Shown here: piece after piece, positions 1 through 64,000 of the stretch
Layout: every line of letters begins with the position of its first letter
Numbering within the stretch: the stretch's first letter is position 1
Assembly (NCBI GenBank): GCA_028865305.1
Contig: JAGWKM010000002.1
Location: 3,236 to 67,235 of the forward strand
DNA from: Patescibacteria group bacterium
Lineage (GTDB): Bacteria; Patescibacteriota; Minisyncoccia; UBA6257; 2-01-FULL-56-20
Length of the DNA: 64,000 bases
Direction of reading: 5' to 3'
Notes under the pieces: generated by a model
Databases searched by the model: none
What the model saw: only the letters and a program-made list of their open reading frames with translations
Told to the model about the DNA's origin: nothing
Position numbers and translations under genes: made by a program

Positions 1-1056
1 AACCCACCAGTCCGGATCCGGGTGGTCCCCCGACGGCTGCCCGCCCCACCCCGGCCAATTCTTCGGCAAGCGGAGATAGGGGCCAAAACAACCTTCGTTG
101 AACTTCGCGATGTCGCCTGCCGGAAAATCCTCCAGCGGAATTACCTGCCCGAATGAGTTTTCACACATCCGGCGCCCGTAATTTATCGCGGTCGCCGGAG
201 GAGGCGATTGGAACGTGGGAAATGGCAAATTTTTCAGGCTTGCCTGCGCCTGCGATCGTCCGCCAAGGCAAATAATGGCCGTAACCACGACGAACGCTAC
301 TTGGAGCAACCTTCTCGTGCCCTTCCCTTTATTAAAGATATTGAGAAGGCCGATACTGATGCTCAAAGCTACGAGCACAACAAGCAGCACGGGATCATTC
401 CGAACCGGAACGACGTAAAGATAGACCCCCATGAGCAGGCTCGCTATGCAAAATAGCGCGACCGGCCATAGGATTTTAGTGATCGAAGGCACGCGAGGCA
501 ATTGCACCGAAGGTTTTATTCTCTTCAACAAAGGCACGCCCGCGACCCCGGACTCGATTACGTGTTCCAGCGCGTTCACGCCGGCCGGAATGAATAACGC
601 CATCGGTTCTGCGGCAATTGCGAACAACGCCACGAACGACGGCGCAAACCCCATGGCCAAGGCAACGGCTGGTCCGTTGAACGATGAGAAGGAAGACCCT
701 CGGAAAGAGACTACGCCGACCATCACCAACGAAACCAACAACGCAAGCGCACCGACGATCCATCCCTGCCTACCGCCAACGCGAACGATGGCGACGAAAG
801 CAAGAATAGCGGACGCTGCCGCGATTGCGATGAGCGTGGTTACGAAAACTATGTTATTCGGAACCACGACTGCAATTGTCCCCGTCGCAGCGGCGCAGAT
901 CATGAGCGTCGGCCAGGTGGTGACCGCCATGATAAAGCGGCGGAGCCAGCGATTTCCGAAATCCCAAACTTCACCGACAAGGTCTTCAACCGAATTGCGG
1001 AGGGCTGCTGAACTCACCAGCAGCCCGGATAGAACGAGCAGCAACAGAAACATCAT
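1..1056 (-). CDS. polytopic membrane protein, partial (C-terminus lies beyond window start)
   Basis: Absent from the ORF track because it is open at nt 1. Manual minus-strand translation from ATGATG at 1056 gives MMFLLLLVLSGLLVSSAALRNSV... with several long hydrophobic stretches. It stays open in frame to nt 1. It starts 12 nt after the stop of 1068..1655. The 431..1279 + ORF is its antisense shadow. Confidence 0.6.
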   Translation of the reverse strand, partial: MMFLLLLVLSGLLVSSAALRNSVEDLVGEVWDFGNRWLRRFIMAVTTWPTLMICAAATGTIAVVVPNNIVFVTTLIAIAAASAILAFVAIVRVGGRQGWIVGALALLVSLVMVGVVSFRGSSFSSFNGPAVALAMGFAPSFVALFAIAAEPMALFIPAGVNALEHVIESGVAGVPLLKRIKPSVQLPRVPSITKILWPVALFCIASLLMGVYLYVVPVRNDPVLLVVLVALSISIGLLNIFNKGKGTRRLLQVAFVVVTAIICLGGRSQAQASLKNLPFPTFQSPPPATAINYGRRMCENSFGQVIPLEDFPAGDIAKFNEGCFGPYLRLPKNWPGWGGQPSGDHPDPDWWV

Positions 1057-1067
1057 TATTCATCTCC

Positions 1068-1655
1068 TTAGTGCCGGCGAAGCCAGCTTGTTATTGAATC
1101 CACAAACGGCGCAAGCGCATCGCCCGCCGATTCGAGTTGTTGTTGCGCTTCCGGCATGTGAGCCCGGACGCTCTCGATCGCCTCGCCGCTTTTGTCCCGC
1201 AGCCATTCAAGTTTCTGCTGCGGACCATTGTCGTCGAGGAGTTCGATCAAAATGTCACCCTCTTCGCTTGGGTCGATAGGACCCGATGGGAGGCATGCGT
1301 TGAGATCTTTGAGAATCTGCCGTCGAACATCCGGCTCCTTCTCGTCGCAGATGAATTCTCCGAGATCCTTGACGCGTTCGGTCTCCTTGTATTTCGCGCG
1401 TGCGATTTTCAGCAAGAAGAGGATGTTTTTCTTCTCATCCCAATTTTTCATGCTGACAAGGGTTTTTGCCAAAAGCCGACGCTTTTCCGGCTGGCTCAAT
1501 TCGCTAATCTTCTTCTCTGCCACCTCGCCAGCTTTATTTGTGAGTTTATCCCAAAGCTTTTTGAAGGCGGCTGTCGCGAGCGGAGCAACCGTCAGATCGA
1601 GTCCGACAGCCGTCGCAATATCTTTTGCCGCAGCTCCCACTTTTCCTTTCGCCAT
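1068..1655 (-). CDS. hypothetical protein (195 aa, charged/helical)
   Basis: ORF track. AAGGAG lies 8 nt upstream of the ATG (rc of 1656-1672). Likely co-transcribed with the downstream membrane protein. No family recognised. Confidence 0.65.
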   Translation of the reverse strand: MAKGKVGAAAKDIATAVGLDLTVAPLATAAFKKLWDKLTNKAGEVAEKKISELSQPEKRRLLAKTLVSMKNWDEKKNILFLLKIARAKYKETERVKDLGEFICDEKEPDVRRQILKDLNACLPSGPIDPSEEGDILIELLDDNGPQQKLEWLRDKSGEAIESVRAHMPEAQQQLESAGDALAPFVDSITSWLRRH

Positions 1656-1773
1656 CGTCTTTTCTCCTTTTCTTCTTTATTCTTTCAGATTTTCAGATAG
1701 TAAAATACCGCTTGCAAATATAGCATGAATTGATAAAATTGTCAAATCGGCGTAGCATGAGGCAAAGACAATG

Positions 1774-1855
1774 GGGCGGGTGGCGGAATCGGCATACGCG
1801 CAGCGCTTAGGACGCTGTCCCGAAAGGGTTGTGGGTTCAAATCCCACCTCGCCCA
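1774..1855 (+). tRNA. tRNA-Leu (anticodon TAG)
   Basis: Cloverleaf by eye. Acceptor GGGCGGG/CTCGCCC (one G-U), D arm GCGG..CGCG, anticodon stem CAGCG/CGCTG with loop CTTAGGA. Long variable arm TCCCGAAAGGGTT, T arm GTGGG-TTCAAAT-CCCAC. CCA not encoded. Confidence 0.9.
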
Positions 1856-1871
1856 CAGATAGCCATTAGCG

Positions 1872-3305
1872 ATGATACCGAAATCTATGGCAAAACAATC
1901 CCGTTCATCGGTCATCGCGTTGGCTATTATTATCGCCGCCGGCCTTGGCCTCCACTTAATCCGCATTTCCTATCCCGCGCGGCCGGTTTTTGATGAAGCT
2001 CACTTTGCGACCTATGCGGCGGACTACGTAAAGGACCATGTTTTCTTTGACATCCATCCGCCGCTCGGAAAGCTGATCTATGCTTCGGCTATTCCGCTTG
2101 CGCTCCGTTTTGAAAACAATGCCCCGCTCGGCGACACCACGTTTGTCGGTTACACGAAAAGCCCGACCGGTACCGTTTATTTCGCGACCGATATTCCCTA
2201 TGGCGCGTTCCCCTATGTTCCGCTCCGGCTCATTTCTGTTTTCTTCGGACTCGCGCTTACGGTTGCTTTTTATTTTTTCCTGCGGAACATCGGCATCGGC
2301 GAAGTCGGCGCGTTGCTCGGCGCATTTTTTGTCACCTTTGAAAACGCAATGCTCCTCGAAACGAAATTGATCCTGCTGAACGGGATGTATCTTGCCTTCG
2401 GCTTCGCGGCATTGGCAATTTGGTTCGAGCATATCCATTTTTCAAAATCATTACCATCTCATTCTCCATCCTCCATTCTCCACGCTCCGATTCTCGCCGG
2501 CTTTCTTTTCGCCCTTTCGCTCGGCGTGAAGCTGGAAGGAATTATTTTCATCGGCCCGGTGTTGATTTCTCTTTTCGAAGGCCGTCTTCGAGGCGAAGAC
2601 GGCCTTCGAGCCCTCAAAAAATTCCTCTTCACCGCACTTCTCGTCTTCGTCGCCATCTCCTTCCTCAATTTCCTTTTCTTCTCACCGGCGCAAATACTCG
2701 CTTTTTCGAAATCCCTCGGCATCAAGTTTCCGGCTCCGACCAATATCCGCGCAACCTATTTCCTCGCCTATGCGATGACGACCGTCGTGCCTTGGACCGG
2801 CTATCTCGTCGGCGGCGCGCAGCTCCAGGGCAGCCTGTGGTATGGCTGGCCCTTCATGCGCGGCGTGATGACATATTATTTTGCCCCCGGGAATGCGGGA
2901 AATCTGGTTTTGCAGGGCAATCCCGTCGTTTGGTACTCAAGCACGCTTGCCGTATTCATTTTTATAGTTACGTTACTCTGGCGCATCGGCCATTGGTTCA
3001 TTGGTCATTCGTTCGATATCAGACATTTGTCATTAGACCTTGCCAAAGCGCCCCTCATTCTCTTCGTAGGTTATTTGAGCGCTTTGGCGCCTTTTTTCAC
3101 CTTCGTGCACCGCGGCGCATTCCTCTACCATTATTTTCCCGCCTACCTCTTCGCCATCGGATTGCTCGCCTATCTGGTTTCACATTGGCTAAAGCTCGAC
3201 GACTTCCACTCGCTCTCAAAAAAACAGGGGCTATATTTGACAGGAATCATTACGTTTGTCGTGGCAGGATTCATTATGACGGCTCCCTTGATTTACGGTT
3301 TATGA
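1872..3305 (+). CDS. PMT-family (GT39-like) phospholipid carrier-dependent glycosyltransferase
   Basis: 477-aa polytopic protein. The N-terminal DEAHFATYA...HPPLGKL motif is typical of dolichyl-phosphate-mannose protein mannosyltransferase-like enzymes. Confidence 0.8.
   Translation: MIPKSMAKQSRSSVIALAIIIAAGLGLHLIRISYPARPVFDEAHFATYAADYVKDHVFFDIHPPLGKLIYASAIPLALRFENNAPLGDTTFVGYTKSPTGTVYFATDIPYGAFPYVPLRLISVFFGLALTVAFYFFLRNIGIGEVGALLGAFFVTFENAMLLETKLILLNGMYLAFGFAALAIWFEHIHFSKSLPSHSPSSILHAPILAGFLFALSLGVKLEGIIFIGPVLISLFEGRLRGEDGLRALKKFLFTALLVFVAISFLNFLFFSPAQILAFSKSLGIKFPAPTNIRATYFLAYAMTTVVPWTGYLVGGAQLQGSLWYGWPFMRGVMTYYFAPGNAGNLVLQGNPVVWYSSTLAVFIFIVTLLWRIGHWFIGHSFDIRHLSLDLAKAPLILFVGYLSALAPFFTFVHRGAFLYHYFPAYLFAIGLLAYLVSHWLKLDDFHSLSKKQGLYLTGIITFVVAGFIMTAPLIYGL
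2454..2495 (-). repeat. heptad (7-bp period) array inside the PMT CDS
   Basis: ccatctc attctcc atcctcc attctcc acgctcc gattctc (complement of TGGAGAA-type units). Encodes PSHSPSSILHAPIL in a loop between hydrophobic segments. Confidence 0.7.
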
Positions 3306-3323
3306 AATCATATTATTTTAGGA

Positions 3324-4382
3324 ATGGGACTCATAGAAAGCTTTGGCTTAAAACGGAAACAGGAAGCGGAGAAGTTTAATCCCTCTACCGAACCGAAAGG
3401 CCCGGCTTTGACCGATATTTTAGGCGATAAGGAAAAATCCCGTTTATTCGGCGCATATCTCGAAGAAGAAGGAGCTGAAGATCTTGCCAGAGAACTGCAC
3501 GAAGGGAAACCGGTTGATTCCGGCTTTATCGCTGAATTAAATAAAAAAAGGACGGAGTTCGTCGAAATCTGCAACCGTGCGGAAACGATTTCCAAAACAC
3601 TGGATCTGAACAGCCTGAATGCAATTATTGAATCTTCTCCGGAATTGAAAGAAATCGCAAATCTCAATAAGGCAGAGGGGATTCGGGATGTCATCCGCCG
3701 CTACCTTCCCGAAATCGCGATACGAGACCGTTCCAGATTCGCCGAAATGGAGCAAAAGATCAACCAACTGGCGGAATCCCAGAAAAAAATCACCGAAAGC
3801 GAAGAAAAAATCAAAAAATTTGTAAAAAAATATGGCATTTCGGAAGAACAGTATTCAAAATTTATTGAAAGCGGCGATGATGAAAAATTAAAAGATTTGA
3901 TTTGGGGCAAGCTGGGCTTTTTTACCAAACTCGGCTGGAATGCGACGAAACGTTTCGACGAAGAACTTTCATCGGCAGTTACCGTTGAAGATATTAATTT
4001 GCTTTTAGCGAATAGAGATACTTCCTTAAAAGAGGTAGGAGGATCGCTTCGAGCAAGTTTGGTCGGCAACGAAACGCTGAACAAAGCTCTAATAGCAAAT
4101 CTGAAGCGGGAAAGCATGGAAAAGCCGGAGGCCGATATGTCTTTCGGCGAATTCGGGAAGGCGCTAAAACCGGAAAAAGAGGCAGTCAAAAAACTGTATG
4201 ATCAATTTAAGCAAGAAAACTTTGCAGATTATCAATCCCAGGGCCTGACCGAGGATGATTTACGTACTGATTTCGTAAAGGGATACGCAAATAAAGTCGC
4301 TACAAAAGGAAAGAAAGGGTTTTGGACAAGCCTTTTCGGCAAATTATTTGCTCCCAAAATTATTGAAGATTTCTTGAAATAA
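3324..4382 (+). CDS. hypothetical K/E-rich coiled-coil protein
   Basis: 352-aa ORF with coding-like composition and no strong antisense competitor. No family recognised. Confidence 0.6.
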   Translation: MGLIESFGLKRKQEAEKFNPSTEPKGPALTDILGDKEKSRLFGAYLEEEGAEDLARELHEGKPVDSGFIAELNKKRTEFVEICNRAETISKTLDLNSLNAIIESSPELKEIANLNKAEGIRDVIRRYLPEIAIRDRSRFAEMEQKINQLAESQKKITESEEKIKKFVKKYGISEEQYSKFIESGDDEKLKDLIWGKLGFFTKLGWNATKRFDEELSSAVTVEDINLLLANRDTSLKEVGGSLRASLVGNETLNKALIANLKRESMEKPEADMSFGEFGKALKPEKEAVKKLYDQFKQENFADYQSQGLTEDDLRTDFVKGYANKVATKGKKGFWTSLFGKLFAPKIIEDFLK

Positions 4383-4383
4383 A

Positions 4384-4677
4384 ATGACAAACATTATTTC
4401 GGACGATCTTTATAAGGATTTCATGGCCATTGTCGACCGAGGAGACGAAAAAGCCGCGCGGGAGTTTTTGGTCTCCCACCTGAAGGAATTCCCGCAGGAA
4501 ACGCAGGACGCGATCATCATGGCATTCGTCGAGGAAGCGCTCGGCAAAAGCGCGGAGGAAACGAAGCTCATCGCGGATTTCCAAAAGCAAGGACTGGCAG
4601 CAATCGACGAGCTCGAAAAATCAAAGCAGGAGTTGGAAGATAAGAAAAAGATGCTGGAGCTGAAGGAAAGCATGTAG
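4384..4677 (+). CDS. hypothetical small acidic protein
   Basis: 97-aa ORF starting 2 nt after the previous stop. Followed by an intrinsic terminator. Confidence 0.55.
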   Translation: MTNIISDDLYKDFMAIVDRGDEKAAREFLVSHLKEFPQETQDAIIMAFVEEALGKSAEETKLIADFQKQGLAAIDELEKSKQELEDKKKMLELKESM

Positions 4678-4682
4678 CAAAC

Positions 4683-4711
4683 AAAAAACTCGGCCTAAGC
4701 CGATTTTTTTG
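4683..4711 (+). terminator. rho-independent terminator
   Basis: A-tract, stem TCGGC/GCCGA with loop CTAA, then T7 run. Confidence 0.7.
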
Positions 4712-4758
4712 TTTGCCATCTACAACCATAAAAGGATTAGATTGGACGACCGTCTAAT

Positions 4759-5652
4759 CTAATCCTTTCGGCGTCTTCCATGAAACGCCTCGTGGACTTC
4801 TTTTAATTCCTTATTAGTGAGATGCGTGTAAATCTGCGTTGTTGAAATATTCGAATGGCCGAGGAGTTCCTGCACGGAGCGGATGTCGGCGCCGTTCACC
4901 AAGAGATCCGTCGCGAAGGAATGGCGCAGTAAATGCGCATGCACGTTTTTCGGGATGCCGGCTTCTTTCGCGCGGCGCGCAACCAACCTTTGCACGGCCC
5001 GCGGCGTAATCTTGCCAATGACTTTGCCCGATTTATCCAGACTCACGAACAATTTTTCTTCAACGTCGGTGCGTTTTTTCAAATAATCTTCGATTGCCTT
5101 TTTTGCCGAATCAGAGAGGAACACGACGCGCAGCTTGTCTCCTTTGCCGCGCACGGAAAGTTCGCCGCGCCGCAGGTCCACGTTGCGCAGCAGGGAACAG
5201 AGTTCCGCCAGGCGCAAGCCGGTCGAAAAGAAGGTTTCGAGGATTGCCCGGTCGCGCAAGTCGCGCATGCCATCCCCTTTCGGCGCCGCGAGCAGGCGCT
5301 CCAAATCGCCGTATTCCAAAACTTCGATCTGCCGCGACGGCGCTTTCGGCAGTTCGATTTTTTCAGCCGCAAGCGATTTGACGTCGCGCTTCGCGAGATA
5401 TTTCAAAAAGTTCCGCAGCGCGATAATGTAATAGCTTTGCGTCAATTTTTTCAGGTCTTTCCGGGCCAGCGCCAGCCGGAATTCGCGGACCACATCGTCC
5501 GTAATATCCGCCGCCGCCTTCACTTTCGAAAATTCCAGGAATTCGCGGAGATAATGCTCGTAATTTTCCCGCGTCTTCGGCGACCGGTTTTTCTCGATTT
5601 CGAGGTAATTCAGGTAGTCGCGAATGAAGTTTTTGATTTCTGTTTCGGCCAT
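4759..5652 (-). CDS. xerC: tyrosine site-specific recombinase, XerC/XerD-like
   Basis: N-terminal SAM-like domain (FIRDYLNYLEIEKNRSPKTRENY). C-terminal catalytic HLLRHSFAT (HxxR) and GHSNISTTQIYTH (Tyr nucleophile). Confidence 0.9.
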   Translation of the reverse strand: MAETEIKNFIRDYLNYLEIEKNRSPKTRENYEHYLREFLEFSKVKAAADITDDVVREFRLALARKDLKKLTQSYYIIALRNFLKYLAKRDVKSLAAEKIELPKAPSRQIEVLEYGDLERLLAAPKGDGMRDLRDRAILETFFSTGLRLAELCSLLRNVDLRRGELSVRGKGDKLRVVFLSDSAKKAIEDYLKKRTDVEEKLFVSLDKSGKVIGKITPRAVQRLVARRAKEAGIPKNVHAHLLRHSFATDLLVNGADIRSVQELLGHSNISTTQIYTHLTNKELKEVHEAFHGRRRKD

Positions 5653-5660
5653 GGGAGGGG

Positions 5661-5775
5661 GAGTAGAATGGAGAATGGAGAATGGAGAATGGAGAATGGA
5701 GAATGGAGAATGGAGAATGGAGAATGGAGAATGGAGAATGGAGAATGGAGAATGGAGAATGGAGAATGGAGATGA
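5661..5775 (+). repeat. perfect tandem heptamer array (AATGGAG)x15 with degenerate flanks
   Basis: Counted from the sequence: 5667-5771 is 105 bp, 15 identical units. Flanked by gagtag and atgaatc partial units. Lies between the divergent xerC-like and rpsO genes. Confidence 0.97.
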
Positions 5776-5825
5776 ATCTTTCTACTTCTTCAGTCTACCA
5801 AAAACCTGTCGCAAAATGCAGCGGC

Positions 5826-5854
5826 TTGCAATAAATCTCAAGCCATGATACAAT
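5826..5854 (+). promoter_or_regulatory. sigma70-like promoter of rpsO (probable leaderless mRNA)
   Basis: TTGCAA-N17-TACAAT with TG two nt upstream of the -10. Only 7 nt separate the -10 from the ATG at 5862. Confidence 0.5.
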
Positions 5855-5861
5855 CAATCCA

Positions 5862-6128
5862 ATGTTAACGAAACGAGTTAAATCGAAAATCGTGGGAGAA
5901 CACCAGAAACACGACAAGGACACCGGCTCCGCCGAGGTCCAGACCGCGATGCTTTCGCGCCAGATCGATGAACTGGCGACCCATCTAAAGAAAAATCCGA
6001 AGGACAACCACTCGCGCCGCGGCCTTTTGAAGATGGTCTCCAAGCGCAGGAAGCTTCTGGCATACCTCCAAAAAAATGATGCGTCGGGCTACAGCAAACT
6101 GATCAAAAAATTAGAATTAAAAAAATAA
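5862..6128 (+). CDS. rpsO: 30S ribosomal protein S15
   Basis: 88 aa. Contains TGSAEVQTAMLSRQIDELATHLKKNPKDNHSRRGLLKMVSKRRKLLAYL, typical of S15. Confidence 0.95.
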   Translation: MLTKRVKSKIVGEHQKHDKDTGSAEVQTAMLSRQIDELATHLKKNPKDNHSRRGLLKMVSKRRKLLAYLQKNDASGYSKLIKKLELKK

Positions 6129-6261
6129 GCCGAAAACGGCGGAATGTTATTGAGCAATTAAGTTAGCACGTTAGCGGACCGGCAAACGGGCACCGGCCCA
6201 TCACTAACCTGTTAACTCAATTTCTTAATAACTCGCTCCCGCTTTTCCGGCTGACTGACCA

Positions 6262-6897
6262 ATGAAAACTTCAGCAAGCTACGCAAACCAGAGAGTCGGC
6301 ATTTTTGTCGACGTCCAAAACCTGTACCACTCCGCGAAGAACCTCTATCGCGGCCGGGTGAATTATGCCGAGCTGATCAAAAACCTTATCGGCGACCGGC
6401 AGCTTATCCGCGCGATGGCGTACGTGGTAAAGAGCGAGGGCGTGGAACCGTATGGCGGAAAGGAACAGGGAACGGGGAGCAGGGAACGGGGAACAAAACT
6501 GCGGCGGAATCCGTTCGGCGGCGATGAACCGAATGAACCGGAAGAATCGAGTAGCAGCCTTTCGACCGAAGCGGCGTTCTTTGAGGCACTCGAAAAGGCG
6601 GGTTTGGAACTGCGCATGAAGGATTTGCAGATTTTCGCCGGCGGCATGAAGAAGGCGGACTGGGACGTTGGCATGGCGGTGGATGCGATCCGCATGTCGG
6701 AATTCCTGGATGTCATCATCCTCGTGACCGGCGACGGCGATTTTCTGCCTCTTATTGACTACTTGAAATGGGGCGCGGGGCGGGTCGTCGAGGTTGCCGC
6801 CTTCCGCCGGAGCGCATCGTCGAAAATCCAGGAAGCGGCGGATAAATTCATCGCCATTGAAGATATTCCGAGGGCGATCATGAAAGGAAGGATTTAA
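6262..6897 (+). CDS. NYN/LabA-like (DUF88) putative RNase domain protein
   Basis: VGIFVDVQNLYHSAK... and ILVTGDGDFLPLIDYLK motifs of the LabA/NYN family. Carries an internal low-complexity insert. Confidence 0.8.
   Translation: MKTSASYANQRVGIFVDVQNLYHSAKNLYRGRVNYAELIKNLIGDRQLIRAMAYVVKSEGVEPYGGKEQGTGSRERGTKLRRNPFGGDEPNEPEESSSSLSTEAAFFEALEKAGLELRMKDLQIFAGGMKKADWDVGMAVDAIRMSEFLDVIILVTGDGDFLPLIDYLKWGAGRVVEVAAFRRSASSKIQEAADKFIAIEDIPRAIMKGRI
6462..6496 (+). repeat. heptad array inside the NYN CDS
   Basis: ggaacag ggaacgg ggagcag ggaacgg ggaacaa. Encodes part of GKEQGTGSRERGTK. Confidence 0.75.
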
Positions 6898-6907
6898 AAA
6901 AAAAAAC

Positions 6908-9049
6908 ATGCTGAACAAAAAATCTTATTCAACAGAAATCGCAGGAAAGACATTGACCATCGAAACTTCTGAGCTCGCCGAACAGGCGAACGCGGCGGTC
7001 ATTGCGAAATACGGCGAGACCGTCGTCCTCGCGACCGCCGTCATGGGGAAAAAAGAAACCGAGCTTGATTACATGCCGCTCAAAGTGGATTACGAAGAAC
7101 GGTTTTACGCCGCCGGAAAGATCATCGGCTCGCGCTTCATCCGCCGCGAAGGCAGGGCTTCGGAAGAAGCCGTCCTCGCCGGGCGCCTGATCGATCGGAC
7201 CATCCGTCCCCTCTTCGACGGCCGCATGCGGCGCGACATCCAGGTCGTCGCCACGGTTTTGCAAATCGACGAACAGAACGATCCGGAATTCGTGAGTTTG
7301 CTTGCCGCTTCAACGGCGCTCATCATTTCCGACATTCCCTGGGGCGGCCCCGTCGCCGGCGTGCGCATCGTGCAGACAGAAGACCGTCTTCTGGACGAAG
7401 ACGGTCTTCATGTCAATCCGGACAATTCCTACGTGGCCGAGCACCAGCCGATTTTCGACGCATTCGTTTCCGGCTCGAAGGACCGCATCAACATGATCGA
7501 GCTCGGCGGCCTGGACGCCCAGGAAAAAGAAGTGGTCGCCGGATTCAAGATGGCGCAACAGGAGATCAATAAGCTGATCGATTTCCAGCAGAATATCCAA
7601 AAGGAGATCGGCAAGCCGAAGGCGGCCGTCGTGCTCGCGGAGCCGGATCCGGAATTGAAATCCGCCGTCGAATCTTTTATTGCGGACAAGCTCGAAGCGG
7701 CCGTTTACCGCCCGAATAAGATGGAACAGCAAAGCGCCATCGGCAAGCTGAAAGAAGAGATGTTTGCCCACCTGAAAGAGATTTTTGATGCGAAAGAAAA
7801 GGCCTTCAGCGGCAAGGCGGCTGACTATTTATTCGAAGAAGCGATCAATGACCTAGTCCATAAGAATGTCCTCGAAAGCGAAAAGCGTCCGGATGGGCGC
7901 AAAACCGATGAACTGCGGCCGTTGAGCGGAGCCGTCGGGCTCTTCTCGCGCACGCACGGTTCGGCGCTCTTCATGCGCGGCAACACGCAGGCGCTTGCCA
8001 TCACGACGCTCGCGCCGCCGGGAGCCGAACAGCTCATTGAAACGATGGAAACGAACGGCAAGCGGCGCTTCCTTCTGCACTACAACTTCCCGCCGTATTC
8101 CGTCGGAGAAATCGGCAATTTCCGCGGTCCGGGCCGCCGCGAGATCGGCCACGGCAACCTGGCGCGCAAATCCCTGGAACGCTTGATCCCGACCAAGGAA
8201 GAATTCCCCTACACCATCCGCGTCGTTTCAGAAATCATGTCCTCGAATGGATCGTCCTCAATGGCAACGGTGTGCGCTTCGGCGCTGTCCATGATGGATG
8301 CCGGCGTGCCGATCAAGAAACCGGCAGCGGGCATCGCGATGGGGCTTATGATGGAACAAGGGACGGGAGACAAGGGACAAGGAAAATTCAAGATACTCAC
8401 GGACATCCAGGGGCCGGAAGACCATCACGGCGACATGGACCTGAAAGTGGCAGGCACGGAGGACGGCGTGACCGGCATGCAGATGGACGTCAAGGTGGAC
8501 GGGCTCACGATCGAAATTTTGGAAAAAGCGTTCGAGCAGGCGAAAAAGGCGCGGCTCGAAATCCTGAAAGTGGTGAAGGCGACGCTGCCGACGCACCGCG
8601 AAAAATTGTCGCCGTTCGTGCCGACCATCCGCCAGCTGAAGATCGGTGTCGAAAAGATCGGCGCACTCATCGGCCCGGGCGGCAAGGTAATCAACGGACT
8701 CATTGAGAAATACAACCTGGCAGGCATTGATGTCGACGAAGACGGCGGCGTGTTCGTTTCCGGTTCCGACCTCGAAAAGGTGGAAATGGCGGTGACGGAA
8801 ATCAAATTGATCACGCGCGAATTCAAGGTGGGCGAGATTATCGAAGGCAAGATCATCAAAACGCTGGACTTCGGCGCGATTGTCGACCTCGGCGGCGGCA
8901 AGGATGGCATGATCCATGTTTCGGAATTGAAGCAGGGATTCGTGAAAACGGTGAATGAAGTGGTAAAAGTGGGCGACTTCGTCCGCGCGAAAATCATACG
9001 AGTGGACGAGGACGGAAAGATCGGCCTGTCGCTGAAGCAAATGCAATAA
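6908..9049 (+). CDS. pnp: polyribonucleotide nucleotidyltransferase (PNPase)
   Basis: 713 aa. Two RNase PH-like halves (FLLHYNFPPYSVGE, GDMDLKVAGT), then KH (IGALIGPGGKVI) and S1 (VGEIIEGKI...DGMIHVSEL) domains. Confidence 0.97.
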   Translation: MLNKKSYSTEIAGKTLTIETSELAEQANAAVIAKYGETVVLATAVMGKKETELDYMPLKVDYEERFYAAGKIIGSRFIRREGRASEEAVLAGRLIDRTIRPLFDGRMRRDIQVVATVLQIDEQNDPEFVSLLAASTALIISDIPWGGPVAGVRIVQTEDRLLDEDGLHVNPDNSYVAEHQPIFDAFVSGSKDRINMIELGGLDAQEKEVVAGFKMAQQEINKLIDFQQNIQKEIGKPKAAVVLAEPDPELKSAVESFIADKLEAAVYRPNKMEQQSAIGKLKEEMFAHLKEIFDAKEKAFSGKAADYLFEEAINDLVHKNVLESEKRPDGRKTDELRPLSGAVGLFSRTHGSALFMRGNTQALAITTLAPPGAEQLIETMETNGKRRFLLHYNFPPYSVGEIGNFRGPGRREIGHGNLARKSLERLIPTKEEFPYTIRVVSEIMSSNGSSSMATVCASALSMMDAGVPIKKPAAGIAMGLMMEQGTGDKGQGKFKILTDIQGPEDHHGDMDLKVAGTEDGVTGMQMDVKVDGLTIEILEKAFEQAKKARLEILKVVKATLPTHREKLSPFVPTIRQLKIGVEKIGALIGPGGKVINGLIEKYNLAGIDVDEDGGVFVSGSDLEKVEMAVTEIKLITREFKVGEIIEGKIIKTLDFGAIVDLGGGKDGMIHVSELKQGFVKTVNEVVKVGDFVRAKIIRVDEDGKIGLSLKQMQ
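8353..8387 (+). repeat. heptad array inside pnp
   Basis: ggaacaa gggacgg gagacaa gggacaa ggaaaat. Encodes EQGTGDKGQGK between the conserved GIAMGL and ILTDI blocks. Confidence 0.75.
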
Positions 9050-9090
9050 GGCAGCCAGGCTTGCACCCCAAAATACTTTCCCAGGATCGC

Positions 9091-9119
9091 TTGACTTTGT
9101 TAAATCGCAGCGATAAGCT
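9091..9119 (+). promoter_or_regulatory. sigma70-like promoter
   Basis: TTGACT-N17-TAAGCT, about 45 nt upstream of the 9165 gene, which has a strong AAGGAG SD. Confidence 0.45.
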
Positions 9120-9164
9120 CTCGACAGTACCGGCAATAACCAGTTAGCCGCGAAGGAGATAAAT

Positions 9165-9632
9165 ATGAGTTGGGCGACAAGACAAAGAATCCGGTTCGTA
9201 ATTGAGGTTGACCCTCAATTTCATGATTCGCAAAGCAACAGGGCGCTACGAGCGTTGACGCGGACAAGAGGGATGCAAAAAGCCCTCGCTGTTCCCAGTC
9301 GGATGCTCGAGATGGCATACCACGGCGATTTCATGTCCAACCTCACGGCCGACAAGTTCCATGAGGAACGTACGGTGTGGGGAAGCTGGCTCATATCGCA
9401 TACGCAGAAAAGCCATTCGCTCAAACTGTTCTTGCAACGGGCAAGTATTATTTCATGCAAGATAGCTCCTCGGGTCCGTTATGAAAAGTTTTTCGGCGGC
9501 GCGATGGGGCTCCATCCGCACTACGGCATTAGTGTTGAGATAAAATTCAAGCGGAATCGGGAGCTCGTGGGCGATTTGGAGCTGATATTTCAACCGGATG
9601 GAACGCTTGCTTCTGAATCGGGCCCAGTGTAG
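9165..9632 (+). CDS. hypothetical protein (155 aa)
   Basis: AAGGAG 6 nt before the ATG, own promoter, and a terminator directly downstream. No family recognised. Confidence 0.6.
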   Translation: MSWATRQRIRFVIEVDPQFHDSQSNRALRALTRTRGMQKALAVPSRMLEMAYHGDFMSNLTADKFHEERTVWGSWLISHTQKSHSLKLFLQRASIISCKIAPRVRYEKFFGGAMGLHPHYGISVEIKFKRNRELVGDLELIFQPDGTLASESGPV

Positions 9633-9658
9633 GGGAAGAGATTATGACATCGGCATCG

Positions 9659-9687
9659 GCAGCCTGCTCAGCGGGCTGCTTTTTTTC
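9659..9687 (+). terminator. rho-independent terminator
   Basis: GCAGCC-tgctcagcg-GGCTGC followed by T7. Confidence 0.75.
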
Positions 9688-9724
9688 ATTTCACATTCAA
9701 TAAAAAGACCGCATTGGGATGCGG

Positions 9725-9958
9725 CTATGCTGCCATTGGGAGCTCTTCTCGCAATTCGCTTTCGCGATCAAATTCTTCAAATATTTCTCTTTCTTCTTCG
9801 AATGGGTCGACTGGGCAACGATCGTGCCGTTTTAATATTATGAAATGCGACCCGTCTATGACTACGTCTCCGGTATATCCTTCACCCGGCAAAATGTCAT
9901 GGAAACATTCGTCGCAAAAATGAGTGATTCGCGCCGCGGAATGGTAAGTCCGAATCAT
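9725..9958 (-). CDS. hypothetical small protein (77 aa, acidic C-terminus, CxxC)
   Basis: AGGAGG 8 nt upstream of the ATG (rc of 9959-9975). Convergent with the 9165 gene. Confidence 0.6.
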   Translation of the reverse strand: MIRTYHSAARITHFCDECFHDILPGEGYTGDVVIDGSHFIILKRHDRCPVDPFEEEREIFEEFDRESELREELPMAA

Positions 9959-10013
9959 CCAAGCATCCTCCTTCGATGTTCTGACTCCAGTTTATACCAA
10001 AAAGACCAGCAAT

Positions 10014-10409
10014 TCAAAAGCCGGCTTTCTTTTCGAGTTTTTTCACTCGGACTTCCAAATCTATCACGTCCGCCTGGCAATCGACTTCCTTTATATTTTC
10101 GCGGATTTCCTTTAATTCACCTAAAATTTCTATGAACCGATTGTCTGTTGACCTTTCCAGCTTGTCGAATCGTTCACTTAAAATATCAGCCCTTTCTGTC
10201 AAGGCAAGTAAATCCTCCTGTTTTGCCATTTTCCCTTCCATTTCTGAAAAACCATTCTGCGCCATCCGCGCCAGGGACTCTATATCTTCTTTTGTTGAAA
10301 CCTTTTCCGCAAGCGCGTCTACGGTTCCCGTCAAGGTATCTACGGTTCCCACAAGCGTATCCAAACTGCCCGCCAGTGATTCTAATGTAACCTCTTTTTT
10401 ATCGTTCAT
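10014..10409 (-). CDS. hypothetical coiled-coil protein, paralogue of 23414..23623
   Basis: ORF track lists 10014..10451. The start at 10409 (MNDKK...) is preferred because the homologous upstream region of the paralogue places the ATG at the same GGAATTATG. Shared LARM..NGF and RV..LEKK.G segments. Confidence 0.6.
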   Translation of the reverse strand: MNDKKEVTLESLAGSLDTLVGTVDTLTGTVDALAEKVSTKEDIESLARMAQNGFSEMEGKMAKQEDLLALTERADILSERFDKLERSTDNRFIEILGELKEIRENIKEVDCQADVIDLEVRVKKLEKKAGF

Positions 10410-10416
10410 AATTCCA

Positions 10417-10444
10417 ATGGTATTAAAAAAGATTTCGAAGTCAA
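10417..10444 (-). promoter_or_regulatory. sigma70-like promoter, leaderless geometry
   Basis: Minus strand: TTGACT-N16-TACCAT-N7-ATG(10409). Homologous to the promoter at 23630..23657. The conserved 17-nt box ATTATGTAATCATTAAA lies further upstream (10462-10478). Confidence 0.4.
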
Positions 10445-10524
10445 ACTTCATTTAATGAAAATTTAATGATTACATAATACCTGATTATCTTGTCCGATTC
10501 CGCCAACTCACAAAACAGGAATCT

Positions 10525-10833
10525 ATGCTAAAATGGCTACATATGGCTGATTCCGGTAACCAAAACCAAACCGAGAATTTCCCTTCCGCGCCGCCGCCGC
10601 CGCAGGAAGTGAAGATCCGCACCATGAAATCAGATCTTGCTTCGCTGGCACAGACCGGCGGCGGCTTGCCGCAGTTCCAAAGCGTGCGGATTGATTTGCC
10701 ACGGGAGAGAAGTGAGAAGTTAGATGCGAGAGGCGAGAAGAAAATCAACGCCGGCATAGCGGTCGTCATCGTGGCAATCGTCGTCGTCCTCGCTGTGGCC
10801 GCCTATTTCGCCTTGGTTTATTTGAAAAAGTGA
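10525..10833 (+). CDS. hypothetical C-terminally membrane-anchored protein
   Basis: 102-aa ORF. Likely real start MADSGNQ at 10543. IRTMKSDL motif and a C-terminal TM helix (IAVVIVAIVVVLAVAAYFALV). Confidence 0.6.
   Translation: MLKWLHMADSGNQNQTENFPSAPPPPQEVKIRTMKSDLASLAQTGGGLPQFQSVRIDLPRERSEKLDARGEKKINAGIAVVIVAIVVVLAVAAYFALVYLKK
10707..10741 (+). repeat. heptad array inside CDS
   Basis: gagaagt gagaagt tagatgc gagaggc gagaaga. Encodes ERSEKLDARGEK. Confidence 0.7.
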
Positions 10834-10854
10834 AGGAATTAATTCGAATAAAAA

Positions 10855-10880
10855 GAGGCCTCCGCGGCCTCAATGTTTTA
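10855..10880 (+). terminator. possible terminator
   Basis: GAGGCC-tccgc-GGCCTC followed by aatgtttta. The T-run is weak. Confidence 0.35.
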
Positions 10881-10913
10881 TTCAACAGCTTTCCGGATAT
10901 GTTTTCCGATTGC

Positions 10914-11092
10914 GTTCAACTCCGCGGCGAAGGAATCGAACTCGATGCAGGTAAAATGCGATTTGCAGAGCGTCGATTTGAGGGAGAGACGGACGGTGGC
11001 AAACTCGAGATCAGATTTTTCGAGGTTTTTAGACGGTAAGCCTTTTTTGAGAGACGGACGGTTGGCAAACCCTAAAATGATAAAATGAAGAT
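10914..11092 (+). repeat. conserved intergenic module E1 (contains two GGACGGT(T)GGCAAAC boxes)
   Basis: Aligns along its length with 12535-12715: AACTCCG.G.CGAAGGAATCGAAC.CGATG...TGCGA.TTGCAGAGCGT...GGCAAACTCGAGATCAGATTTT...GAGAGACG.A.GGTTGGCAAAC. Confidence 0.8.
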
Positions 11093-11845
11093 ATGAACCA
11101 AAGAGGTTTTGCGCCAATTATTATTCTGCTAATCGGGGTGGGCGTTTTGGTTGCCGGTGGTATCGGCTACTACGCTATCCGTAATAGCATGATTCAATCC
11201 GAAACATCCCAAACAACTATAACTTGGCTCCAGCAACCTTATGAGGTCACGTTATTTCCGGGCACGGTAAAAGCGGTTGATCTGCATTTCATTGCAAGCC
11301 ACAACCTCTCGGCACCATCGCTTTACATATCACCTTCCTTGTCTCGATATTTAACCTTCGCCAATATCGGTTCTGGTACGCTTTTCGGAAATGAGCAAGC
11401 GACGCTACACGCGCGGTTTACAATTCCGGATTCGATACCGTCTGGTACTTATAGCGGAGTAGTTCAAATAAAAAATGGAGGTAACGATATTGAACAACCA
11501 TTGACAGCAACCATCCACGTCGAAATCCCATCAAATCAAATTATCCCACAAGAAACTGCTTCTCCCTCTCCAGACCGCATCATGACTACGGCCGGAGGGG
11601 CAACTATAGTGAAAGATGAAATTGATGTAATGCTTGCAGATGATACGTCGAATCCCGACGAAACGATAAGAGCAATAGCAACTGCAACAAACGGTCTTAT
11701 TATCGGCTCTGTCCCCGACGGGCTTACTTATCAGCTAAAATATAAAGTTTCGAACATAAACGATCTTCAGCAAATTCAAGCCAAAATAAAAAAGATGCCA
11801 CACGTAGAGGACGCTGTATTTTCTGTATTTGGCGGATTAAACTAA
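11093..11845 (+). CDS. hypothetical N-terminally anchored exported protein (copy 1 of duplicated gene)
   Basis: 250 aa with an N-terminal TM (FAPIIILLIGVGVLVAGGIGYY). Near-identical over most of its length to 54576..55328. The C-terminal part resembles a protease-prodomain-like fold, which is a weak impression. Confidence 0.75.
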   Translation: MNQRGFAPIIILLIGVGVLVAGGIGYYAIRNSMIQSETSQTTITWLQQPYEVTLFPGTVKAVDLHFIASHNLSAPSLYISPSLSRYLTFANIGSGTLFGNEQATLHARFTIPDSIPSGTYSGVVQIKNGGNDIEQPLTATIHVEIPSNQIIPQETASPSPDRIMTTAGGATIVKDEIDVMLADDTSNPDETIRAIATATNGLIIGSVPDGLTYQLKYKVSNINDLQQIQAKIKKMPHVEDAVFSVFGGLN

Positions 11846-11986
11846 GCTCAAATTAAAACTGTTTAAGATAAAATATTCGTAAATCCCTCTCACCAGAGTT
11901 TACCAGTTGCCCCGATTGACTCCACCGACACGGTTTCGAACTCTCGGAAATGAGAGTTTATTCTGCATTTATCTGAACATTCTACT

Positions 11987-12493
11987 ATGGATATTTTTGC
12001 TCATGCGCTTTATACAAATGCGATTTACAAAAGTGCGCAGAAACGCAAGCGCACATGGCGCGAGATAGTGGAGATAGTTTTCTGGGGCGATTTTCCCGAT
12101 CTGGTAACCTTCGCCATCTTTGGCGTTTACTGGTATTTCAAGAACAGTCTTGTTTATGTTCCGGGAAGTGAATATCTTGTACCGCCCTATTTAGAATTTC
12201 TCCTTCCAACTCTTTATAGCATTCCTCTTTTCCTTTTAATCTTTTCCGTCCTTTGGCTGATTCGAGGAAAACCTTACTGGCCGGTCGGTGGTTGGGGCAT
12301 TCACATCGTCATTGACGTATTCACGCACAGTGGTTTTTATCCACCCCAATTCTTATGGCCATTTTCCGATTATCATTTCAGCGGCATCGCTTGGGATACG
12401 CCATGGTTCTGGTTTGTAACTTACACTTTACTCGTTATAGTTTACAGTTATTGGTATTTTGAAATCAGAAAGCAAGAGCGGGATGCAAAATGA
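11987..12493 (+). CDS. membrane protein, DUF457/YdjM-like metal-dependent hydrolase (tentative)
   Basis: 168 aa. MDIFAHALY start and HIVIDVFTHSG motif, with 4-5 hydrophobic segments. Confidence 0.6.
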   Translation: MDIFAHALYTNAIYKSAQKRKRTWREIVEIVFWGDFPDLVTFAIFGVYWYFKNSLVYVPGSEYLVPPYLEFLLPTLYSIPLFLLIFSVLWLIRGKPYWPVGGWGIHIVIDVFTHSGFYPPQFLWPFSDYHFSGIAWDTPWFWFVTYTLLVIVYSYWYFEIRKQERDAK

Positions 12494-12715
12494 GATATTC
12501 GTAAATCCCCCTTACCAGAGTTTGCCAGTTGTCCGGAAGAACTCCGTGACGAAGGAATCGAACCCGATGAATGAGAAATGCGACTTGCAGAGCGTTGTTT
12601 CGGGAGAGAGATGGACGTTGGCAAACTCGAGATCAGATTTTCCGATGCTTTTGGACGGTAATTCCTTTTGAGAGACGAATGGTTGGCAAACTCTTGTGTT
12701 TGATATAATTAAGTT
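12494..12715 (+). repeat. conserved intergenic module E2 (IR-R box, internal box, IR-L box)
   Basis: GAGTTTGCCAGTTGTCC at 12518-12534. GGACGTTGGCAAACTC at 12613-12628, followed by GAGATCAGATTTT. GACGAATGGTTGGCAAACTC at 12674-12693. Confidence 0.85.
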
Positions 12716-13540
12716 ATGAATCGAAAAGGGTCTGTGTTGATTCTTGTCCTGGTCATCGTGTTAGTCCTATTAGCAATCGGAGGCTATTGGTATTATGGGA
12801 TGCGCAAAATCCCATTGCCTCCGACCACGGCAAATACTTCGCAAACACCACCCATACAGAGTTCATCCATTTCAAGCGTGGATCCTAATGCCGCAAAACA
12901 AGCAGCTACCGTGGTTTTGGCCCAAATTTCCCAATATCCATTTCTTTCTCTTGTTCCAATAAATCGGACCATTAGTTCTTATACCCCCACGAGTTCGCAT
13001 GAATTCACCTACGAAGGAATATCTTTGAAATTGCCATGGTCGGGTACTCCCAAGATACAAACTTTATCAGGAGTTGGCACACAGATAAAATTCCCGAACA
13101 ATGAATTCGTGATGCTTCCAAATCCGTATCCTGACCCACTCCATCGGCAAACATTTCTGGATTCAATAAAGACAAACGAAGATAGGGAAAAATTTAACTA
13201 CTTATTCGGGGAGGAAAATTTAAACTCCAATTCTGCATTTTTCAATTTGGTGTTGAACAGTAGCCCCACAACACTTTCTTCCACAACCTCATCACCTAAG
13301 GAACTTTTAGCCCAATCAATGCTTCTCCCCATAAAACTGACTATGTTCTTTGATTCCAGCACCCAATCTATCTACCAATTTTCGACACCGGATTTCAAAG
13401 TATTTGAATTTACCGATCTACCAGCAAAGAATCAGTCATTTATTTACCTTTACGACGCAAGAGATAACGGAAGATTAATTACTACTTCTGCGAATCAGAA
13501 CGAAATTGATTTCATTTTGTCTTCAATAAAGGAACAATAA
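12716..13540 (+). CDS. hypothetical N-terminally anchored exported protein
   Basis: 274 aa with an N-terminal TM (VLILVLVIVLVLLAIGGYWYY). Bracketed by the same inverted-repeat boxes as 11093..11845. Confidence 0.7.
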   Translation: MNRKGSVLILVLVIVLVLLAIGGYWYYGMRKIPLPPTTANTSQTPPIQSSSISSVDPNAAKQAATVVLAQISQYPFLSLVPINRTISSYTPTSSHEFTYEGISLKLPWSGTPKIQTLSGVGTQIKFPNNEFVMLPNPYPDPLHRQTFLDSIKTNEDREKFNYLFGEENLNSNSAFFNLVLNSSPTTLSSTTSSPKELLAQSMLLPIKLTMFFDSSTQSIYQFSTPDFKVFEFTDLPAKNQSFIYLYDARDNGRLITTSANQNEIDFILSSIKEQ

Positions 13541-13683
13541 ATCCCCTTGACCAGAGTTTGCCAGTTGTCCAGAAAAACTCCACTTCTTCGCTAGCTAGAG
13601 GCTCTTCCGCGCCCGAAAAGCGGGCAAGGAACAATAAACGCAGTCAGTATTCATGGCTAGAAGTAGAGTAGCAGAAAATTAGA

Positions 13684-13881
13684 CCGCGCGCAAATCGATC
13701 GACGGCCAAAAACGGCAATATGTTTTGCGGGGCTCTCGGAAGCGGTTTGGCACGGTCCGGCCGTTCACTCACGGCCGGCAAACCGCTGAGAGCGATTGCG
13801 CGCCGTCGCTGGACGGCGCGACAATGTACCCGCAAAAGCATATTGCCGTTTTTGGCCATTCCCAATCTGATTTGCGCGCGG
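13684..13881. repeat. GC-rich nested-palindrome module (4 helices) abutting the recA stop
   Basis: P1 13684-13696/13869-13881 (13 bp perfect). P2 13704-13731/13829-13857 (about 27 bp, one bulge). Hairpin P3 13732-13793. Hairpin P4 13796-13824 (loop GCTG). Confidence 0.85.
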
Positions 13882-13885
13882 AATT

Positions 13886-14989
13886 TTATTCCTCCTCTTT
13901 TCCGGCCGCTTTCTCCGGCGATTCGCCCCTCTCCACCATCTCCACCACTTTCTTTCTGATATCGTTCAGCAACTTTCTGTCTTCCTTCAGCTTTGCCCGC
14001 GTATTCTCATACCCCGCACCCAGCCGTTCGCCTTCAAACGAGTAGCTCGCGCCCGATTTTTTAACCACGCCGTAATTCACCGCCGTGTTCAACACGTCGC
14101 CTTCGTATGAAATCCCCTCGCCGAACAGAATATCGAACTCCGCCGAACGGAACGGCGGCGCCACCTTATTTTTCACCACCTTCGCCTTCACGCGGTTCCC
14201 CACCACATTCTCCCCTTTCTTCACCTGCGCGATACGGCGGATATCAATACGGACCGAGGCCGCAAACGGCAAGGCCCGTCCGCCGGGAGTCGTTTCCGGA
14301 TTCCCGAACATTATGCCGATCTTCATGCGGATCTGGTTGATGAAAATGATCAGGGTCTGCGTCTGTGCCGCTATTGCCGTGAGTTTCCGCAACGCCTGTC
14401 CCATCATCCGCGCCTGGCGCCCAACGTGCTGCTCGCCCATTTCGCCCTCAAGTTCCGCGCGGGGCGTGAGCGCCGCCACCGAATCGACAACCACCACCGA
14501 AATCATCCCCGACCGAACCAAGCTTTCCAATATATTCAACCCTTCCTCGCCGCTGTCCGGCTGGGAAATCAGCAATTCATTCACCTTCACGCCCAATTTT
14601 GCCGCGTACTCCGGATCCATGGCGTGCTCTGCGTCGATATAGGCCGCTTTGCCGCCCTGTTTTTGGGCCTGCGCTACCACGTTCAACGCGAGCGTCGATT
14701 TGCCGCTTGATTCAGGCCCGTAAATCTCCACAATCCGCCCGCGCGGCATGCCGCCGACGCCAAGCGCCAGGTCCAGCGAAAACGAACCGCTCGGAATGAC
14801 CGCCACGTCCGTGTGCCGCACCTCCCCAAGCCGCATGATCGCACCTTCGCCGAACTTATCCTGAAGTGAAGTGAGTAGCTGCTCAAACTGCTTATCCTGC
14901 TTATCTTGCTTCCCCTGCTCCTTGTTTTTCGCGTTTTGCGCCTTGATTTCCGCCTCCGCCGTCCCGCCAACTTTTTTTTCTTTAGCCAT
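13886..14989 (-). CDS. recA: recombinase RecA
   Basis: [12 protein letters not shown] Walker [13 protein letters not shown], and L1/L2 regions. The N-terminal extension of about 20 aa carries a 9-bp repeat (KQDKQDKQ). Confidence 0.97.
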
Positions 14990-15117
14990 GGTTTTTTATG
15001 ATTTATTTTTATACACCCGCATTATACCAAACCCGACATTAAATTATTTTTAAAAATTTTTTTATTTTGCGACCCGTGCTTCTTTGGGGGCCGATCGGGC
15101 ACTTCAACATCCAATGC

Positions 15118-15852
15118 TCAATAGTTTACGGGAGACGACGTGCTGGTTGAAGCATTTATCGTCCCAGGAAAACTCGATGAAGGAGCGCCAGTAGCAGACG
15201 AAGACGGGGAAGCGGCAGCCGGTGCTTGATAGATAATTTGTTCGGTGATATCCGTCTGGCCGCCCAGGAATTTGCGTGCGACGAGATCGAATGTGTTCAT
15301 GCCGTTTTGCAATAAGACGCTTTTTTGCCAGGTATGATCGCTTACATTGATGGTCACCGGGTCGCCGTTCAGGTAGAGGGCGTCGGCATTTTTCACGGTA
15401 CCTTCAAGCGTGACCATGCTCGAGGAGGCCGCGTAAGGATTTTGCGGAGGAAAAGTGATGGCAATAGCCGGTTTTCCCATGGAACGCGGGATCTGAACCG
15501 CGGCATAAATAAAAACCAGGACGGCGACGGCGCCGAGCATGATGAATTTCGCGGGGGATTTTTTCACGAAACGGTTGCGCGGCAAGGCATCGGCGGGACC
15601 GGAATTCTTCACAATCTGCTCCTTTTTTACCTCTTCCCACCACTCTTCCGCATCAAAATCAAGGACTTTCGAAAGCCGCACCAAATAGCCGTGGAAATAC
15701 GGCGCGGAAGGCATGCTCTCGAAATCACCGCGAGCCATGTTTTCGAGGTGCGCCTGCGAAATGCCCGTGAGATCGGCAAGTTTTTTAAGTGAAAGCCCCT
15801 TCTCCTTCACCCGCTCGCGAAAGAAGGTTTCGAAATTGAGTTGGTCGTCCAT
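15118..15852 (-). CDS. RodZ-like HTH (XRE-type) membrane protein
   Basis: LSLKKLADLTGISQAHLENMARGDF helix-turn-helix, followed by one TM and a Ser/Ala-rich tail. ATG at 15852 is preferred over the TTG-initiated ORF-track start at 15909. Confidence 0.7.
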   Translation of the reverse strand: MDDQLNFETFFRERVKEKGLSLKKLADLTGISQAHLENMARGDFESMPSAPYFHGYLVRLSKVLDFDAEEWWEEVKKEQIVKNSGPADALPRNRFVKKSPAKFIMLGAVAVLVFIYAAVQIPRSMGKPAIAITFPPQNPYAASSSMVTLEGTVKNADALYLNGDPVTINVSDHTWQKSVLLQNGMNTFDLVARKFLGGQTDITEQIIYQAPAAASPSSSATGAPSSSFPGTINASTSTSSPVNY

Positions 15853-16013
15853 GAAGTCAGCGGCAGGGAGCAAGCGACGGGGAACAAGAATATCATTCCG
15901 AGTCCGCAAGGAATCCTTGCTGCATTTCCCGCCTTCTATTTTACATTTAAAAACGAAATTTGCGCAGAGTTGACAAAAATAATTTGTGTGTTAATTTTTA
16001 TCGAGGAGGCTCT

Positions 16014-16217
16014 ATGCTCTTTTTGAAGTGTCTTTGGTCTTGGCTCATTGGAAACGGATGGATTCATATTTGCCCTAAATGCAAACTGAGGCGCATGGCA
16101 ATCCAGACGCGGGAATGGGAGGAACCGTATGGCGGGGGACACGATGGTATGCACGGCGTTTTCCATGGCGAATTATATTATCACTGTTCCAACTGCAACC
16201 ATGAAATAAAGTATTAG
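16014..16217 (+). CDS. small zinc-ribbon protein (CPKC...CSNC)
   Basis: GAGGAGG lies 4 nt before the ATG at 16014, inside ORF 15960..16217. Terminator follows. Confidence 0.55.
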   Translation: MLFLKCLWSWLIGNGWIHICPKCKLRRMAIQTREWEEPYGGGHDGMHGVFHGELYYHCSNCNHEIKY

Positions 16218-16234
16218 TGATGTATTTGCTCCCG

Positions 16235-16266
16235 CCCGCCACGCAAATGCCCGGCGGGATTTTTTA
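16235..16266 (+). terminator. rho-independent terminator
   Basis: CCCGCC...GGCGGG stem followed by ATTTTTT. Confidence 0.6.
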
Positions 16267-16549
16267 TCTTCAAACAAAAGAACCCATTGCTGGGCCTTTT
16301 GCGAATTTGAGCACGGCTACAACTCCGGTTCGACACCTATGTTTAGCAGTATAGGCGCAGAAAAAAAACTGTCAAGCCCGAAAAAAACGGATTTCAGGTG
16401 CGTGCGAATATGAACAGGTTGCATGGACACATACACATTCCCAAAAAACTTCCGGCAAATTGACAGCAATAAATTAAATTTTTATGCAAACATATTAAAG
16501 CACTAACGGAAATATGTAAGATCAAAAGAACCACTGATACAATGGTTTT

Positions 16550-16627
16550 GCGGTGGGTTCCGCACGGTTGCAAACCCTGGTTCGACACCTAGGGTTTGAG
16601 GGGTTCAACTCCCCCGGGATCCACCGC
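16550..16627 (+). ncRNA. candidate small structured RNA with T-arm-like hairpin (not a canonical tRNA)
   Basis: Extended -10 TGATACAAT (16535-16543) sits 7 nt upstream. Closing stem GCGGTGG/CCACCGC. Internal hairpins AAACCCTGG-ttcgaca-CCTAGGGTTT and GGGG-TTCAACT-CCCC. Confidence 0.35.
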
Positions 16628-16639
16628 CCGGCGGGGAAA

Positions 16640-18805
16640 TTACGACAGCCGCGCCTCTATCTTCTCCACATTCACGTCTCTCGGCTTCGCGCCTTCGCCG
16701 GGGCCGATGAATTCCTGCGATTCCATGATGTCGAGCAACCGGGCGGCGCGGGCGTAGCCGACTTTCAAACGGCGCTGGAGCAACGACGCCGAAGCTTTCT
16801 TCGCTTCCAAAACCACGGCAAGCGCCTCCTCAAGCAGGTCGTCATCATCGCCGTTCGGCTCATTATTTAAGAAATCCTCAAAGTTCTGCGGGCCGCTTTG
16901 CTGGTTGCCCGTTGCCGGCGGCTGGTTGCCGGCTCCGCCGAAATCAACTTTCTCCTCTTTTGCGGCCTCAATTTCCTCTTTATTATTTTCCCGGATGAAA
17001 TCCGTAACTTTCTTGATTTCCTCCTCGGTGATGAACGCGCCCTGGATGCGCTTCGGCTTCGAAAGCTCGGCGGAAAGGAACAGCAAATCGCCATGGCCGA
17101 GCAGTTTTTCGGCGCCGGGCGTATCTAAAATGGTGCGCGAATCGATCTGGCTTGCAACCTGCAAGGCGACGCGCGCCGGAATATTCGCTTTGATCAGGCC
17201 GGTGATAACTTCAACGGACGGGCGCTGGGTGGCAAGCAGCAGATGAATGCCGGTCGCGCGCGCCATCTGCGCCAGGCGGACAATCGAACCTTCGACTTCG
17301 CGGCCGAATGAGGACATCAAATCCGCCAACTCATCAATGGCGATCACGATAAACGGCAGCGGCTCGTTCCCGTGCGATGCGTTGTAGCTCTTAATGTCGC
17401 GGCTGCCGGCCTTCTGGAGTAATTCATACCGCCGCTCCATTTCGGAAATCGCCCAGCGGAACACGCCGGCGGCCTTTTTGTTTTCCGTGATGACCGGGCT
17501 CGCGAGATGCGGGATGCCGTCGTAAATGGAAAGTTCGACGCGCTTCGGATCGATCAGGATGAGCTTCAGCGTTTGCGGCGAATTCTTATAAAGGAGCGAC
17601 GTCAGGACCGAATGGACCAAAATCGATTTTCCGGAACCAGTCGCGCCTGCAACCAGCATATGCGGCATTTTCTCGATGCTCGCGAATACCGGCTCGCCGG
17701 AAACATCGCGGCCGAGGACAAATCCGAGCGGCCCGGATTTCTGGAAATCCGGATAGTTCATTAAACTGCCAAGCCGGACGAGCGCCGCCGCCTTGTTTGG
17801 CACTTCAATACCGACGAGCGATTTTCCGGGAATCGGCGCCTCGATGCGGATCGGATGCGCCGCGAGCGAAAGCGCGAGGTCGGGATTCAGCGCCGTGATG
17901 CGGGAAAGCTTTACCCCTTCCGCCGGTTTCAGGGTATAGCGCGTGACCGCCGGGCCGACATTGATCTCGCCCATCTCAACCGCGATGCCAAAGCTCTCGA
18001 GGGTACGCTTGATGATGTTCGCGTTCGCCAAAAGATCGCCGGTCGTCGGTTTCGAGCTCTCGGTCAATAAAAGTGAGAGGGGCGGCGGCGTATAGTCCGC
18101 GAAGGTCGCCGGCTTCAATTTCTTCGTCGGCCGGGCTTCAAAATCCGGCTCTGCGACATCCACTTCCTGCAATGGCCCTTTTTGCGGTTCCCTGCCTTTG
18201 TCGTCCCCTTTTTGCTTTTTGCTTATTGCTTTTTGCTGCCCCTCGTCCTCCTCTGCGCCCACCGCCTCGAACTCCTCTTTTTCCCCGTCGTCTTCTCCGC
18301 TTGGCCACTTGAACTTCAATGGCACATTCGCTGTGACGAGGACCGCAATCACCAAAACGAAACCGTTGATTATGATCGCAGCAATATTCCCAAAAGGCAC
18401 CCGCAAGGAACCGAGAACAAGCCCGAGCCAGCCGCCCTTGCCGGGCTTTGCGAGCTCAATCAAGGCCAAAACCGAAAGGATGAGCAGTCCGCCGCCAAGG
18501 AGCGTCATGCCCACAAACCGGCGTCGTTCGGCAAAAACGAAAACCACAGCCGCAAAAACGAGTGTTACCGGCAGGATGAAATAACCCCAGCCGAGCAGCG
18601 CATCAAGGCCCTGATAAATCAATGCTCCCGCCGGGCCGGCCTGCTCGAATCCCGCAAGCGCCAAAACCACCGCCACGCAGAAAAATACGATCGCCCAAAC
18701 GCTTTTTTTGGTGTCCGGATGCAGCCGCGGTTCGGATTGCTTCGCAACCGGCGCGGGAGCCATCCTCCCGCTCCCTTTTTTCTTTCCATTGCCGTTCCTG
18801 CTCAT
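16640..18805 (-). CDS. ftsK: DNA translocase FtsK/SpoIIIE
   Basis: N-terminal TM helices, motor domain with GATGSGKS, and a C-terminal gamma winged helix (LLQRRLKVGYARAARLLDIME). Confidence 0.95.
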   Translation of the reverse strand: MSRNGNGKKKGSGRMAPAPVAKQSEPRLHPDTKKSVWAIVFFCVAVVLALAGFEQAGPAGALIYQGLDALLGWGYFILPVTLVFAAVVFVFAERRRFVGMTLLGGGLLILSVLALIELAKPGKGGWLGLVLGSLRVPFGNIAAIIINGFVLVIAVLVTANVPLKFKWPSGEDDGEKEEFEAVGAEEDEGQQKAISKKQKGDDKGREPQKGPLQEVDVAEPDFEARPTKKLKPATFADYTPPPLSLLLTESSKPTTGDLLANANIIKRTLESFGIAVEMGEINVGPAVTRYTLKPAEGVKLSRITALNPDLALSLAAHPIRIEAPIPGKSLVGIEVPNKAAALVRLGSLMNYPDFQKSGPLGFVLGRDVSGEPVFASIEKMPHMLVAGATGSGKSILVHSVLTSLLYKNSPQTLKLILIDPKRVELSIYDGIPHLASPVITENKKAAGVFRWAISEMERRYELLQKAGSRDIKSYNASHGNEPLPFIVIAIDELADLMSSFGREVEGSIVRLAQMARATGIHLLLATQRPSVEVITGLIKANIPARVALQVASQIDSRTILDTPGAEKLLGHGDLLFLSAELSKPKRIQGAFITEEEIKKVTDFIRENNKEEIEAAKEEKVDFGGAGNQPPATGNQQSGPQNFEDFLNNEPNGDDDDLLEEALAVVLEAKKASASLLQRRLKVGYARAARLLDIMESQEFIGPGEGAKPRDVNVEKIEARLS

Positions 18806-18877
18806 AATAGCTTCATTTTAACACGGAAATAATTATCCAAAAGGCACAAATCAATATCTTTCTGTTAAAATTAAATC

Positions 18878-19681
18878 ATGCCAAAGAAAGCAGCTCCGAA
18901 AATCCGCCCGGCCTACCGCAATAAAGAGCTCATCGTCTTTGACCTTGATGGCACGTTGGCACCCAGCAAATCGATTGCCAGCAAGCCGATGATCCGGCTC
19001 ATCCTGAAATTGCTTGAAAAGAAAAAAATGGCAGTCATCGGCGGCGGTAAATATGAATTATTTCAACGACAGCTCACGGCGCAACTGCCGCATCACGATG
19101 GCCGCCTTCAAAACCTTTTCCTCTTCCCCACTACCTCGAATGCTTTTTACCGCTACCATGGCCAATGGCGGAACGTATACCAGCTCAAGCTGAGCAGAGC
19201 GGAAAAGAAACGCATCAAGAAAGAATTCGCAGCCGTACTCAAAGCCGTGCATTATACTCCGCCTAAAAAGATATACGGCGTCACACTCGAAGACCGAACC
19301 ACCCAGATGAGCTTTTCTCCGCTCGGCCAGGACATCGTGACCGCGCTCGGCAACAAAGGCATACGCTTAAAAGAACAATGGAACAGGGAGCATAATCCGC
19401 TCCGGCTGAAAATGGTGAAATTGCTTGCGCGGCGGCTCCCAGGCCTCGAAGTGCGCGCCGGCGGCCTTACTACGATTGATATCACCCGCAAGGGCATCGA
19501 TAAGGCCTACGGCGTCCGCCAGATCAAAAAAACCCTTAAAATCCCGATTTCCCGGATGCTGTTCGTTGGCGACGCGCTTTATAAAGGAGGCAACGACGCG
19601 GCCGTGAAAAAAACCGGCGTCGATTGGATGGCGGTAAAAAATCCGAAGGAAACCGAACAAATCATTCGACAATTGGTCTGA
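18878..19681 (+). CDS. HAD-IIB family hydrolase (PMM/Cof-like)
   Basis: FDLDGTL motif I and GDALYKGGNDAAV motif IV. Confidence 0.75.
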   Translation: MPKKAAPKIRPAYRNKELIVFDLDGTLAPSKSIASKPMIRLILKLLEKKKMAVIGGGKYELFQRQLTAQLPHHDGRLQNLFLFPTTSNAFYRYHGQWRNVYQLKLSRAEKKRIKKEFAAVLKAVHYTPPKKIYGVTLEDRTTQMSFSPLGQDIVTALGNKGIRLKEQWNREHNPLRLKMVKLLARRLPGLEVRAGGLTTIDITRKGIDKAYGVRQIKKTLKIPISRMLFVGDALYKGGNDAAVKKTGVDWMAVKNPKETEQIIRQLV

Positions 19682-19713
19682 TTTCTGGTAAATTCAGTTT
19701 GCCAATTTGCCAG

Positions 19714-19786
19714 GCCGATGTAGCTCAGCTGGTAGAGCAGGGCTTTCGTAAAGCCAAGGTCGCCGGTTCAAATCCGGCCATCGGCT
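19714..19786 (+). tRNA. tRNA-Thr (anticodon CGT)
   Basis: Acceptor GCCGATG/CATCGGC, D arm GCTC-AGCTGGTA-GAGC, anticodon loop TTCGTAA, T arm GCCGG-TTCAAAT-CCGGC. CCA not encoded. Confidence 0.9.
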
Positions 19787-19788
19787 CA

Positions 19789-19973
19789 GATCAAAAAATT
19801 CCACGCGAGCGGAAGTTTTTGATTGAGCAAGACGATGGACGGATTTGAACGAAAGGAGGGCCGGAGGGAACGCGACCGGGTTCCCTCCGTATAGGAAGGC
19901 TCCGGAAACCGTTGGTTTCCGGAGCGCAGGCCTGTCCACAGGGCCGAGCAGTTCAACTCCGGCCATCGGCTCA
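19789..19973. repeat. structured module bounded by inverted and direct copies of the tRNA-Thr 3' end
   Basis: tRNA 3' segment GGTTCAAATCCGGCCATCGGCTCA (19765-19788). Direct copy GTTCAACTCCGGCCATCGGCTCA at 19951-19973. Inverted copy at 19824-19850. Three internal GC hairpins at 19863-19888, 19899-19925 and 19929-19945. Confidence 0.85.
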
Positions 19974-20003
19974 GTTCCGCCTTCGTAATGATATAATCAT
20001 AAT

Positions 20004-20678
20004 ATGGATCGGTCCTTGAATAACGGATTCACGCTCATTGAGCTCCTGGTAGTTTTGGGAGTCATCGCTATCCTTGCCACCGTTGTTGTTATAGTTTTAA
20101 ATCCTCTCGAATTGATCGCCGAAGCTCGCGACGGCCAACGGCTTTCCGATATGACAACTATGAATAAGGCGATAGCGCTTTATCTCGCCGATGCCGCCAA
20201 TCCGCATTTAGGAACGCCCGGGTTCGCTTATTTAGATTTCATGATTCCACGAGGGCCCTGCTATGATATGGTAAGCACGAGCGGCGTGTGGAGTAATAGC
20301 ATCGACACATGTTCGGCGCAAGATTGGTTCCCTACAGCTACAGGGAGCAATGGACTTTGGGATACGCCCTCAAGCACGGCCATTAACGGCACCGGCTGGA
20401 TTCCCATTGATTTTGCCGATATCAATAGCGGATCTCCCATTGATTTTGAACGTCTTGACCCCGTCCATCAGGCAGGCACCTGCAATGGTGCGTGGAATAG
20501 CGTAAATCTCTCCCAGTGCGCTCTTTTCTACAGCTATATCACCGATGGTACCCATTTCAAGCTTGCTGCATTTATGGAAAGCAGAAAATATTCCAATGGC
20601 GGACCACACGATGTTGAATCAAATGATGGCGGCGTGAATCCTTATGTACTCGAAACCGGAAACGATCTTAATTTATAG
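20004..20678 (+). CDS. type IV pilin / pseudopilin (prepilin-type N-terminal methylation domain)
   Basis: Class III signal NNGFTLIELLVVLGVIAILATVVV. Confidence 0.9.
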   Translation: MDRSLNNGFTLIELLVVLGVIAILATVVVIVLNPLELIAEARDGQRLSDMTTMNKAIALYLADAANPHLGTPGFAYLDFMIPRGPCYDMVSTSGVWSNSIDTCSAQDWFPTATGSNGLWDTPSSTAINGTGWIPIDFADINSGSPIDFERLDPVHQAGTCNGAWNSVNLSQCALFYSYITDGTHFKLAAFMESRKYSNGGPHDVESNDGGVNPYVLETGNDLNL

Positions 20679-20720
20679 CGAGACCTAGACAAATAATCTT
20701 ATAAAATATATAATAAAAGC

Positions 20721-21227
20721 ATGAAAAATAAACTAATCTTTTCGGGGATCGTGGTCGGTTTGCTTGCCGCCACCCTTCCCGCACTCGCCGCCGTTCCGGG
20801 TGTCCAATTAGGCCACGGCGGCATTGGTCAAAAGGCCGGCGATACGACCGATTTCGGCGTAGCGATCTGCAATAATGGCGCCCAAACCGTTTCCGCGGTT
20901 CCCTTTGCGGTGACTCTCAATGGCAAGACTGTTGCGGCGACAGTAGACGGTCCTCTTTCAGCCAACTGCCAATACACGTACCTCACCTATAGCATCTTCG
21001 ACGTGACGGCCGGAAATACATATTCCGCAACGGTCGCCATTGATCCAAACCATATTCTCGGCACTGCAGCCGTAGCCGCACTGGCAACGTACACTATTAC
21101 TGTTCCCGTTGGCGGGCAGGTTCTCGGCGCAAGCGCAATCAGCGAATCCGAACGACAGAGCTTGCTTGCGCAGTTGGCCCAAATGACGGCTATCCTGCAA
21201 GGACTACTCGCCAAGCTGGGGTTGTAA
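20721..21227 (+). CDS. hypothetical secreted protein
   Basis: Signal peptide MKNKLIFSGIVVGLLAATLPALAA. Terminator follows. Confidence 0.7.
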   Translation: MKNKLIFSGIVVGLLAATLPALAAVPGVQLGHGGIGQKAGDTTDFGVAICNNGAQTVSAVPFAVTLNGKTVAATVDGPLSANCQYTYLTYSIFDVTAGNTYSATVAIDPNHILGTAAVAALATYTITVPVGGQVLGASAISESERQSLLAQLAQMTAILQGLLAKLGL

Positions 21228-21241
21228 TTGAAATTAAAATC

Positions 21242-21275
21242 AAAAAAACGCCCGCTTGAAAACGGGTGTTTTTTG
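21242..21275 (+). terminator. rho-independent terminator
   Basis: ACGCCCG-cttgaaaa-CGGGTGT followed by TTTTT. Confidence 0.75.
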
Positions 21276-21290
21276 CCGTAGAGTGGAAGT

Positions 21291-21488
21291 ATGGCGGAAC
21301 AATTCTCATTTGATTTTGAGAAAGGAGAAGAAAAGAAAAACACACCGACGGAGGAACCGCATGAATACCGCTTCGAGAATGAAGATGAGTGCCAATACTG
21401 CGGCGCGCCGTTCGAAAGCGAACGTTCGTGCAAATATTGCGCAAGCAACCCGACCAAAAAAGCGTTTTTGAAAAAACAGAAAAATTAA
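21291..21488 (+). CDS. hypothetical small zinc-ribbon-like protein (CxxC..CxxC)
   Basis: 65-aa ORF with CQYC and CKYC pairs. SD is weak. Confidence 0.45.
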   Translation: MAEQFSFDFEKGEEKKNTPTEEPHEYRFENEDECQYCGAPFESERSCKYCASNPTKKAFLKKQKN

Positions 21489-21526
21489 ACCTGGATCCGC
21501 GCCGATCCGGCGGGACGAAAATCAAA

Positions 21527-22568
21527 ATGAAGGAAATCGAAAATCTCGAACAGTTAGCAGTTGAAGCCCGCCGACTTGGCGGGCGGCTTTGACCTAGAGG
21601 CGAAACGGGGGCGGATTGAGGAACTTGAGGCGGAAATGGCCGCGCCGGCCTTTTGGCAGGATCGCGAAGCGGCGGATGTAAAAATCCGCGAACATGGCGA
21701 GCTTTCGGAACTGGTGAAGCAATATGCCGAGCTGCAGGATGGCCTTGCGACATTGGAACAGCAATACGATGAGAATAAATTCCACGAACTAAAGAAGCAG
21801 TTTCGGGAATTCGAACTTTCCCAGCTTTTCACGGGCCCCTACGACGCGCAGGCGGCGGTCTTGACCGTTTATCCGGGTGTTGGCGGCGAAGATGCTGAAG
21901 ATTGGGCGCGCATGCTCGGCGTGATGTATGAAAATTATGCGAAGCGGCGCGGATGGAAACTGCGCGTCGTGGACGATAATCCCCGCTCGCGCGCTGTCGA
22001 GATCCAAGGCGCGCATGCGTACGGCTATCTGAAAAAAGAATCCGGCGTGCACCGCCTGGTGCGGATATCGCCCTTCGACGCCAAAAAGGCGCGGCATACG
22101 TCATTCGCGCTCGTCGAAGTCATCCCTGATTTACCGCCGCTTGAAGAATCTAAACTGGAAATCCCCGAAAAAGATTTGAAATTTGAGTTCTCGCGAGCGG
22201 GCGGGCCCGGCGGGCAGAATGTCAATAAAGTGGAGACGGCGGTGCGGGTGATCCATTTGCCGACCGGATTGGCAGTCGGTTCGCGAACGCAGCGATCGCA
22301 GCAGCAAAACCGGGAATATGCGCTCAAATTGTTGAAAGCAAAGCTGTTTCAGCTGATGGAAAAGGAAAAAGTGGACGAAGTCAGTAAACTGCGCGCGAAA
22401 GTGAAGCCGGAGTGGGGCAACCAGATCCGGTCGTACGTGTTGAATCCTTACCAGATGGTGAAGGACCACCGGACGGAAGCGGAAACAGCGCGGGTGGACG
22501 AAGTTCTCATGGGCGATTTGGATATTTTTATCGAGGCGGAATTGGAAAATTTGTCATCCCGGGCTTGA
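21527..22568 (+). CDS. prfB: peptide chain release factor 2, requires +1 programmed frameshift at 21590
   Basis: Frame 0 from the ATG at 21527 encodes MKEIENLEQLAVEARRLGGRL and hits TGA at 21590-21592. The +1 frame continues DLEAKRGRIEELE... through SPF and GGQ motifs (ORF 21561..22568). Confidence 0.93.
21578..21593 (+). promoter_or_regulatory. RF2 +1 frameshift site (CTT TGA C with upstream SD-like GGCGGGCGG)
   Basis: Sequence ggcgggcgg ctt tga c. This is the classical autoregulatory recoding signal. Confidence 0.85.
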
Positions 22569-22614
22569 ACCGGAATCCAGAAATCGCGTGAATCAATTTT
22601 GGCCGAATAAAAAC

Positions 22615-22640
22615 GGCCTGGCGAAATAAATCACCAGGCC
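22615..22640 (-). terminator. terminator for 22649..23059
   Basis: GGCCTGG...CCAGGCC hairpin. On the minus strand it is followed by GTTTTTATT. Confidence 0.6.
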
Positions 22641-22648
22641 AAATGAAC

Positions 22649-23059
22649 TTACCACGGACGAGGATTTATACCTTCTCCTCCGCCGCAAACAAATGGCTGC
22701 AGCCGCTTTTCCCGAACCATGATGCGTTCGCGTATAATGTGCGCGAGCGCCCGCAGTTCGATGCCGGTGGCAGCATTATCATTCCATTCCATTTCATCCG
22801 CGTAAGATTCGAGTACAGTGGCGAGTCCTCTCGTCAACCGGGCCGGAGCTTCCCGTGAAAGCACAAAAAGAATATTGAACTTTAGAAGCTCAACCTCGTA
22901 CGGCGACTGGTCAATGCGAGCACCCATGTCGTCGAAAAAGGCCCTGATGAGCCTCTGTGTCGTTTTTGCAAGTTCGTCATGAAAAACCCGCCAGAGCTTT
23001 CTTCGTTCTGCGTGGGAAAATTTCGGGAGTTTCCGTGAATGCATAACTTCCTCGCCCAA
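22649..23059 (-). CDS. hypothetical protein (136 aa)
   Basis: GAGGAAG SD. Upstream TTGACC-N16-TATTAT on the minus strand. No family recognised. Confidence 0.6.
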   Translation of the reverse strand: MGEEVMHSRKLPKFSHAERRKLWRVFHDELAKTTQRLIRAFFDDMGARIDQSPYEVELLKFNILFVLSREAPARLTRGLATVLESYADEMEWNDNAATGIELRALAHIIRERIMVREKRLQPFVCGGGEGINPRPW

Positions 23060-23146
23060 CGATATGCTGACGATATAATAGCAAATACATTGACAAGGTC
23101 AAATTTATAATTCAATATTATGTACGGTATTTCAGAAAGATAGACA

Positions 23147-23380
23147 ATGCTCAAAATATGGCTGAAATGGCGGCTGCGGCGAAATACGGCAAAACTAGAG
23201 AGGGCATGCACCAGGCTTGAAATCCATGATGTACTCGCCCCTTGTCAACTCACCCGCGCGCCGCTCCACGACCAGGAATTATCCAAAGAGCGTCGCGAGC
23301 TCAACCGGCAGATAGATTTCCTGAATTGCAAAATAACAAAAATCAGGGAAGATCTCCGACGGTTGGGTGTTGTTCTTTAA
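23147..23380 (+). CDS. hypothetical small basic/coiled-coil protein
   Basis: 77-aa ORF followed by a terminator. No family recognised. Confidence 0.45.
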   Translation: MLKIWLKWRLRRNTAKLERACTRLEIHDVLAPCQLTRAPLHDQELSKERRELNRQIDFLNCKITKIREDLRRLGVVL

Positions 23381-23386
23381 ATCCTC

Positions 23387-23415
23387 ATGGCGGCCCGCCA
23401 CGGCGGCCATTTTTT
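23387..23415 (+). terminator. rho-independent terminator between convergent genes
   Basis: ATGGCGGCC-cgccac-GGCGGCCAT (one mismatch) followed by TTTTT. Confidence 0.65.
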
Positions 23416-23623
23416 ATACCAATCCAATCTTCTTTTCGAGCCGACCAATGCGGGTTTCGTGGTCGTCAACCGTAACACGCCAGTTTTTGACATCTCCCCT
23501 TAAATCCTCCATTTGCACTTCTAAATGGCTGATTCGCGATTCAACTTTATCAAACCTTTCATCCACTTTTTCAAAGCCATTATTCACCATCCGCGCTAAT
23601 TTTCCCAAGGTCATTTTCACCAT
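23414..23623 (-). CDS. hypothetical coiled-coil protein, short paralogue of 10014..10409
   Basis: 69 aa. Shares LARMVNNGF and RIGRLEKKIG-type segments and the whole 5' region with the 10-kb copy. Confidence 0.6.
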   Translation of the reverse strand: MVKMTLGKLARMVNNGFEKVDERFDKVESRISHLEVQMEDLRGDVKNWRVTVDDHETRIGRLEKKIGLV

Positions 23624-23629
23624 AATTCC

Positions 23630-23657
23630 AGTTTAAAAATTCATTTTTGAAAGTCAA
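23630..23657 (-). promoter_or_regulatory. sigma70-like promoter, leaderless geometry
   Basis: Minus strand: TTGACT-N16-TAAACT-N6-ATG(23623). Conserved upstream box ATTATGTAATCATTAAA at 23675-23691. Confidence 0.45.
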
Positions 23658-23773
23658 ATTTTATTTAATCTTTTTTTAATGATTACATAATCTCTGGATC
23701 CCGGGTCAATCCTCGGAATGACACAACGTCAAACTTGGTGTAGTATATGAATAAAGCGGAATTAAACCGCTTT

Positions 23774-23822
23774 TGTATTGATTGGTGATTGATTGGCTAA
23801 TCGCTAATCGCTAATCGCTCAT
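23774..23822 (+). repeat. heptad array immediately upstream of ftsE
   Basis: ...attggtg attgatt ggctaat cgctaat cgctaat cgctcat, ending 2 nt before the ATG at 23825. Confidence 0.75.
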
Positions 23823-23824
23823 TT

Positions 23825-24514
23825 ATGATCGTTTTCCAGGGCGTTTCGAAGATTTATAAGAACGGCGAAACTTCTACGGCACTTGACGACACGACCTTCG
23901 AGATCGGCCCGGGCGAGTTTGTTTCTCTCTCGGGGCGCTCCGGCGCTGGCAAATCCACCATCATCCGGCTTTTGATCGGCGAGGAAAAACCGAGCAAGGG
24001 CCGCGTTTTTTTTGGCCAATACGAGGTGAACAAACTGAAGGATAATGAATTGCCGGCTTTTCGGCGGCATATTGGCGTCGTTTTCCAGGATTTCCGGCTC
24101 TTGCCGACCAAAACCGCCTATGAAAACGTAGCATTTGCGTTGGAAGTAGCCGGACGGCCGCAACGGGAGATCATGGAGCTTGTGCCGCAGGTGCTCGAAA
24201 TGGTTGGGCTTGGCGACAAGACAAAGAACTTTCCAAACCAGCTTTCCGGCGGCGAACGCCAGCGGGTTGCGATAGCGCGGGCGATGGTCCACCGGCCGGA
24301 GGTTATTATTGCGGACGAACCGACGGGCAACCTCGATCACTTCCATACGTTTGAAATCATCAAACTGCTCGAAAAGATCAACCAACTTGGCACCACGGTG
24401 CTCCTTGCAACGCACGACCGCGAAGTCATCAACTCCCTCGAGCGCCGCGTGATAACATTAGACAAGGGACGGATCATCCGCGACGAACCCAAGGGTAAAT
24501 ACATTCTCGTATAA
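23825..24514 (+). CDS. ftsE: cell division ATP-binding protein FtsE
   Basis: ABC ATPase: [34 protein letters not shown]. Followed by ftsX. Confidence 0.93.
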
Positions 24515-24545
24515 ATTCTAAATTTCTCATATTATTTCATTTCCA

Positions 24546-25454
24546 ATGTTTACAGTCATCTCAAGAATTTTCCATTTCGGCTTCAAGAATTTCTGGCGGA
24601 ACGGCTGGCTTTCGACGGTTACCGTGATCATCATGACCCTCGCGCTCTTTGTTTTCGTCGGCCTCATCCTTTTCAACGTCACGACCGGCGCGGCGGCGTC
24701 CTCGATTGAAAATAAAATAGATATCAGCGTTTATTTCAACACGAACACTCCCGAAGACCAGATCCTGAACATCCAGCAGTCGCTCCAATCCCTCCCGCAG
24801 GTGCAAAGCGTCGATTATATTTCCCGCGACCAGGCGCTCGCCATTTTCACCGAGACCCACGCAAACGACCCCACGATCAGCCAAGCCATTGGCGAGCTCG
24901 GCTCGAATCCGCTTGAAGCATCGCTCAGCATCAAGGCGAAAGATCCGAGCCAATACGGCACCATAGCCACCTATCTCTCATCCTCATCGCTTTCCCAGTA
25001 CATCGATTCGATCAGTTATACGCAAAACCAAGACATTATCGACCGTTTGGCGCGCATCGTAAAAGATGTTGAAATCGGCGGCTCTGTTGTTGCCCTCATC
25101 CTGACGCTTATCGCCGGACTCGTTGTTTTCAACACCATCCGCCTCGCAATCTATTCGAACCGCGAGGAAATCGGCGTCATGCGCGTCGTTGGCGCCTCGA
25201 ACAGCATGGCTCGCGGGCCGTATGTCGTCGAAGGCATACTTTGCGGCATTATTTCCTCCGTCGTGGCGCTTGCCATCATTGCGCCGGTCCTTTATTTCAT
25301 CAACCCCTACCTGAATGTCTTTATCCCGGGCCTCGAGCTTTTTCACTATTATTACACCCACATTTTGTCGATCTTCCTCTATGCGGTCCTCTTTAGCGCC
25401 ATCGTCGGCGGGCTCTCGAGCTTTATTGCGGTCAAAAGATATTTGAAAAACTAG
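24546..25454 (+). CDS. ftsX: cell division permease-like protein FtsX
   Basis: 302 aa. N-terminal TM, periplasmic domain, and three C-terminal TMs. Position after ftsE. Confidence 0.88.
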   Translation: MFTVISRIFHFGFKNFWRNGWLSTVTVIIMTLALFVFVGLILFNVTTGAAASSIENKIDISVYFNTNTPEDQILNIQQSLQSLPQVQSVDYISRDQALAIFTETHANDPTISQAIGELGSNPLEASLSIKAKDPSQYGTIATYLSSSSLSQYIDSISYTQNQDIIDRLARIVKDVEIGGSVVALILTLIAGLVVFNTIRLAIYSNREEIGVMRVVGASNSMARGPYVVEGILCGIISSVVALAIIAPVLYFINPYLNVFIPGLELFHYYYTHILSIFLYAVLFSAIVGGLSSFIAVKRYLKN

Positions 25455-25526
25455 GAGGAGCAGGCGTTTGCGTTTAAAGCGGCGCAATCCTCATTACTTT
25501 TGCGGGGTCGAGAATCCACGCCGCCC

Positions 25527-25567
25527 GAAAAAACCGGTAAAACCGATGTTTTCTGCCGGTTTTTTTG
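25527..25567 (+). terminator. rho-independent terminator
   Basis: AAAAAACCGG...CCGGTTTTTTT. Confidence 0.6.
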
Positions 25568-25624
25568 TTCATAAATTTGTTAGAATTTTTTTATTTTTTG
25601 TTTAGGCGGAGTGTGGATAATATC

Positions 25625-25705
25625 AGTAACAAGCGGCCAGCAACCATGAGTAAGAGATAAAGCTATCCTCTGCTCCTGAATACTGTTTACCGGCTCCTTG
25701 TTGCT
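25625..25705 (+). repeat. imperfect long hairpin built from inverted heptad arrays, ending 5 nt before the response-regulator ATG
   Basis: AGTAACAAGCGGCC (25625-25638) pairs with GGCTCCTTGTTGCT (25692-25705), with two G-U pairs that only work on the + strand. Inner pairing GAGTAAGAG/CTCTGCTC. Confidence 0.6.
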
Positions 25706-25710
25706 ATTCC

Positions 25711-26436
25711 ATGCGCATCCTGCTTATCGAGGACGAGAAGGAAATTGCGAATTTTGTAGTAAACGGCTTGCGGGCTGAACGGTTTGCCGTGGATTGGGCC
25801 GACAGCGCCGAAAAAGGGCTCGCCTGGGCGCGGCTCAGTTCCTATGACCTTGGCATATTCGACGTCAAACTGCAGGGCGGGATAACCGGCATTGAGGCCT
25901 GCCGGCGGCTCCGCGAGCGAGGCATTGGATTCCCCATCATAATCCTCTCCGTGATGAATGACGCCATTACCAAAGTGAAAGCACTGAACCTCGGCGCGGA
26001 TGATTATCTCCAAAAACCGTTTTTCATGGCGGAACTCATTGCCCGCGTCCGGGCACTCCTTCGGCGCGAGAAAAAGACGGAAAATCCGGTGTTCAAAGTT
26101 GCCGATTTGATTCTGGACACCATCAAGCACACCGTTATCCGGGGCGATAAGCCCATTAAGCTTAACCGTAAAGAATTCAGCTTGCTCGAATATTTTATGC
26201 GGAACCAGGGAATCACCTTGACGCGCGCGATGATTTTGGAACACGTATGGGACGCCAACGCGGATCCATTTACAAACACGGTCGACGTGCATATCCGGTT
26301 TTTGCGGCAAAAAATCGATGATGGGTTTAAGGAAAAATTAATCAAAACCGTGCATGGATATGGGTATAAACTGGAGGCGAAACCGGACGGGCCGCAAACG
26401 GCAGGGACCGGAAAACGGCAAACGGCAAAACCATGA
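25711..26436 (+). CDS. OmpR/PhoB-family response regulator
   Basis: Receiver domain (RILLIEDE..., FDVKL) plus winged-helix domain (RKEFSLLEYFMRN...VDVHIRFLRQKI). Unusual C-terminal tail EAKPDGPQTAGTGKRQTAKP. Confidence 0.92.
   Translation: MRILLIEDEKEIANFVVNGLRAERFAVDWADSAEKGLAWARLSSYDLGIFDVKLQGGITGIEACRRLRERGIGFPIIILSVMNDAITKVKALNLGADDYLQKPFFMAELIARVRALLRREKKTENPVFKVADLILDTIKHTVIRGDKPIKLNRKEFSLLEYFMRNQGITLTRAMILEHVWDANADPFTNTVDVHIRFLRQKIDDGFKEKLIKTVHGYGYKLEAKPDGPQTAGTGKRQTAKP
26381..26429 (+). repeat. heptad array encoding the regulator C-terminal tail
   Basis: aaccgga cgggccg caaacgg cagggac cggaaaa cggcaaa cggcaaa. Confidence 0.65.
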
Positions 26437-27200
26437 ACCCCGAATCATCTCAATCAAAATTTCTTGCTGACGCAGCGCACGAATTCCAGACGCCGCTTGC
26501 CATCCTGCGTATGAGCCTGGAAACCCTGCCAACCGGCCGGACGATGCGGGAGCGGCGCGCGCGGCAAGTTATGGAAGCGACGCTTGACCGCTTGAGCCGC
26601 CTGGTGAATGGTTTGCTTTTAGCCGCACGACTGAACCACGCCGAGAATTCGCTCGCGCGCGATGAATTGGACCTGCTGCGCCTTGTCGGCGAGACCTGCG
26701 AGGATTGCCTGATACTTGCCCAGAATAAAGGAATTGCACTCACCTACCCCGATCATACCCCCTCGCGCCCGGACGCATCGAGCTCTCTCCTTATATCCGG
26801 CGACCGCGACCGGCTGAAAGAAACCTTTTTAAATTTATTGAGCAACGCTTTCAAGCACACCCCGCCCGGCGGAAGAGTTTCCATCGATGTAAAAACCAAC
26901 GGTCGAATGGCGGAAATCTCAGTTGCCGATACCGGCTCGGGCATTTCCAGGGATAATTTGCCGAACATTTTTGAACGTTTTTACCGCATTAATGATGGAG
27001 CTCATCCCGGCATCGGCATCGGCCTCCATTTATCAAAACAAATCATCGAAGCGCATGGCGGAACTATAATTGCCGAAAGCGAACCCGGCCAAGGCGCGCG
27101 GTTCACTGTTCGGCTGCCGCTTGCTCGGGGAATCTCCGAAGGCGTCCTTCGTGCGGAAAGGCGCCCTCAATCCGAATCAGCCAAAGCCGTGTTACAATGA
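26433..27200 (+). CDS. histidine kinase core (DHp + HATPase_c) without sensor or TM region
   Basis: H-box AAHEFQTPLAIL starts about residue 13. N/G boxes LLSNAFKHT, DTGSGI, GIGIGL. ATGA start/stop overlap with the regulator. Confidence 0.88.
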   Translation: MNPESSQSKFLADAAHEFQTPLAILRMSLETLPTGRTMRERRARQVMEATLDRLSRLVNGLLLAARLNHAENSLARDELDLLRLVGETCEDCLILAQNKGIALTYPDHTPSRPDASSSLLISGDRDRLKETFLNLLSNAFKHTPPGGRVSIDVKTNGRMAEISVADTGSGISRDNLPNIFERFYRINDGAHPGIGIGLHLSKQIIEAHGGTIIAESEPGQGARFTVRLPLARGISEGVLRAERRPQSESAKAVLQ

Positions 27201-27204
27201 ACTT

Positions 27205-27963
27205 ATGGAACGAACCTATATTATGAACCAGCCAACGCTTTACACCCAGCATGATAACGATCTCGTGCTTGACGCTCCGAGGGAGAAGGAATACCGCATC
27301 AAGGACCTTCCTGCCGAGGAAAAGCCGCGGGAAAAACTCCTCAAATACGGACCCGGACACCTTTCGGCCGTTGAACTTTTCGCCGTACTTCTGAATGTCG
27401 GCACTATGAAAGAGGACGTGCTTTCCATGTCCCGGCGGCTCATCAAAGAATACGGGGACACCGGCATCGCAAACCAAAAAGATCCCAAAAAGCTCGAATC
27501 AATGCTCGGCATTCCGCTCGCGAAGGCCTGCCAAGTGGTGGCTTGTTTTGAACTCGGCCGGCGATTTTTTCAGTCGCCGACCCCGACGAAACCGGCTGCC
27601 ATTCGAACACCGAGCCAGGTTTTCGAATATCTCAAGGAAATGCGCGACCTGCCGAAAGAACATTTGCGCGGCATTTATCTCGACAGCCATTACCAGGTCA
27701 TCCATAACGAACTGATCTCGGTTGGCAGTTTGAATTCGAACATCATCCACCCGCGCGAAGTATTCCGGCCGGCGCTCGAGTTTTCCGCTTCGGCGATTAT
27801 CCTGGCGCACAATCATCCATCCGGCATCGCAAAAGCGAGCGAGCAGGATATCCTGATCACCCGCCAAATTATCGAAGCCGGAAAAATCCTCGGCATAAGC
27901 GTCTTGGACCACGTGATTATCGCAAAAGAAAATTTTGAAAGCGTCCCCGTGGAATATAATTGA
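27205..27963 (+). CDS. radC: RadC-family JAB/MPN domain protein
   Basis: ELLAVLL-type HhH region (VELFAVLLNVG) and the JAMM motif ILAHNHPSG. ATG at 27205 is chosen over 27070, which overlaps the kinase. Confidence 0.88.
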   Translation: MERTYIMNQPTLYTQHDNDLVLDAPREKEYRIKDLPAEEKPREKLLKYGPGHLSAVELFAVLLNVGTMKEDVLSMSRRLIKEYGDTGIANQKDPKKLESMLGIPLAKACQVVACFELGRRFFQSPTPTKPAAIRTPSQVFEYLKEMRDLPKEHLRGIYLDSHYQVIHNELISVGSLNSNIIHPREVFRPALEFSASAIILAHNHPSGIAKASEQDILITRQIIEAGKILGISVLDHVIIAKENFESVPVEYN

Positions 27964-28201
27964 AGAATAATTCGTTTAATTTGCCGACCGCTTTTGAAGC
28001 GAATATTATTTTCCCAAAAATCCGGCCGACCGGAGCCCGGGGCATTCAATTTGCTTTTATATTTGCACCTTGCTAATTTTAAATTAGCTTCTTCACTATT
28101 CGGCGGGCGACGAAGGATGCGACTTCGCTCGCAAACGACCATTAATGCGGCATGCGGCCATGCCGCGTGATTTCAGAACTTCGCATCTTCTCCTTTGAAA
28201 G

Positions 28202-28230
28202 GGGGCGCTCCGGCGCCCCTTCTCTTTTTA
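28202..28230 (+). terminator. orphan rho-independent terminator (no upstream CDS)
   Basis: GGGGCGC-tccg-GCGCCCC followed by TTCTCTTTTT. Confidence 0.65.
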
Positions 28231-28273
28231 TTTGTAATTCTCCGCTTTTTGCGGCACAATAGGTGAAATAAAA

Positions 28274-28363
<90 letters not shown>

Positions 28364-28474
28364 GATGTCCAAGTTTGAACCGAAGAAAAATTAAGAGTTT
28401 TATGGAGGACGTGGACAAAATTGACATAGCGCAAATGCGATCGGGAATGGTTTAATTTTATCGGACGTTTTAGG

Positions 28475-29224
28475 ATGCTGGATTATCTTATAAGCCGCTT
28501 TAATTCGTTCACTCTTGGCTCGGATATTACCGCAGAGAATTTGAGACCTCAGATCAAAAGGAATTTCAAATATATCCCCGCTTCAAAAATTATCATTATT
28601 TGCCTGCCTGGTTGGGGCGGAAAATTAAATAAGTGGAAGTTTCTTGAGAAATATGCGAGCGGCTCACGCGCATCGTTTTTGGCTTATGAATTTCCTCGCG
28701 GGATTTTTTCCGACCAAAAAGACCGGACAAGGGAATTGTTTGAGGAAGTTAACACATTCGTAAGGGACGAAATTAAAAATTTAAAGGATAAATACAAATT
28801 TGAGAAATGCATTCTTGTTTGCATCAGTCTGGCCTCTTCTTATGGCTCATTGATTTATAAAGACAATCCCGATATCAATGAAATTATTCTTGTCGCTCCG
28901 GGTGAAGATATAGCGAAAGATATGTGGCATGGATGCCGAACCCAGCATTTCCGAAAATCGTATGAGAAGCAGGGATTTAATGAAGCGCAGCTGATTGAAG
29001 CTTGGAGCGGACTAGCTTCAAAAAACAATTTTCCCACCCGGGGAGCGAAGATAAAAATTTTGCTGGGAAGGAGCGACGGGGTCATACCTTATGAGTTCAG
29101 TCATGTATTGGTTGAAATTTATAAGCAATTTCGCTTAAATGTTGTCGAAAGAACATTTCCTCTTGGCCACTATTTTTTGATTTCGTATTTTTTGCTGTTG
29201 CCGGGGCATTTTTTGCAGTTATAA
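28475..29224 (+). CDS. hypothetical protein, possible alpha/beta-fold hydrolase
   Basis: 249-aa ORF. LPGWGG and a nucleophile-elbow-like CISLASSYG. The family assignment is weak. Confidence 0.55.
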   Translation: MLDYLISRFNSFTLGSDITAENLRPQIKRNFKYIPASKIIIICLPGWGGKLNKWKFLEKYASGSRASFLAYEFPRGIFSDQKDRTRELFEEVNTFVRDEIKNLKDKYKFEKCILVCISLASSYGSLIYKDNPDINEIILVAPGEDIAKDMWHGCRTQHFRKSYEKQGFNEAQLIEAWSGLASKNNFPTRGAKIKILLGRSDGVIPYEFSHVLVEIYKQFRLNVVERTFPLGHYFLISYFLLLPGHFLQL

Positions 29225-29318
29225 TACTATTCAAACACCGTCTCGCGCTCTCCGCGGAGATATTTTATCGAGGAACCTCCGGACGAAACGGCAGCGCGAC
29301 CAGAATACATTATAATTT

Positions 29319-30287
29319 ATGCGATCAGCCATGAATGAAATCCTTGAAACTACAAAATTCGTCGCAGACAATTCCAAACAGGTCTTCCTCGACCATTCTC
29401 GGATAATAGAATTTGCAGGGAACTTTCGCCGTGGCGCGGCTTCGCATTGGCTTAGTGCTTCACCGGTTGGTTATGCGCATCTTACAAATCAGCAAAAGCT
29501 AGATTTATTACTCGTCTTCAACTCCATAAGCTTTTCGTACTGGGGCGACCCCAAGTGGACCATTGAATATAAAGGTGGGCGATATGATGGTTCGTGGGCG
29601 ATGATTATTTGTATTATCCGAGCGATAGATGAAAAAATTCCGATTCTCGATGCGCAATTTCGCTCAAGTATGAGCCGGGAAGATTTTAGAAAGTTCTTAA
29701 GAGGTAATATAGAAATTCCGCTATTCGAGGAAAGATGGAACATTACAAAGGAAATTGGCGGCGGACTCTTGAAAGGATATGGCGGCAACTTTGCAAATTT
29801 TATTAAAAGTGCGGGCGGTGACGGCCTTCGGCTTTTAAAGCTCATCATCAAAACTTTTCCCTCATTTGATGATGTCGCCCAATATGGCGGCAGGCCTGTT
29901 TATTTTTACAAACGCGCCCAATTATTAGTAGAGGATATTTACCAAGCTTTCGGAGGTGAGGGCTATGGAAGTTTAAAGAACATGGATCAATTTACCGCGT
30001 GCGCCGATTACAAACTCCCCCAATCGTTGCGCCGACTTGGAATTATGAAGTATGCCGAATCCCTTTCCGGCAAGATCGACAATAAAATACCGCTTCCGTC
30101 CGGCAGCGAAGAGGAGGTTGAGATTCGCGCAAACACGATCTGGGCCGTGGAATTTATAAAGCAAGCGTTGCAAAATGACGGACAAAATGCGACGTCAATC
30201 GGCGTTAATGATCACCTCTGGCTAATGGGACAGGATAAGCAAAACAATCACCAGCCGTATCATCGAACCCGAACTACAGCATATTAA
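29319..30287 (+). CDS. DUF2419 / queuosine-salvage (QNG1-like) family protein
   Basis: SFSYWGDPKW and ADYKLPQSLRRLGI motifs recalled from the family. The real start may be MNEIL at 29331. Confidence 0.7.
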   Translation: MRSAMNEILETTKFVADNSKQVFLDHSRIIEFAGNFRRGAASHWLSASPVGYAHLTNQQKLDLLLVFNSISFSYWGDPKWTIEYKGGRYDGSWAMIICIIRAIDEKIPILDAQFRSSMSREDFRKFLRGNIEIPLFEERWNITKEIGGGLLKGYGGNFANFIKSAGGDGLRLLKLIIKTFPSFDDVAQYGGRPVYFYKRAQLLVEDIYQAFGGEGYGSLKNMDQFTACADYKLPQSLRRLGIMKYAESLSGKIDNKIPLPSGSEEEVEIRANTIWAVEFIKQALQNDGQNATSIGVNDHLWLMGQDKQNNHQPYHRTRTTAY

Positions 30288-30302
30288 ATCAGCTTTTTTC
30301 GC

Positions 30303-30315
30303 GGGGGGGGGGGGG
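30303..30315 (+). repeat. G13 homopolymer next to a T-arm-like fragment
   Basis: Counted 13 consecutive G. Followed by cgattcgaacccc (rc GGGGTTCGAATCG). Confidence 0.9.
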
Positions 30316-30585
30316 CGATTCGAACCCCTGTTTTTTTATTGATAAAATTAAAAACCCAACAAAAGCGGCAGCGCCATGGCGACCAAAATGGTTGGAATAC
30401 CAGAATCCATCTCAAAACTTGATTGCATCGGGAAAGGCCGCGATCTTCGGATAGATTCTAGTGCCCCCGCCGGATCTTCACATTTAAATCCCGATAAAAT
30501 GAGTTTTTAGGCAACAAAGAACCGCCTCCGGACATCACCTCCGCACCGGATTGGTTAGAATTTTAAATAGTTTTATACTGTTGGT

Positions 30586-31023
30586 ATGCCTGACTTTAAG
30601 TCCCATCCGCTTTTCAAAAAACTGTTTTCACTGGATCTGCCTCCCGAAGATTATGCGGTTTTTGGCAGCGGGCCGATGTATGCCCATGGCCTGCGGAAAG
30701 GGATTGCAGACCTGAATATCATCGCCCGCGGGAAAGCGTGGCAAAAAACGCACGAGTTTGGCGGAGAACAAACCGCGCACAGCGGCCTTGGCAAGGCAGT
30801 CCTACCGGCGGAGGGGATCCAAATTTATAATGCCTGGGGGCCGGGAAAGTGGACGGCGGACGAATTGATCGACACTTCCGAAATTATTGACGGCATCCGG
30901 TTCGTAACGCTCGACAAAGTGGCGGACTGGAAAGAATTGATGGGGCGGCCGAAAGATATCGAAGACGTGGAGGCGATCAAAACTTATCTGGAGAACCTGA
31001 AATCAGCGCGGAACTCCGGCTAG
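30586..31023 (+). CDS. hypothetical protein (145 aa)
   Basis: ORF with coding-like composition. Its stop overlaps the convergent LUD gene stop in a CTAG palindrome. Confidence 0.55.
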   Translation: MPDFKSHPLFKKLFSLDLPPEDYAVFGSGPMYAHGLRKGIADLNIIARGKAWQKTHEFGGEQTAHSGLGKAVLPAEGIQIYNAWGPGKWTADELIDTSEIIDGIRFVTLDKVADWKELMGRPKDIEDVEAIKTYLENLKSARNSG

Positions 31024-31643
31024 AATCCCAGTTTTTCGTTAACGAAAATGATGTGCGACTTCCGGCCTCCGAACGGCGGCTCGCGGTAGATGACGAGCAA
31101 TTTTGAAATAAAACTGCCCGGCGCGCCGGTCGATTTCATCCGCGCATCTTCCAGTGGAAAAACGTGTTCCCTGAGCCGCGCGAGAGCCGAATCGAGGTCG
31201 GGAGTGATTTTCTGCGCGCCGACGACAAGAATGAGATTCGGCGAAGTATAGACGAGATGCGGCAGCTGGCTGCCGGAATTGGAAGCGACCACGATTTCGC
31301 CGGTTTCCGCAATGGCGTGCGCGCTGCCGAGGTAAAAATCGGAAAGGACCGCCTGCCTGCGCAACGCCGCCTTTTTCGCCGGATCCGTTTCGGCAAAGAC
31401 GGCGGCGTGGAGATTGTTCCAGCCATGGTTCCCCTCCTGCAGAAACTGAACGAAGCCGATTTCTTCGAGCGTGCGCGATGCGCCGTTCATAATTGAAGCG
31501 CCGGCCGGAATCAATTCCTTAATCCGCCGGAGCGCCTCCGCGCGCGTTTCCGCAAACTCCGGCAGGTGTCCGCGTTCCGCGAGGGCGGCCATGGTTTTTT
31601 CTATGGTTATTTTCGAAGGAGTAGCGTCGTAGGCCATAAGCAT
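31020..31643 (-). CDS. LUD-domain (YkgG/LutC-like, DUF162) protein
   Basis: 207 aa. Motifs AETGEIVVASNSGSQ and LILVVGAQKI are consistent with the LUD family. Assigned from memory. Confidence 0.65.
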   Translation of the reverse strand: MLMAYDATPSKITIEKTMAALAERGHLPEFAETRAEALRRIKELIPAGASIMNGASRTLEEIGFVQFLQEGNHGWNNLHAAVFAETDPAKKAALRRQAVLSDFYLGSAHAIAETGEIVVASNSGSQLPHLVYTSPNLILVVGAQKITPDLDSALARLREHVFPLEDARMKSTGAPGSFISKLLVIYREPPFGGRKSHIIFVNEKLGF

Positions 31644-31691
31644 TCATTATACGATACGATAATGCCCCGATAAATGCTTCCGGAATGAAAA

Positions 31692-31925
31692 TCAATTTTC
31701 TTCCACCTCTATTTTCTTTATCTTTGCCGCAGGCGGACCCACCCTGCACCACTCAATGAATTTTCCAAGCGCCGGCTCCGCTCCCTCTGCGCAAACCGAA
31801 ACCGAGCCATCCGGCTCATTGCGCGGATCGGCATGAATGCCGAGTTCCGCGGCTTTTTTTGTTGCCGCATACCGAAATCCGACGCCCTGCACTTGGCCAT
31901 GTATTTTTATGACGATTTTCTTCAT
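31692..31925 (-). CDS. acyP: acylphosphatase
   Basis: MKKIVIKIHGQVQGVGFRYAATKKA... is the classic VxGxVQGVxFR motif. The internal ATG at 31925 is preferred over the 146-aa ORF. Confidence 0.85.
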   Translation of the reverse strand: MKKIVIKIHGQVQGVGFRYAATKKAAELGIHADPRNEPDGSVSVCAEGAEPALGKFIEWCRVGPPAAKIKKIEVEEN

Positions 31926-31959
31926 ATCCGGTTCACCTGTTTTAATATTTAATGGCAGT

Positions 31960-32175
31960 ATGCCCGAAAAAACAACCATCGAACGCGCGCGGCGGAAAAA
32001 ACGCGAAGGAAAAGCTTCAACCACGCAAGCCGGCGAATTCGTGCGCGAGGAGATGCGCCATAAACGCAGCGGCAAGCATCCGGTTAAATCGCGTAAACAG
32101 GCAATTGCGATTGGCCTTTCGAAAGCACGCAAGGCCGGCGTGAAAATACCGCCGCGATCGAAGCGAAAGAGATAA
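31960..32175 (+). CDS. small basic protein (DUF6496-like)
   Basis: MPEKTTIERARRKKREGKASTTQAGEFVREEM...RKQAIAIGLSKARKAG. Start at 31960 within ORF 31837..32175. Confidence 0.6.
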   Translation: MPEKTTIERARRKKREGKASTTQAGEFVREEMRHKRSGKHPVKSRKQAIAIGLSKARKAGVKIPPRSKRKR

Positions 32176-32239
32176 GAAAATAATAACGGCCCGGCAATCC
32201 GGACTCTTTATATTATCCGGCCCTGATTTTGGATCATTA

Positions 32240-32860
32240 CTATTCGTTTTCCTTGTTGAGGAGCGGCACAAACGCGAACCCTTCGAATTTTTTGTTTTCG
32301 AATTCCCCGGTTGCCGATTTCTTGAAAAGCCAAACGTCATTCCCAACCGGCACGACCATGCGGCCGCCGTTTGCCAGCTGGTCAAGCAACCGCCGCGGCA
32401 CTTCTTCCGCTGCGGCCGAAATCAGGATCTTGTCGAAGGGCGCGTCCTCCGGCAGGCCGAGCTCGTTTTCATGCGCCTGCACAATCTCGACGTTCGGACA
32501 ATCATATTTCACCAAATTGCGCTGGCCGAATTCGACGAGCTCCGGAACAATCTCAACGCCGCGCACTTCGCCGTTCGCGCCGACCATCTGGCCGAGCAGC
32601 GCCGTGGTCCAGCCAGAGCCGGAACCCACATCCAGGATGCTATCCCCTTCCTTCGGCTGGAGGAGCTCAAGCATGAACGCCACGACCGTCGGCTGGGAAA
32701 TCGTCTGGCCGTGGCCGATCGGAAGCGCCTCGTCCGCATATGCGGCGGGCGCATCTTCGGGCCGCACGAAATCAGCCCGGTCGATCCTTCGGAAGGCCTT
32801 AATGATCGAACGCGTCCGGAGCGTGCCGGATTCGATAAGCGATTGGATTAGTTCATCCAT
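32240..32860 (-). CDS. pcm: protein-L-isoaspartate O-methyltransferase
   Basis: GQTISQPTVVAFMLELL and ILDVGSGSGWTTALL motifs. Confidence 0.92.
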   Translation of the reverse strand: MDELIQSLIESGTLRTRSIIKAFRRIDRADFVRPEDAPAAYADEALPIGHGQTISQPTVVAFMLELLQPKEGDSILDVGSGSGWTTALLGQMVGANGEVRGVEIVPELVEFGQRNLVKYDCPNVEIVQAHENELGLPEDAPFDKILISAAAEEVPRRLLDQLANGGRMVVPVGNDVWLFKKSATGEFENKKFEGFAFVPLLNKENE

Positions 32861-33019
32861 GATTCATGGCCCGTCCCAAAGCTATGTCCGGACGCATTTC
32901 TCGTCCTTGTTCCCGCGGAAACCGGCGGCGGGCGCCCGTGGGCGCAGTTCGGGATGGCTCCATTATTATGGAACATCATTATGGAAATTCCGTGAGAATG
33001 TTTGGTAGAATGGAACCTG

Positions 33020-33661
33020 ATGACTATTTCCAAAATTGCGCATTGCTGCTTATTGGTCAAAATCGGCAATTTGACGATCCTTACCGATCCGGGAAATTAT
33101 TCCGCGGCGCAAAATTCCCTGACCGGCATCGACGCGATCCTCGTCACCCACGAGCACGCGGACCATCTGCACGCCGATTCCGTAAAAGAAATCCTGAGAA
33201 ATAATCCGGCGGCGCAAGTGATCACGAACTCCGGCGTCGGAAAGCAGCTTGGCTTGGCTGGCATTCCTTTTTCGCTGTTTGAAGGGCGCGCGACGGGAAC
33301 CGTCAAAACCGTTTCCCTTGAAGCTTTTGACTGCAGGCACGAAGAAATCTACAAATAGATCGGGCAGGTGCAAAATACCGCTTATCTTGTCGGCGGCAGA
33401 CTGCTCATCCCCGGCGATTCTTTCTTTGATCCCGGCAAGCCGGTGGAAGTGCTCGCAACGCCGGTTGCCGGACCGTGGTGCAAAATAGGCGACGCAATCC
33501 GCTATGCCATCAAATTGAAACCCCGCAAAGCATTTCCCATCCATGACGGCATGCTCAAAAAAGGATCAACAGGGTTCATTGAAAAAATAATCGGAACGGT
33601 TTTAAAGGAAAGCAATATCGATTTTATCGCGATGGGAGAAGGGATCACGGCTGAATTTTAA
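33020..33661 (+). pseudogene. MBL-fold metallo-hydrolase interrupted by an in-frame TAG (33356-33358)
   Basis: ORFs 33002..33358 and 33368..33661 are in the same frame. HEHADH metal motif upstream, and the family continues downstream (NTAYLV...IPGDS...HDGM). Confidence 0.6.
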
Positions 33662-33706
33662 TGAGCGAGTGACAAAAAGAAAATCTTCCAGTATCCTGAT
33701 TCGGTT

Positions 33707-34699
33707 ATGGAAACGGGGTTCTGGAAAAAGCTGCCGCGGCCGATTCTCGCGATGGCGCCGATGGCGAATGTCACGGACGCGGCTTTTCGGCGCCAATTCG
33801 CGGAGTGCTCCGGAGCGGCGCTTGGGAAATTTGTCTTTTGGACCGAATTTGTTTCGGTGGAAGGATTGCTATCCAAGGGACGCGGGCAATTGATGGCCGA
33901 CCTCCGGTTTGGTGGGGACGAGCACCCGATCGTGGCGCAGATTTTCGGCTCAAAACCGGAACAGTTCGAAAAAGTCGCGGCGGAGCTCGCCGGAATGGGT
34001 TTTGACGGCATCGATATCAATATGGGCTGCCCGGATGCCGGCGTCGAAAAATCAGGCGCCGGCGCGGCGCTCATCAAAAACCCGAAGCTCGCGAAAGAAA
34101 TTATCCGCGCGGCGAAAAGCGGAGCCGGCAAATTGCCGGTTTCCGTAAAAACACGGCTCGGCTATGCAAAGCCGGAAATCGAAACCTGGATTCCGGCGCT
34201 GCTCGAAGAAAAGCTGGCGGCGCTCATAATCCACCTCCGGACGCGGAAAGAAATGTCCGACGCGCCGGCGCATTGGGAATTAATGCCGCGCATCGTCGAA
34301 TTGCGCAACCGCATTTCACCGGAAACCTTGATCCTCGGCAATGGCGACGTGAACTCGCCCGAGGAGGCGCGCTCCCGAATCAGCGAAGCCGGCGCGGATG
34401 GCATGATGGTCGGCCGCGGGCTCTTTGGCAATCCCTGGTTCTTCAGCGGAACGACGCCGACGGTCCGGGAAAAATTAAAGCGGATGGTCGCACACACGGA
34501 ACTCTTTGAAAAGATGTTCAAAAGCAATAAAACCAAAACAGAAGGAAAATTGAAGAATTTTGAAGTCATGAAAAAGCATTTCAAGGCATACTGCACGGGA
34601 TTCGACGGAGCAAAGGAGCTGCGGATAAGGTTAATGGAGACGGAACACGCGGAAGAGGCCAGGAAGATAGCGGAAGAATTTATTGGTACACTTAGATAG
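33707..34699 (+). CDS. dus: tRNA-dihydrouridine synthase
   Basis: LAPMANVTDAAFR, DINMGCP, VSVKTRLG and MVGRGLFGNPWFF motifs. Confidence 0.93.
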   Translation: METGFWKKLPRPILAMAPMANVTDAAFRRQFAECSGAALGKFVFWTEFVSVEGLLSKGRGQLMADLRFGGDEHPIVAQIFGSKPEQFEKVAAELAGMGFDGIDINMGCPDAGVEKSGAGAALIKNPKLAKEIIRAAKSGAGKLPVSVKTRLGYAKPEIETWIPALLEEKLAALIIHLRTRKEMSDAPAHWELMPRIVELRNRISPETLILGNGDVNSPEEARSRISEAGADGMMVGRGLFGNPWFFSGTTPTVREKLKRMVAHTELFEKMFKSNKTKTEGKLKNFEVMKKHFKAYCTGFDGAKELRIRLMETEHAEEARKIAEEFIGTLR

Positions 34700-34733
34700 T
34701 ATTTGAATTTTTGACATTTAATTAAAAATTTCC

Positions 34734-34830
34734 AATTAATAATTAATAACGAATGCTGAAATGTTAAATTTCCAACGGAAACTCGGCATTGTGTGTTTGT
34801 TATTAATTCGGCATTATTAACTGGTCATTT
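34734..34830. repeat. AT-rich palindromic element, copy 1 (heptad-phased AATTAAT AATTAAT AACGAAT ...)
   Basis: Shares AATTAATAATTAATAACGAAT...AAATGTTAA...TTATTAATT.GGC..TATTAACT.GTC.TTT with 35677-35757. Inverted arms AATAACGAAT/ATT.GTTATT. Confidence 0.8.
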
Positions 34831-34860
34831 CTTGACCTTGGACCTCGAGCTGGGCCCTGG

Positions 34861-35655
34861 ATGATAAAACATTTTATGAAACCAAATCGAGACAAAAAAG
34901 AAAAAATCTACATTTACGGCAAACACGCGCTTGCCGAAGCTCTGGAACACGCGGCGCGCGCGGTTCGGAAGGTTTTCCTGGCTCCGGAGGCAAGCCGCGA
35001 CGAGGAATTGCGCGCACTGCTTTCGAAGCGCCATGTTACCGCTGAATCATTGAAAAACCGCGGCGCGGACCGGATGGTAGGCGTTGAAACAGCGCACCAG
35101 GGCGTGATTGCGATCGTTGATCCGGCGGCGATTACCGTTGATTTCCGTGATTTTGCGGAGCAGGCGGCGTCCGACGTCCGGCATCCGACGGAAGGGCACC
35201 GGACGCCGATGCTCGTCTTATTGGATGAGCTCACCGATCCGCATAACGTCGGCGCCATCATCCGCTCGGCAGCAGCTTTCGGCGCCGCGGGAGTGCTTAT
35301 CCCCTCGCACAACCAGGCCCCCATAACGGGTGCCGTCGTCAAATCATCGGCCGGTATGGTTTTCCGCATTCCGATCGTCCAACTCGGCAACGTGAACCAA
35401 GCCATAGATCAGCTGAAAGAGATCGGGTTCAAAACCTACGGACTTGCGATGCGCGGCTCCATTCCGCTTGCCGATGAACCGTTTGACACCCCGGCTCTCA
35501 TCATCGTCGGCAACGAGGGCAAGGGCATCCGGCAGAAAACCATCGAGCGCTGCGATGTTACGCTTCGCATCCCGATGGATCCCCGCGCGGAATCGTTGAA
35601 TGCGTCCGTTTCGGCAGCGATTGTGTTATATCAGTGGAGTTTGAGGCATTTATAG
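34861..35655 (+). CDS. rlmB: SpoU/TrmH-family rRNA 2'-O-methyltransferase (RlmB-like)
   Basis: LDELTDPHNVGAIIRSAAAFGA, GNEGKGIR and ESLNASVSAAIVLY motifs. Confidence 0.9.
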   Translation: MIKHFMKPNRDKKEKIYIYGKHALAEALEHAARAVRKVFLAPEASRDEELRALLSKRHVTAESLKNRGADRMVGVETAHQGVIAIVDPAAITVDFRDFAEQAASDVRHPTEGHRTPMLVLLDELTDPHNVGAIIRSAAAFGAAGVLIPSHNQAPITGAVVKSSAGMVFRIPIVQLGNVNQAIDQLKEIGFKTYGLAMRGSIPLADEPFDTPALIIVGNEGKGIRQKTIERCDVTLRIPMDPRAESLNASVSAAIVLYQWSLRHL

Positions 35656-35676
35656 TTGTTTGAATCTCTAATATCT

Positions 35677-35757
35677 AATTAATAATTAATAACGAATATC
35701 CAAATGTTAATGTCCAAAGCATTCGTTATTAATTAGGCGCTATTAACTAGTCGTTTT
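35677..35757. repeat. AT-rich palindromic element, copy 2
   Basis: See copy 1. AATTAATAATTAATAACGAAT-(22 nt)-ATTCGTTATTAATT forms a near-perfect hairpin. Confidence 0.8.
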
Positions 35758-35808
35758 CAAAACTCTGGATTCCTGGCTGAACCCGCGACGACAAAAAAAT
35801 AATGAACC

Positions 35809-36684
35809 ATGAATAATCTCAACCTCATCTCCCAACCCTGGCCCGATTATGAATTGCTTGATTCCGGCGATAACCGGAAGCTTGAACGTTTCGGGAAGTT
35901 CACTATCGTGCGGCCGGAAGCGCAGGCGCTTTGGAATCCCTCGCGGCCGGAATTATGGAAGCAAGCGGTGGCGGAATTCAAATGGAGCGAAGGCAAGGGG
36001 AAATGGCACAAGAAAAAAGAAATTCCGGACGGGTGGCGGATGAGCTGGGACGATTTGGCCTTTGCCGTCCGGCTGACTTCGTTCAAACATACGGGAATTT
36101 TTCCGGAGCAAGCCGAAAACTGGCGGTGGATACAAAAAATGGCCGATGACTCATGGCCGATCGCCAATCCCAAAATCCTCAACCTCTTTGGCTACACCGG
36201 AGTTGCGAGCATTGTCGCGGCGAAGACCGGAGCGAATGTCGTCCATGTGGATGCTTCAAGGCAAAGCAACGCATGGGCAAAAGAAAACGCGGAGCTGTCG
36301 GGGATCGCTGCCGGCAGCATCAAATTCTTGCTTGAAGATGCTTTGAAATTCGCCGAGCGCGAGGCGCGGCGCGGTTCAAAATACGGCGGCATCATCCTTG
36401 ATCCGCCGGCATTCGGCCGCGGACCAAAGGGCGAAGTATGGCGCATTGAAGAGCATTTGCCGCAGCTTTTGGCGGCTTTATCAAAATTATTGGACCGAAA
36501 ATCCGGATCATTTTTCCTTCTGAACGGCTACGCCGCGGGATATTCTCCGCAATCGTACCTGCAAGCCGCCGAAAGCCGCTTCGACCCGAAAAACACCAAG
36601 GGCGAATTTGGCGAGCTCGCCATCCGGGAATCCTCCGGCCGCATCCTGCCGCAAGGCATTTACGTCCGATTCTGCTATACTTAA
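35809..36684 (+). CDS. class I SAM-dependent (rRNA) methyltransferase, PF10672-like
   Basis: YELLDSGDNRKLERFG N-terminus, LNLFGYTGVASIVAA SAM-binding loop, ILDPPAFGRG. Confidence 0.8.
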   Translation: MNNLNLISQPWPDYELLDSGDNRKLERFGKFTIVRPEAQALWNPSRPELWKQAVAEFKWSEGKGKWHKKKEIPDGWRMSWDDLAFAVRLTSFKHTGIFPEQAENWRWIQKMADDSWPIANPKILNLFGYTGVASIVAAKTGANVVHVDASRQSNAWAKENAELSGIAAGSIKFLLEDALKFAEREARRGSKYGGIILDPPAFGRGPKGEVWRIEEHLPQLLAALSKLLDRKSGSFFLLNGYAAGYSPQSYLQAAESRFDPKNTKGEFGELAIRESSGRILPQGIYVRFCYT

Positions 36685-36773
36685 GGCATCTTGCAGTGCC
36701 ACAGAAGCATTCGCCACCGCACCGCTTCGTGGACGGGCTCCCGGCAAACCGAGGGGCAGGGTGAGGAGGCGGC

Positions 36774-36807
36774 CCGGGCACACGATTTTTCGTGTACCCG
36801 GTTTTTA
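36774..36807 (+). terminator. rho-independent terminator
   Basis: CCGGGCACACG-attttt-CGTGTACCCGG (one mismatch) followed by TTTTT. Confidence 0.7.
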
Positions 36808-36889
36808 TAAAAATGCATAAAGCGGAACCCGCGACTTCCGCGTCCCTCGCTCAAAAAATTCTCCCAAGAGCTGCCGGCCTATTTTCGAG

Positions 36890-38182
36890 ATGAATTCCAA
36901 GATCCAAAACTTCGACCAACTTGCGATAACCCCCGAACGGAAGGCGCTTTTGACCATTGCGGAAGCGGGGCTTCAGGCAATTGATACGAAGGAGGCCATC
37001 CGGAAACTCGTGGAAATTCGCGGGAGTGTTTTGAAATTGGGCGACCAACAGGTTGATCTGGACTCAGTCGAAAAATTAATTTTCATCGGCGTCGGCAAAT
37101 GCGCGGCCGATGCGGGAACCGCGATCGGAAACATCCTGGGCAACCGGATTACCCGCGGCGTCCTGGTGGATGTGAAAAAATGCGAGGAGATCCCCTCTAT
37201 CCAAACGTTTTGCGGCACTCATCCCCTTCCTTCCGACGAAAATCTCAAGGCGACGGAAGCGATCATCGGCTGCCTCCAGGGACTCACGGAACGCGACCTT
37301 GTTATTTTTGCCATTTCGGGCGGCGGTTCCACGCTCCTTTTCCTGCCGGAAGACAAATCCAACCGCGAAGAAATTTCCGTTTTCAACGCGCTCACGAATG
37401 CCGGCGCGACCATAGGAGAATTGAATATCGTCCGGAAACATTTATCGCTTGCCCGCGGCGGACATCTCGCAAAAGCCGCCTATCCCGCGCGCCTTATCTC
37501 GCTCATCTTTTCCGATGTTCCCGGCAACGATCTGACATCCATTTCCTCGGGACCGACCGTCCGCGACGGGACGACGGTCGAGGACGCGGAAAGGATTCTC
37601 GCGAAGTACAACGTGCTCCAAACCTGCAACATTGAACGGTGCGGATTGGTCGAAACGCCCAAAGAAGAAAAATATTTCGCAAACGCGGCGGTTGTTATGG
37701 CGGCATCGAACGTTGGCGCGCTCGAAGCGATGAAAAGGTCCGCCGAAACGATGGGGTTCCGGGCCGAAATCAGGGATGCCAAACTCACCGGGGATGCAAC
37801 GCTCGTTGCCGAGATGGTAGCAGGCGCTATCCATGCCGCGCCGCCGGGATCGGTGCTCCTTTGGGGCGGCGAAACAACGGTGACGGTAAGAATCCCCGGC
37901 AGCGGAGGGCGGAACCTGACGGTCAGCGCAACCGCGCTTGATTCCGTGCGCGAGGGCGAAGCGATCCTTTCGCTTGCCTCCGATGGACGCGACCACGGGC
38001 CGTACGCCGGGGCAATTTGCGATATGATTACTAAGGACGGGATGGCAAAGGCCGGCATTGATTGGCAAAAATACCTGGATGGAAACAATACCTATCCGCT
38101 TTTTGAAAAAGCCGGAAATTATCTCATGACAGGCGACACGGGCTCGAACGTGTCGGATCTCATAATTGCGCTCAAAAAGTAG
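36890..38182 (+). CDS. glycerate 2-kinase (DUF4147 + MOFRL)
   Basis: IGVGKCAADAG, FAISGGGSTLL, RKHLSLARGG, FSDVPGNDL and GGETTVTV motifs. Confidence 0.88.
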   Translation: MNSKIQNFDQLAITPERKALLTIAEAGLQAIDTKEAIRKLVEIRGSVLKLGDQQVDLDSVEKLIFIGVGKCAADAGTAIGNILGNRITRGVLVDVKKCEEIPSIQTFCGTHPLPSDENLKATEAIIGCLQGLTERDLVIFAISGGGSTLLFLPEDKSNREEISVFNALTNAGATIGELNIVRKHLSLARGGHLAKAAYPARLISLIFSDVPGNDLTSISSGPTVRDGTTVEDAERILAKYNVLQTCNIERCGLVETPKEEKYFANAAVVMAASNVGALEAMKRSAETMGFRAEIRDAKLTGDATLVAEMVAGAIHAAPPGSVLLWGGETTVTVRIPGSGGRNLTVSATALDSVREGEAILSLASDGRDHGPYAGAICDMITKDGMAKAGIDWQKYLDGNNTYPLFEKAGNYLMTGDTGSNVSDLIIALKK

Positions 38183-38244
38183 AATGCAGAAGGCAGAAAG
38201 GATATCGCATTCCACCTTCTTCATTCTACTTTCTACTACTAACC
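38183..38244. repeat. inverted heptad arrays filling the glycerate kinase-ppsA spacer
   Basis: gaatgca gaaggca gaaagga tatcgca | ttccacc ttcttca ttctact ttctact. GAATGCAGAAGG pairs with CCTTCTTCATTC. Confidence 0.75.
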
Positions 38245-40725
38245 ATGAAACCAAAATCACAACAATTTACATTGAAATTCGAGGAGGTTGGCATTAAGGA
38301 TGTGGGGCTCGTCGGCGGGAAGAACGCTTCGCTTGGGGAAATGATACGAACGTTAAAATCAAAAGGCGTGCCGGTGCCTTCCGGGTTTGTTGTCACGGCA
38401 GCGGCATACTTCCATTTTTTAAGGGAAACCGGTCTTGATACATTCATTAAAAAAACATTAAAAGACCTGGATACCAAAAATCTGAAAGAGCTCCATCGCT
38501 GCGGCTCGGCCATTCGGAACGCGATGATGCGGACGGATTTCCCGAAAGATCTCGAGGCGGAGATCGTACAATCCTACCGGACGCTTGAAAAGCGATACGG
38601 CAAAAGCGCCGATGTCGCCGTACGCTCCTCGGCGACCGCAGAAGACCTCCCGGGCGCAAGCTTTGCGGGAGAACAGGAAAGCTATCTCGGCATCCGCGGC
38701 CCGGAAGAGGTTCTGAAGGCCGTCCGCGCAACGATGGCCTCGCTCTTCACCGACCGCGCCATCTCCTACCGCGCCGACCGCGGCTTTGACCACTTCAAAA
38801 TCGCGCTCTCGGCCGGCGTGCAAAAAATGGTCCGCTCGGACCGCGCCTGCTCCGGCGTCATGTTCACCCTCGACACCGAATCCGGCTTCCCGCACGTCGT
38901 TTTGATCAACGGTTCGTGGGGCCTGGGCGAGATGATCGTGAAAGGCGAGGTTACTCCGGATGAATTTTTGGTTTGGAAAAAACCGTTTTCTAATTTAACG
39001 AAATTAGAAAATGCGCATTTGCCGATTATCGACAAGAAGCTGGGCGTTAAACTGCGCAAGATGGTTTACCATCACGGCTCGGCCATTGAACAGACAAAAA
39101 TCGTGCCGACAACCGAAGCCGAACGGACTACGTTCGTCCTCACCGACAAAGAAGTGCAACAGCTCGCGCGCTGGGGAACCATCATCGAAAAGCATTACAC
39201 CGACCATTATAAAAAGTGGACGCCGATGGACATGGAATGGGCAAAGGACGGCGTGAGCGGCGAACTGTTCATCGTACAGGCCCGACCGGAAACGATCCAT
39301 GCCGGACGCGATTTTTCCAAAATCAAGGAATACCAGCTGCTCGATGCCGGCGGCCGGGAGCCCGCCCTTGCGGGCGCCGCGGTGGGATCCAAGATCGCCA
39401 ACGGCAAGGCGCATATCATCCTGGACGCGAAGCATATCGGCGATTTCAAGAAGGGCGAAATACTCGTGACCACCATGACCGATCCCGACTGGGAACCGAT
39501 CATGAAAATCGCTTCGGCCATCGTGACCGATAAAGGCGGCCGCACGAGCCATGCTGCCATCGTAAGCCGCGAGCTCGGCATCCCGGCGGTTGTCGGCACG
39601 GAGAAAGCGACGAAAGAGCTGGGGACCGGCGATCCGATTACCGTCGACACAACAGGGAGCGCCGGGAAGGTCTACCGCGGACTGCTGAAATTCAAAATCG
39701 TCGAACACGACCTGAAAAAGATCCCGCATCCGAAGACGAAAGTGATGGTGAATGTCGCCATTCCGGACAGTGCATTTGAAACTTCCTTCCTGCCGACGGC
39801 GGGCGTGGGCCTTGCGCGCGAGGAATTCATCATTGCCTCGAAAATGGGACTGCATCCGATGGCGCTTTTGGACATGGAGAAAGGAGAAAGGAGAAAGGAG
39901 AAAGGGTTCGCCCAGATCAGCGAAGCGATAAAAAAGAAGATGATGGGCTGGCATGACCCGAAACAATATTACATCGACAATCTGGCGTTTGGCATCGCGA
40001 AGATCGGCGCGGCTTTTTATCCCAACCGCGTCATCGTCCGCTTCTCCGATTTCAAATCGAACGAATACCGAACCCTGCTCGGCGGCGACCCGCACGAACC
40101 GAAGGAAGAGAATCCGATGATCGGCTGGCGCGGCGCTTCGCGGTATTATGACCCGAAGTTCAAGCCAGCGTTCATGCTTGAGGTGGCGGCGATCAAAAAA
40201 GTGCGTGAGGAAATCGGGCTTCAAAACGTGATCCCCATGGTGCCGTTCTGCCGGACTACGGAAGAAGGCATGAAGGTGCAGGAGGCAATGGCCGAAGCGG
40301 GAGTATATACCAATTTCACGGGGAAAAAAGGAAAGGAAATCACGCCGATTTACGTGATGTGCGAAATCCCTTCTAATGTCTTACTGGCAGACGAATTCCT
40401 CGACATTTTTGACGGCATGTCGATCGGCTCAAACGACCTCACGCAGCTTACGCTCGGCCTGGACCGTGACTCAGGCATCGTAAGCCGTGTTGCAAACGAG
40501 AATAATGAGGCAGTCAAAAAATTGGTCGGCGACGTTATCGCGAAATGCCGCGCCCGGAAAAAATACATCGGCATCTGCGGCCAGGCGCCGTCGGATTATC
40601 CCGATTTCGCCACTTTCCTTGTTGAAAAGGGCATCGAAAGCATCTCGCTGAATCCGGATACCGTCGTCCGGACGACGGTGGCAATTGCAAAAAAGGAACT
40701 GGAATTGAAACGGCGGAAAAAGTGA
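38245..40725 (+). CDS. ppsA: phosphoenolpyruvate synthase
   Basis: 826 aa. ATP-grasp N-terminus (VGGKNASLGEM), phosphohistidine swivel GGRTSHAAIVSRELGIPAVVG, and a PEP-utilising C-terminal TIM domain. Confidence 0.95.
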   Translation: MKPKSQQFTLKFEEVGIKDVGLVGGKNASLGEMIRTLKSKGVPVPSGFVVTAAAYFHFLRETGLDTFIKKTLKDLDTKNLKELHRCGSAIRNAMMRTDFPKDLEAEIVQSYRTLEKRYGKSADVAVRSSATAEDLPGASFAGEQESYLGIRGPEEVLKAVRATMASLFTDRAISYRADRGFDHFKIALSAGVQKMVRSDRACSGVMFTLDTESGFPHVVLINGSWGLGEMIVKGEVTPDEFLVWKKPFSNLTKLENAHLPIIDKKLGVKLRKMVYHHGSAIEQTKIVPTTEAERTTFVLTDKEVQQLARWGTIIEKHYTDHYKKWTPMDMEWAKDGVSGELFIVQARPETIHAGRDFSKIKEYQLLDAGGREPALAGAAVGSKIANGKAHIILDAKHIGDFKKGEILVTTMTDPDWEPIMKIASAIVTDKGGRTSHAAIVSRELGIPAVVGTEKATKELGTGDPITVDTTGSAGKVYRGLLKFKIVEHDLKKIPHPKTKVMVNVAIPDSAFETSFLPTAGVGLAREEFIIASKMGLHPMALLDMEKGERRKEKGFAQISEAIKKKMMGWHDPKQYYIDNLAFGIAKIGAAFYPNRVIVRFSDFKSNEYRTLLGGDPHEPKEENPMIGWRGASRYYDPKFKPAFMLEVAAIKKVREEIGLQNVIPMVPFCRTTEEGMKVQEAMAEAGVYTNFTGKKGKEITPIYVMCEIPSNVLLADEFLDIFDGMSIGSNDLTQLTLGLDRDSGIVSRVANENNEAVKKLVGDVIAKCRARKKYIGICGQAPSDYPDFATFLVEKGIESISLNPDTVVRTTVAIAKKELELKRRKK
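39876..39903 (+). repeat. perfect (GGAGAAA)x4 inside ppsA
   Basis: Counted four identical units. Encodes EKGERRKEKG between the swivel and C-terminal domains. Confidence 0.9.
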
Positions 40726-40731
40726 CCTATT

Positions 40732-41790
40732 ATGGAGGTTGGCATGCCCACCTCCAACGAAGGACATTCCCCCCGTCGGCAATTCGACATCTTCAGCTCG
40801 GCGCGCCTGAAGATCATCCTCCTCTTCCTCATCATGGGCGCCGCGGTCGTCGCCGTTGCGGAATATTTTTTGTACGGACCGATTCTCACGGTTATCGGTG
40901 GCGTCTTCCGCGCGGTGCAGGCTCTTTTGGCACAGCAGAAGCCCATTACGACGGGCATCGTCCAGATTCTCGTATTACAAGCCATCGGCGGCGAGATACA
41001 AAAGCTGGACTGGAGGATCCTCGTTGCCGCGATTGCCGCCCTTTTCCTTTTGGCATATTTCCTTGCCGGGATCACGCTGGAACCGATCCGCCGCATCCTG
41101 AACCGGCAACGGCGGTTTGCATCGCACGTTTCGCATGAGTTGCGGACGCCGCTATCGGTCATGAAAACCAATTCGGAAGCGGCGTTCCTCGGCGATGCGC
41201 CGCCAAACCGGCCCGAGCTTATCGATATTCTCCAAAGCACGCTCGAAGAAACTGACCGCATGACGGAAGTAATCGAATTCTTCTTCGCTTCTTCCGCCTG
41301 GAATGACCGCCGGCAATTCGAACTTTCACCGATTGACCTTGGAGCCATCGTACGCAAAACCGCAAAATTTATGAAAGTGAAAGCCATCGAACGCGGATTA
41401 AACCTCATCGGCCCGGCGGAGGAAGTTTTTGTTTCCATATCCGGCAACAACGTCCTCCTCGAAGGCATGCTCATCAACCTTTTGAAAAATGCGATTGCCT
41501 ATACTCCGTCCGGCGGCTCGATCCAAATGATCATCACGGTCGGTCGGCAGCACGCCACAGTTTCCGTATCGGATACCGGCATTGGCATCCCTGAAAAAGA
41601 CCTGCCGAACATCTTTAAGGCCTTTTACCGCGGAGAAAATGCCTTCAGCCAACAGACGAAACGCAAAGGCAGCGGCATCGGACTCACTATCGTAAAGGAA
41701 ATAGCCGACCTGCACCATGCAAAAATAGAGGTCACAAGCGAACTCGGCAAAGGAACCGCCATTTCCATCATTTTCCCCCGGATTTCATGA
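40732..41790 (+). CDS. membrane sensor histidine kinase (orphan)
   Basis: Two TM segments, H-box FASHVSHELRTPL, and HATPase_c boxes (LLKNAIAYT, DTGIGI, GSGIGL). Confidence 0.9.
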   Translation: MEVGMPTSNEGHSPRRQFDIFSSARLKIILLFLIMGAAVVAVAEYFLYGPILTVIGGVFRAVQALLAQQKPITTGIVQILVLQAIGGEIQKLDWRILVAAIAALFLLAYFLAGITLEPIRRILNRQRRFASHVSHELRTPLSVMKTNSEAAFLGDAPPNRPELIDILQSTLEETDRMTEVIEFFFASSAWNDRRQFELSPIDLGAIVRKTAKFMKVKAIERGLNLIGPAEEVFVSISGNNVLLEGMLINLLKNAIAYTPSGGSIQMIITVGRQHATVSVSDTGIGIPEKDLPNIFKAFYRGENAFSQQTKRKGSGIGLTIVKEIADLHHAKIEVTSELGKGTAISIIFPRIS

Positions 41791-41906
41791 AATTTGCAAT
41801 TTGAAAGGTTTTTTGCTCCAATGAACTTAGAAATTTAAAAATTCGGTTACCGCACCACGCCGAATTTGGCCCGCCACAATAAACCGAAAGCAAAGAAGGA
41901 GCGTTT

Positions 41907-42548
41907 ATGCCGTTTATTGTCGAAGTCGTAGCGGGACCGTCCGCCGGGAAGACGACATTGATCAGACGACTTGCACCACGGCTGCGACGCAGAGGCCTTC
42001 ATGTGCTCTGTCTCGGCAACCGAAACCGATCGGTGCGCGCCATCCGCGAAGAGATCCGCACCAGAGTAAAGCGTCTCCAGCTCCACAAGGAGTTTGCCGA
42101 AAGCGACGCAACCGCAATCCGGGAGCAATCAATTGGCTTCCGATGGATCCTCCTTGAATTGAACGCCCGAGCCCAGTCGGCGCACCAAGATATCATCCTC
42201 TTGGAACATGGAAAAAATTATACCTACGTGATAGAGGTATGGGGATCCGAGATCGAGGACTATGTCGTGGAAAGCGAGCTGGCCTGCGTTGCCGAGCCGG
42301 ATTTGGTCATCTATATCGAAGCTTCCCCTGAGGAACTGCGCCAGAGGCAATCCACGAAGCTGCTCTGGGACGAGGAAAAGGTGAAACGGATCTGCAGGGG
42401 CCTCGAAGAACAGAGAAGGAGTCTTGGCAAGCACTGGCTCCTTCTGAAGGGCGGCTCGCCCCGGTCGATGGCTGACTTCTGTATCCCGAAAATCCTGGAG
42501 CGGTATTGCGAAAAATGCGCAGGACGGGTCAGAAAGGCAGCAAACTGA
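41907..42548 (+). CDS. P-loop NTPase, deoxynucleoside/nucleotide kinase-like (tentative)
   Basis: Walker A GPSAGKTT at the N-terminus. Size and layout resemble the dNK/thymidylate kinase fold. The function is uncertain. Confidence 0.6.
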   Translation: MPFIVEVVAGPSAGKTTLIRRLAPRLRRRGLHVLCLGNRNRSVRAIREEIRTRVKRLQLHKEFAESDATAIREQSIGFRWILLELNARAQSAHQDIILLEHGKNYTYVIEVWGSEIEDYVVESELACVAEPDLVIYIEASPEELRQRQSTKLLWDEEKVKRICRGLEEQRRSLGKHWLLLKGGSPRSMADFCIPKILERYCEKCAGRVRKAAN

Positions 42549-42556
42549 CTCTTTTT

Positions 42557-42587
42557 ATCTCCCGAACCATTCGGGGGATTTTTTTAT
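42557..42587 (+). terminator. rho-independent terminator
   Basis: ATCTCCCGA-accat-TCGGGGGAT followed by T7. Confidence 0.75.
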
Positions 42588-42710
42588 AAATCCTTATGCG
42601 AAGCGGATATTAATTTTTGCCCTTTTTATTTTCTAAGCGTTCACTCTCGACAAATTTGAAAAATGGCTCGCGCCGCTGTTCGCGTTTTTTCCCAACAAAG
42701 AAAAGCTGGG

Positions 42711-42875
42711 CTATCTTAACGGATTCCTTCCTTGGATAATGCGGATTAAAAACAGGATGATGGCCAAAATAAGCAGGATGTAAATAAACCACCCAATGGT
42801 GTAAACGCCGATGACGCCAAGGAACCAGAGTATTAAGAGGATGATGGCGATGGTTACCAACATGTTTTTCATCAT
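42711..42875 (-). CDS. small membrane protein (54 aa, lmo0937-like)
   Basis: Below the ORF-track size cut-off. Manual translation: MMKNMLVTIAIILLILWFLGVIGVYTIGWFIYILLILAIILFLIRIIQGRNPLR*. Confidence 0.65.
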   Translation of the reverse strand: MMKNMLVTIAIILLILWFLGVIGVYTIGWFIYILLILAIILFLIRIIQGRNPLR

Positions 42876-42972
42876 GCCCGAAAACAGATGAAATTAAAGT
42901 GAACGGAAACCGAGCTTCCGAAACGATTCAATTTAATGCTTTTTCTCATGGCCGCGATTTCTGGTTTGCCCA

Positions 42973-43515
42973 TCATTTCCCCAATATTTTCTTCCGATAG
43001 GTTCCCACGCCGAAAAAAGTAGCCAAGAGGAAAATCAGTGCCAAGAGCTGGAAAATCCAAAAAAGCAGGCTGAGTTGACTCGCGTGATATTCAAAGATCG
43101 CGGAATATTCGAAAAAGAGCATGCCGCCCGTCGCAATGATCATCGTGAAAGCCGCGCCATATTTTTCCTTTGACGGCGCGAGCCCCGCAACAAACGAAAC
43201 CGCCACGGCAAAAAGCGTCAAAAAAACGCCGAGGAAATAATGCAAAAACGGTAAAATGATGATCATTATAGCTGCAGCGAGCATAAGGAGAGATTGCTCC
43301 GTCAAAGCTCGCACGTTGCTTTCGTCCGCTTCCGCAAGCTCCTCTTTGGCTTTCTCCTCTATTTGCCTCGATTCATCCACTTTTTGTTCGATTTTCCGGA
43401 TAACGTCCTCTTCCAGCTGCTCGAGCTCTTTCGGCAGCCGGTCTTCGGCGTTATTGGTTGGCTCGGCCATGCGGACATCATCGCGCAAAGGAGTGAAGGC
43501 AAAATGAAAGCCCAC
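42973..43515 (-). CDS. hypothetical membrane protein with acidic coiled-coil N-terminus
   Basis: 180-aa ORF (GTG start; ATG MAEPTNN at 43470 is possible). Four hydrophobic segments in the C-terminal half. Confidence 0.6.
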   Translation of the reverse strand: MGFHFAFTPLRDDVRMAEPTNNAEDRLPKELEQLEEDVIRKIEQKVDESRQIEEKAKEELAEADESNVRALTEQSLLMLAAAIMIIILPFLHYFLGVFLTLFAVAVSFVAGLAPSKEKYGAAFTMIIATGGMLFFEYSAIFEYHASQLSLLFWIFQLLALIFLLATFFGVGTYRKKILGK

Positions 43516-43547
43516 CCAAAATGTTTTTTTTAGTTCGGATGAAAATA

Positions 43548-43576
43548 TTGAAAAAAACCGTTTGAATGCCTATAAT
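43548..43576 (+). promoter_or_regulatory. sigma70-like promoter of tRNA-His
   Basis: TTGAAA-N17-TATAAT, 14 nt upstream of the tRNA. Confidence 0.6.
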
Positions 43577-43590
43577 AAGGAATCGAAGAT

Positions 43591-43662
43591 GGCGTCTCTA
43601 GCTTAATGGTAAAGCTCCGCTCTGTGGCAGCGGCAATACGGGTCCGATTCCCGTGAGACGCC
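43591..43662 (+). tRNA. tRNA-His (anticodon GTG)
   Basis: Encoded G-1 (43591) opposite C73. Acceptor GCGTCTC/GAGACGC, anticodon stem CCGCT/AGCGG with loop CTGTGGC, T arm ACGGG-TCCGATT-CCCGT. CCA not encoded. Confidence 0.88.
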
Positions 43663-43760
43663 CTATTTTATCGTTTTATCCTTCGCGGCGGCGGATTGAT
43701 TCCGAAACGAACACTTCCTCTTCATCGAACATTTAACGGGTGGTTTGCTACAATTTATGA

Positions 43761-44411
43761 GTGGACAATCTGACGGCAAACGTGGCACTCCTCGCCGGCC
43801 AAAATCCGTTTTTGGCTTATTTTATTATCTATCTTGCGACTATTTTTCTTGGCAATATTTCGGCTTTTGTGAGCTTTTGGATTATCGCCCAGACGGGCCT
43901 TGGTATTCTCGGCTTTCCGGTTCTCGTGGGCGTCATTTTCCTGGCGGACTTCAGCGGCGACATGCTTTGGTATACGCTCGGCCTCAAATTGAGGAATACA
44001 AAATTCGGCGATTGGGCGAAACGGCATCTGCCCGGGCATCGGAAAGCAGAGCAGGTTCTAAAATATCATGGCAAATACTGGATCTATTTTTCCAAGTTCG
44101 TCTTCGGCTCCGCGCCGCCGGTTATTTTTTCGATCGGCTGGACCGGCATGCGGCTCCGCAACTTCATCAAAAATTCGATTTACTCCATTTTAATATGGTT
44201 GCCGATCCTGATCGGCTTGGCTTACGGCCTGGTCTCCGGACTTTCGCCGCTCCGCGCCGTTGATGATTTCAAAAAATTCGAGGGCAATTTCCTGATTGGC
44301 ATCGTGCTGTTTCTTTTCCTTAATTATGTCGTCGCGCGCGGGATCGCAAAGCTGCTCCGGAAATTGGCGAGAGACGGGGAACAAGAGGTGAATTTGACAA
44401 AAATAAAATAA
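43761..44411 (+). CDS. DedA/VTT-like membrane protein (tentative)
   Basis: 216 aa, multi-pass. The family assignment is by general resemblance only. Confidence 0.55.
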   Translation: MDNLTANVALLAGQNPFLAYFIIYLATIFLGNISAFVSFWIIAQTGLGILGFPVLVGVIFLADFSGDMLWYTLGLKLRNTKFGDWAKRHLPGHRKAEQVLKYHGKYWIYFSKFVFGSAPPVIFSIGWTGMRLRNFIKNSIYSILIWLPILIGLAYGLVSGLSPLRAVDDFKKFEGNFLIGIVLFLFLNYVVARGIAKLLRKLARDGEQEVNLTKIK

Positions 44412-44526
44412 GGAGTATACTTGGAATTTAACTGATGGAGTCCGCGCCCGACGCGGATTTTTTCAGCTTTAAGGTCAAAAAAATAAATAAACTCTGAATT
44501 CCGGATTAAATCCGGGGCGCATAAAA

Positions 44527-45765
44527 ATGTTGAATATAAAAGAATTAACCAAGGCCGTAAAGCAGGTTGCGGAGGAAAAAGGGCTCGAGCCGGAGAAAAT
44601 AATGGAGGTCATTGAGTCGTCTATCGCGGCTGCCTACAAACGCGAATACGGCGAACGCGGCGAGGTGGTAAAATGCAAACTCGATGAAAAGACGGGCTCT
44701 TTGCAGTTTTGGCAAGTGAAAACGGTGGTGGATGAGACGACCGTTCGATTCGTAGAAGAAGGGGAGGAAGAAGCCGAAGCGGCAAAGAAGCCGGAAGCTG
44801 GAAGCTGGAAGCTGGAAGCTGCCGAAGAGGCCGACAAACTGCCGCGCTATAACGAGGAGCGACACATCCTGCTTGAAGATGCCGAGAAAATAAAATCCGA
44901 TGCCAAGGTTGGTGACGAATTGGCCTTTCCGCTTGAAACCCATGAGGATTTCGGCCGCATTGCCGCACAGACGGCAAAGCAGGTCATCTTACAGAAGCTG
45001 CGCGAATCGGAGCGCGATTCCATCTTGAGGGAATGGCACGGCAAGGAGGGCCAGATCGTGAGCGGGGCAGTGCAGCGGTTCGAACGCGGCAATATTTATG
45101 TTGACCTCGGCCGCACGATCGGCGTGATGTTCGCAAATGAATCCATTCCGAGCGAACACTACCGCGCCGGCGAACGGTTGCGCTTTTTGGTGTATGCCGT
45201 GCAGGAGGATACGCGCATGCCCGGCATCATACTCTCGCGCGCAAATCCCAGATTCGTAACCGAGCTTTTCAACACGGAGGTGCCGGAGCTTGCGGAAGGC
45301 GCCGTTGAGATCAAATCGATCGCGCGCGAACCGGGCAACCGCACGAAGGTTGCCGTGGCTTCGACCGTGGACGGCGTCGATCCGGTGGGCGCGCTCGTCG
45401 GCCAGCGCGGCACGCGCGTCAATGCGGTCACGAACGAACTCGGCAACGAAAAGATCGACATCGCCGAATGGTCCGAAGACCCCGAAATGTTTATCGCGAA
45501 TTCGCTCTCGCCGGCAAAAGTGGAACGCGTGGAAATTTTACCGCGCCGCGAAGCCCGGGCATTCGTGCCCGAGAGTCAATTGAGCTTAGCCATCGGCAAG
45601 GGCGGCCAGAACGTGCGCCTCGCGGCCAAGCTCACCGGCTGGAAAATAGACGTCCGCTCGCAATCAAACCCCGATGAAGCCGTCGAAGGCGCCTCCGCCG
45701 GGGAAGACGCGGAATCCGGCCAAATCCCACCACAGGATGATGAACGGGAAGATATCATCGCATAA
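44527..45765 (+). CDS. nusA: transcription termination/antitermination factor NusA
   Basis: N-terminal domain (AVKQVAEEKGLEPEKIMEVIESSIAAAYKREYG), S1 (GQIVSGAVQRFERGNIYVDLG), and two KH domains (GALVGQRGTRV, AIGKGGQNVRLA). Confidence 0.95.
   Translation: MLNIKELTKAVKQVAEEKGLEPEKIMEVIESSIAAAYKREYGERGEVVKCKLDEKTGSLQFWQVKTVVDETTVRFVEEGEEEAEAAKKPEAGSWKLEAAEEADKLPRYNEERHILLEDAEKIKSDAKVGDELAFPLETHEDFGRIAAQTAKQVILQKLRESERDSILREWHGKEGQIVSGAVQRFERGNIYVDLGRTIGVMFANESIPSEHYRAGERLRFLVYAVQEDTRMPGIILSRANPRFVTELFNTEVPELAEGAVEIKSIAREPGNRTKVAVASTVDGVDPVGALVGQRGTRVNAVTNELGNEKIDIAEWSEDPEMFIANSLSPAKVERVEILPRREARAFVPESQLSLAIGKGGQNVRLAAKLTGWKIDVRSQSNPDEAVEGASAGEDAESGQIPPQDDEREDIIA
44793..44820 (+). repeat. perfect (GGAAGCT)x4 inside nusA
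   Basis: Counted four identical units. Encodes EAGSWKLEA within an acidic insert between the NTD and S1. Confidence 0.9.
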
Positions 45766-45873
45766 CACAGCAAAATCCCTCCTCTGAGGGATTTTGCTTT
45801 ATTTTCCTTGCTTTTTCATGAATTCAGCAGTATTCTTTGAACATCATAAGGTCATATAAAATTAAAAAACACC

Positions 45874-47862
45874 ATGTCTCCCATATCCTTTGCAATCGCG
45901 AGCGGCATCATCTCGGTCCTCTTTGCTCTTTACTTCATTTATAAAATTTCGCGGTATCCGGCGGGCGACGAGAAAATGAACGAGATCGCGCACGCCATCC
46001 AGATCGGCGCGAAGGCGTTCCTCAACCGGCAATATAAGACCGTAGCGGCAGTCGCGGTCGTGGTTGCCATCATCATCGGGATTTTCCTGAATATCGCCAC
46101 GATGATCGGCTTCCTGGTCGGCGCATTCGCTTCGGCTCTCGCCGGCTACATCGGCATGAATATGTCGGTGCGCGCGAACGTGAAAACGGCGGAGGCGGCG
46201 AAATCCGGATTGAAAAAAGCGCTCGCGGTGGCGTTTGAAGGCGGTTCGGTTACCGGATTGCTCGTCGTCGGTTTGGCGCTTTTGTCGGTTTCGATTTTTT
46301 ACGCAATCACGAATGACGTGACCGCGCTCATCGGCCTCGGTTTCGGCGGCAGCTTGATCTCGATCTTCGCCCGGCTCGGCGGCGGCATTTTCACGAAAGG
46401 CGCGGATGTCGGCGCGGATCTCGTCGGCAAGGTGGAAGCGGGCATTCCGGAGGATGATCCGCGGAATCCGGCGGTTATCGCGGACAACGTTGGCGACAAT
46501 GTGGGCGACTGCGCCGGCATGGCGGCGGACCTTTTTGAAACCTATGCCGTAACCGCAGTCGCGGCCATGCTGCTCGGCTCATTAAGCTCGTCCAATCCCG
46601 CCATCATTGCTTTGCCGCTCATGATCGGCGGCGTGGCGGCCATCGCCTCCGCCATCGGCGTTTTCTTCGTACGGCTCGGCAAGAGCCAATCCATCATGGG
46701 TGCGCTTTATAAAGGATTGGTTGCCGCAAGCGTCTTGGCGCTGCTCGGTTTTGCCTGGCTTGCAAATGGCGCAGCCGCGGCAGGCCTCTTCGCTTTCGGC
46801 TCGCTCTTTTTCCCGATGCTCGTCGGCATTCTCGTTACCGCTTTCATTGTTTTGATCACCGAATATTACACCTCGAAAAAATTCCGCCCGGTGCGTTCCA
46901 TAGCGCAATCCTCTGAAACCGGCCACGGCACGAACATCATCACCGGCCTCTCGGTCGGCATGGAATCCACCGCGCTGCCGATCATAGCCATCGTCGCCGG
47001 CATCCTGGTTGCCTACTGGCTCTCCGGCCTCTACGGCATCGCGCTCGCCGTCATGAGCATGCTTGGCATGACGGGCATCATCGTTGCCATCGACGCTTTC
47101 GGCCCGATTACCGATAATGCGGGTGGCATTGCCGAAATGGCCGGACTGCCGGATCACGTCCGCGAAGTGACCGATGCCCTTGATGCGGTCGGCAACACGA
47201 CAAAAGCGGTGACAAAGGGCTATGCCATCGGCTCGGCCGGCCTGGCGGCAGTCGTACTTTTCTCTTCTTATGTCCAGGCGCTTTCGGCAAAAGCCGGCGG
47301 CTTGGCAATGGTATTCGATTTGAGCGATCCCCGCATCATCACCGGCCTTCTGCTCGGCGGCATGATCCCCTATCTTTTCGCTTCAATCTCAATGAAGGCG
47401 GTTGGCAAGGCCGCAGGGAGCGTGGTTATCGAAGTGCGGCGGCAATTCAAGGAAATGCCGGGCATCATGCAGGGAACCCAAAAACCGGATTACGCGCGTA
47501 GTATTGATATCGTGACTCGGGCAGCGATCAAAGAGATGGTCGTCCCGGCACTTCTGCCGGTCGTCCTGCCGATCGCGGTTGCCCTCCTGCTCGGCCCCTT
47601 GGCGCTCGGCGGCCTGCTCGTCGGTTCCATCGTCACCGGTATTTTCGTGGCAGTTTCAATGACTTCCGGCGGCGCGGCCTGGGATAATGCGAAGAAATAC
47701 ATCGAGGAAGGCAATCTTGGCGGCAAAGGCTCGGAAGCCCACAAAGCAGCTGTTACCGGGGATACGGTGGGCGATCCCTACAAAGATACTGCCGGCCCTG
47801 CGATCAACCCGGTCATCAAGATCATCAACATCATTGCGTTATTGCTGATACCTTTCTTATAA
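45874..47862 (+). CDS. hppA: membrane-bound H+/Na+-translocating pyrophosphatase
   Basis: 662 aa. [39 protein letters not shown] and [14 protein letters not shown] motifs. Confidence 0.96.
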
Positions 47863-47942
47863 TTTAATTCAGGAGTATGGAGAAAGAAGAATGGAGAATG
47901 GGTTGCCCTTTCTCCATTCTCCCTACTCCATTCTCCATCTCT
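47863..47942. repeat. inverted heptad arrays (GGAGAAT-type) between hppA and clpP
   Basis: ggagaaa gaagaat ggagaat gggttgc | cctttct ccattct ccctact ccattct ccatctc. AGAATGGAGAA pairs with TTCTCCATTCT. Confidence 0.8.
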
Positions 47943-48539
47943 ATGGACGAACACAACCAATATCTCATCCCGACCGTCATTGAAAAATCGACTTATGGCG
48001 AGCGGGCTTACGACATTTATTCGCGCCTGCTTAAAGAGCACATCATCTTCCTTGGCGGCCCGGTGACCGACACGCTGGCGAATATCGTTATCGCGCAATT
48101 GCTGTTCCTCGACGCCGAAGACAAAAAAAAGGACATTACGCTCTATATCAACAGTCCCGGCGGTTCAGTGACGGCCGGCATGGCAATCTATGACACGATG
48201 CAGTTCGTAAAAGCGGATGTTGCGACGATTTGCGTCGGCATGGCTGCTTCGATGGGCGCTTTCCTGCTTTCGGCGGGAGCGAAGGGGAAACGGTTCGCGT
48301 TGCCGAACTCGGAAATTTTGCTCCACCAGGTGGCGATCGAAGGTTTGGGCGGCCAGGCAACGGACATCGAAATTTCCGCGAAACATATCCTTGACATGAA
48401 GCAGCACCTGAACCAAATCCTCGCGAAACACACGAACCAGCCGCTCGCGAAGATCGAAAAAGATACGGACCGCGATTTTTGGCTCTCGGCAGAAGAAGCG
48501 AAAACGTACGGCGTGATCGACGAGATCATCAAAAAATAG
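47943..48539 (+). CDS. clpP: ATP-dependent Clp protease proteolytic subunit
   Basis: [31 protein letters not shown], catalytic [11 protein letters not shown]. The ATG at 47943 gives a canonical N-terminus. An in-frame ATG at 47877 would add 22 aa encoded by the repeat. Confidence 0.93.
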
Positions 48540-48630
48540 CAGGCAGCCAGCAATTATCGGTCGGCAGTTCAAAAGGGCGCCGAAAAAACGACGCTTTTTT
48601 GCTGGCTTTTTTCATGCTAGGATATCGGTA

Positions 48631-49821
48631 ATGGAATCAAAACAGGAGCAAATCGATCGGCTGCTTTCGCGGAATGTTGAAAGTGTCATCGAAAAAGAAC
48701 ACCTGCGGAAAGCGCTTGAAAGCGGCAAAAAGCTGCGCGTGAAACTTGGCATCGACCCGACCTCGCCGGATCTGCATTTGGGCCACGCTGTTGTGCTGCA
48801 GAAATTGAAGGAGTTTCAGGATCTCGGCCATCAGATTGTTTTGATCATCGGTGATTTTACTGCGCGCATCGGTGATCCGACCGGCCGCTCGCAGGCCAGG
48901 AAACCGCTCTCGGAACGGGAAATCAAGGCCAACGAAAAAGAATATCTTAAACAAGCGGGCCTCATAATCAACATCAAGAAAGCTGAAATTTATCACAACA
49001 GCGGTTGGTTTTTGAAAGAAGGCGTAAACGGGCTTTTTGCCCTGACGGCCGCAGGCACCATGCAGCAGATGCTCCATCGCGGCGATTTCAAGGAACGGCT
49101 GGCCGCGGGCGGCGACGTGACCGTCACCGAGCTCCTGTATCCGCTTCTGCAGGGATATGATTCGGTAAAAGTCAGGGCGGATGCAGAGCTGGGAGGCAAC
49201 GACCAGCTTTTGAACCTGCTTGCGGGACGGAGGGTCCAGCGGCATTTTGGCATGGAGGAGCAAGATGTGCTCACGACGCCCTTGCTCGAAGGACTGGACG
49301 GCAAGAAGAAAATGAGCAAAAGCTATGGCAATTATATAGGGCTTACGGATGCGCCGGAGGATATGTTCGGCAAGACCATGTCCATTCCGGATCAGCTCGT
49401 TGAAAAATATTTCCTGTTCTGCACCGAACTGCCGGATGCCGAAATCAAATTGTCCCAAAAAGAAATGGGGCCGAAAGAATTTAAAGAACAGCTCGGTTTT
49501 GAACTGGTCAAGCTGTACCACGGTGAAAAAGCGGCGCACGCGGCCCGGGAACGTTTTGAAATGCTTTTTTCAAAAAAGGAGATTCCGGATGATATTCCGG
49601 AACTCAGGATTCCAGGGGGGAAACTCTCCGCCCTTGATCTCGTGGCGGCCTCCGGAGCGGCCAAAAGCAAAAGCGATGCCCGGCGCCTCATCGAACAAGG
49701 CGGCGTAGAATTAGCGGGAAAAACATTGAAAAATCCATTAGAGGTGCTTTCAATCAAGGGCGGCGAAGTTGTTAAAGTAGGGAAAAAGCGTTTTTTTAAA
49801 ATGGCGATAAGTAAAAAGTAA
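48631..49821 (+). CDS. tyrS: tyrosine--tRNA ligase
   Basis: HLGH (LHLGHAV) and KMSKS motifs, plus a C-terminal S4-like domain. Confidence 0.93.
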   Translation: MESKQEQIDRLLSRNVESVIEKEHLRKALESGKKLRVKLGIDPTSPDLHLGHAVVLQKLKEFQDLGHQIVLIIGDFTARIGDPTGRSQARKPLSEREIKANEKEYLKQAGLIINIKKAEIYHNSGWFLKEGVNGLFALTAAGTMQQMLHRGDFKERLAAGGDVTVTELLYPLLQGYDSVKVRADAELGGNDQLLNLLAGRRVQRHFGMEEQDVLTTPLLEGLDGKKKMSKSYGNYIGLTDAPEDMFGKTMSIPDQLVEKYFLFCTELPDAEIKLSQKEMGPKEFKEQLGFELVKLYHGEKAAHAARERFEMLFSKKEIPDDIPELRIPGGKLSALDLVAASGAAKSKSDARRLIEQGGVELAGKTLKNPLEVLSIKGGEVVKVGKKRFFKMAISKK

Positions 49822-49825
49822 CGGG

Positions 49826-49910
49826 AAAAAAGACAAGGAACAGGAAGTAAGAGACAAAGAACAAGAGATATTTGCCTGTGGATAACTTGAGTTGACGGGT
49901 TTTGTTGTCT
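49826..49910. repeat. heptad-phased purine array with inverted partner downstream of tyrS
   Basis: aaggaac aggaagt aagagac aaagaac aagagat ... gttttgt tgtcttg. AAGACAA pairs with TTGTCTT. Confidence 0.6.
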
Positions 49911-50022
49911 TGATAAACTGAATTCAGAAGCAATTATTTGCCCCTTTCCCAATTTCATAAGTAGGATTACGGTCAGTCCACTGACCGAACAATTCACTCG
50001 CCGGGTTTATCCCGGCACATCA

Positions 50023-50060
50023 ACGGCCCCTAGCACTACGCGGAGGCCGTTTCATTTTTT
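50023..50060 (+). terminator. possible terminator
   Basis: ACGGCC-(16 nt)-GGCCGT followed by TTCATTTTTT. Confidence 0.45.
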
Positions 50061-50155
50061 CTTCATGATCTTTTTCTGATGATTCTGTTATACTTTAAAA
50101 AGATTTCCGTATTATCACTGGCATCCCAAAGGTCCAACTTAAATTAATAAAAATC

Positions 50156-51457
50156 ATGCATAAAACAATTTCTTGGGTTTCCGGCCTTGCTCTGGTGGCG
50201 TCGATTGCGATCGCGCCGTCGCTTTCCTTTGCCCAAACCGTGAACTCGAGCAGTAGTTCAAACCTCCAGGCAGAGCTTCAGCTCATTGCTACTCTGACCG
50301 CCCAGGTGCAGCAGTTGCAACAGCAGTTGCAACAGATCCAGCAGCAGCGGCAGTCGGCGATCATGCAGCTCATAAGCACGTTACGCCAAGGTTCGACGGG
50401 CAGCCAAGTTACGCTTTTGCAGACCCTGCTTTCGGCCAGCTCCACGATCTATCCTGAAGGGCTTGTTACCGGCTTTTTCGGCCCGGCTACCGAAAGGGCG
50501 GTACAAAGGTTCCAAAGAGAGAATGGCTTGCCGCAGGTCGGCATCGTCGGTCCGCAAACACTCGCGAAACTGAACGAGTGGCTTAACGAAAATCCGATTG
50601 GCCTCGAAAATACGACTTCGACCGCGAATGTCTCGACCACTTTCATGGGCTTTGGCCACGGCGAAGGCAATGGGAATGGTTCGGGTGATGATAACCAAGG
50701 CGGGAACCAGAATGGCGGCGAAGGCAACCGCCTCTGCGCAATAGTTCCGCCGGGGCACTTCATTGCTCCGGGATGGTTGCGACACCACGATAACGAAATG
50801 CCGATCCTGCCTCCCTGCCAGATCCTGCCTCCGGGCATAACGGGGCAATTCCCAAGTTCTACGCCAAGCTCAACGCCGAGTTCTACGCCATTTACCCTTT
50901 CCGGCGTTTCGGCAGCCGCGGCAACGAGTACGGCTTCGGTCACGTGGAACACGAACATGCCCGCCAATTCGCAAGTGATGTATGGATTGACATCGGCATA
51001 CGGTTCAAGCACGGCGCTTGATTCGAACATGGTTACGACCCATACGGAAGCCGTTACAGGCCTCCTGCCGGGGACGATATACCATTTTGAGGTTGCGTCC
51101 GCAAATGCGTCTGGCACCATGGCGACGTCCTCCGACATGACATTTACGACCGGCGCGGTGGCTATATTGCCCGTAATCTCCGGCGTCAATTTCTCGGCGG
51201 CCAGCACGACGGCGCAGATCTCATGGAATACCAATACGTCAACTGACGGAAAAGTATTCTATGCCACGAGCTCGCCGGTTTCACTCACGTCCACGAGTAC
51301 GCTTTCCGTGAGTACGACGACCATGGCTACGAGCCATATGCTCGGCTTAACCAATCTGGCGACCGGCACGACCTACTATTTCGTCGTCCAATCGACTGAC
51401 GGTTCGAGCAATACGACGACATCAACTCAACAGTCGTTCAGCACGACAGCGCAATAA
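50156..51457 (+). CDS. secreted protein with peptidoglycan-binding (PG_binding_1) domain and Ig/FN3-like repeats
   Basis: Signal peptide, Q-rich coiled segment, GSQVTLLQTLL...GFFGPATERAVQRFQRENGL, and repeated T/S-rich beta modules. Confidence 0.8.
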   Translation: MHKTISWVSGLALVASIAIAPSLSFAQTVNSSSSSNLQAELQLIATLTAQVQQLQQQLQQIQQQRQSAIMQLISTLRQGSTGSQVTLLQTLLSASSTIYPEGLVTGFFGPATERAVQRFQRENGLPQVGIVGPQTLAKLNEWLNENPIGLENTTSTANVSTTFMGFGHGEGNGNGSGDDNQGGNQNGGEGNRLCAIVPPGHFIAPGWLRHHDNEMPILPPCQILPPGITGQFPSSTPSSTPSSTPFTLSGVSAAAATSTASVTWNTNMPANSQVMYGLTSAYGSSTALDSNMVTTHTEAVTGLLPGTIYHFEVASANASGTMATSSDMTFTTGAVAILPVISGVNFSAASTTAQISWNTNTSTDGKVFYATSSPVSLTSTSTLSVSTTTMATSHMLGLTNLATGTTYYFVVQSTDGSSNTTTSTQQSFSTTAQ

Positions 51458-51465
51458 ACAGAATA

Positions 51466-51541
51466 CAAAAACCGGCTTGTTTTTGGATGGAATGGGGCTT
51501 ATAAGTTGGCCTTATCCTCTCTAAAAACAAGCCGGTTTTTG
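51466..51541. terminator. bidirectional terminator: perfect 19-bp inverted repeat
   Basis: CAAAAACCGGCTTGTTTTT ... AAAAACAAGCCGGTTTTTG between convergent genes. A/T runs on both sides. Confidence 0.7.
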
Positions 51542-51560
51542 TCTTCCTTCGTTTACGCCC

Positions 51561-52280
51561 TTAATATCCGGCAAATTCCTCGCTTTTTATATAGTCATCG
51601 TCCACGCCGATGCCGTTCAGTGCGACCCTCATCGCCATCGTCATCGTTGGCGGCCCGGCAACGTAGTAAATGGGCTTTGCGATATCATCGAGATGCCGCT
51701 TCAGCATTTCTCCGTCGATATAGCCGGTTTCCCCGTTCCATTTTTGCTTTGAATTTTCCATGCCGGTCATGGTTCCGACGAGGCGGAAGTGCGGATTCTG
51801 TTTTTCGAGATCGCCGAGTTCCCCTAAAAAAGCGGCGTCTTCGGGACGGCGATTCGAGTAAAAAAGCCAAATCTCATGCGGCAGCTTTTCGTGCGCGGCA
51901 TTCGCAATAATGCTCCGGAACGGCGTGATGCCGATCCCTCCGGCAAGGAATACCGCTGGCCGCGAAGCATCGTTTTGGAGCGTCATGGAACCCATCGGCC
52001 CCTCCATCTGTATTTCGCCGCCAATCGGCATCGCAGCCAAAACGCGCTTAAACGCAGAATCCCGCATCCGCGTCGCGATCATAATGCGGTCTTCAAAAGG
52101 CGCTCCGGCCAAAGAAAACGTCCGCACATTTCCCTCCGCGTCCGTTTCCGGCGGATCAACCAGGGTGAAATCGCAATACTGGCCAGCCTTAAAACTGAAC
52201 GCCGGCGGTTTTTCGAAAAAAATCGCCTTGGTCCCCTCAGCAACGTCCCTGCGATCGAGTAATTTCACCTTAAATTTCAT
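51561..52280 (-). CDS. FNR-like FAD/NAD(P)-binding oxidoreductase
   Basis: RTFSLAG (RxYS-like) FAD motif and the GGIGITPF NAD(P) motif. Confidence 0.85.
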   Translation of the reverse strand: MKFKVKLLDRRDVAEGTKAIFFEKPPAFSFKAGQYCDFTLVDPPETDAEGNVRTFSLAGAPFEDRIMIATRMRDSAFKRVLAAMPIGGEIQMEGPMGSMTLQNDASRPAVFLAGGIGITPFRSIIANAAHEKLPHEIWLFYSNRRPEDAAFLGELGDLEKQNPHFRLVGTMTGMENSKQKWNGETGYIDGEMLKRHLDDIAKPIYYVAGPPTMTMAMRVALNGIGVDDDYIKSEEFAGY

Positions 52281-52320
52281 ATTCCTTGTTTATATTATAA
52301 TAAATGAAGGATTATTCGCT

Positions 52321-52689
52321 ATGCCTGGCAAATTCAAATATCAAGCAAGTGCCAATATTATTGTTTTGATTCATGTTTTTTGGACTCTGCTCCTGTTTGG
52401 CGGTGCTGTTTTTATGTTTTTCGCCCGCTGGTATGCGCCCTTCCAAATCGGCCTGATGTCCTTCACTTTGCTTATCGCAATTCCCTTCGGCCGCACCTGC
52501 CCGCTTACTCTTTTTGAGGAATGGTTGAGAAAAAAGATCAATCCCGACTACACCAATAATCGATCTTATATGGTCACTTATATTAATAAAATATTCGGGA
52601 CTAAGTTCAGTAGAAAACAAATCATTATATATAACGGCTGTTTTTATGTGGCTGCCTATATCGCCGCAGCCCTTATTTGGACCCATTAA
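52321..52689 (+). CDS. DUF2784 family membrane protein
   Basis: MPGKFKY... with the GRTCPLTLFEEWLR motif. The internal ATG at 52321 is used. The longer ORF 51910..52689 is antisense to the FNR-like gene. Confidence 0.7.
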   Translation: MPGKFKYQASANIIVLIHVFWTLLLFGGAVFMFFARWYAPFQIGLMSFTLLIAIPFGRTCPLTLFEEWLRKKINPDYTNNRSYMVTYINKIFGTKFSRKQIIIYNGCFYVAAYIAAALIWTH

Positions 52690-52764
52690 TGGTGCATTGT
52701 CGGTGCAAAAGCTGTTGATAAAAATAGGATTAGGGGGTTGCGCGGCTTATCCTATAATGAAACC

Positions 52765-53211
52765 ATGAAGGTCCGCGATGTCATGATCTCTCCGGTGATT
52801 ACCATAACGCCGGATACAACCTACGAGGAAGCTGCCCGGCTTCTCCACGCGAACCGGATCAGCGGCGTGCCGGTCGTGGATGCCGCTGGCAAGTTGGCCG
52901 GCATCGTTTCCGAGAAGGATCTTTTCCGCGCGATGTATCCCCTCTATGAAGAATATATCCTGGAACCGCACGCATACTATAACCAAGAACGGCAAGAAGA
53001 AGAGATTGAGGCCATCCGCAAGCAGCCGGTTGAAAAATTCATGAGCAAAGGCGTTGTCGTCATTTCTCCACATGAATCCATCCTCCACGCCGGGGGTTTG
53101 ATGCTCGCCCGCGGGCTCCATCGCCTGCCCGTTGTCGACGGCGGCCGACTCATCGGCATAGTCACGCGAGAGGATATTTATGGCACCATATTAAAGAAAC
53201 ATTTTGAATAA
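52765..53211 (+). CDS. CBS domain pair protein
   Basis: MKVRDVMISPVITI..., with a second CBS at VEKFMSKGVVVISP...HRLPVVD. Confidence 0.88.
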   Translation: MKVRDVMISPVITITPDTTYEEAARLLHANRISGVPVVDAAGKLAGIVSEKDLFRAMYPLYEEYILEPHAYYNQERQEEEIEAIRKQPVEKFMSKGVVVISPHESILHAGGLMLARGLHRLPVVDGGRLIGIVTREDIYGTILKKHFE

Positions 53212-53215
53212 AACC

Positions 53216-53596
53216 ATGCCCGAACATTTTCAAGAAATACCCGGCGTCCGCGGGCGCGAAGAATATGACGAGGCGGCCGAATTGCGCTTGGCCGCGGAAA
53301 AAGTGAAGCAGCTTGCCGTCCAGCACGAGTCCGATTGGGCTCATGCGAAAAATACCGCGGAATTCCTCGCGACAATTGCCGAATACCTATCCCGAATTGA
53401 GGAAATCGGCTATTTCGTCGATGTCGAATTCGACGGGCGGCCGTTTGAGGGTGCGGCCAAAATGGTTGAAATCCCCGGGAACATGAAGGTATTTTTTGAA
53501 AAAGAAGGGCAAAGAACCGACGTTTCGGATCATTTCCGCGATCGTGCCGAGGGGTTATTGGAAGCCGAAAGGGAAAAGCTCCCCAAAGCTGCTTGA
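53216..53596 (+). CDS. hypothetical protein (126 aa)
   Basis: ATG at 53216 within ORF 53204..53596. No family recognised. Confidence 0.5.
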   Translation: MPEHFQEIPGVRGREEYDEAAELRLAAEKVKQLAVQHESDWAHAKNTAEFLATIAEYLSRIEEIGYFVDVEFDGRPFEGAAKMVEIPGNMKVFFEKEGQRTDVSDHFRDRAEGLLEAEREKLPKAA

Positions 53597-53621
53597 TTTT
53601 TCTAGAATTTTATGTTATATT
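53593..53621 (+). promoter_or_regulatory. sigma70-like promoter upstream of tmRNA
   Basis: TTGATT-N17-TATATT, about 58 nt before the mature 5' end. Confidence 0.45.
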
Positions 53622-53679
53622 AACGACGGATCGAGCCGGCGGAAAAACTTTTTGTTTCCCACCTCTCGCCTCCCGATGC

Positions 53680-53987
53680 GGGGACGCATTGGCTTTGATA
53701 ACGATGGGCTGCGGGTTTGCGGGCCGAAGGCGCGGGCGTTACAGCGCATCCATTATAACTGGCAACTCTCGAGTTCCAGCTCCGAGCTTCGCTTTCGCCT
53801 AGCTTGGGATCGGCCAATCCGGGCTTCTTGGGTTGACGCCGGTCTTATACAAGGAAGCTAAGCTCTCCGCGACGATTCTGACGGAGAGACGAAAACTAAG
53901 AATCATTTTGCCTAACTCGTTTAGACTACGCCCGTAGAAGATCCGCGAGTCCCATCGTTACACGAGGTTTCGATACCTCCGTCTCCA
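53680..53987 (+). ncRNA. ssrA: tmRNA (SsrA)
   Basis: 5' GGGGACG pairs with 3' CGTCTCC-A, giving the G3-U70 alanine identity pair. T arm GAGG-TTTCGATA-CCTC. The internal tag frame 53761-53802 (GGC AAC TCT ... GCT TTC GCC TAG) encodes GNSRVPAPSFAFA*. CCA not encoded. Confidence 0.82.
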
Positions 53988-54151
53988 CTCGACGCGCCCT
54001 CCTTATGGAGGGCTTGCTCGTGGTAAACCACCTACCCGCTCGCAGAACAATCAATGAAATAACTCGCGCGTCGAGTGCCCTGAGCGAGTCTTCGAGTCGA
54101 AGGGCATATTTTTTAACGTTTATTTAATCTTTGTTTTATATAATCCCAATC

Positions 54152-54421
54152 ATGTACTTCGTTTACATGATCAAAAATGATTTCGACAAGCTTTACGTCG
54201 GCATTTCCGGCAACGCTAATAAGCGAGTTCACACCCACAGTTCGAATCGTGGTGCAAGATTTACAAAGGGCAAAGCAAAATTTCGATTAGTTTTTAAGGA
54301 AGAATACGAAACATTGGCGGAAGCCAGAAAACGTGAAATCCAAATCAAAAAGTGGCGGCGAGAGAAGAAAGAAATGCTAGTCGAGAAATATAGAAAAGGA
54401 TTGCCGACGAAAATGGAATAA
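54152..54421 (+). CDS. GIY-YIG nuclease superfamily protein (YhbQ/UPF0213-like)
   Basis: FVYMIKNDFDKLYVGISGNANKRVHTH...EARKREIQIKKWRREKK. TATAAT at 54139-54144 is only 7 nt from the ATG at 54152. Confidence 0.8.
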   Translation: MYFVYMIKNDFDKLYVGISGNANKRVHTHSSNRGARFTKGKAKFRLVFKEEYETLAEARKREIQIKKWRREKKEMLVEKYRKGLPTKME

Positions 54422-54575
54422 GCGACTATTTAGCAGTTGCGGTTTCGAATTCTCCTAAACGAGAGTCTATTCTGTATTTATCTGAACAATTTTGAGTTTT
54501 CCAAAATTCACCAAAATGGCAGAAATTGAGGTAGAGACGGACGGTTGGCAAACTTTTATTTGATATAGTTAAGGT
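54422..54575 (+). repeat. intergenic module E3 with IR-L box
   Basis: 54436-54490 is homologous to 11928-11982. GGACGGTTGGCAAACT at 54539-54554 matches 11056-11072. Confidence 0.8.
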
Positions 54576-55328
54576 ATGAACCGGAAAGGATTTGCACCGA
54601 TTGTTGTTCTGCTAATCATGGTGGGAATTTTAGTTGTCGGCGGTGTCGGCTACTATGCTTTTCGTAATAATGCGATTAAATCCGAAACATCTCAAGCAAC
54701 CATCAATTGGACCCAACAACCCTATGAGATTAAGCTGTTTCCGGGCACGGTGAAAGTGGTTGATCTGCATTTCATTACAAGCCACAACCTCTCGGCACCA
54801 TCGCTTTACATATCACCTTCCTTGTCTCGATATTTAACCTTCGCCAATATCGGTTCTGGTACGCTTTTCGGAAATGAGCAGGCGACGCTACGCGCGCGAT
54901 TTACAATTCCGGATTCGATACCGCCTGGTACTTATAGCGGGGCCGTTCAAATAAAAAATGGAGGTAGCGATATTGAACAACCATTGACAGTAACCATCCA
55001 CGTCGAAATCCCATCAAATAAAATTATCCCACAAGAAACTGCTTTTCCCTCTCCAGACCGCATCATGACTACGGCCGGAGGGGCAACTATGGTGAAAGAT
55101 GAAATTGATGTAATGCTTGCAGATAATACATCGAATCCCGACGAAACGATAAGAGCAATAGCAACTGCCACAAATGGTCTTATTATCGGCTCTGTCCCCA
55201 ACGGGCTTACTTATCAGCTAAAATACAACGTTTCAAATATTAACGACCTTCAACAAATTCAAGCTAAAATAAAAAGGATGTCACACGTAGAGGACGCTAT
55301 ATTTTCTGTGTTTGGCGGACTAAACTGA
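54576..55328 (+). CDS. hypothetical N-terminally anchored exported protein (copy 2 of duplicated gene)
   Basis: 250 aa, collinear with 11093..11845. Differences cluster in the first 65 residues or so, and long stretches are identical at the DNA level. Confidence 0.75.
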   Translation: MNRKGFAPIVVLLIMVGILVVGGVGYYAFRNNAIKSETSQATINWTQQPYEIKLFPGTVKVVDLHFITSHNLSAPSLYISPSLSRYLTFANIGSGTLFGNEQATLRARFTIPDSIPPGTYSGAVQIKNGGSDIEQPLTVTIHVEIPSNKIIPQETAFPSPDRIMTTAGGATMVKDEIDVMLADNTSNPDETIRAIATATNGLIIGSVPNGLTYQLKYNVSNINDLQQIQAKIKRMSHVEDAIFSVFGGLN

Positions 55329-55452
55329 ACTCATAGTGAAACTGTTTAATATAAAATATTCGTAAATTCATCGTACCAGAGTTTGCCAGTTGTCCGGAAC
55401 AACTCCGCTGTGTTTTTTGTATTAGTACAATCCTGGATTGTTTTGCAATAAA

Positions 55453-56022
55453 TCATTCCACCTCTCTCACGCGCTGCACGTCGGTTTTCCTTAAAAGTTC
55501 CGCCTGAAGCTCCTCCGCTAACTCTCGGTCGATCACCGGCAAAGTACCCTCAGATTCACCTTCCGGCTTCTGCTCGTCCTCGTGTCCCGCAGTGAGGATG
55601 ACCAAACGGCATACGCCGAGCATGCGGTCAGTAATATCCTGTTCAATGTCAACGTCTTGAATCTGGCGATAGGGAATGGCAATTTCTTCGCGGTTAAACA
55701 CGCCGCGGCGGATCTTCAGGGCGTCATCTTGAAGCGCATATTGATAATTGATATAGATCAACCAGGAAACGAAGATTGCGATAAGGAAGGTGATGAGGAA
55801 TATTCCGGAAGCGATCATCGCCGCCCACAGGCCATAGATTGCGAGATCGCCAAGGGGAGTTTTTGCCAAGAGATTCGCCTGATTTAAGCCGAACAATCCG
55901 GCGGCAACGACCAAAAAAACCATGGATGGCGCGATCCGGTCCAAAATAAACACCCAGAGCGTTTTCCGGCTAAGGCGGCGATAGGGAATATCAACCACTG
56001 CGCTTGCTTCGTCGATTGCCAT
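55453..56022 (-). CDS. bacterial PH-domain (bPH_2/DUF304, YdbS-like) membrane protein
   Basis: Two TM helices followed by YALQDDALKIRRGVFNREEIAIPYRQIQDVDIEQ. Confidence 0.8.
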   Translation of the reverse strand: MAIDEASAVVDIPYRRLSRKTLWVFILDRIAPSMVFLVVAAGLFGLNQANLLAKTPLGDLAIYGLWAAMIASGIFLITFLIAIFVSWLIYINYQYALQDDALKIRRGVFNREEIAIPYRQIQDVDIEQDITDRMLGVCRLVILTAGHEDEQKPEGESEGTLPVIDRELAEELQAELLRKTDVQRVREVE

Positions 56023-56113
56023 GTTTATATTCTATCATGAGCCCGACACGCCGGAGAGAATGCCCTGGTGGGAAAATAACCCCATGAAACACATACCGGC
56101 TTTCCGGCTGTTT

Positions 56114-56143
56114 TTGACGAAACTGGGTATTTTAACCTACAAT
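56114..56143 (+). promoter_or_regulatory. sigma70-like promoter of infC
   Basis: TTGACG-N18-TACAAT. A second overlapping TACAAT at 56143-56148 lies 8 nt from the GTG start. Confidence 0.45.
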
Positions 56144-56156
56144 ACAATCAATAAAA

Positions 56157-56663
56157 GTGCCTAAACCACGACTCAACCACCAAATAACCGCCCCCGAACT
56201 CCGCATCATTGGCGCCGACGGAGAAAACCTGGGCGTCATGAAGCGCACTGAGGCGCTCGCCTTAGCCACTCCGGAATCCGGCTTGGATTTAATCGAGGTT
56301 TCTCCGAACGCGAAGCCGCCCGTTGCACGGCTTATGAGTTACGATAAATTCCGCTACGAAGAAGCGAAGCGGGAAAAGACCGAGCGGAAGGCGCAAAAGA
56401 GCGCAGAGTTGAAGCACGTGCAGATTACGGTTCGGGCGGCGCAGAATGATTTATTGATCAAGGTGAAGCAGGTGGAAAAATTTTTCAAAGATGGCCATCC
56501 GATCGAAGTGAATCTTCGGCTGCGGGGGCGCGAGAAAAGAAATAAGGATTGGGCGATGCAGAAGTTGAATGAGTTCCTGCAAATGCTGCCGATGGAGTAT
56601 AAGAGGGTGAACGAACCGAGATTCGGCATGAACGGCCCGAGCGTGCAGATCGTCAAGAAATGA
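56157..56663 (+). CDS. infC: translation initiation factor IF-3 (GTG start)
   Basis: INHQITAPELRIIGADGENLGV, LDLIEVSPNAKPPVARLMSYDKFRYE. Confidence 0.93.
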   Translation: MPKPRLNHQITAPELRIIGADGENLGVMKRTEALALATPESGLDLIEVSPNAKPPVARLMSYDKFRYEEAKREKTERKAQKSAELKHVQITVRAAQNDLLIKVKQVEKFFKDGHPIEVNLRLRGREKRNKDWAMQKLNEFLQMLPMEYKRVNEPRFGMNGPSVQIVKK

Positions 56664-56880
56664 CCTGCGGCTCGGCGCGTTTTTATTGAATTAGAAAAAA
56701 TAAGGCGCATGCTTTGTCGGGCACGGCGTCGCATTGCTCCAGCGGCAACGCGCGCCTCCCTCTCGCCCCGCGCGCCGCCATCAGAATGGCGGACCGAGCC
56801 GCGCGGGGTTCCGAGAGTCCCCACAAAGCATGTGCCTTATTTTTTCTAATGTTCTTTTTGCGCCGAGCCGCAGGTCATTT
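56658..56880. repeat. 223-bp nested palindrome with GC-rich core between infC and rpmI
   Basis: Outer arms AAATGACCTGCGGCTCGGCGC (56658-56678, overlapping the infC stop) and GCGCCGAGCCGCAGGTCATTT (56860-56880), 21 bp perfect. Second stem 56695-56717/56823-56845. Core hairpin 56760-56817. Confidence 0.88.
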
Positions 56881-57044
56881 CGAGACGATACTTGCCTTAA
56901 ATTAAATTTAATTTACGAGGCTCTTACAGCCGACGGATATAACCACCCCTTATCACTTCCGCGTAGAACGTCTTTGAGTCATGTGCGTTCCGGAAAAATT
57001 AGGGGGAACGTATTCGAGCCGGCCTTTGGGAACTGGCTTTAAAT

Positions 57045-57073
57045 TTGCATAAAATTCGCCTTTATAGTACACT
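57045..57073 (+). promoter_or_regulatory. possible internal promoter for rpmI-rplT
   Basis: TTGCAT-N17-TACACT, 32 nt upstream of the rpmI ATG. Confidence 0.4.
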
Positions 57074-57105
57074 TACTCTGTTCAAAAACGGCTTGAATTA
57101 ATTCT

Positions 57106-57288
57106 ATGCCAACCTACATGTCTTCAAAAAGCTTACTGAAACGGATCCGCATCACGAAAAACGGCAAAATTGTCCGGCGCCCGATGGCGGTGGACCATTT
57201 CCGTACGCGCTCGACCGCGAAAAATATCCGCGGAAAGCGCAAAGGGCGGGGCTTGGAGTATCCGATGAAGAAGATATTGAATTATTGA
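57106..57288 (+). CDS. rpmI: 50S ribosomal protein L35
   Basis: 60 aa, basic. KSLLKRIRITKNGKIVRR pattern and position between infC and rplT. Confidence 0.85.
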   Translation: MPTYMSSKSLLKRIRITKNGKIVRRPMAVDHFRTRSTAKNIRGKRKGRGLEYPMKKILNY

Positions 57289-57301
57289 TTATTCGGAGCA
57301 T

Positions 57302-57357
57302 AGAGAATGGAAGTTGGAGAATTGAGTAATTCCCGCTTCCAGCTTCAACTCTCCAAT
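57302..57357. repeat. inverted heptad arrays between rpmI and rplT
   Basis: agagaat ggaagtt ggagaat tgagtaa | ttcccgc ttccagc ttcaact ctccaat. GTTGGAGAATTGA pairs with TCAACTCTCCAAT (11 of 13). Confidence 0.75.
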
Positions 57358-57367
57358 TTTTAACAAA

Positions 57368-57712
57368 ATGCCACGAGTCAAACGGGGAATCATCGCCCAT
57401 AAGCGGCGCGAAAAAGTTCTGAAATACACCAAGGGCTATTCTTGGGGGCGCAAATCGAAAGAGCGCGCCGCAAAAGAAGCCCTGCTCCATGCGTGGACGC
57501 ATGCTTTCCGCGGCCGCAAAGAAAAGAAGCGTGATTTTAGGGCGTTGTGGAATGTGAAAATCAATGCTGCGGTGCGCACCGAAGGCATGCCATATAACAA
57601 ACTGATTGCGGCGCTCAAGAAAAAAAATGTGGCACTGGACCGGAAAATATTAGCTGATCTCGCCGAACACGAGCCGGCAGTGTTCAAGAAAGTGGTTGAA
57701 TTCGTAAAGTAA
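57368..57712 (+). CDS. rplT: 50S ribosomal protein L20
   Basis: MPRVKRGIIAHKRREKVLKYTKGY...FRALWNVKINAA. Confidence 0.96.
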   Translation: MPRVKRGIIAHKRREKVLKYTKGYSWGRKSKERAAKEALLHAWTHAFRGRKEKKRDFRALWNVKINAAVRTEGMPYNKLIAALKKKNVALDRKILADLAEHEPAVFKKVVEFVK

Positions 57713-57719
57713 AACAAAT

Positions 57720-57776
57720 AAAACAAGGCATTTGAGCAGTAGTTGATCAAACTGCTTTCAAACGCCTTGTTTTATT
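57720..57776. terminator. bidirectional terminator (long hairpin flanked by A/T runs)
   Basis: AAAACAAGGCATTTGA GCAGT-loop-ACTGC TTTCAAACGCCTTGTTTT between convergent rplT and the NUDIX gene. Confidence 0.75.
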
Positions 57777-58289
57777 TTATTTTCGTTCGGGGCGCCGATG
57801 CGGTTGGTGCCGCTTGCGGCGCTCCAGCAGGAAATCGCTTGCTTGTTTTAAAACTTTCCGCGTGTCGCCGTATTTCTTGCCGATGATGTTTACCGCATCG
57901 CGGTGCAGGAACCAGCCAAAACCGCTGTGTTCGCGCGGATCGATGCGGATATCGGCCTTATGGGTTTCAGCAAGGAAGAGGATCACGGTGTCATAGATGC
58001 CCTCGTTGCCGATGCGAAAATAATAACGTTCGTAGGCGCGGAAGTTAGGGACAATCCGCAGCTCCGTTTTCTTAATTCCCGTTTCCTCCTCCAGCTCGCG
58101 CAGAGCCGTATCAATGCTCCGCTCGCCAGGTTCAAAGTGCCCCTTGGGGAAATTCCAATAATTTCCGCGCCGGTAGAGTAGGAGAAATTTGATCCCATCC
58201 GTCGTTTTCCGATAGACCACAAAACCGGCCACGACCTGTTTCTTGGTCGGCGGTTTTTCGTGGGTATGATTTTCACCTGGAGTAATCAT
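57777..58289 (-). CDS. NUDIX hydrolase
   Basis: NUDIX box GHFEPGERSIDTALRELEEETGI. Confidence 0.9.
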   Translation of the reverse strand: MITPGENHTHEKPPTKKQVVAGFVVYRKTTDGIKFLLLYRRGNYWNFPKGHFEPGERSIDTALRELEEETGIKKTELRIVPNFRAYERYYFRIGNEGIYDTVILFLAETHKADIRIDPREHSGFGWFLHRDAVNIIGKKYGDTRKVLKQASDFLLERRKRHQPHRRPERK

Positions 58290-58488
58290 TGGACATTTGG
58301 ATAATTTATGATATCATATGCACAGCAAATTGCAATGCAGGAGAAATGCCGTGTTTTTATCATCGCGAGTTGACTTTGAGGGGTGTGAAATTATCGATTT
58401 GCCCGCCGAGTTTTTATTTTAAAACCGGTCAAAATCGCCCCGGGAAAGATGGCTGATGCCCGATGATTTCAGCGAACAAAACGGACTC

Positions 58489-60168
58489 CTACCACTCAAG
58501 CTCTCCCGTCACGCTTTTCACTTCCTCCAGGGTTGTCTCGCCGAGGAGCGCTTTCAATATCCCGTCCTGCTGCATGGTGACCATGCCCTGATCTTTCGCC
58601 ACATTGCGCAAGGCGACTTCCGACGCCTCTTGCAAAATAACCTGCTCCAGTCCCGGCCCTCCCTCGAGAAACTCAAAAATGCCGATGCGCCCCCGGTAGC
58701 CGATGCCGCTGCATTTTTCACAGCCAACCGGGTCGAAAATCTTGAAATCCTTATATGGTCCGCGGTTCACCCTTTCTGGCAGTTTTTCCAAAAATTGCCC
58801 GATTTTTTTATTCAATTGGAGGTCGAGCGGCGCTTCCTTTTTGCAATCCGGGCAGAGCACGCGGACCAGACGCTGGGCGATCACGAGCGCGAGCGCCGGA
58901 CCAATGGAAACCGCTTTTACGCCGAGATTGATAAGCCGCGGCACCGCGCCCACGGCGTCGTTTGTGTGTAAAGTCGAAAAAACGAGGTGGCCGGTAAGCG
59001 CCGCCTGCATCGCAATGTCCGCGGTTTCGAGGTCGCGGATTTCACCGACAAGAATGACATCCGGATCCTGCCGCACGATCGCCCGCAGGCCGTTCGCAAA
59101 GGTATAACCAGCTTCCTCATCCACCTGAGTTTGCTCAATCCCCTCGATGCGGTATTCGATCGGATCCTCGAGCGTGATGATTTTGAGTGTTGGGTCGTTG
59201 ATGGTCCTCAGGAACGCGTAAAGCGTGGTTGTCTTACCGGAACCTGTCGGGCCGGTGTTTAAGATTGCGCCATTCGGCCGCTCAAGCTCCCGCTTCACGA
59301 GTTCCATGTTGTCCGGCCGCAAACCAAGCTGCTCCAAACCCACCATGGTCGCTTGCGGATCCAGGATCCTCATTACGATCGTTTCGCCGAACTCCGCCGG
59401 AATTACCGATACGCGCATTTCCACCTCGCGCCCCGCAAGATTGATCGTGAACCGGCCGTCCTGCGCTTCGTCGTGGACATTCAGCTTCATTCCCGCAAGC
59501 AGCTTGATGCGTGAAGCAAAATTTTCATAAAGCGGCCGGAGCGGCATATTATCAAACGCATCGTGTAGTAAACCATCAACGCGCAGCCGGATTTTCGCCA
59601 TTTTTTCACCTGCTTCCGTATGAATATCCGACGCGCGCACCGCAAGCGCACCGGCCAAAATAATCTGGATTACATCCACCGGCGATGTTTTGGCGAAGTT
59701 CAGGCCTTCAAATTCTTTTTTGATTGCCTCAAGCGTCGTGAGGCGCGCCTTTAATTCCTCGAGTCGGTTCTTTGATATCATCACGGTGCCGGTGATGTCC
59801 TCTGATTGCGGTTTGATGAATTTATAGAAATGAAATGCCGAATTCAGGCTGGAGGGCGAAACCACAAACACTTTTACCTGAAAGTGTTTCGACTCAAGGT
59901 CGCGGATCACTTTTTTGGTCGCCGGCAATTCTGGATTCACGGTAACAAGCGCCACCTCTTCCGCCCTCACCTGAATCACTGCCGCTTTTCCGTTCCGGGC
60001 ATCTTCCTCCGGCACCACCTTCACTGCGTCGAGGGAAACCGGCATCTTGGAAAGGTCGGCGTAGGGCAGGTTGAGTTTCTCTGCAAGGCGTTGAGCCGCA
60101 CGTTCTTCCCCATCCCGGCGGAGTTTCAGTAATTTTGCCTGTAAATCGGTGAGTGGCGTGTCGGGCAT
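58489..60168 (-). CDS. pilB: type IV pilus assembly / T2SS ATPase (PilB/GspE family)
   Basis: N-terminal T2SSE_N region, Walker A GPTGSGKTTTLYA, Asp/His boxes, and a C-terminal tetracysteine (CPDC...CEKC). Confidence 0.94.
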   Translation of the reverse strand: MPDTPLTDLQAKLLKLRRDGEERAAQRLAEKLNLPYADLSKMPVSLDAVKVVPEEDARNGKAAVIQVRAEEVALVTVNPELPATKKVIRDLESKHFQVKVFVVSPSSLNSAFHFYKFIKPQSEDITGTVMISKNRLEELKARLTTLEAIKKEFEGLNFAKTSPVDVIQIILAGALAVRASDIHTEAGEKMAKIRLRVDGLLHDAFDNMPLRPLYENFASRIKLLAGMKLNVHDEAQDGRFTINLAGREVEMRVSVIPAEFGETIVMRILDPQATMVGLEQLGLRPDNMELVKRELERPNGAILNTGPTGSGKTTTLYAFLRTINDPTLKIITLEDPIEYRIEGIEQTQVDEEAGYTFANGLRAIVRQDPDVILVGEIRDLETADIAMQAALTGHLVFSTLHTNDAVGAVPRLINLGVKAVSIGPALALVIAQRLVRVLCPDCKKEAPLDLQLNKKIGQFLEKLPERVNRGPYKDFKIFDPVGCEKCSGIGYRGRIGIFEFLEGGPGLEQVILQEASEVALRNVAKDQGMVTMQQDGILKALLGETTLEEVKSVTGELEW

Positions 60169-60271
60169 AAGATTATTGTATCATTCTTTCCGCGCTTACT
60201 TGACAAGTTAATATTATATGATGTATAATATAATCAGCAGTTGGCCATAAAATCCAGTTTTGAGGTGATTT

Positions 60272-60913
60272 ATGAAGAAGCTTCTTGCGTTGTTTTCGCT
60301 TTTGGCGGCGCCGCTTGCCGCCCAGAGCATTCTGACCTTTGGTCTTGGCCGATTTCCGGGGTCGGACGTAACCCTGGAAAACGATACTACCGATGCCGTT
60401 CTCCAGCTTATGGTGAACGGCAAAATGATCCGGGGGTATATGCCTTATGCCAGCACCCCGTGGCATGGCTTTTTCGGCCCAGGATTCGGCGACTTGGCCA
60501 TGAAGGTGTGGGCCTGTTCGTCGATCACGTCGACGACGGTCTATGCCGCCGGCATTCCGGACTGGGCGACTGATCCGACGATCGTAGGAGGGCTGGCTAT
60601 AACCGAAGGGTTCCTGGATAGCCAGCCTTCAGAACCTGTCCTCCACCGCCGGATCGAGGATTTGAAACGAACCCTCGACCAACAGAAGAGACTCGGCCGG
60701 AAGGATATGAAGAAAGATCTCGACTTCTGGTATAAGGGGGTTAAACGGGTCGGCCTAGTTCACGAGGAACCGGTCTGCGTGAACGCGAAGACGATCGAGA
60801 TTCGTACGCGGATCGCGTATGACACCTTCGATCGGCTTGCGGTGCCGATCCGGATCACTGGCGACCGAGAGCGCGGCTACCGCGTTGAAGGCCCAGTAGA
60901 CCATTGGTATTGA
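60272..60913 (+). CDS. hypothetical secreted protein
   Basis: Signal peptide MKKLLALFSLLAAPLAAQS. Two hairpins follow. Confidence 0.65.
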   Translation: MKKLLALFSLLAAPLAAQSILTFGLGRFPGSDVTLENDTTDAVLQLMVNGKMIRGYMPYASTPWHGFFGPGFGDLAMKVWACSSITSTTVYAAGIPDWATDPTIVGGLAITEGFLDSQPSEPVLHRRIEDLKRTLDQQKRLGRKDMKKDLDFWYKGVKRVGLVHEEPVCVNAKTIEIRTRIAYDTFDRLAVPIRITGDRERGYRVEGPVDHWY

Positions 60914-60948
60914 TTACCGGCGCCGGATGTCACGGACATCCGGCGCCA

Positions 60949-60988
60949 CCCCAGCTTGCGGCGTGTCCGCGGCTGGGGCTTTTTTTTA
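60949..60988 (+). terminator. rho-independent terminator (preceded by a 13-bp GC hairpin at 60919-60947)
   Basis: CCCCAGC...GCTGGGG followed by CTTTTTTTT. Confidence 0.75.
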
Positions 60989-61096
60989 TCCAGGGAAGCA
61001 GTATGATTGAGGAGAAAAATGCCCAATGGCTAACACCCAATGAACATCCGAGGGGTGGAAATTTCCGATATATTAAGCCATTTCTTCTATTTGTTG

Positions 61097-61124
61097 GGCA
61101 TTAGGTATTAGATATTAGATATTC
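61097..61124 (+). repeat. heptad array immediately upstream of the yebC-like gene
   Basis: ggcatta ggtatta gatatta gatattc, ending 6 nt before the ATG at 61131. Confidence 0.75.
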
Positions 61125-61130
61125 TCTCCC

Positions 61131-61688
61131 ATGTCCGGCCATTCCCATTGGGCAGGAATCAAACATAAGAAGGAGATCACCGACCAGAAGCGCGGAAAGG
61201 TCTTTTCTAAGCTCCTAGCGGCTATTTCAGTTGCCGCAAAAACGGAGCCGAACCCGGATTTTAACCCGCGGCTGCGGACCGCTGTTTTAAAAGCCAAAGA
61301 GATGAGTGTGCCGCAGGATAATATTGACCGCGCCATTAAAAAGGCTTCCGAGAGCGGCGCTAATCTTGAAGAGTTGCTTTTTGAGGCCTATGGCCCGGGC
61401 AGCACGGCAATCCTGATTGAGGCCGTAAGCGACAACCGGAACCGAACCGTGCAGGAAATAAAGACCATTTTGCGCGATTGCGGAGGCAAATGGGCGGAGA
61501 ACGGAAGCGTGCAGTGGGCATTTGAGCGCGCCGCAGGCAATCAGCAGCCGGCAATCGGCGACCAGGAGGGGTGGGTTGCGAAATTCCCACAGGAAATTTC
61601 AGGGGAGGACGGGGAAAAACTGGCAAAACTTATTGACGCGCTCGAAGAAAATGAGGGTGTCCAGAATGTGTATACAAACGCGGCATAA
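61131..61688 (+). CDS. yebC: YebC/PmpR-family regulator (short form, 185 aa)
   Basis: MSGHSHWAGIKHKKEITDQKRGKVFSKL...NPRLRTAVLKAKEMSVPQDNIDRAIKK. Confidence 0.88.
   Translation: MSGHSHWAGIKHKKEITDQKRGKVFSKLLAAISVAAKTEPNPDFNPRLRTAVLKAKEMSVPQDNIDRAIKKASESGANLEELLFEAYGPGSTAILIEAVSDNRNRTVQEIKTILRDCGGKWAENGSVQWAFERAAGNQQPAIGDQEGWVAKFPQEISGEDGEKLAKLIDALEENEGVQNVYTNAA
61536..61570 (+). repeat. heptad array inside the yebC-like CDS
   Basis: ggcaatc agcagcc ggcaatc ggcgacc aggaggg. Encodes GNQQPAIGDQEG. Confidence 0.65.
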
Positions 61689-61734
61689 TTTTTGAAAAAA
61701 AAGGATTCCTGCCCCGCGGGAATAACGCTTACAC

Positions 61735-62208
61735 ATGATTTCATTAGGCATAGATCCGGGAACCCGCAGAATCGGCTATGGATTGGTCGAAAAAAAACAT
61801 GCTGACGTCGGATTTATCACAGCTGGCCTTCTAAAGATTGAAAGCAAAAATGATATTCCGGCCCTGGAGGAAGTCAAAAGGGAAATCGACCGATTGATCA
61901 AGCAATACCAACCCGACGTGGTCGCGGTTGAGAAACTTTATTTCGCAAAAAACCAAAAGACGGGTATTGCGGTTGCCCAGGCGCGCGGCGTCGTCCTTTT
62001 GGCCGCAGCCGAATGCGGCATTTCCGTCAAGGAATACACGCCAAATGAAATCAAACTCGGCGTGACGGGGTATGGCTTCGCGGACAAAAAAGCGGTCCTC
62101 AAAATGGTTCGGTTGATCTTAAATAAACAGGATTTGAAGATAATCGACGACGCGAGCGATGCGCTCGCCATCGCTATAATGGGGTGCGGCGAAATATCCA
62201 CAGCTTGA
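61735..62208 (+). CDS. ruvC: crossover junction endodeoxyribonuclease RuvC
   Basis: ISLGIDPGTRRIGYG, VAVEKLYF, DASDALAIAI catalytic acidic residues. Confidence 0.94.
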   Translation: MISLGIDPGTRRIGYGLVEKKHADVGFITAGLLKIESKNDIPALEEVKREIDRLIKQYQPDVVAVEKLYFAKNQKTGIAVAQARGVVLLAAAECGISVKEYTPNEIKLGVTGYGFADKKAVLKMVRLILNKQDLKIIDDASDALAIAIMGCGEISTA

Positions 62209-62274
62209 CACGGCTTCCTCCTTTCCTATACTAGGAACATTAAAATCAACAAAGGTCGCAGAACTGAAATTTCT

Positions 62275-62478
62275 ATGCAACTTACCGCAATCGAACTCCT
62301 TGACCCGCGGCTCGCGTTCAGTAAATTAAGCGACGATCCGGACGGCGGGGAGGATGAAGATTTCCAGCCGGACCAAGAAGATTTGGACGATGATGAAATG
62401 GAGGATGATGAAATGAATCGGCCGGATTTCGACGATACAAAGGATGATGGGGACGACGAGGAAGAACCGGGGGAATAA
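62275..62478 (+). CDS. hypothetical extremely acidic small protein (67 aa)
   Basis: ORF followed by a perfect 15-bp terminator hairpin. Roughly half of the residues are D/E. No SD seen. Confidence 0.5.
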   Translation: MQLTAIELLDPRLAFSKLSDDPDGGEDEDFQPDQEDLDDDEMEDDEMNRPDFDDTKDDGDDEEEPGE

Positions 62479-62483
62479 ACCGA

Positions 62484-62521
62484 AAACAGCCTTCCATCGT
62501 ATTTGATGGAAGGCTGTTTTT
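62484..62521 (+). terminator. rho-independent terminator
   Basis: AAACAGCCTTCCATC-gtattt-GATGGAAGGCTGTTT followed by a T-run. Confidence 0.85.
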
Positions 62522-62539
62522 ATTGCATAATAGAAGCTT

Positions 62540-64000
62540 ATGGAGGAAGAAAAACGTTTTTCTGCCAAGCAGATCCTTAAAATCGTCGGCTTAGCCATTG
62601 CGGCACTTGCAGTCGTCTTTTTCTGCGTCATCCTTTATTTCATCAAAACCCTGCCCACCTTTCAACAAATAGCGGATCAGCGGATCAGCCAATCGACCAG
62701 GATCTACGACCGCACGGGAACCGTCCTGCTTTATGAGATTGGTGGCCAAAAACGGACCGTGGTCGGCTCCGATCAGATCCCGCAGACCCTTAAGGATGCC
62801 ACTATTGCGATTGAGGACCAAAATTTTTACAATGAGCCGGCTTTTGATATCAAAGGGATCCTCCGCGCCGCTTTTGCCGATATCGTTCACGGAGGAATCG
62901 TACAGGGCGGCTCGACCATCACCCAGCAGCTCGCTCGGGCCGCATTTCTAACCGATACCCGAACGTTCACCCGAAAACTGAAAGAGTTGATTATGGCAAT
63001 CCGGCTGAACGAATATTATACCAAGGACCAAATCCTCGGACTCTATTTGAATGAAGTCCCTTATGGACCGACGCTTTACGGCGTTGAATCGGCGAGCGAG
63101 GCATATTTCGGCGTTCCCGTTGAACAACTTGATCTCGCGCAAAGCGCGGTCTTGGCCGCCCTTCCGCAGGCGCCGAGCTATTATTCGCCATGGGGCAGCC
63201 ACACCCAGGACCTTTTTAACCGACAGAAGTTAGTGCTCCAAAAAATGCTTTCTTTGGGGAAAATAGACCAAAAACAATACAACCAGGCTATTGCCGAAAA
63301 GATTGTTTTCCAGCCAAAATCACTTGGTGGCATTAAAGCGCCGCATTTTGTTATGGCAATCCAGGATTACCTGACTCAAAAATACGGCGAAGACATGGTG
63401 GATACCGGCGGATTAAAAGTGATTACCACTCTTGACTGGAGTTTGCAGCAAGACGCGGAAAAGGCGGTTGAGGATGGCGTCGCGCGGAATACGCAACTGT
63501 ACGACTCGACAAATGGCGCATTGGTTGCCGAAGATCCCCAAACCGGCCAAATCCTCGCCCTTGTTGGCTCTGCCGATTATTTCGATACGAAAAATGACGG
63601 TAATTTCGACGTCGCGATCCAAGGCCTGCGCCAGCCAGGATCTTCGTTAAAGCCGTTTGTTTACCTGACTGCCTTTGAGGAGGGTTATACGCCCGACACT
63701 ATCCTTTTTGACGTGCCGACCGAATTCAGCACGGATTCATCCTGCCCTGCAATTCCTAATTTTAATGTAGTTAATAAAAATTGCTTCCATCCGCAAGATT
63801 TCGAGGGATATTTCTCGGGGCCGATGACTATTCGGGATGCATTGGCGCAATCAGTGAACGTCCCCGCGGTGAAAATGCTTTACTTAGTCGGCGAAAAGAG
63901 TGCAATCCAGAATGCTTATAATTTCGGGTTAACCACTTTGACCGACCCTTCAAGTTATGGCTTATCATTGGTCCTTGGCGGCGGCGCAGTGCATTTGATC
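62540..64000 (+). CDS. class A penicillin-binding protein (PBP1A-like), partial, continues past window end
   Basis: Absent from the ORF track because it is open-ended. Manual translation: MEEEKRFSAKQILKIVGLAIAALAVVFF... GT51 motifs EDQNFYNEPAFD, GGSTITQQL and RKLKE. The transpeptidase SxxK (SSLKPF) lies near 63640. In frame to nt 64000. Confidence 0.9.
   Translation, partial: MEEEKRFSAKQILKIVGLAIAALAVVFFCVILYFIKTLPTFQQIADQRISQSTRIYDRTGTVLLYEIGGQKRTVVGSDQIPQTLKDATIAIEDQNFYNEPAFDIKGILRAAFADIVHGGIVQGGSTITQQLARAAFLTDTRTFTRKLKELIMAIRLNEYYTKDQILGLYLNEVPYGPTLYGVESASEAYFGVPVEQLDLAQSAVLAALPQAPSYYSPWGSHTQDLFNRQKLVLQKMLSLGKIDQKQYNQAIAEKIVFQPKSLGGIKAPHFVMAIQDYLTQKYGEDMVDTGGLKVITTLDWSLQQDAEKAVEDGVARNTQLYDSTNGALVAEDPQTGQILALVGSADYFDTKNDGNFDVAIQGLRQPGSSLKPFVYLTAFEEGYTPDTILFDVPTEFSTDSSCPAIPNFNVVNKNCFHPQDFEGYFSGPMTIRDALAQSVNVPAVKMLYLVGEKSAIQNAYNFGLTTLTDPSSYGLSLVLGGGAVHLI

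Follow-up and report, generated by a model that had tools for sequence, protein, structure and literature searches.

Heptanucleotide arrays between genes and in frame inside conserved genes of a Parcubacteria genome, probably slippage-derived simple-sequence repeats

Tandem runs of 7-nt units are scattered over the window, i.e., the whole 64,000-nt stretch of DNA analysed here, which belongs to a Parcubacteria/Paceibacteria MAG (Patescibacteria, CPR). This raises the questions of whether a period of 7 stands out from chance in this DNA and which process would place such arrays both into spacers and into reading frames.

Tandem Repeats Finder (TRF) reported period 7 in 18 of its 52 rows for the window. 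Our own lag scan in a strict setting (match +1, mismatch -3, score of at least 12) yielded six arrays of period 7 and none of periods 4, 5, 6, 8, 9, 10, 11 or 13, and dinucleotide shuffles of the window gave about zero period-7 arrays. Under a relaxed setting (mismatch -2, score of at least 10), 12 period-7 arrays were found vs. 0.1 expected from shuffles, together with seven arrays of period 14 and 0-3 for the remaining periods; the same relaxed scoring found no period-7 array in a 50-kb E. coli control spanning pnp-nusA. The initial annotation's claim of period-7 arrays above shuffled background is thus confirmed, and the arrays are specific to that period. Its estimate of about 20 loci compares with our count of 15 loci with 19 arrays; 49826-49910, 25625-25705 and 61536-61570 from its list fail. 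The last of these is weak as an array, with a lag-7 identity of 0.50 vs. 0.44 at lags 3 and 10.

The lag-7 autocorrelation over the whole window is barely raised (0.2588 vs. about 0.254), i.e., the signal consists of discrete arrays and is not diffuse. Copy-to-copy identity within arrays grades from 100% down to about 70% (TRF), which indicates arrays of differing age, and 14-nt sub-periods at 2460, 6462 and 38208 (TRF) point to unit changes in steps of two. Arrays are enriched in intergenic DNA: genes leave 13% of the window uncovered, and 11/19 arrays fall there. The following arrays lie inside genes.

2454..2495, minus strand: about six degenerate GGAGAAT-type units (TRF periods 7 and 14), in a PMT-family glycosyltransferase gene (1872-3305, plus strand)
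6462..6496, plus strand: GGAACAG/GGAACGG, 4.9 copies with 14-nt substructure (TRF; lag-7 identity 0.75), in frame in an NYN-domain gene (6262-6897)
8353..8387, plus strand: degenerate GGAACAA/GGGACAA, about four copies (TRF score 33), comparatively weak (lag-7 identity 0.64), in frame in PNPase (6908-9049)
10707..10741, plus strand: GAGAAGT-type, 4.9 copies (TRF; lag-7 identity 0.75), in a small hypothetical ORF (10525-10833)
18208..18237, minus strand: (CAAAAAG)x4.3 on the coding strand (TRF 91% matches; lag-scan score 15-17), in the linker of FtsK (16640-18805, minus strand)
26409..26429, plus strand: (CGGCAAA)x3 (TRF 92%), encoding the final residues of an OmpR-type response regulator (25711-26436; Pfam)
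39876..39905, plus strand: perfect (GGAGAAA)x4.3 (TRF 100%), in frame in PpsA (38245-40725)
44787..44821, plus strand: (GGAAGCT)x5 (TRF 96%), in frame in NusA (44527-45765)

In-frame arrays are thus hosted by PNPase, NusA, PpsA, the NYN-domain protein, FtsK, the PMT-family glycosyltransferase and the response regulator; the FtsK array was absent from the initial annotation. As that annotation stated, arrays occur in spacers as well as in frame within conserved genes, and all host ORFs stay open, with Pfam domains flanking the arrays on both sides. The small hypothetical ORF, whose C-terminal segment is hydrophobic, has no Pfam match.

Comparison with orthologues shows the in-gene arrays to be lineage-specific in-frame insertions in variable loops or linkers. 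In PpsA, the array (encoding EKGERRKEKG) inserts exactly 7 aa (21 nt, three units) relative to L161, L162 (84% identity) and L081-L085, and the AlphaFold model places it in a coil between short helices (pLDDT about 62). L161 and L162 themselves carry a 27-nt (9-aa) PpsA insertion at a site common to both but built of different units (GGGACAT/C vs. AAGCGAC); this insertion may be interpreted as 21 nt added to a homologous seed of 6 nt. The PMT-family array encodes SLPSHSPSSILHAP, is spanned by Pfam PMT domains and forms a 15-aa insertion vs. the 60%-identical L162 orthologue. In NusA, the array (encoding PEAGSWKLEA) lies within an acidic 33-aa segment (aa 70-102) that is variable among eight orthologues and unaligned in the best-matching solved NusA, 6j9e_F (single alignment inspected). 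The NYN array loop varies in both length and sequence (25 orthologues), and the FtsK linker is hypervariable (12 orthologues). The PNPase array, a 6-aa gap vs. orthologues, sits in a loop bounded by GLMM and KILTDIQGPEDHHGD. This loop is an insertion hot spot: over 81 PNPase genes, one 70-nt stretch of it holds 6/12 arrays, including all five strong ones, with differing units in at least six lineages. The expectation that every array is a lineage-specific insertion of 7n residues therefore holds for lineage specificity and for the 7 aa of PpsA, but not for 7n throughout, given 6 aa in PNPase, 15 in the PMT-family protein and 9 in the relatives' PpsA. Tract lengths have their mode at 31 nt inside genes and are shorter in intergenic DNA (Fisher p=0.01, Mann-Whitney p=0.004), which fits survival in genes of multiples of 21 nt only. 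Among repeats inside genes, heptamers number 37 vs. 6, 2 and 1 for 6-, 9- and 12-nt units.

Five further arrays lie in spacers.

5665..5772, plus strand: perfect (AGAATGG)x15.4 (TRF score 216, 100% matches), in the divergent spacer of an xerC-like recombinase gene (4759-5652, minus strand) and rpsO (5862-6128, plus strand)
23796..23819, plus strand: perfect (GCTAATC)x3.4 (TRF 100%), ending 5 nt upstream of the ftsE start codon (23825)
34734..34749, plus strand: AATTAAT array, AT-rich, between dus and spoU (TRF and lag scan), weak evidence from a short, low-complexity tract
35663..35692, plus strand: AATCTCT/AATTAAT array in the spoU-methyltransferase gene spacer (TRF and lag scan), with an inverted partner at most 90 nt away
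61100..61123, plus strand: (ATTAGAT)x3.4 (TRF 94%), ending 7 nt upstream of the yebC start codon (61131)

The longest of them, first described as (AATGGAG)x15 at 5667-5771, is indeed perfect. The xerC-rpsO spacer measures 209 nt here, vs. 72-145 nt in 7/8 related genomes and 371 nt in L010, and its excess over the seven shorter ones is made up by the 108-nt array. The ftsE gene encodes an ABC-type ATPase, with FtsX next downstream.

Three spacers hold arrays paired in inverted orientation.

38181..38237, plus strand: AGAATGC AGAAGGC AGAAAGG / loop / CATTCCA CCTTCTT CATTCTA
47872..47938, plus strand: GGAGTAT GGAGAAA GAAGAAT GGAGAAT / loop / CCTTTCT CCATTCT CCCTACT CCATTCT
57295..57357, plus strand: GGAGCAT AGAGAAT GGAAGTT GGAGAAT / loop / complementary arm

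The first occupies the whole 62-nt spacer from the glycerate kinase stop (38182) to the ppsA start (38245), the second separates the H+-pyrophosphatase stop (47862) from the probable clpP start (47943), and the third lies, followed by TTTTT, in the rpmI-rplT spacer (L35/L20 ORFs). The first two form very stable RNA hairpins, with folds of -22.5 kcal/mol (z -5.5, 0/200 shuffles as good) and -36 kcal/mol (z -4.5), and the third a weaker one, -21.9 kcal/mol (z -3.1). The label 'terminator-like' does not suit the two strongest, which have no T-run after them, while other parts of the window do have canonical terminators of hairpin plus T-run. The inverted-pair hairpins are not standard terminators. 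In relatives, the glycerate kinase-ppsA spacer spans 10-30 nt (L081-L085) or contains a NUDIX gene (L161/L162), and the hppA-clpP spacer is about 32 nt in L029, in favour of 47943 being the genuine clpP start. Of five hairpin-forming pairs originally proposed, these three hold. The tract at 49826-49910 is purine-rich low complexity, neither heptameric (lag-7 identity 0.48, about that of lag 6, 0.49) nor a hairpin (fold z-score -0.97), and 25625-25705 shows a lag-7 identity of only 0.42, although it folds moderately (z -3.15).

We also scanned 160 related Parcubacteria loci (2.3 Mb), which hold 52 arrays of period 7, 16 of period 14, 19 of period 21 and at most eight of any other period. The period-7 excess thus extends over the clade, though patchily, and the window is about four times denser than average. 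In the relatives, almost every array has a unit of its own, in line with local seeds, and the window's arrays are absent from the relatives' orthologous spacers. No sibling strain is present in the databases, the nearest PpsA being 84% identical.

Within the window, on the other hand, seven loci carry GGAGAAT-type units, with both orientations represented; the three hairpins are among them, as are the 15-copy array and two genes. Hairpins and gene insertions (PpsA, PMT) hence share one unit type, as had been proposed. A 21-mer search gave matches with 1-3 mismatches for 2454..2495 and matches on both strands for 47872..47938. Outside arrays, the GGAGAAT-type single word is not over-represented (6-13 occurrences vs. 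a mean of 8). The clustering of similar units across window loci is moderately significant, with 10 unit pairs at one mismatch or less vs. 4-5 expected (two null models, P=0.06 and P=0.0075). This recurrence counts against independent local seeds, which would not predict it.

Taken together, the arrays are probably heptanucleotide long simple-sequence repeats, i.e., microsatellite-like tracts shaped by slippage in a 7-nt register plus selective filtering. We infer slippage as the cause: a local 7-nt seed would duplicate through strand misalignment during replication or repair, and the array would then gain or lose whole units, sometimes two together, homogenise and decay by point mutation. In non-coding DNA any copy number could survive, up to 15 here. 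In genes, survivors would be limited to net three-unit changes (21 nt, 7 aa) at insertion-tolerant loops or linkers, and tolerance at certain sites only would explain the repeated insertions into the same loops in separate lineages. A register of 7 is favoured in many prokaryotes, which earlier authors ascribed to the DNA stretch held by the polymerase; the period seen here may have the same reason. The inverted pairs in short spacers most likely arose when an array was copied to the opposite strand by template switching, yielding stable hairpins within polycistronic transcripts that may be retained as RNA structure. Further points weigh against slippage. An increase from a single unit to four in an essential single-copy gene such as nusA would have to pass through frameshifted intermediates or occur as a multi-unit event, and simple slippage fails to account for the coordinated growth of both hairpin arms.

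The shared unit could instead mark a dispersed REP- or MITE-like mobile family of GGAGAAT-type palindromes copied by a RAYT-type transposase, with tandem arrays as by-products. The seven loci in both orientations would agree with this, as would the three imperfect palindromes filling short spacers of co-directional genes that are much shorter or otherwise occupied in relatives, and the recurrence of inverted pairs in the clade (24/123 arrays have a partner within 90 nt). We nevertheless regard it as unlikely: the three hairpins share the unit type only, while stems, loops and flanks differ, plain in-frame arrays inside genes belong to the same type, no transposase was seen adjoining any copy, and the relatives' hairpins are each built from their own unit (e.g., AGGGTAT in L019), which a local origin fits better. 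Selection as cis-regulatory sites, recognised by a heptamer-binding protein or RNA module or acting as hairpins on translation or mRNA stability, is likewise unlikely. Five arrays do end 5-12 nt upstream of start codons (23796, 38217, 47910, 57336, 61100), a position from which MacGregor 2015 (PMC4679880) argues similarly, the hairpins are very stable, and the genes here are without Shine-Dalgarno sequences, such that start regions may be under unusual regulation. But units vary too widely across loci and genomes for a common binding word, relatives lack the arrays in orthologous spacers, and half of the loci lie within genes and are simply translated.

Copy-number changes that turn genes on and off, i.e., phase-variation (contingency) switches, would be conceivable for the 15-copy array, which lies in the divergent xerC/rpsO promoter spacer and displaces a conserved TGTCGCAAAAT motif to about 150 nt from xerC, and a 7-nt period does frameshift genes. 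Such switches are very improbable here, as the in-gene arrays reside in housekeeping genes (nusA, pnp, ftsK, ppsA) and not in surface or restriction genes, and sit mid-gene in loops, all in frame. An assembly or sequencing artefact is barely credible. The perfect 108-nt array could owe its length to the assembler's k-mer size, and its true copy number may then be higher; yet conserved genes stay in frame across the arrays, which decay in graded fashion and recur in dozens of independent assemblies and MAGs from different projects, including records deposited as whole chromosomes.

The arrays have close counterparts among known systems. Mrazek, Guo & Shah 2007, as recounted in PMC4679880 and PMC4692102, found that heptanucleotides outnumber all other long-SSR classes in the majority of prokaryote genomes and hypothesised polymerase slippage. 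Our arrays resemble those repeats in being tandem 7-nt units beyond chance length, dominant among 5-11-nt units, patchy among lineages and enriched in intergenic DNA. They differ in the host phylum, Patescibacteria/CPR, which the survey did not include, in high density (about 190 arrays per Mb), and in that heptamers outnumber 6-, 9- and 12-nt repeats inside genes as well. The suggestion that nothing equivalent had been described accordingly fails in general, while for CPR bacteria our literature search found no report of such arrays.

The STRR sequences of heterocystous cyanobacteria likewise comprise several tandemly amplified, mostly intergenic heptamer families per genome, but in a different phylum, whereas the DNA studied here has many in-frame arrays within housekeeping genes; the STRR units CCCCAGT, TTGGTCA and CAACAGT have no tandem copies in the window. 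The GGGAATC/GGGGAYT arrays of Xanthomonas and Nostoc (Rehm et al. 2015, PMC4692102) are also genome-specific and mostly intergenic, vary in length and sequence within the same spacer between close relatives and, in Xanthomonas, include inverted pairs able to form stem-loops. Their G3-4 tracts form G-quadruplexes, while the window's GGAGAAT and GGAGAAA have GG only; the G3 pattern better fits the relatives L019 (AGGGTAT) and L161 (GGGACAT). TAACTGA of marine Beggiatoaceae, cyanobacteria and some Bacteroidetes (2-6 copies; MacGregor 2015, PMC4679880), for which binding by an OB-fold or cold-shock-type protein was proposed, shares with our arrays the position directly upstream of start codons and one unit at many loci, its means of spread not known. 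It is a different unit and almost wholly intergenic, whereas units here are diverse and half of the loci lie inside genes. REP/BIME elements are similar as imperfect 55-65-nt palindromes without T-runs that fill co-directional gene spacers and could stabilise upstream mRNA. They differ from the hairpins described here, whose stems are made of tandem 7-nt units; these hairpins lack a conserved element sequence, and a RAYT gene was not seen. The window's arrays are thus a clear new example of a known repeat class and not a new kind of element.

The 7-nt periodicity is real and statistically strong. Tandem Repeats Finder (TRF) assigns period 7 to 18 of its 52 rows for the window. In a lag scan, which scores each position for a match to the base p positions further on (+1/-3, score of at least 12), we find six period-7 arrays, i.e., tandem runs of 7-nt units, and none at periods 4, 5, 6, 8, 9, 10, 11 and 13; dinucleotide shuffles yield about zero period-7 arrays at this score. 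With a softer penalty and a score of at least 10, the window shows 12 period-7 arrays vs. 0.1 expected in shuffles, i.e., the excess presumed by the initial annotation is present. Among other periods, this softer scan gives seven arrays at period 14 and 0-3 elsewhere. Applied to a 50-kb stretch of E. coli with pnp and nusA, the same scan detects no array at period 7. Since the whole-window lag-7 autocorrelation is nearly flat (0.2588 vs. about 0.254), the signal consists of discrete arrays, not of diffuse periodicity, and array counts rather than autocorrelation are the informative statistic. Altogether, the window holds 19 arrays at 15 loci.

Most loci listed in the initial annotation are recovered by TRF, scan and lag identity. 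Three are not, i.e., 49826-49910 is purine-rich low-complexity sequence (lag-7 identity 0.48, about that at lag 6, 0.49; fold z-score -0.97), 25625-25705 shows a moderate fold but no heptamer pattern, and 61536-61570 has only a weak period-7 signal. One locus had been overlooked, namely (CAAAAAG)x4.3 in FtsK (18208-18237). TRF also reports repeats of period 21, 12 and 18 (10310-10361, 50303-50347, 50799-50890), among them (CAGCAGTTGCAA)x2.2 and (CCAAGTTCTACG)x3.2 inside the gene of a PG-binding/fn3 protein (50156-51457).

The genes and RNAs referred to in the following are:

Features of the window with the basis of their assignment
1872-3305, PMT-family glycosyltransferase (Pfam)
4759-5652, minus strand, XerC-like recombinase (Pfam)
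6262-6897, NYN-domain protein (Pfam)
6908-9049, PNPase (46-84% identity to retrieved Patescibacteria MAG matches and conserved TDIQGPEDHHGDMD motif)
16640-18805, minus strand, FtsK (Pfam)
25711-26436, OmpR-type response regulator (Pfam)
36890-38182, glycerate kinase (Pfam)
38245-40725, PpsA (Pfam)
44527-45765, NusA (Pfam)
45874-47862, H+-pyrophosphatase (Pfam)
probable start 47943, ClpP (Pfam)
48631-49821, TyrRS (Pfam)
61131-61688, YebC (Pfam)
53680-53990; 1774-1856; 19714-19787; 28274-28363; 43592-43663, tmRNA and four tRNA genes (Leu, Thr, Ser, His)

For PNPase and PpsA, the best relatives (74-86% identity) are exclusively MAGs of Patescibacteria/CPR, labelled Paceibacterota, Minisyncoccia, Liptonbacteria and similar. 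All host reading frames stay open through the arrays. A frameshift of yebC at 61536 was considered and rejected, the gene being intact with a normal C-terminus and ruvC downstream. The encoded YebC has just 185 aa, while a typical bacterial YebC has about 240; both ends are intact and the middle domain appears shortened. Over the whole window, Rfam reports tRNAs and the tmRNA only, with no family at the hairpins; tRNA-Ser was found by ARAGORN and lies below the Rfam gathering score.

Alignment of the host proteins to orthologues indicates that the in-gene arrays are lineage-specific insertions, as the initial annotation had suspected. The clearest case is the perfect (GGAGAAA)x4.3 of PpsA, which is an insertion of exactly 7 aa (21 nt) relative to L161 and L162, the loci with the nearest PpsA relatives (84% identity), and to the related loci L081-L085. 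In the AlphaFold model it forms a coil between short helices, with pLDDT dropping to about 62. This +21 nt is a length difference to the nearest relatives, not to a sibling strain: in the sibling search, no record matches the window's integrase, its PpsA is a singleton, and a metagenome scan gave at most 79% identity. The NusA array lies within a 33-aa acidic segment (aa 70-102) that varies among orthologues and, in the one printed alignment, is missing from 6j9e_F, the solved NusA that matches best. The NYN and FtsK arrays are located in hypervariable loops or linkers, and opposite the PMT array the L162 orthologue has a gap of 15 aa. A strict rule of 7n residues is not kept throughout, as gaps of 6, 9 and 15 aa also occur; the freshest array follows it exactly.

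The same loops are targeted repeatedly. The PNPase array sits in a loop between GLMM and KILTDIQGPEDHHGD, where many lineages carry insertions of 6-12 aa. Among 81 PNPase genes we find 12 arrays, half of which, including all five strong ones, fall into this one 70-nt loop with the units GGAACAA, CCAGCAA, CAGCCAA, AAACCCG, AAATTCG and GTTTGAT. Likewise, L161 (12055-12081) and L162 (10118-10148) share a PpsA site after TGKK/TAKK with a 27-nt heptamer insertion, which consists of GGGACAT/C units in one locus and of AAGCGAC units in the second; in the window this site is empty. Repeats of this kind reshape conserved proteins at the same PNPase and PpsA loops with different units per lineage. The pattern agrees with repeated expansion of local seeds at a tolerant site and also with one old array with unit turnover; it is at odds with a fixed foreign block inserted at these sites.

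Between genes, arrays also occur as inverted pairs, i.e., two arrays facing each other to form a hairpin. Two of these are very stable (38181-38237, -22.5 kcal/mol, z -5.5; 47872-47938, -36 kcal/mol, z -4.5) and a third is moderate (57295-57357, z -3.1). They occupy short co-directional spacers (glyK-ppsA, hppA-clpP, rpmI-rplT). Orthologous spacers in relatives measure 10-32 nt or are occupied by a NUDIX gene; the window's hairpins are therefore lineage-specific gains. In L161 (9440-9994) and L162 (7601-8056), the NUDIX hydrolase gene separates the glycerate kinase gene from ppsA; in the window it is absent and a 62-nt heptamer hairpin (38183-38244) fills the spacer instead. The term terminator-like from the initial annotation is unsupported for the hairpins at 38181 and 47872, since these stable stem-loops lack the directly following T-run of Rho-independent terminators, whereas canonical T-run terminators are found elsewhere in the window (45769-45798, 42557-42579). 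The hairpin at 57295 is followed by TTTTT. Overall, an inverted partner at most 90 nt away is found for 24 of the 123 arrays. Relatives repeatedly show such pairs made of their own units; L019, the locus with the closest PNPase relative, carries (AGGGTAT)x4.7 facing (ATACCCT)x4 (7914-7990). The G3N4 spacing of AGGGTAT is able to form a G-quadruplex, and a second palindromic repeat (ATACGAA... / ...TTCGCAT) follows at about 8300-8420.

Arrays also mislead annotation, yielding a false N-terminal extension of clpP, whose longest ORF starts within the array at 47877 (likely start 47943), and a false 74-aa ORF (5624-5848), which is just the translation of the 15-copy array. The latter array, of 108 nt, may have its true length limited by the assembler. 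It intervenes between xerC and a TGTCGCAAAAT motif kept in the xerC-rpsO spacers of relatives, so that the motif lies about 150 nt from xerC in the window compared to about 25 nt in relatives; its displacement may alter xerC expression.

Almost no gene of the window has a Shine-Dalgarno sequence (e.g., rpsO at 5862, tyrS at 48631, yebC at 61131), and several show a TATAAT-like box whose end lies some 7 nt upstream of the ATG. Upstream of rpsO, for instance, the layout is CTTGCA, 17 nt, TACAAT, 7 nt, ATG; the TATAAT-box layout is kept in the xerC-rpsO spacers of L003-L021 for rpsO and xerC alike. This arrangement suggests that leaderless mRNAs are widespread in the clade. Because genes here lack an upstream Shine-Dalgarno sequence, we reject reading GGAG as such a signal in the present genome.

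With regard to the clade, a scan of 160 related loci (2.3 Mb) gives 52 period-7 arrays, compared to 16 at period 14, 19 at period 21 and at most eight at any other. The mean density of the related loci is 48 arrays/Mb vs. 188/Mb in the window. The spread is patchy, i.e., 65 of the 116 loci of at least 10 kb lack arrays and others have 5-7. This patchiness among close relatives makes the clade suited to finding the determinant of the bias, e.g., a repair or polymerase gene. The densest case seen is the Parcubacteria metagenome contig L096 (1-5536), with seven period-7 arrays in 5.5 kb, all of different units; the glycerate kinase gene contains three of them and ppsA one. CPR genomes are tiny (under 1 Mb), with little room for neutral DNA.

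Over all loci and the window, 37 period-7 arrays are in genes and 26 are intergenic, with only 6, 2 and 1 in-gene arrays at periods 6, 9 and 12. Within genes, heptamers thus exceed the supposedly safe 6-, 9- and 12-nt repeats. In-gene tracts cluster at 26-34 nt with a mode of 31, i.e., one seed unit plus three; intergenic ones are shorter, many of 19-24 nt (Fisher p=0.01, Mann-Whitney p=0.004), which is the mark of a filter by reading frame. Since 11 of the window's 19 arrays are found in the 13% that neither ORFs nor RNA genes cover, arrays per base still favour intergenic DNA.

Slippage-type growth of 7-nt repeats, followed by a selection filter, is probably the best explanation of these data. 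The main point beyond simple local slippage is the recurrence of GGAGAAT-type units within the genome (2454-2495 on the minus strand, 5665-5772, 38181-38237, 39876-39905, 47872-47938, 57295-57357). The GGAGAAT 21-mer with at most three mismatches occurs at five places in the window vs. none expected. Unit types cluster only moderately beyond chance (P=0.06 and 0.0075 for two nulls), units are nearly all distinct within and between relatives, and a GGAGAAT dimer is present in just one of the 160 related loci. An abundant seed does not explain this and was rejected, as the GGAGAAT word occurs at average rate outside arrays. A specially favoured unit was dropped as well: perfect (GGAGAAT)x4 is found in six IMG/VR contigs, the scrambled control (GGATAGA)x4 in seven, and both (GATGAGA)x4 and (GGAAGCT)x4 in none. 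As the control is equally frequent, GGAGAAT is not special, and heptamer arrays seem to be a general feature of phage genomes as well. The contigs with perfect (GGAGAAT)n arrays (L163-L168) have 40-66% GC, and the proteins of the three that we checked (L165, L166, L168) contain phage Pfam domains; among the genes of these three are those for capsid, portal, tape-measure or baseplate. In L166 there are five arrays of up to 16 copies, and in L165 an inverted pair.

A Parcubacteria-specific process that adds several heptamer units at once, unlike one-unit slippage, would account for one unit type at several loci and for the joint growth of both palindrome arms; we consider it unlikely. Candidates would be reiterative synthesis or hairpin/template-switch elongation. 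If it acted, single-copy essential genes would pass from one unit to four without a frameshifted stage, and heptamer arrays would be a main source of the loops inserted into CPR housekeeping proteins.

The initial annotation knew of nothing equivalent, which is overstated, because heptamer repeats of this class were described in 2007 and, as STRR, even before. According to summaries in PMC4679880 and PMC4692102, heptanucleotides are, among long SSRs, the commonest class in most prokaryote genomes and are phylogenetically scattered, and their excess is tentatively ascribed to the DNA length held by the polymerase (Mrazek, Guo & Shah 2007). Genome-specific GGGAATC arrays of Xanthomonas and Nostoc include inverted pairs and differ in length between close relatives (Rehm et al. 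2015, PMC4692102), and TAACTGA arrays stand directly upstream of start codons (MacGregor 2015, PMC4679880). STRR1-3, GGGAATC, GGGGATT, TAACTGA and the Haemophilus unit ATCTTTC are absent from the window as tandem copies; of the cyanobacterial STRR units CCCCAGT, TTGGTCA and CAACAGT not even a tandem dimer occurs. The STRR host is a heterocystous cyanobacterium, whereas for the window's PNPase and PpsA every best relative is a Patescibacteria/Paceibacterota MAG.

G-quadruplex repeats of the GGGNATC kind have four or more G3 tracts spaced 7 nt apart, while the arrays at 5665 and 39876 contain no GGG; the degenerate arrays at 6462-6496 and 8353-8387 have four and three such tracts. As in REP/BIME, intergenic imperfect palindromes are present at three window loci (fold z -3.1 to -5.5). 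A further mark of REP/BIME is one conserved sequence spread over many sites together with a RAYT transposase; the window copies share the unit type only, not stems, loops or flanks, and no Y1 transposase was found among the 30 window ORFs scanned against Pfam. Phase-variable contingency loci have their SSR in a promoter or near the beginning of surface, restriction or other variable genes and show on/off length variants; the hosts here are housekeeping genes with arrays mid-gene and in frame.

What the window does share with heptanucleotide long SSRs is head-to-tail units of 5-11 nt in tracts beyond chance, the dominance of period 7 among unit lengths (also in the related loci), and a per-base excess in non-coding DNA, which is also described from other bacteria. 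It is a feature of this known type, but its units and its phylum are new. Full-text searches gave no heptamer or SSR report for CPR, Patescibacteria or Parcubacteria, and the window adds a first clear, and unusually dense, CPR example of heptamer arrays. It illustrates well how insertions of 21 nt enter essential proteins in frame, at loops that are hit recurrently, and the long-known prokaryotic preference for 7-nt repeats now reaches the Candidate Phyla Radiation.

Follow-up and report, generated by a model that had tools for sequence, protein, structure and literature searches.

Single-gene units bounded by U and D boxes in CPR DNA: candidate integrase-less islets related to the tmRNA 3' end

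What are the short inverted boxes that bracket genes of exported proteins at two loci of this genome? The preliminary description of the DNA considered mobile cassettes, a clamp between the untranslated ends of each mRNA, and operators of a secretome regulon. We analyzed the window, i.e. the whole 64-kb stretch of DNA, together with contigs of other genomes, designated by L-numbers. Most likely, the boxes mark the two ends of small integrase-less islets, rather than being RNA clamps or ordinary regulatory sites.

Boxes, units and arrays in the window

The D box (GAGTTTRCCAGTTGYCC) occurs in four exact copies within 64 kb, starting at 11896, 12518, 13554 and 55379. The U box (GGACGGTTGGCAAACYC) is located at 11056–11072, at 12677–12693 (2 mismatches) and at 54539–54555 (1 mismatch), and a shorter copy of 16 nt, termed U', is present twice (10991–11006 and 12613–12628); U' and U form direct repeats 64–65 nt apart. 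Compared as inverted repeats, U and D match at 13–17 of 17 positions. Reading of the sequence revealed no internal dyad symmetry in D, U or the ATTCGTAAATCC region. The numbers of U and D boxes were reached in none of 100 dinucleotide shuffles (expectation, about 0.3 matches). Both box types are absent from the remaining 60 kb of the window and confined to two arrays of low GC content (42%, as compared to 52% for the window). U ends 20–22 nt upstream of the ATG codons at 11093, 12716 and 54576, and D starts 50, 24, 13 and 50 nt past the stop codons of the genes P1, P2, P3 and P4, respectively, which bears out the box positions, D copies and gene distances of the preliminary description. The sequence ATTCGTAAATCC precedes D in three of four cases, as had been noted, being exact at D elements 1 and 2 and having one mismatch at D element 4; D element 3 is preceded by the reduced form AATAAATCC only. 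D is the core of an element of about 48 nt, composed of TAAATCC, 9 nt, D, 6–8 nt, and CTCCAC, with (A/G)CTCC(A/G)C always present 6–8 nt after D. A profile search of the 64 kb retrieved exactly four such elements, and the 9-mer core GAGTTTGCC / GGCAAACTC is restricted to the two loci.

Array 1, all features of which are given on the plus strand, as are those of array 2, opens with a degenerate D-like box, ATGTTTTCCGATTGCG (10899–10914), followed by the core AACTCCGC; this left edge (10899–10925) agrees with D element 2 plus core at about 18 of 27 positions. The homology between the spacer modules E1 (10926–11048) and E2 (12548–12669) opens at this core and extends to U, with 84% identity over 153 nt (10918–11070 vs. 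12540–12691), in accordance with the alignment reported earlier. E1 contains an inverted T-arm-like box, Ua (GGCGAAGGAATCGAAC), U', and a hairpin with a T-run detected by the terminator scan (CTCGAGATCAGATTTTTCGAG, 11004–11024); E2 contains Ua (GACGAAGGAATCGAACCC) and U', and in both modules U' is followed by CTCGAGATCAGATTTT. The left end of the P1 unit, a GAGAGAC prefix plus U (11049–11072), is exactly where the P1/P4 homology starts. An extended –10 box, TGATAAAAT (11078–11086), 6 nt before the ATG, is a predicted leaderless promoter. P1 (11093–11845) codes for a protein of 250 aa with an N-terminal membrane helix, which has no Pfam match and whose sole homologue is P4. D element 1 (11880–11925) consists of TAAATCC, 9 nt, D (11896–11912), 7 nt, and CTCCAC, and the P1/P4 homology stops at 11925. 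The 49-nt D12 module (11931–11979), with the hairpin AACTCTC-GGAAAT-GAGAGTT, is followed by P2 (11987–12493), which is without a U box and encodes a YdjM-like polytopic membrane protein of 168 aa (Pfam YdjM at E=1.8e-6, just under the curated cutoff). D element 2 (12502–12547; D at 12518–12534, core AACTCCGT) and E2 lead to the left end of the P3 unit (GAGAGAC prefix plus U, 12670–12693), the extended –10 box TGATATAAT (12701–12709, 6 nt before the ATG), and P3 (12716–13540), coding for a protein of 274 aa with an N-terminal membrane helix. Homologues of P3 in other genomes lack the boxes. D element 3 (13538–13583; D at 13554–13570, core AACTCCAC) forms the right edge of the array. P1, P2 and P3 are mutually unrelated proteins. 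No tRNA or tmRNA gene was found near array 1, which is located about 40 kb upstream of the tmRNA gene.

Array 2 begins directly after the tmRNA gene (53680–53990; Rfam RF00023, 79.8 bits; 3' end AGGTTTCGATACCTCCGTCTCCAC). Its first unit is a small GIY-YIG nuclease gene (54131–54421; Pfam GIY-YIG, E=2.9e-14) with a probable start at 54152 and a predicted TATAAT box ending 7 nt ahead of that ATG. In the adjoining segment (54427–54488), a degenerate D, CTATTTAGCAGTTGCGG (54427–54443), is fused to a second copy of D12 (54440–54488, 88% identical); TTTAGCAGTTGC and TTTACCAGTTGC agree at 11 of 12 positions, and the core region, compared to 11896–11979, is missing due to a 21-nt deletion. Relative to the boxes, D12 follows D in the first locus but precedes U in the second. 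The P4 unit starts with a TAGAGAC prefix plus U (54532–54555; box search and tmRNA-end comparison) and contains P4 (54576–55328), a paralog of P1 (87% amino-acid identity, dS 0.22); a dN/dS of 0.29 indicates purifying selection on the cargo genes. Homologues of the P1/P4 pair were not found elsewhere. D element 4 (55363–55408; D at 55379–55395, core AACTCCGC), the right edge of array 2, lies 44 nt from the stop codon of a convergent YdbT-like gene. The P1/P4 homology spans the region from AGAGAC plus U to ACTCCRC past D, with unrelated flanks outside; the copied unit is thus bounded by U and by D plus core. A TGnTAnAnT box ends 6 nt before the ATG of P1, P3 and P4. These predicted promoters imply leaderless mRNAs from the extended –10 position, which would not include U.

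We found no serine recombinase gene in the 64 kb and no regulator gene in the arrays, and no transposase was seen. The sole tyrosine recombinase of the window, the XerC/D-like gene previously noted about 5 kb away as the only recombinase nearby, is located at a distance of 5.3 kb and codes for an ordinary Xer-type protein of 297 aa (Phage_integrase and SAM-like N-terminal domains); no link to the boxes was found.

The tmRNA 3' end and islands in other genomes

The boxes were compared to the tmRNA 3' end by fixed-position shuffles (2000) after a similarity had already been noticed. In this post hoc comparison, each of the five boxes (three U, two U') fits the reverse complement of the tmRNA 3' end present in the window itself (p ≤ 0.003), the fit to the tmRNA of L051 being poorer. 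None of the 2000 shuffles was as good as the U box of P1, the U box of P4, which is complementary to the tmRNA 3' end at 17 of 24 positions, or Ua of E2; p values were 0.0015 for the U box of P3, and 0.0015 and 0.034 for U' and Ua of E1, respectively. The minus strand of E2 aligns with the final 95 nt of the tmRNA (z=4.1). A resemblance to the inverted tmRNA 3' end is thus shown for U; the similarity of D to the tmRNA 3' end is weak (p 0.02–0.3), and the direct repeat common to the window arrays and the tmRNA end comprises CTCC(A/G)C only (6–7 nt).

Distant Paceibacteria (CPR) contigs contain a nearly identical D element, namely L004, L007, L011 (with two copies) and L012, where neighboring genes and orientations differ; in some contigs D lies between, or upstream of, divergent genes, and in L011 the D elements flank a methyltransferase gene. 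Eight of nine intact copies of the 17-nt D are identical, in hosts whose IF-3 and YdbT proteins share 71% and 49% identity, respectively, and amid unrelated flanks. L011 and L012 have U-like boxes in an equivalent position ahead of genes, but the sequence of these boxes differs while D is invariant.

In other genomes, islands that have inserted at the tmRNA gene carry the D element at their distal end. L012/L051 contain an islet of 1,299 bp between the tmRNA end and a D element, with two genes, no integrase, and a GC content of 45%, as compared to 52–54%. The L051 islet is flanked by a 15-nt direct repeat, TCCACTTGACCGGAA, the sole exact repeat of at least 14 nt in that 2 kb, and an intrinsic terminator follows its distal copy. 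A 4.8-kb island of L057, with genes of a large serine recombinase and a reverse transcriptase, is ended by a D-like element, which is homologous to the L051 element over about 95 nt, with GGTTCAGCTCCAC identical; it is this one island end that associates D with a recombinase. The tmRNA site is polymorphic among strains with 99% identity: L054 is 99.2% identical to L051 as far as CCACTTGA and then carries a different insert, the break being exactly at the tmRNA end. The gene of the large serine recombinase, the one also carried by the L057 island, is part of the L054 insert and reads into the tmRNA end. A recombinase gene with this orientation is also present in L030, the closest relative found (YdbT 79% identity). 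In L056, a large serine recombinase (532 aa) adjoins a small one (247 aa) on the reverse strand beside the tmRNA gene, and in L027 the tmRNA and YdbT genes adjoin directly, without an insert between them. Among the features of Islander-type genomic islands, which target tRNA or tmRNA genes, adjacency to the 3' end of such a gene is seen in array 2, L051, L056 and L057, but not in array 1; integrase genes are present in the islands of L056, L057 and L030, but neither in the window arrays nor in the L051 islet.

Attachment-site halves and competing explanations

The proposal of mobile cassettes without a mobility gene came closest to these findings, however not in the form of transposons with terminal repeats; the evidence favors attachment-site halves of tmRNA-type islets. 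With a probability of roughly one half, the boxes are the two halves of a split attachment site and belong to mini-islets that are not autonomous but depend on a recombinase acting in trans, probably of the serine type. We regard it with the same even confidence that the two loci may represent tandem arrays of one-gene islets (0.6–1 kb) without integrase, and that these islets may belong to integrative elements of Paceibacteria which insert at the tmRNA 3' end. The D element (TAAATCC, 9 nt, GAGTTTGCCAGTTGTCC, 7 nt, CTCCAC) would be the right-end half of the attachment site. The U-type box (GAGAGAC-GGACGGTTGGCAAACTC) would be the inverted half, located at the left end of a unit; presumably, it reproduces the reverse complement of the resident tmRNA gene, namely of its T-arm and acceptor strand. 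Because the site halves are inverted repeats, each inserted gene would be bracketed by U and D. The recombinase would be supplied in trans, the likeliest source being a CcrB/DsiB-like large serine recombinase of a sister element; a recombinase of the type proposed is seen at the tmRNA gene of relatives. Arrays may have grown by serial insertion or accretion, with units being reshuffled through recombination at the boxes, and each cargo gene would be transcribed from a leaderless promoter of its own, immediately inside U.

The 9-bp outer motif GGCAAACTC is situated 16–24 nt from the left unit boundary, the same geometry as that reported for the zinc-ribbon motif in attP half-sites of serine integrases (PMC3783163). 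Counting against the islet reading are the lack of any recombinase in the 64 kb beyond the Xer-like gene, the position of array 1, which has no adjoining tmRNA or tRNA gene and only a degenerate D as its left flank, and the asymmetry of the D half (30 nt to the core end) and the U half (24 nt). Moreover, serine integrases normally do not reuse attL or attR, so that tandem arrays need an extra step, such as accretion, attP-like junctions or homologous exchange. Neither an empty site nor a circular junction nor a strain polymorphism came to light for this genome, whose proteins are missing from the records searched. That a recombinase binds the boxes, and which one, and that the units of the window are, or were, mobile, we infer from the sequence, as we do for the crossover position and the way in which array 1 arose 40 kb from the tmRNA gene.

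It is rather unlikely that the boxes are fossil scars, i.e. decayed ends of old tmRNA-type islands combined with local duplications. The window without a recombinase gene, the degenerate D boxes at 10899–10914 and 54427–54443, one of which lost its core by deletion, the mismatches accumulated in U and D of P1, and the age of the P1/P4 pair (dS 0.22) would be consistent with decay. However, the conservation of D across distant organisms, amid unrelated flanks, argues that it is a working site, and the cargo genes are under purifying selection.

A small chance also remains for regulatory DNA, with U as operator or activator site of one transcription factor and D as a second inverted site acting by looping or as a roadblock at gene ends. 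Three U boxes end 5–8 nt before an extended –10 box, which corresponds to the –35 position, U-like boxes are equally placed before genes in L011 and L012, and the U/U' direct repeats occur in two to three copies; for U, the operator of a secretome regulon considered in the preliminary description is possible. It does not account for D: D elements 3 and 4 lie between convergent genes, with nothing downstream to regulate, and D or D-like elements are found beside genes of a membrane protein, the L011 methyltransferase and the L057 reverse transcriptase. Across genomes, D is more conserved than U. In addition, the other 60 kb of the window are without boxes, no regulator gene is contained in the arrays, and regulation leaves the match of U to the inverted tmRNA end and the tmRNA-linked polymorphism unexplained.

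Less probable still are cassettes of the MITE or mobile insertion cassette type, in which U and D would be terminal inverted repeats recognized by a DDE transposase encoded elsewhere. Inverted repeats indeed bracket single genes and bound the copied P1/P4 unit. However, the search for target-site duplications was negative at all three U...D units, which are flanked by GAGAC on the left and by CGATT, AGAAA and GGAAC on the right, and the transposon form is therefore not supported. Conserved sequence extends beyond the right repeat at a fixed distance (7 nt plus CTCCAC), D often occurs alone (P2, L004, L007, L011, L012), the L051 insertion adjoins the tmRNA end with a 15-nt direct repeat, and a transposase was not seen.

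Very improbable is an RNA element, in which U and D (17 bp including three G-U), or D and U' in the spacer, pair in the sense transcript as mRNA-end clamp, RNase III or terminator structure: U and D of P4 do pair at 17 of 17 positions as plus-strand RNA, the three departures of this unit from a perfect inverted repeat being G-U pairs on the sense strand, and this pair would prevail in the fold of an RNA that contained both boxes (P ~0.98 for P4; 11–13 pairs for P3), but with the predicted leaderless promoters U would not be part of its own mRNA, three C-A or A-C mismatches abolish the P1 pair, and four of six substitutions in the U and D boxes of the window break pairs, with none compensatory. 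In view of the same observations, the clamp between 5'UTR and 3'UTR proposed earlier is not supported. Besides, the U-like boxes of L011 and L012 have changed without any change in D, some D elements precede or separate divergent genes, spacer RNA folds no better than shuffles (z –0.4, –1.6), and spacer folds as DNA show no strand preference (z –2.2, –2.3). Boxes and spacers have no Rfam match, even at E ≤ 10, and the scan for intrinsic terminators (GC-rich hairpin plus U-run) gave nothing at any D.

Relation to known mobile elements

The units resemble the ssrA islands of Dehalococcoides (McMurdie et al. 2011, PMC3146451), low-GC tandem islands downstream of a single tmRNA gene, each bounded by a repeat of the tmRNA 3' end and showing, immediately ahead of the distal repeat, a conserved motif without relation to ssrA. 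Two serine recombinases, one large (~540 aa) and one small, are encoded there on the reverse strand beside attL, an arrangement matched by L056; many of the islands lack an integration module and were proposed to be cis-mobilizable. The boundary motif and units without recombinase are found here as well, the recombinase pair only in another genome (L056). However, ssrA islands comprise several kb, as compared to single-gene units of 0.6–1 kb, and their tmRNA repeat is 20 nt, as compared to 6–7 nt here and 15 nt in L051. In the window, the left end of a unit is marked by the U box, which copies the tmRNA 3' end in inverted orientation, one array is located 40 kb upstream of the tmRNA gene, the host belongs to the CPR, and a recombinase gene of this kind is missing.

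Cis-mobilizable elements (CIMEs) and SCC-type composite islands without ccr genes are flanked by att sites, contain no recombinase or transfer genes, and occur in tandem with autonomous relatives whose recombinase serves them. CIMEs are also mentioned in the ssrA island study (PMC3146451). The units described here share the att-like flanks and the lack of an own recombinase, their dependence on a helper being presumed; they differ in that CIMEs and SCC-type islands are kilobases long with direct att repeats, whereas here inverted half-sites around one gene are most visible.

Sites of serine integrases (attP/attB) comprise about 50 bp with two inverted half-sites, each with a distal 9-bp motif (Rutherford et al. 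2013, PMC3783163). The corresponding motif here would be GAGTTTGCC / GGCAAACTC, and a right end and a left end, once joined, form an imperfect palindrome (about 54 bp) in which the outer 9-mers match at 8–9 of 9 positions. As in attP/attB, the half in the tmRNA gene is the shorter one, by about 5 nt relative to the D half. On the other hand, the D and U halves differ in length, and serine integrases do not normally produce tandem arrays. In Acinetobacter pdif modules, MITEs and mobile insertion cassettes, too, genes lie between short inverted sites and the unit contains no mobility gene, but here the right end has fixed extra motifs (TAAATCC and CTCCAC), and target-site duplications are missing. 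An Xer/dif module (pdif, IMEX), with a site of 28–31 bp in which two inverted 11-bp arms surround a center of 6–8 bp, was rejected because no 11-6-11 dif-like dyad is present within U or D, and a dispersed repeat of the REP, BIME or Correia type because the boxes occur only in two arrays within 64 kb.

Integron cassette arrays also consist of single-gene units of unrelated function, with the recombinase encoded outside the cassettes and an inverted-repeat motif on each side of the gene that derives from a site split between neighboring units. Here, however, the last unit is terminated by D alone instead of a complete site, and the sites resemble the tmRNA end. An integron proper was dismissed: neither intI nor attI adjoins the array, the Xer-type protein being encoded 5.3 kb away; RYYYAAC / GTTRRRY cores are missing in the required positions of U, D and the D...U' spacer on both strands; and the cassettes are not promoterless, with promoters predicted for P1, P3, P4 and the GIY-YIG gene. 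As a speculative and rather doubtful prospect, CPR bacteria may nevertheless have an integron-like cassette platform of a different build. A serine recombinase encoded elsewhere would use attachment sites imitating the tmRNA 3' end, including secondary chromosomal sites far from the tmRNA gene, to capture, stack and reshuffle single genes that bring along a promoter of their own and mostly code for surface or exported proteins.

Boxes, spacers and breakpoints

The upstream box U, GGACGGTTGGCAAACYC, has plus-strand copies at 11056, 12677 and 54539, and its inverted partner D, GAGTTTRCCAGTTGYCC, has exact copies at 11896, 12518, 13554 and 55379, as located by direct reading and pattern search; dinucleotide-shuffled versions of the window never contained as many of either box. 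U precedes the start codons of the genes P1 (11093–11845), P3 (12716–13540) and P4 (54576–55328) by 20–25 nt, and D follows the stop codons of these genes and of P2 (11987–12493) by 13–50 nt, as the preliminary description had given. The spacers E1 (10914–11092) and E2 (12494–12715) have 153 nt in common with 84% identity, and both contain U', a 16-nt shorter copy of U, followed by CTCGAGATCAGATTTT. Every D is preceded at a fixed distance of 9 nt by TAAATCC and followed after 6–8 nt by the core (A/G)CTCC(A/G)C, which together form a D element of about 48 nt. Within the 64 kb, the 9-mer box core and the D-element profile matched in two loci only, namely array 1 (10899–13583), which contains P1, P2 and P3, and array 2, which contains a GIY-YIG gene and P4 and extends to 55408. 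The counts, the distances, the spacer similarity and this confinement confirm the pattern as originally observed. Degenerate D boxes occur at the left edge of array 1 (10899–10914) and 3' of the GIY-YIG gene (54427–54443), and a 49-nt hairpin module, D12, is located after D in locus 1 (11931–11979), with a second copy upstream of U in locus 2 (54440–54488).

To judge by the source names of homologues of a flanking protein, the organism is a CPR bacterium of the Paceibacteria type. Both arrays have a GC content of 42%, as compared to 52% in the remaining window. Array 2 extends from the 3' end of tmRNA (gene at 53680–53990) to 44 nt short of a convergent YdbT-like gene's stop codon. P1, P2 and P3 are mutually unrelated proteins. 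P1 and P4 had no homologues other than each other among 5.8 billion proteins, P2 is YdjM-like, and homologues of P3 are present in other CPR contigs, where they adjoin RHS toxin genes and are not accompanied by boxes. The P3 homologues in L034 (4248–5057), L035 (3859–4701) and L037 (3001–3711) are each arranged tail-to-tail with a giant RHS/YD-repeat toxin gene coding for 1372–1595 aa, with a gap of about 20–50 nt. A 51-nt direct repeat outside the arrays (10433–10483 and 23646–23696, 78% identity) probably marks a paralogous gene start, the first copy comprising the start and upstream region of a coiled-coil gene (10014–10451, minus strand).

The P1 and P4 genes share 90% DNA identity (dS 0.22, dN/dS 0.29). 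Their homology is limited on the left exactly by AGAGAC plus U, and on the right exactly by ACTCCRC after D; the flanks are unrelated, whereas neutral DNA of equal age would be expected to be still about 80% identical. The homology of E1 and E2 starts at the core that follows a D and continues to where U ends, and the D12 module is common to units with different genes. These limits and the sharing of D12 indicate that the arrays are mosaics, with breakpoints located either at U or at D plus core.

The tmRNA 3' end and its islets in relatives

In an inverted-repeat search, the tmRNA 3' end (53965–53988) paired with the P4 prefix and U at 17 of 24 positions. All five U and U' boxes, as well as the T-arm-like box Ua of E2, matched the reverse complement of the window's tmRNA 3' end in a fixed-position test (p≤0.003), and none of 2000 shuffles matched as well for U of P1, U of P4 and Ua of E2; since the comparison was made after the similarity had been noticed, these values are indicative only. 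The U-type boxes matched the tmRNA of the related contig L051 more poorly than that of the window. Their similarity to the tmRNA end accounts for the T-arm-like spacer motif, and for the finding that the minus strand of E2 aligns, although weakly, with the final 95 nt of tmRNA. D resembles the tmRNA end weakly; its derivation from a decayed tmRNA 3' region was rejected, there being no significant similarity over about 100 nt. Reversed D also matches the tag region of tmRNA (AACTGGCAA-CTCT), but a window this large is expected to contain exact 9-mer matches, and the match was attributed to chance. Immediately 3' of the tmRNA gene, the region 53986–54115 comprises a 12-bp perfect inverted repeat (53986–53997 with 54066–54077), whose first arm includes the tmRNA 3' end and which encloses a small hairpin, and a terminator-like hairpin (54089–54103) 3' of the repeat.

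Scanning with a D 20-mer retrieved related sequences. The D element of about 48 nt also occurs in a Saccharibacteria MAG (L004) and in the metagenome contigs L007, L011 (two copies) and L012, with flanks that are otherwise unrelated. It follows co-directional genes in some of these contigs and lies between divergent genes in others, indicating that it marks junctions and is no 3'UTR signal. Among representative genomes, the 20-mer gave six matches, with a common context in the Saccharibacteria MAG only; the other matches checked were chance or coding, for example an alpha/beta-hydrolase motif.

Contig L012 is syntenic with array 2 (YdbT-like gene, infC, tmRNA), its IF-3 being just 71% identical to that of the window. 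Between its tmRNA 3' end and D element it carries an islet of 1,299 bp with two genes, no integrase, and 45% GC. The 15-mer TCCACTTGACCGGAA, present at both islet boundaries, is the sole exact repeat of at least 14 nt in that 2 kb, and an intrinsic terminator is located 3' of its distal copy. The islet recurs in four more contigs (L051, L053, L055 and L062; L052 and L012 are one contig). An empty allele was not found in this lineage, the last contig examined (L062) likewise having the islet. Contig L054 is 99.2% identical to L051 up to CCACTTGA, where the C-terminal end of a large serine recombinase follows, whose gene reads into the tmRNA gene. The same recombinase is encoded at the tmRNA gene in L056–L060; in L056 it comprises 532 aa with Resolvase, Recombinase and Zn_ribbon_recom domains, and is followed by a small serine recombinase of 247 aa. 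The island of L057 (4.8 kb, 40% GC) has the recombinase at its beginning and a D-like element at its end, about 95 nt of which are homologous to the L051 element, with GGTTCAGCTCCAC identical; 3' of it is a long terminator hairpin. This island is the only complete one that links D to the recombinase. As for closer relatives of the window, a recombinase gene reads into the tmRNA end in L030, and L027 has no insert, its tmRNA and YdbT genes being directly adjacent.

Contig L057 also encodes an Eco57I-like N6-adenine methyltransferase fused in frame to the large serine recombinase (7269–10046, 925 aa). It is 99.99% identical to L056 up to position 8747, inside the fusion gene region, beyond which the cargo is unrelated. 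Past the D-like end and terminator (about 12150–12300), more tmRNA 3'-end fragments occur in both orientations, e.g. GATTCCGCCCGCTTCC, suggesting older insertion events at that hot spot.

Proposed attachment-site account and alternatives

The simplest account of the boxes is that a recombinase attachment site, related to the tmRNA 3' end, has D and U as its two halves in inverted orientation. Insertion would split the site, so that each inserted gene becomes bracketed by U and D. The units of the window and the L051 islet, which lack a recombinase, would depend on an enzyme supplied in trans, a candidate being the CcrB/DsiB-like serine recombinase found at the tmRNA site in relatives. Among the earlier proposals, that of mobile cassettes without a transposase in view comes nearest to this account, though in another form, with the boxes as probable attachment-site halves of tmRNA-type islets.

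Several points weigh against this account. No serine recombinase gene was found in the window, which encodes a single ordinary Xer-type tyrosine recombinase. Array 1 and the tmRNA gene are 40 kb apart, and the left edge of this array shows no more than a degenerate D; the repeat in common with the tmRNA gene measures just 6–7 nt in the window's genome, and serine integrases do not normally give rise to tandem arrays. Neither an empty site nor a circular junction was found for this genome; look-ups of the window's P1 and RecA, made to find an empty site of array 1, matched no contigs. The main rival explanations are that the arrays are now fixed fossils, and that U, which the P2 gene lacks, is also, or instead, a promoter-proximal operator. 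The Xer-like recombinase gene (4759–5652, minus strand) is itself preceded by about 19 tandem copies of the heptamer GGAGAAT (5651–5786), reaching to about 10 nt from its start codon, where slippage could turn the gene on or off; short similar tracts occur at 39857–39908 and 47871–47901.

The alternative that U and D pair as 5'- and 3'UTR to clamp each mRNA was not supported. In many genes of the window, P1, P3, P4 and the GIY-YIG gene among them, an extended -10 box ends 6–7 nt before the ATG and no Shine-Dalgarno sequence is present; with the box that near, the mRNAs are probably leaderless and would exclude U. Were both boxes in one RNA, they would pair at 17/17 positions for P4 and 11–13 for P3, the P1 pair being lost. 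Four of the six substitutions among the window's boxes give A–C mismatches and none is compensated, and L011 and L012 retain D unchanged but have different U-like boxes. TGnTAnAAT-type boxes 6–7 nt before the start codon without Shine-Dalgarno sequence, e.g. at the genes starting at 56022, 18878, 54152 and 11093, suggest that leaderless mRNAs are common in this organism. A structured spacer was likewise rejected, the RNA and DNA folds of E2 being weak or no better than those of shuffles, with neither strand favoured; tRNA/tmRNA and Rfam searches of the spacers were empty even at E≤10. Small ORFs in E1 and E2 were ruled out as coding, since the differences between the copies fall mostly at codon positions 1 and 2. 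The box pattern is real, but is not supported as an RNA device.

Phage origin was rejected because IMG/VR scans with D, U and the U' invariant gave coding-sequence matches or nothing, and integrons, dif-like sites, LexA boxes, DNA uptake sequences and diversity-generating retroelements were dropped on anatomy. Outside the arrays, between the last D element and the recA 3' end, lies a long, near-perfect hairpin of about 220 nt (13672–13892; RNA fold -140.9 kcal/mol, z = -11.9), the nested arms of which include 13684–13696 with 13869–13881 and 13704–13726 with 13835–13857. It matched no Rfam family and may represent an unknown RNA, a palindromic mobile element or a large terminator acting in both directions.

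Relation to known systems and implications

CPR bacteria (Patescibacteria) have tiny genomes, and little is known of how they gain and exchange genes; to our knowledge, they cannot be grown alone. Following the split attachment-site account, the finding is best classed as a variant of tmRNA-type integrative islands that is miniature, lacks an integrase and, in a CPR bacterium, is stacked into arrays. The closest described system is the ssrA island family of Dehalococcoides, whose low-GC members are arranged in tandem downstream of the tmRNA gene, with a conserved non-ssrA motif upstream of every distal repeat and with a large and a small serine recombinase encoded next to attL on the reverse strand; islands that lack integration modules are, in the authors' view, cis-mobilizable (PMC3146451). 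As compared to serine-integrase half-sites (PMC3783163), the U half of the window has a 9-bp outer motif at positions 16–24, and the D half exceeds the tmRNA-end half by about 5 nt. This geometry is compatible with such half-sites, but suggestive only.

If the boxes are fossils only, a striking repeat pattern is still explained without a new RNA mechanism. If they are working attachment-site halves, the 48-nt D element would provide a compact signature for mobile cargo in CPR metagenomes, single-gene surface-protein units would be swapped at a hot spot, and the serine recombinase and its site would be nominated as a candidate genetic tool for CPR bacteria.
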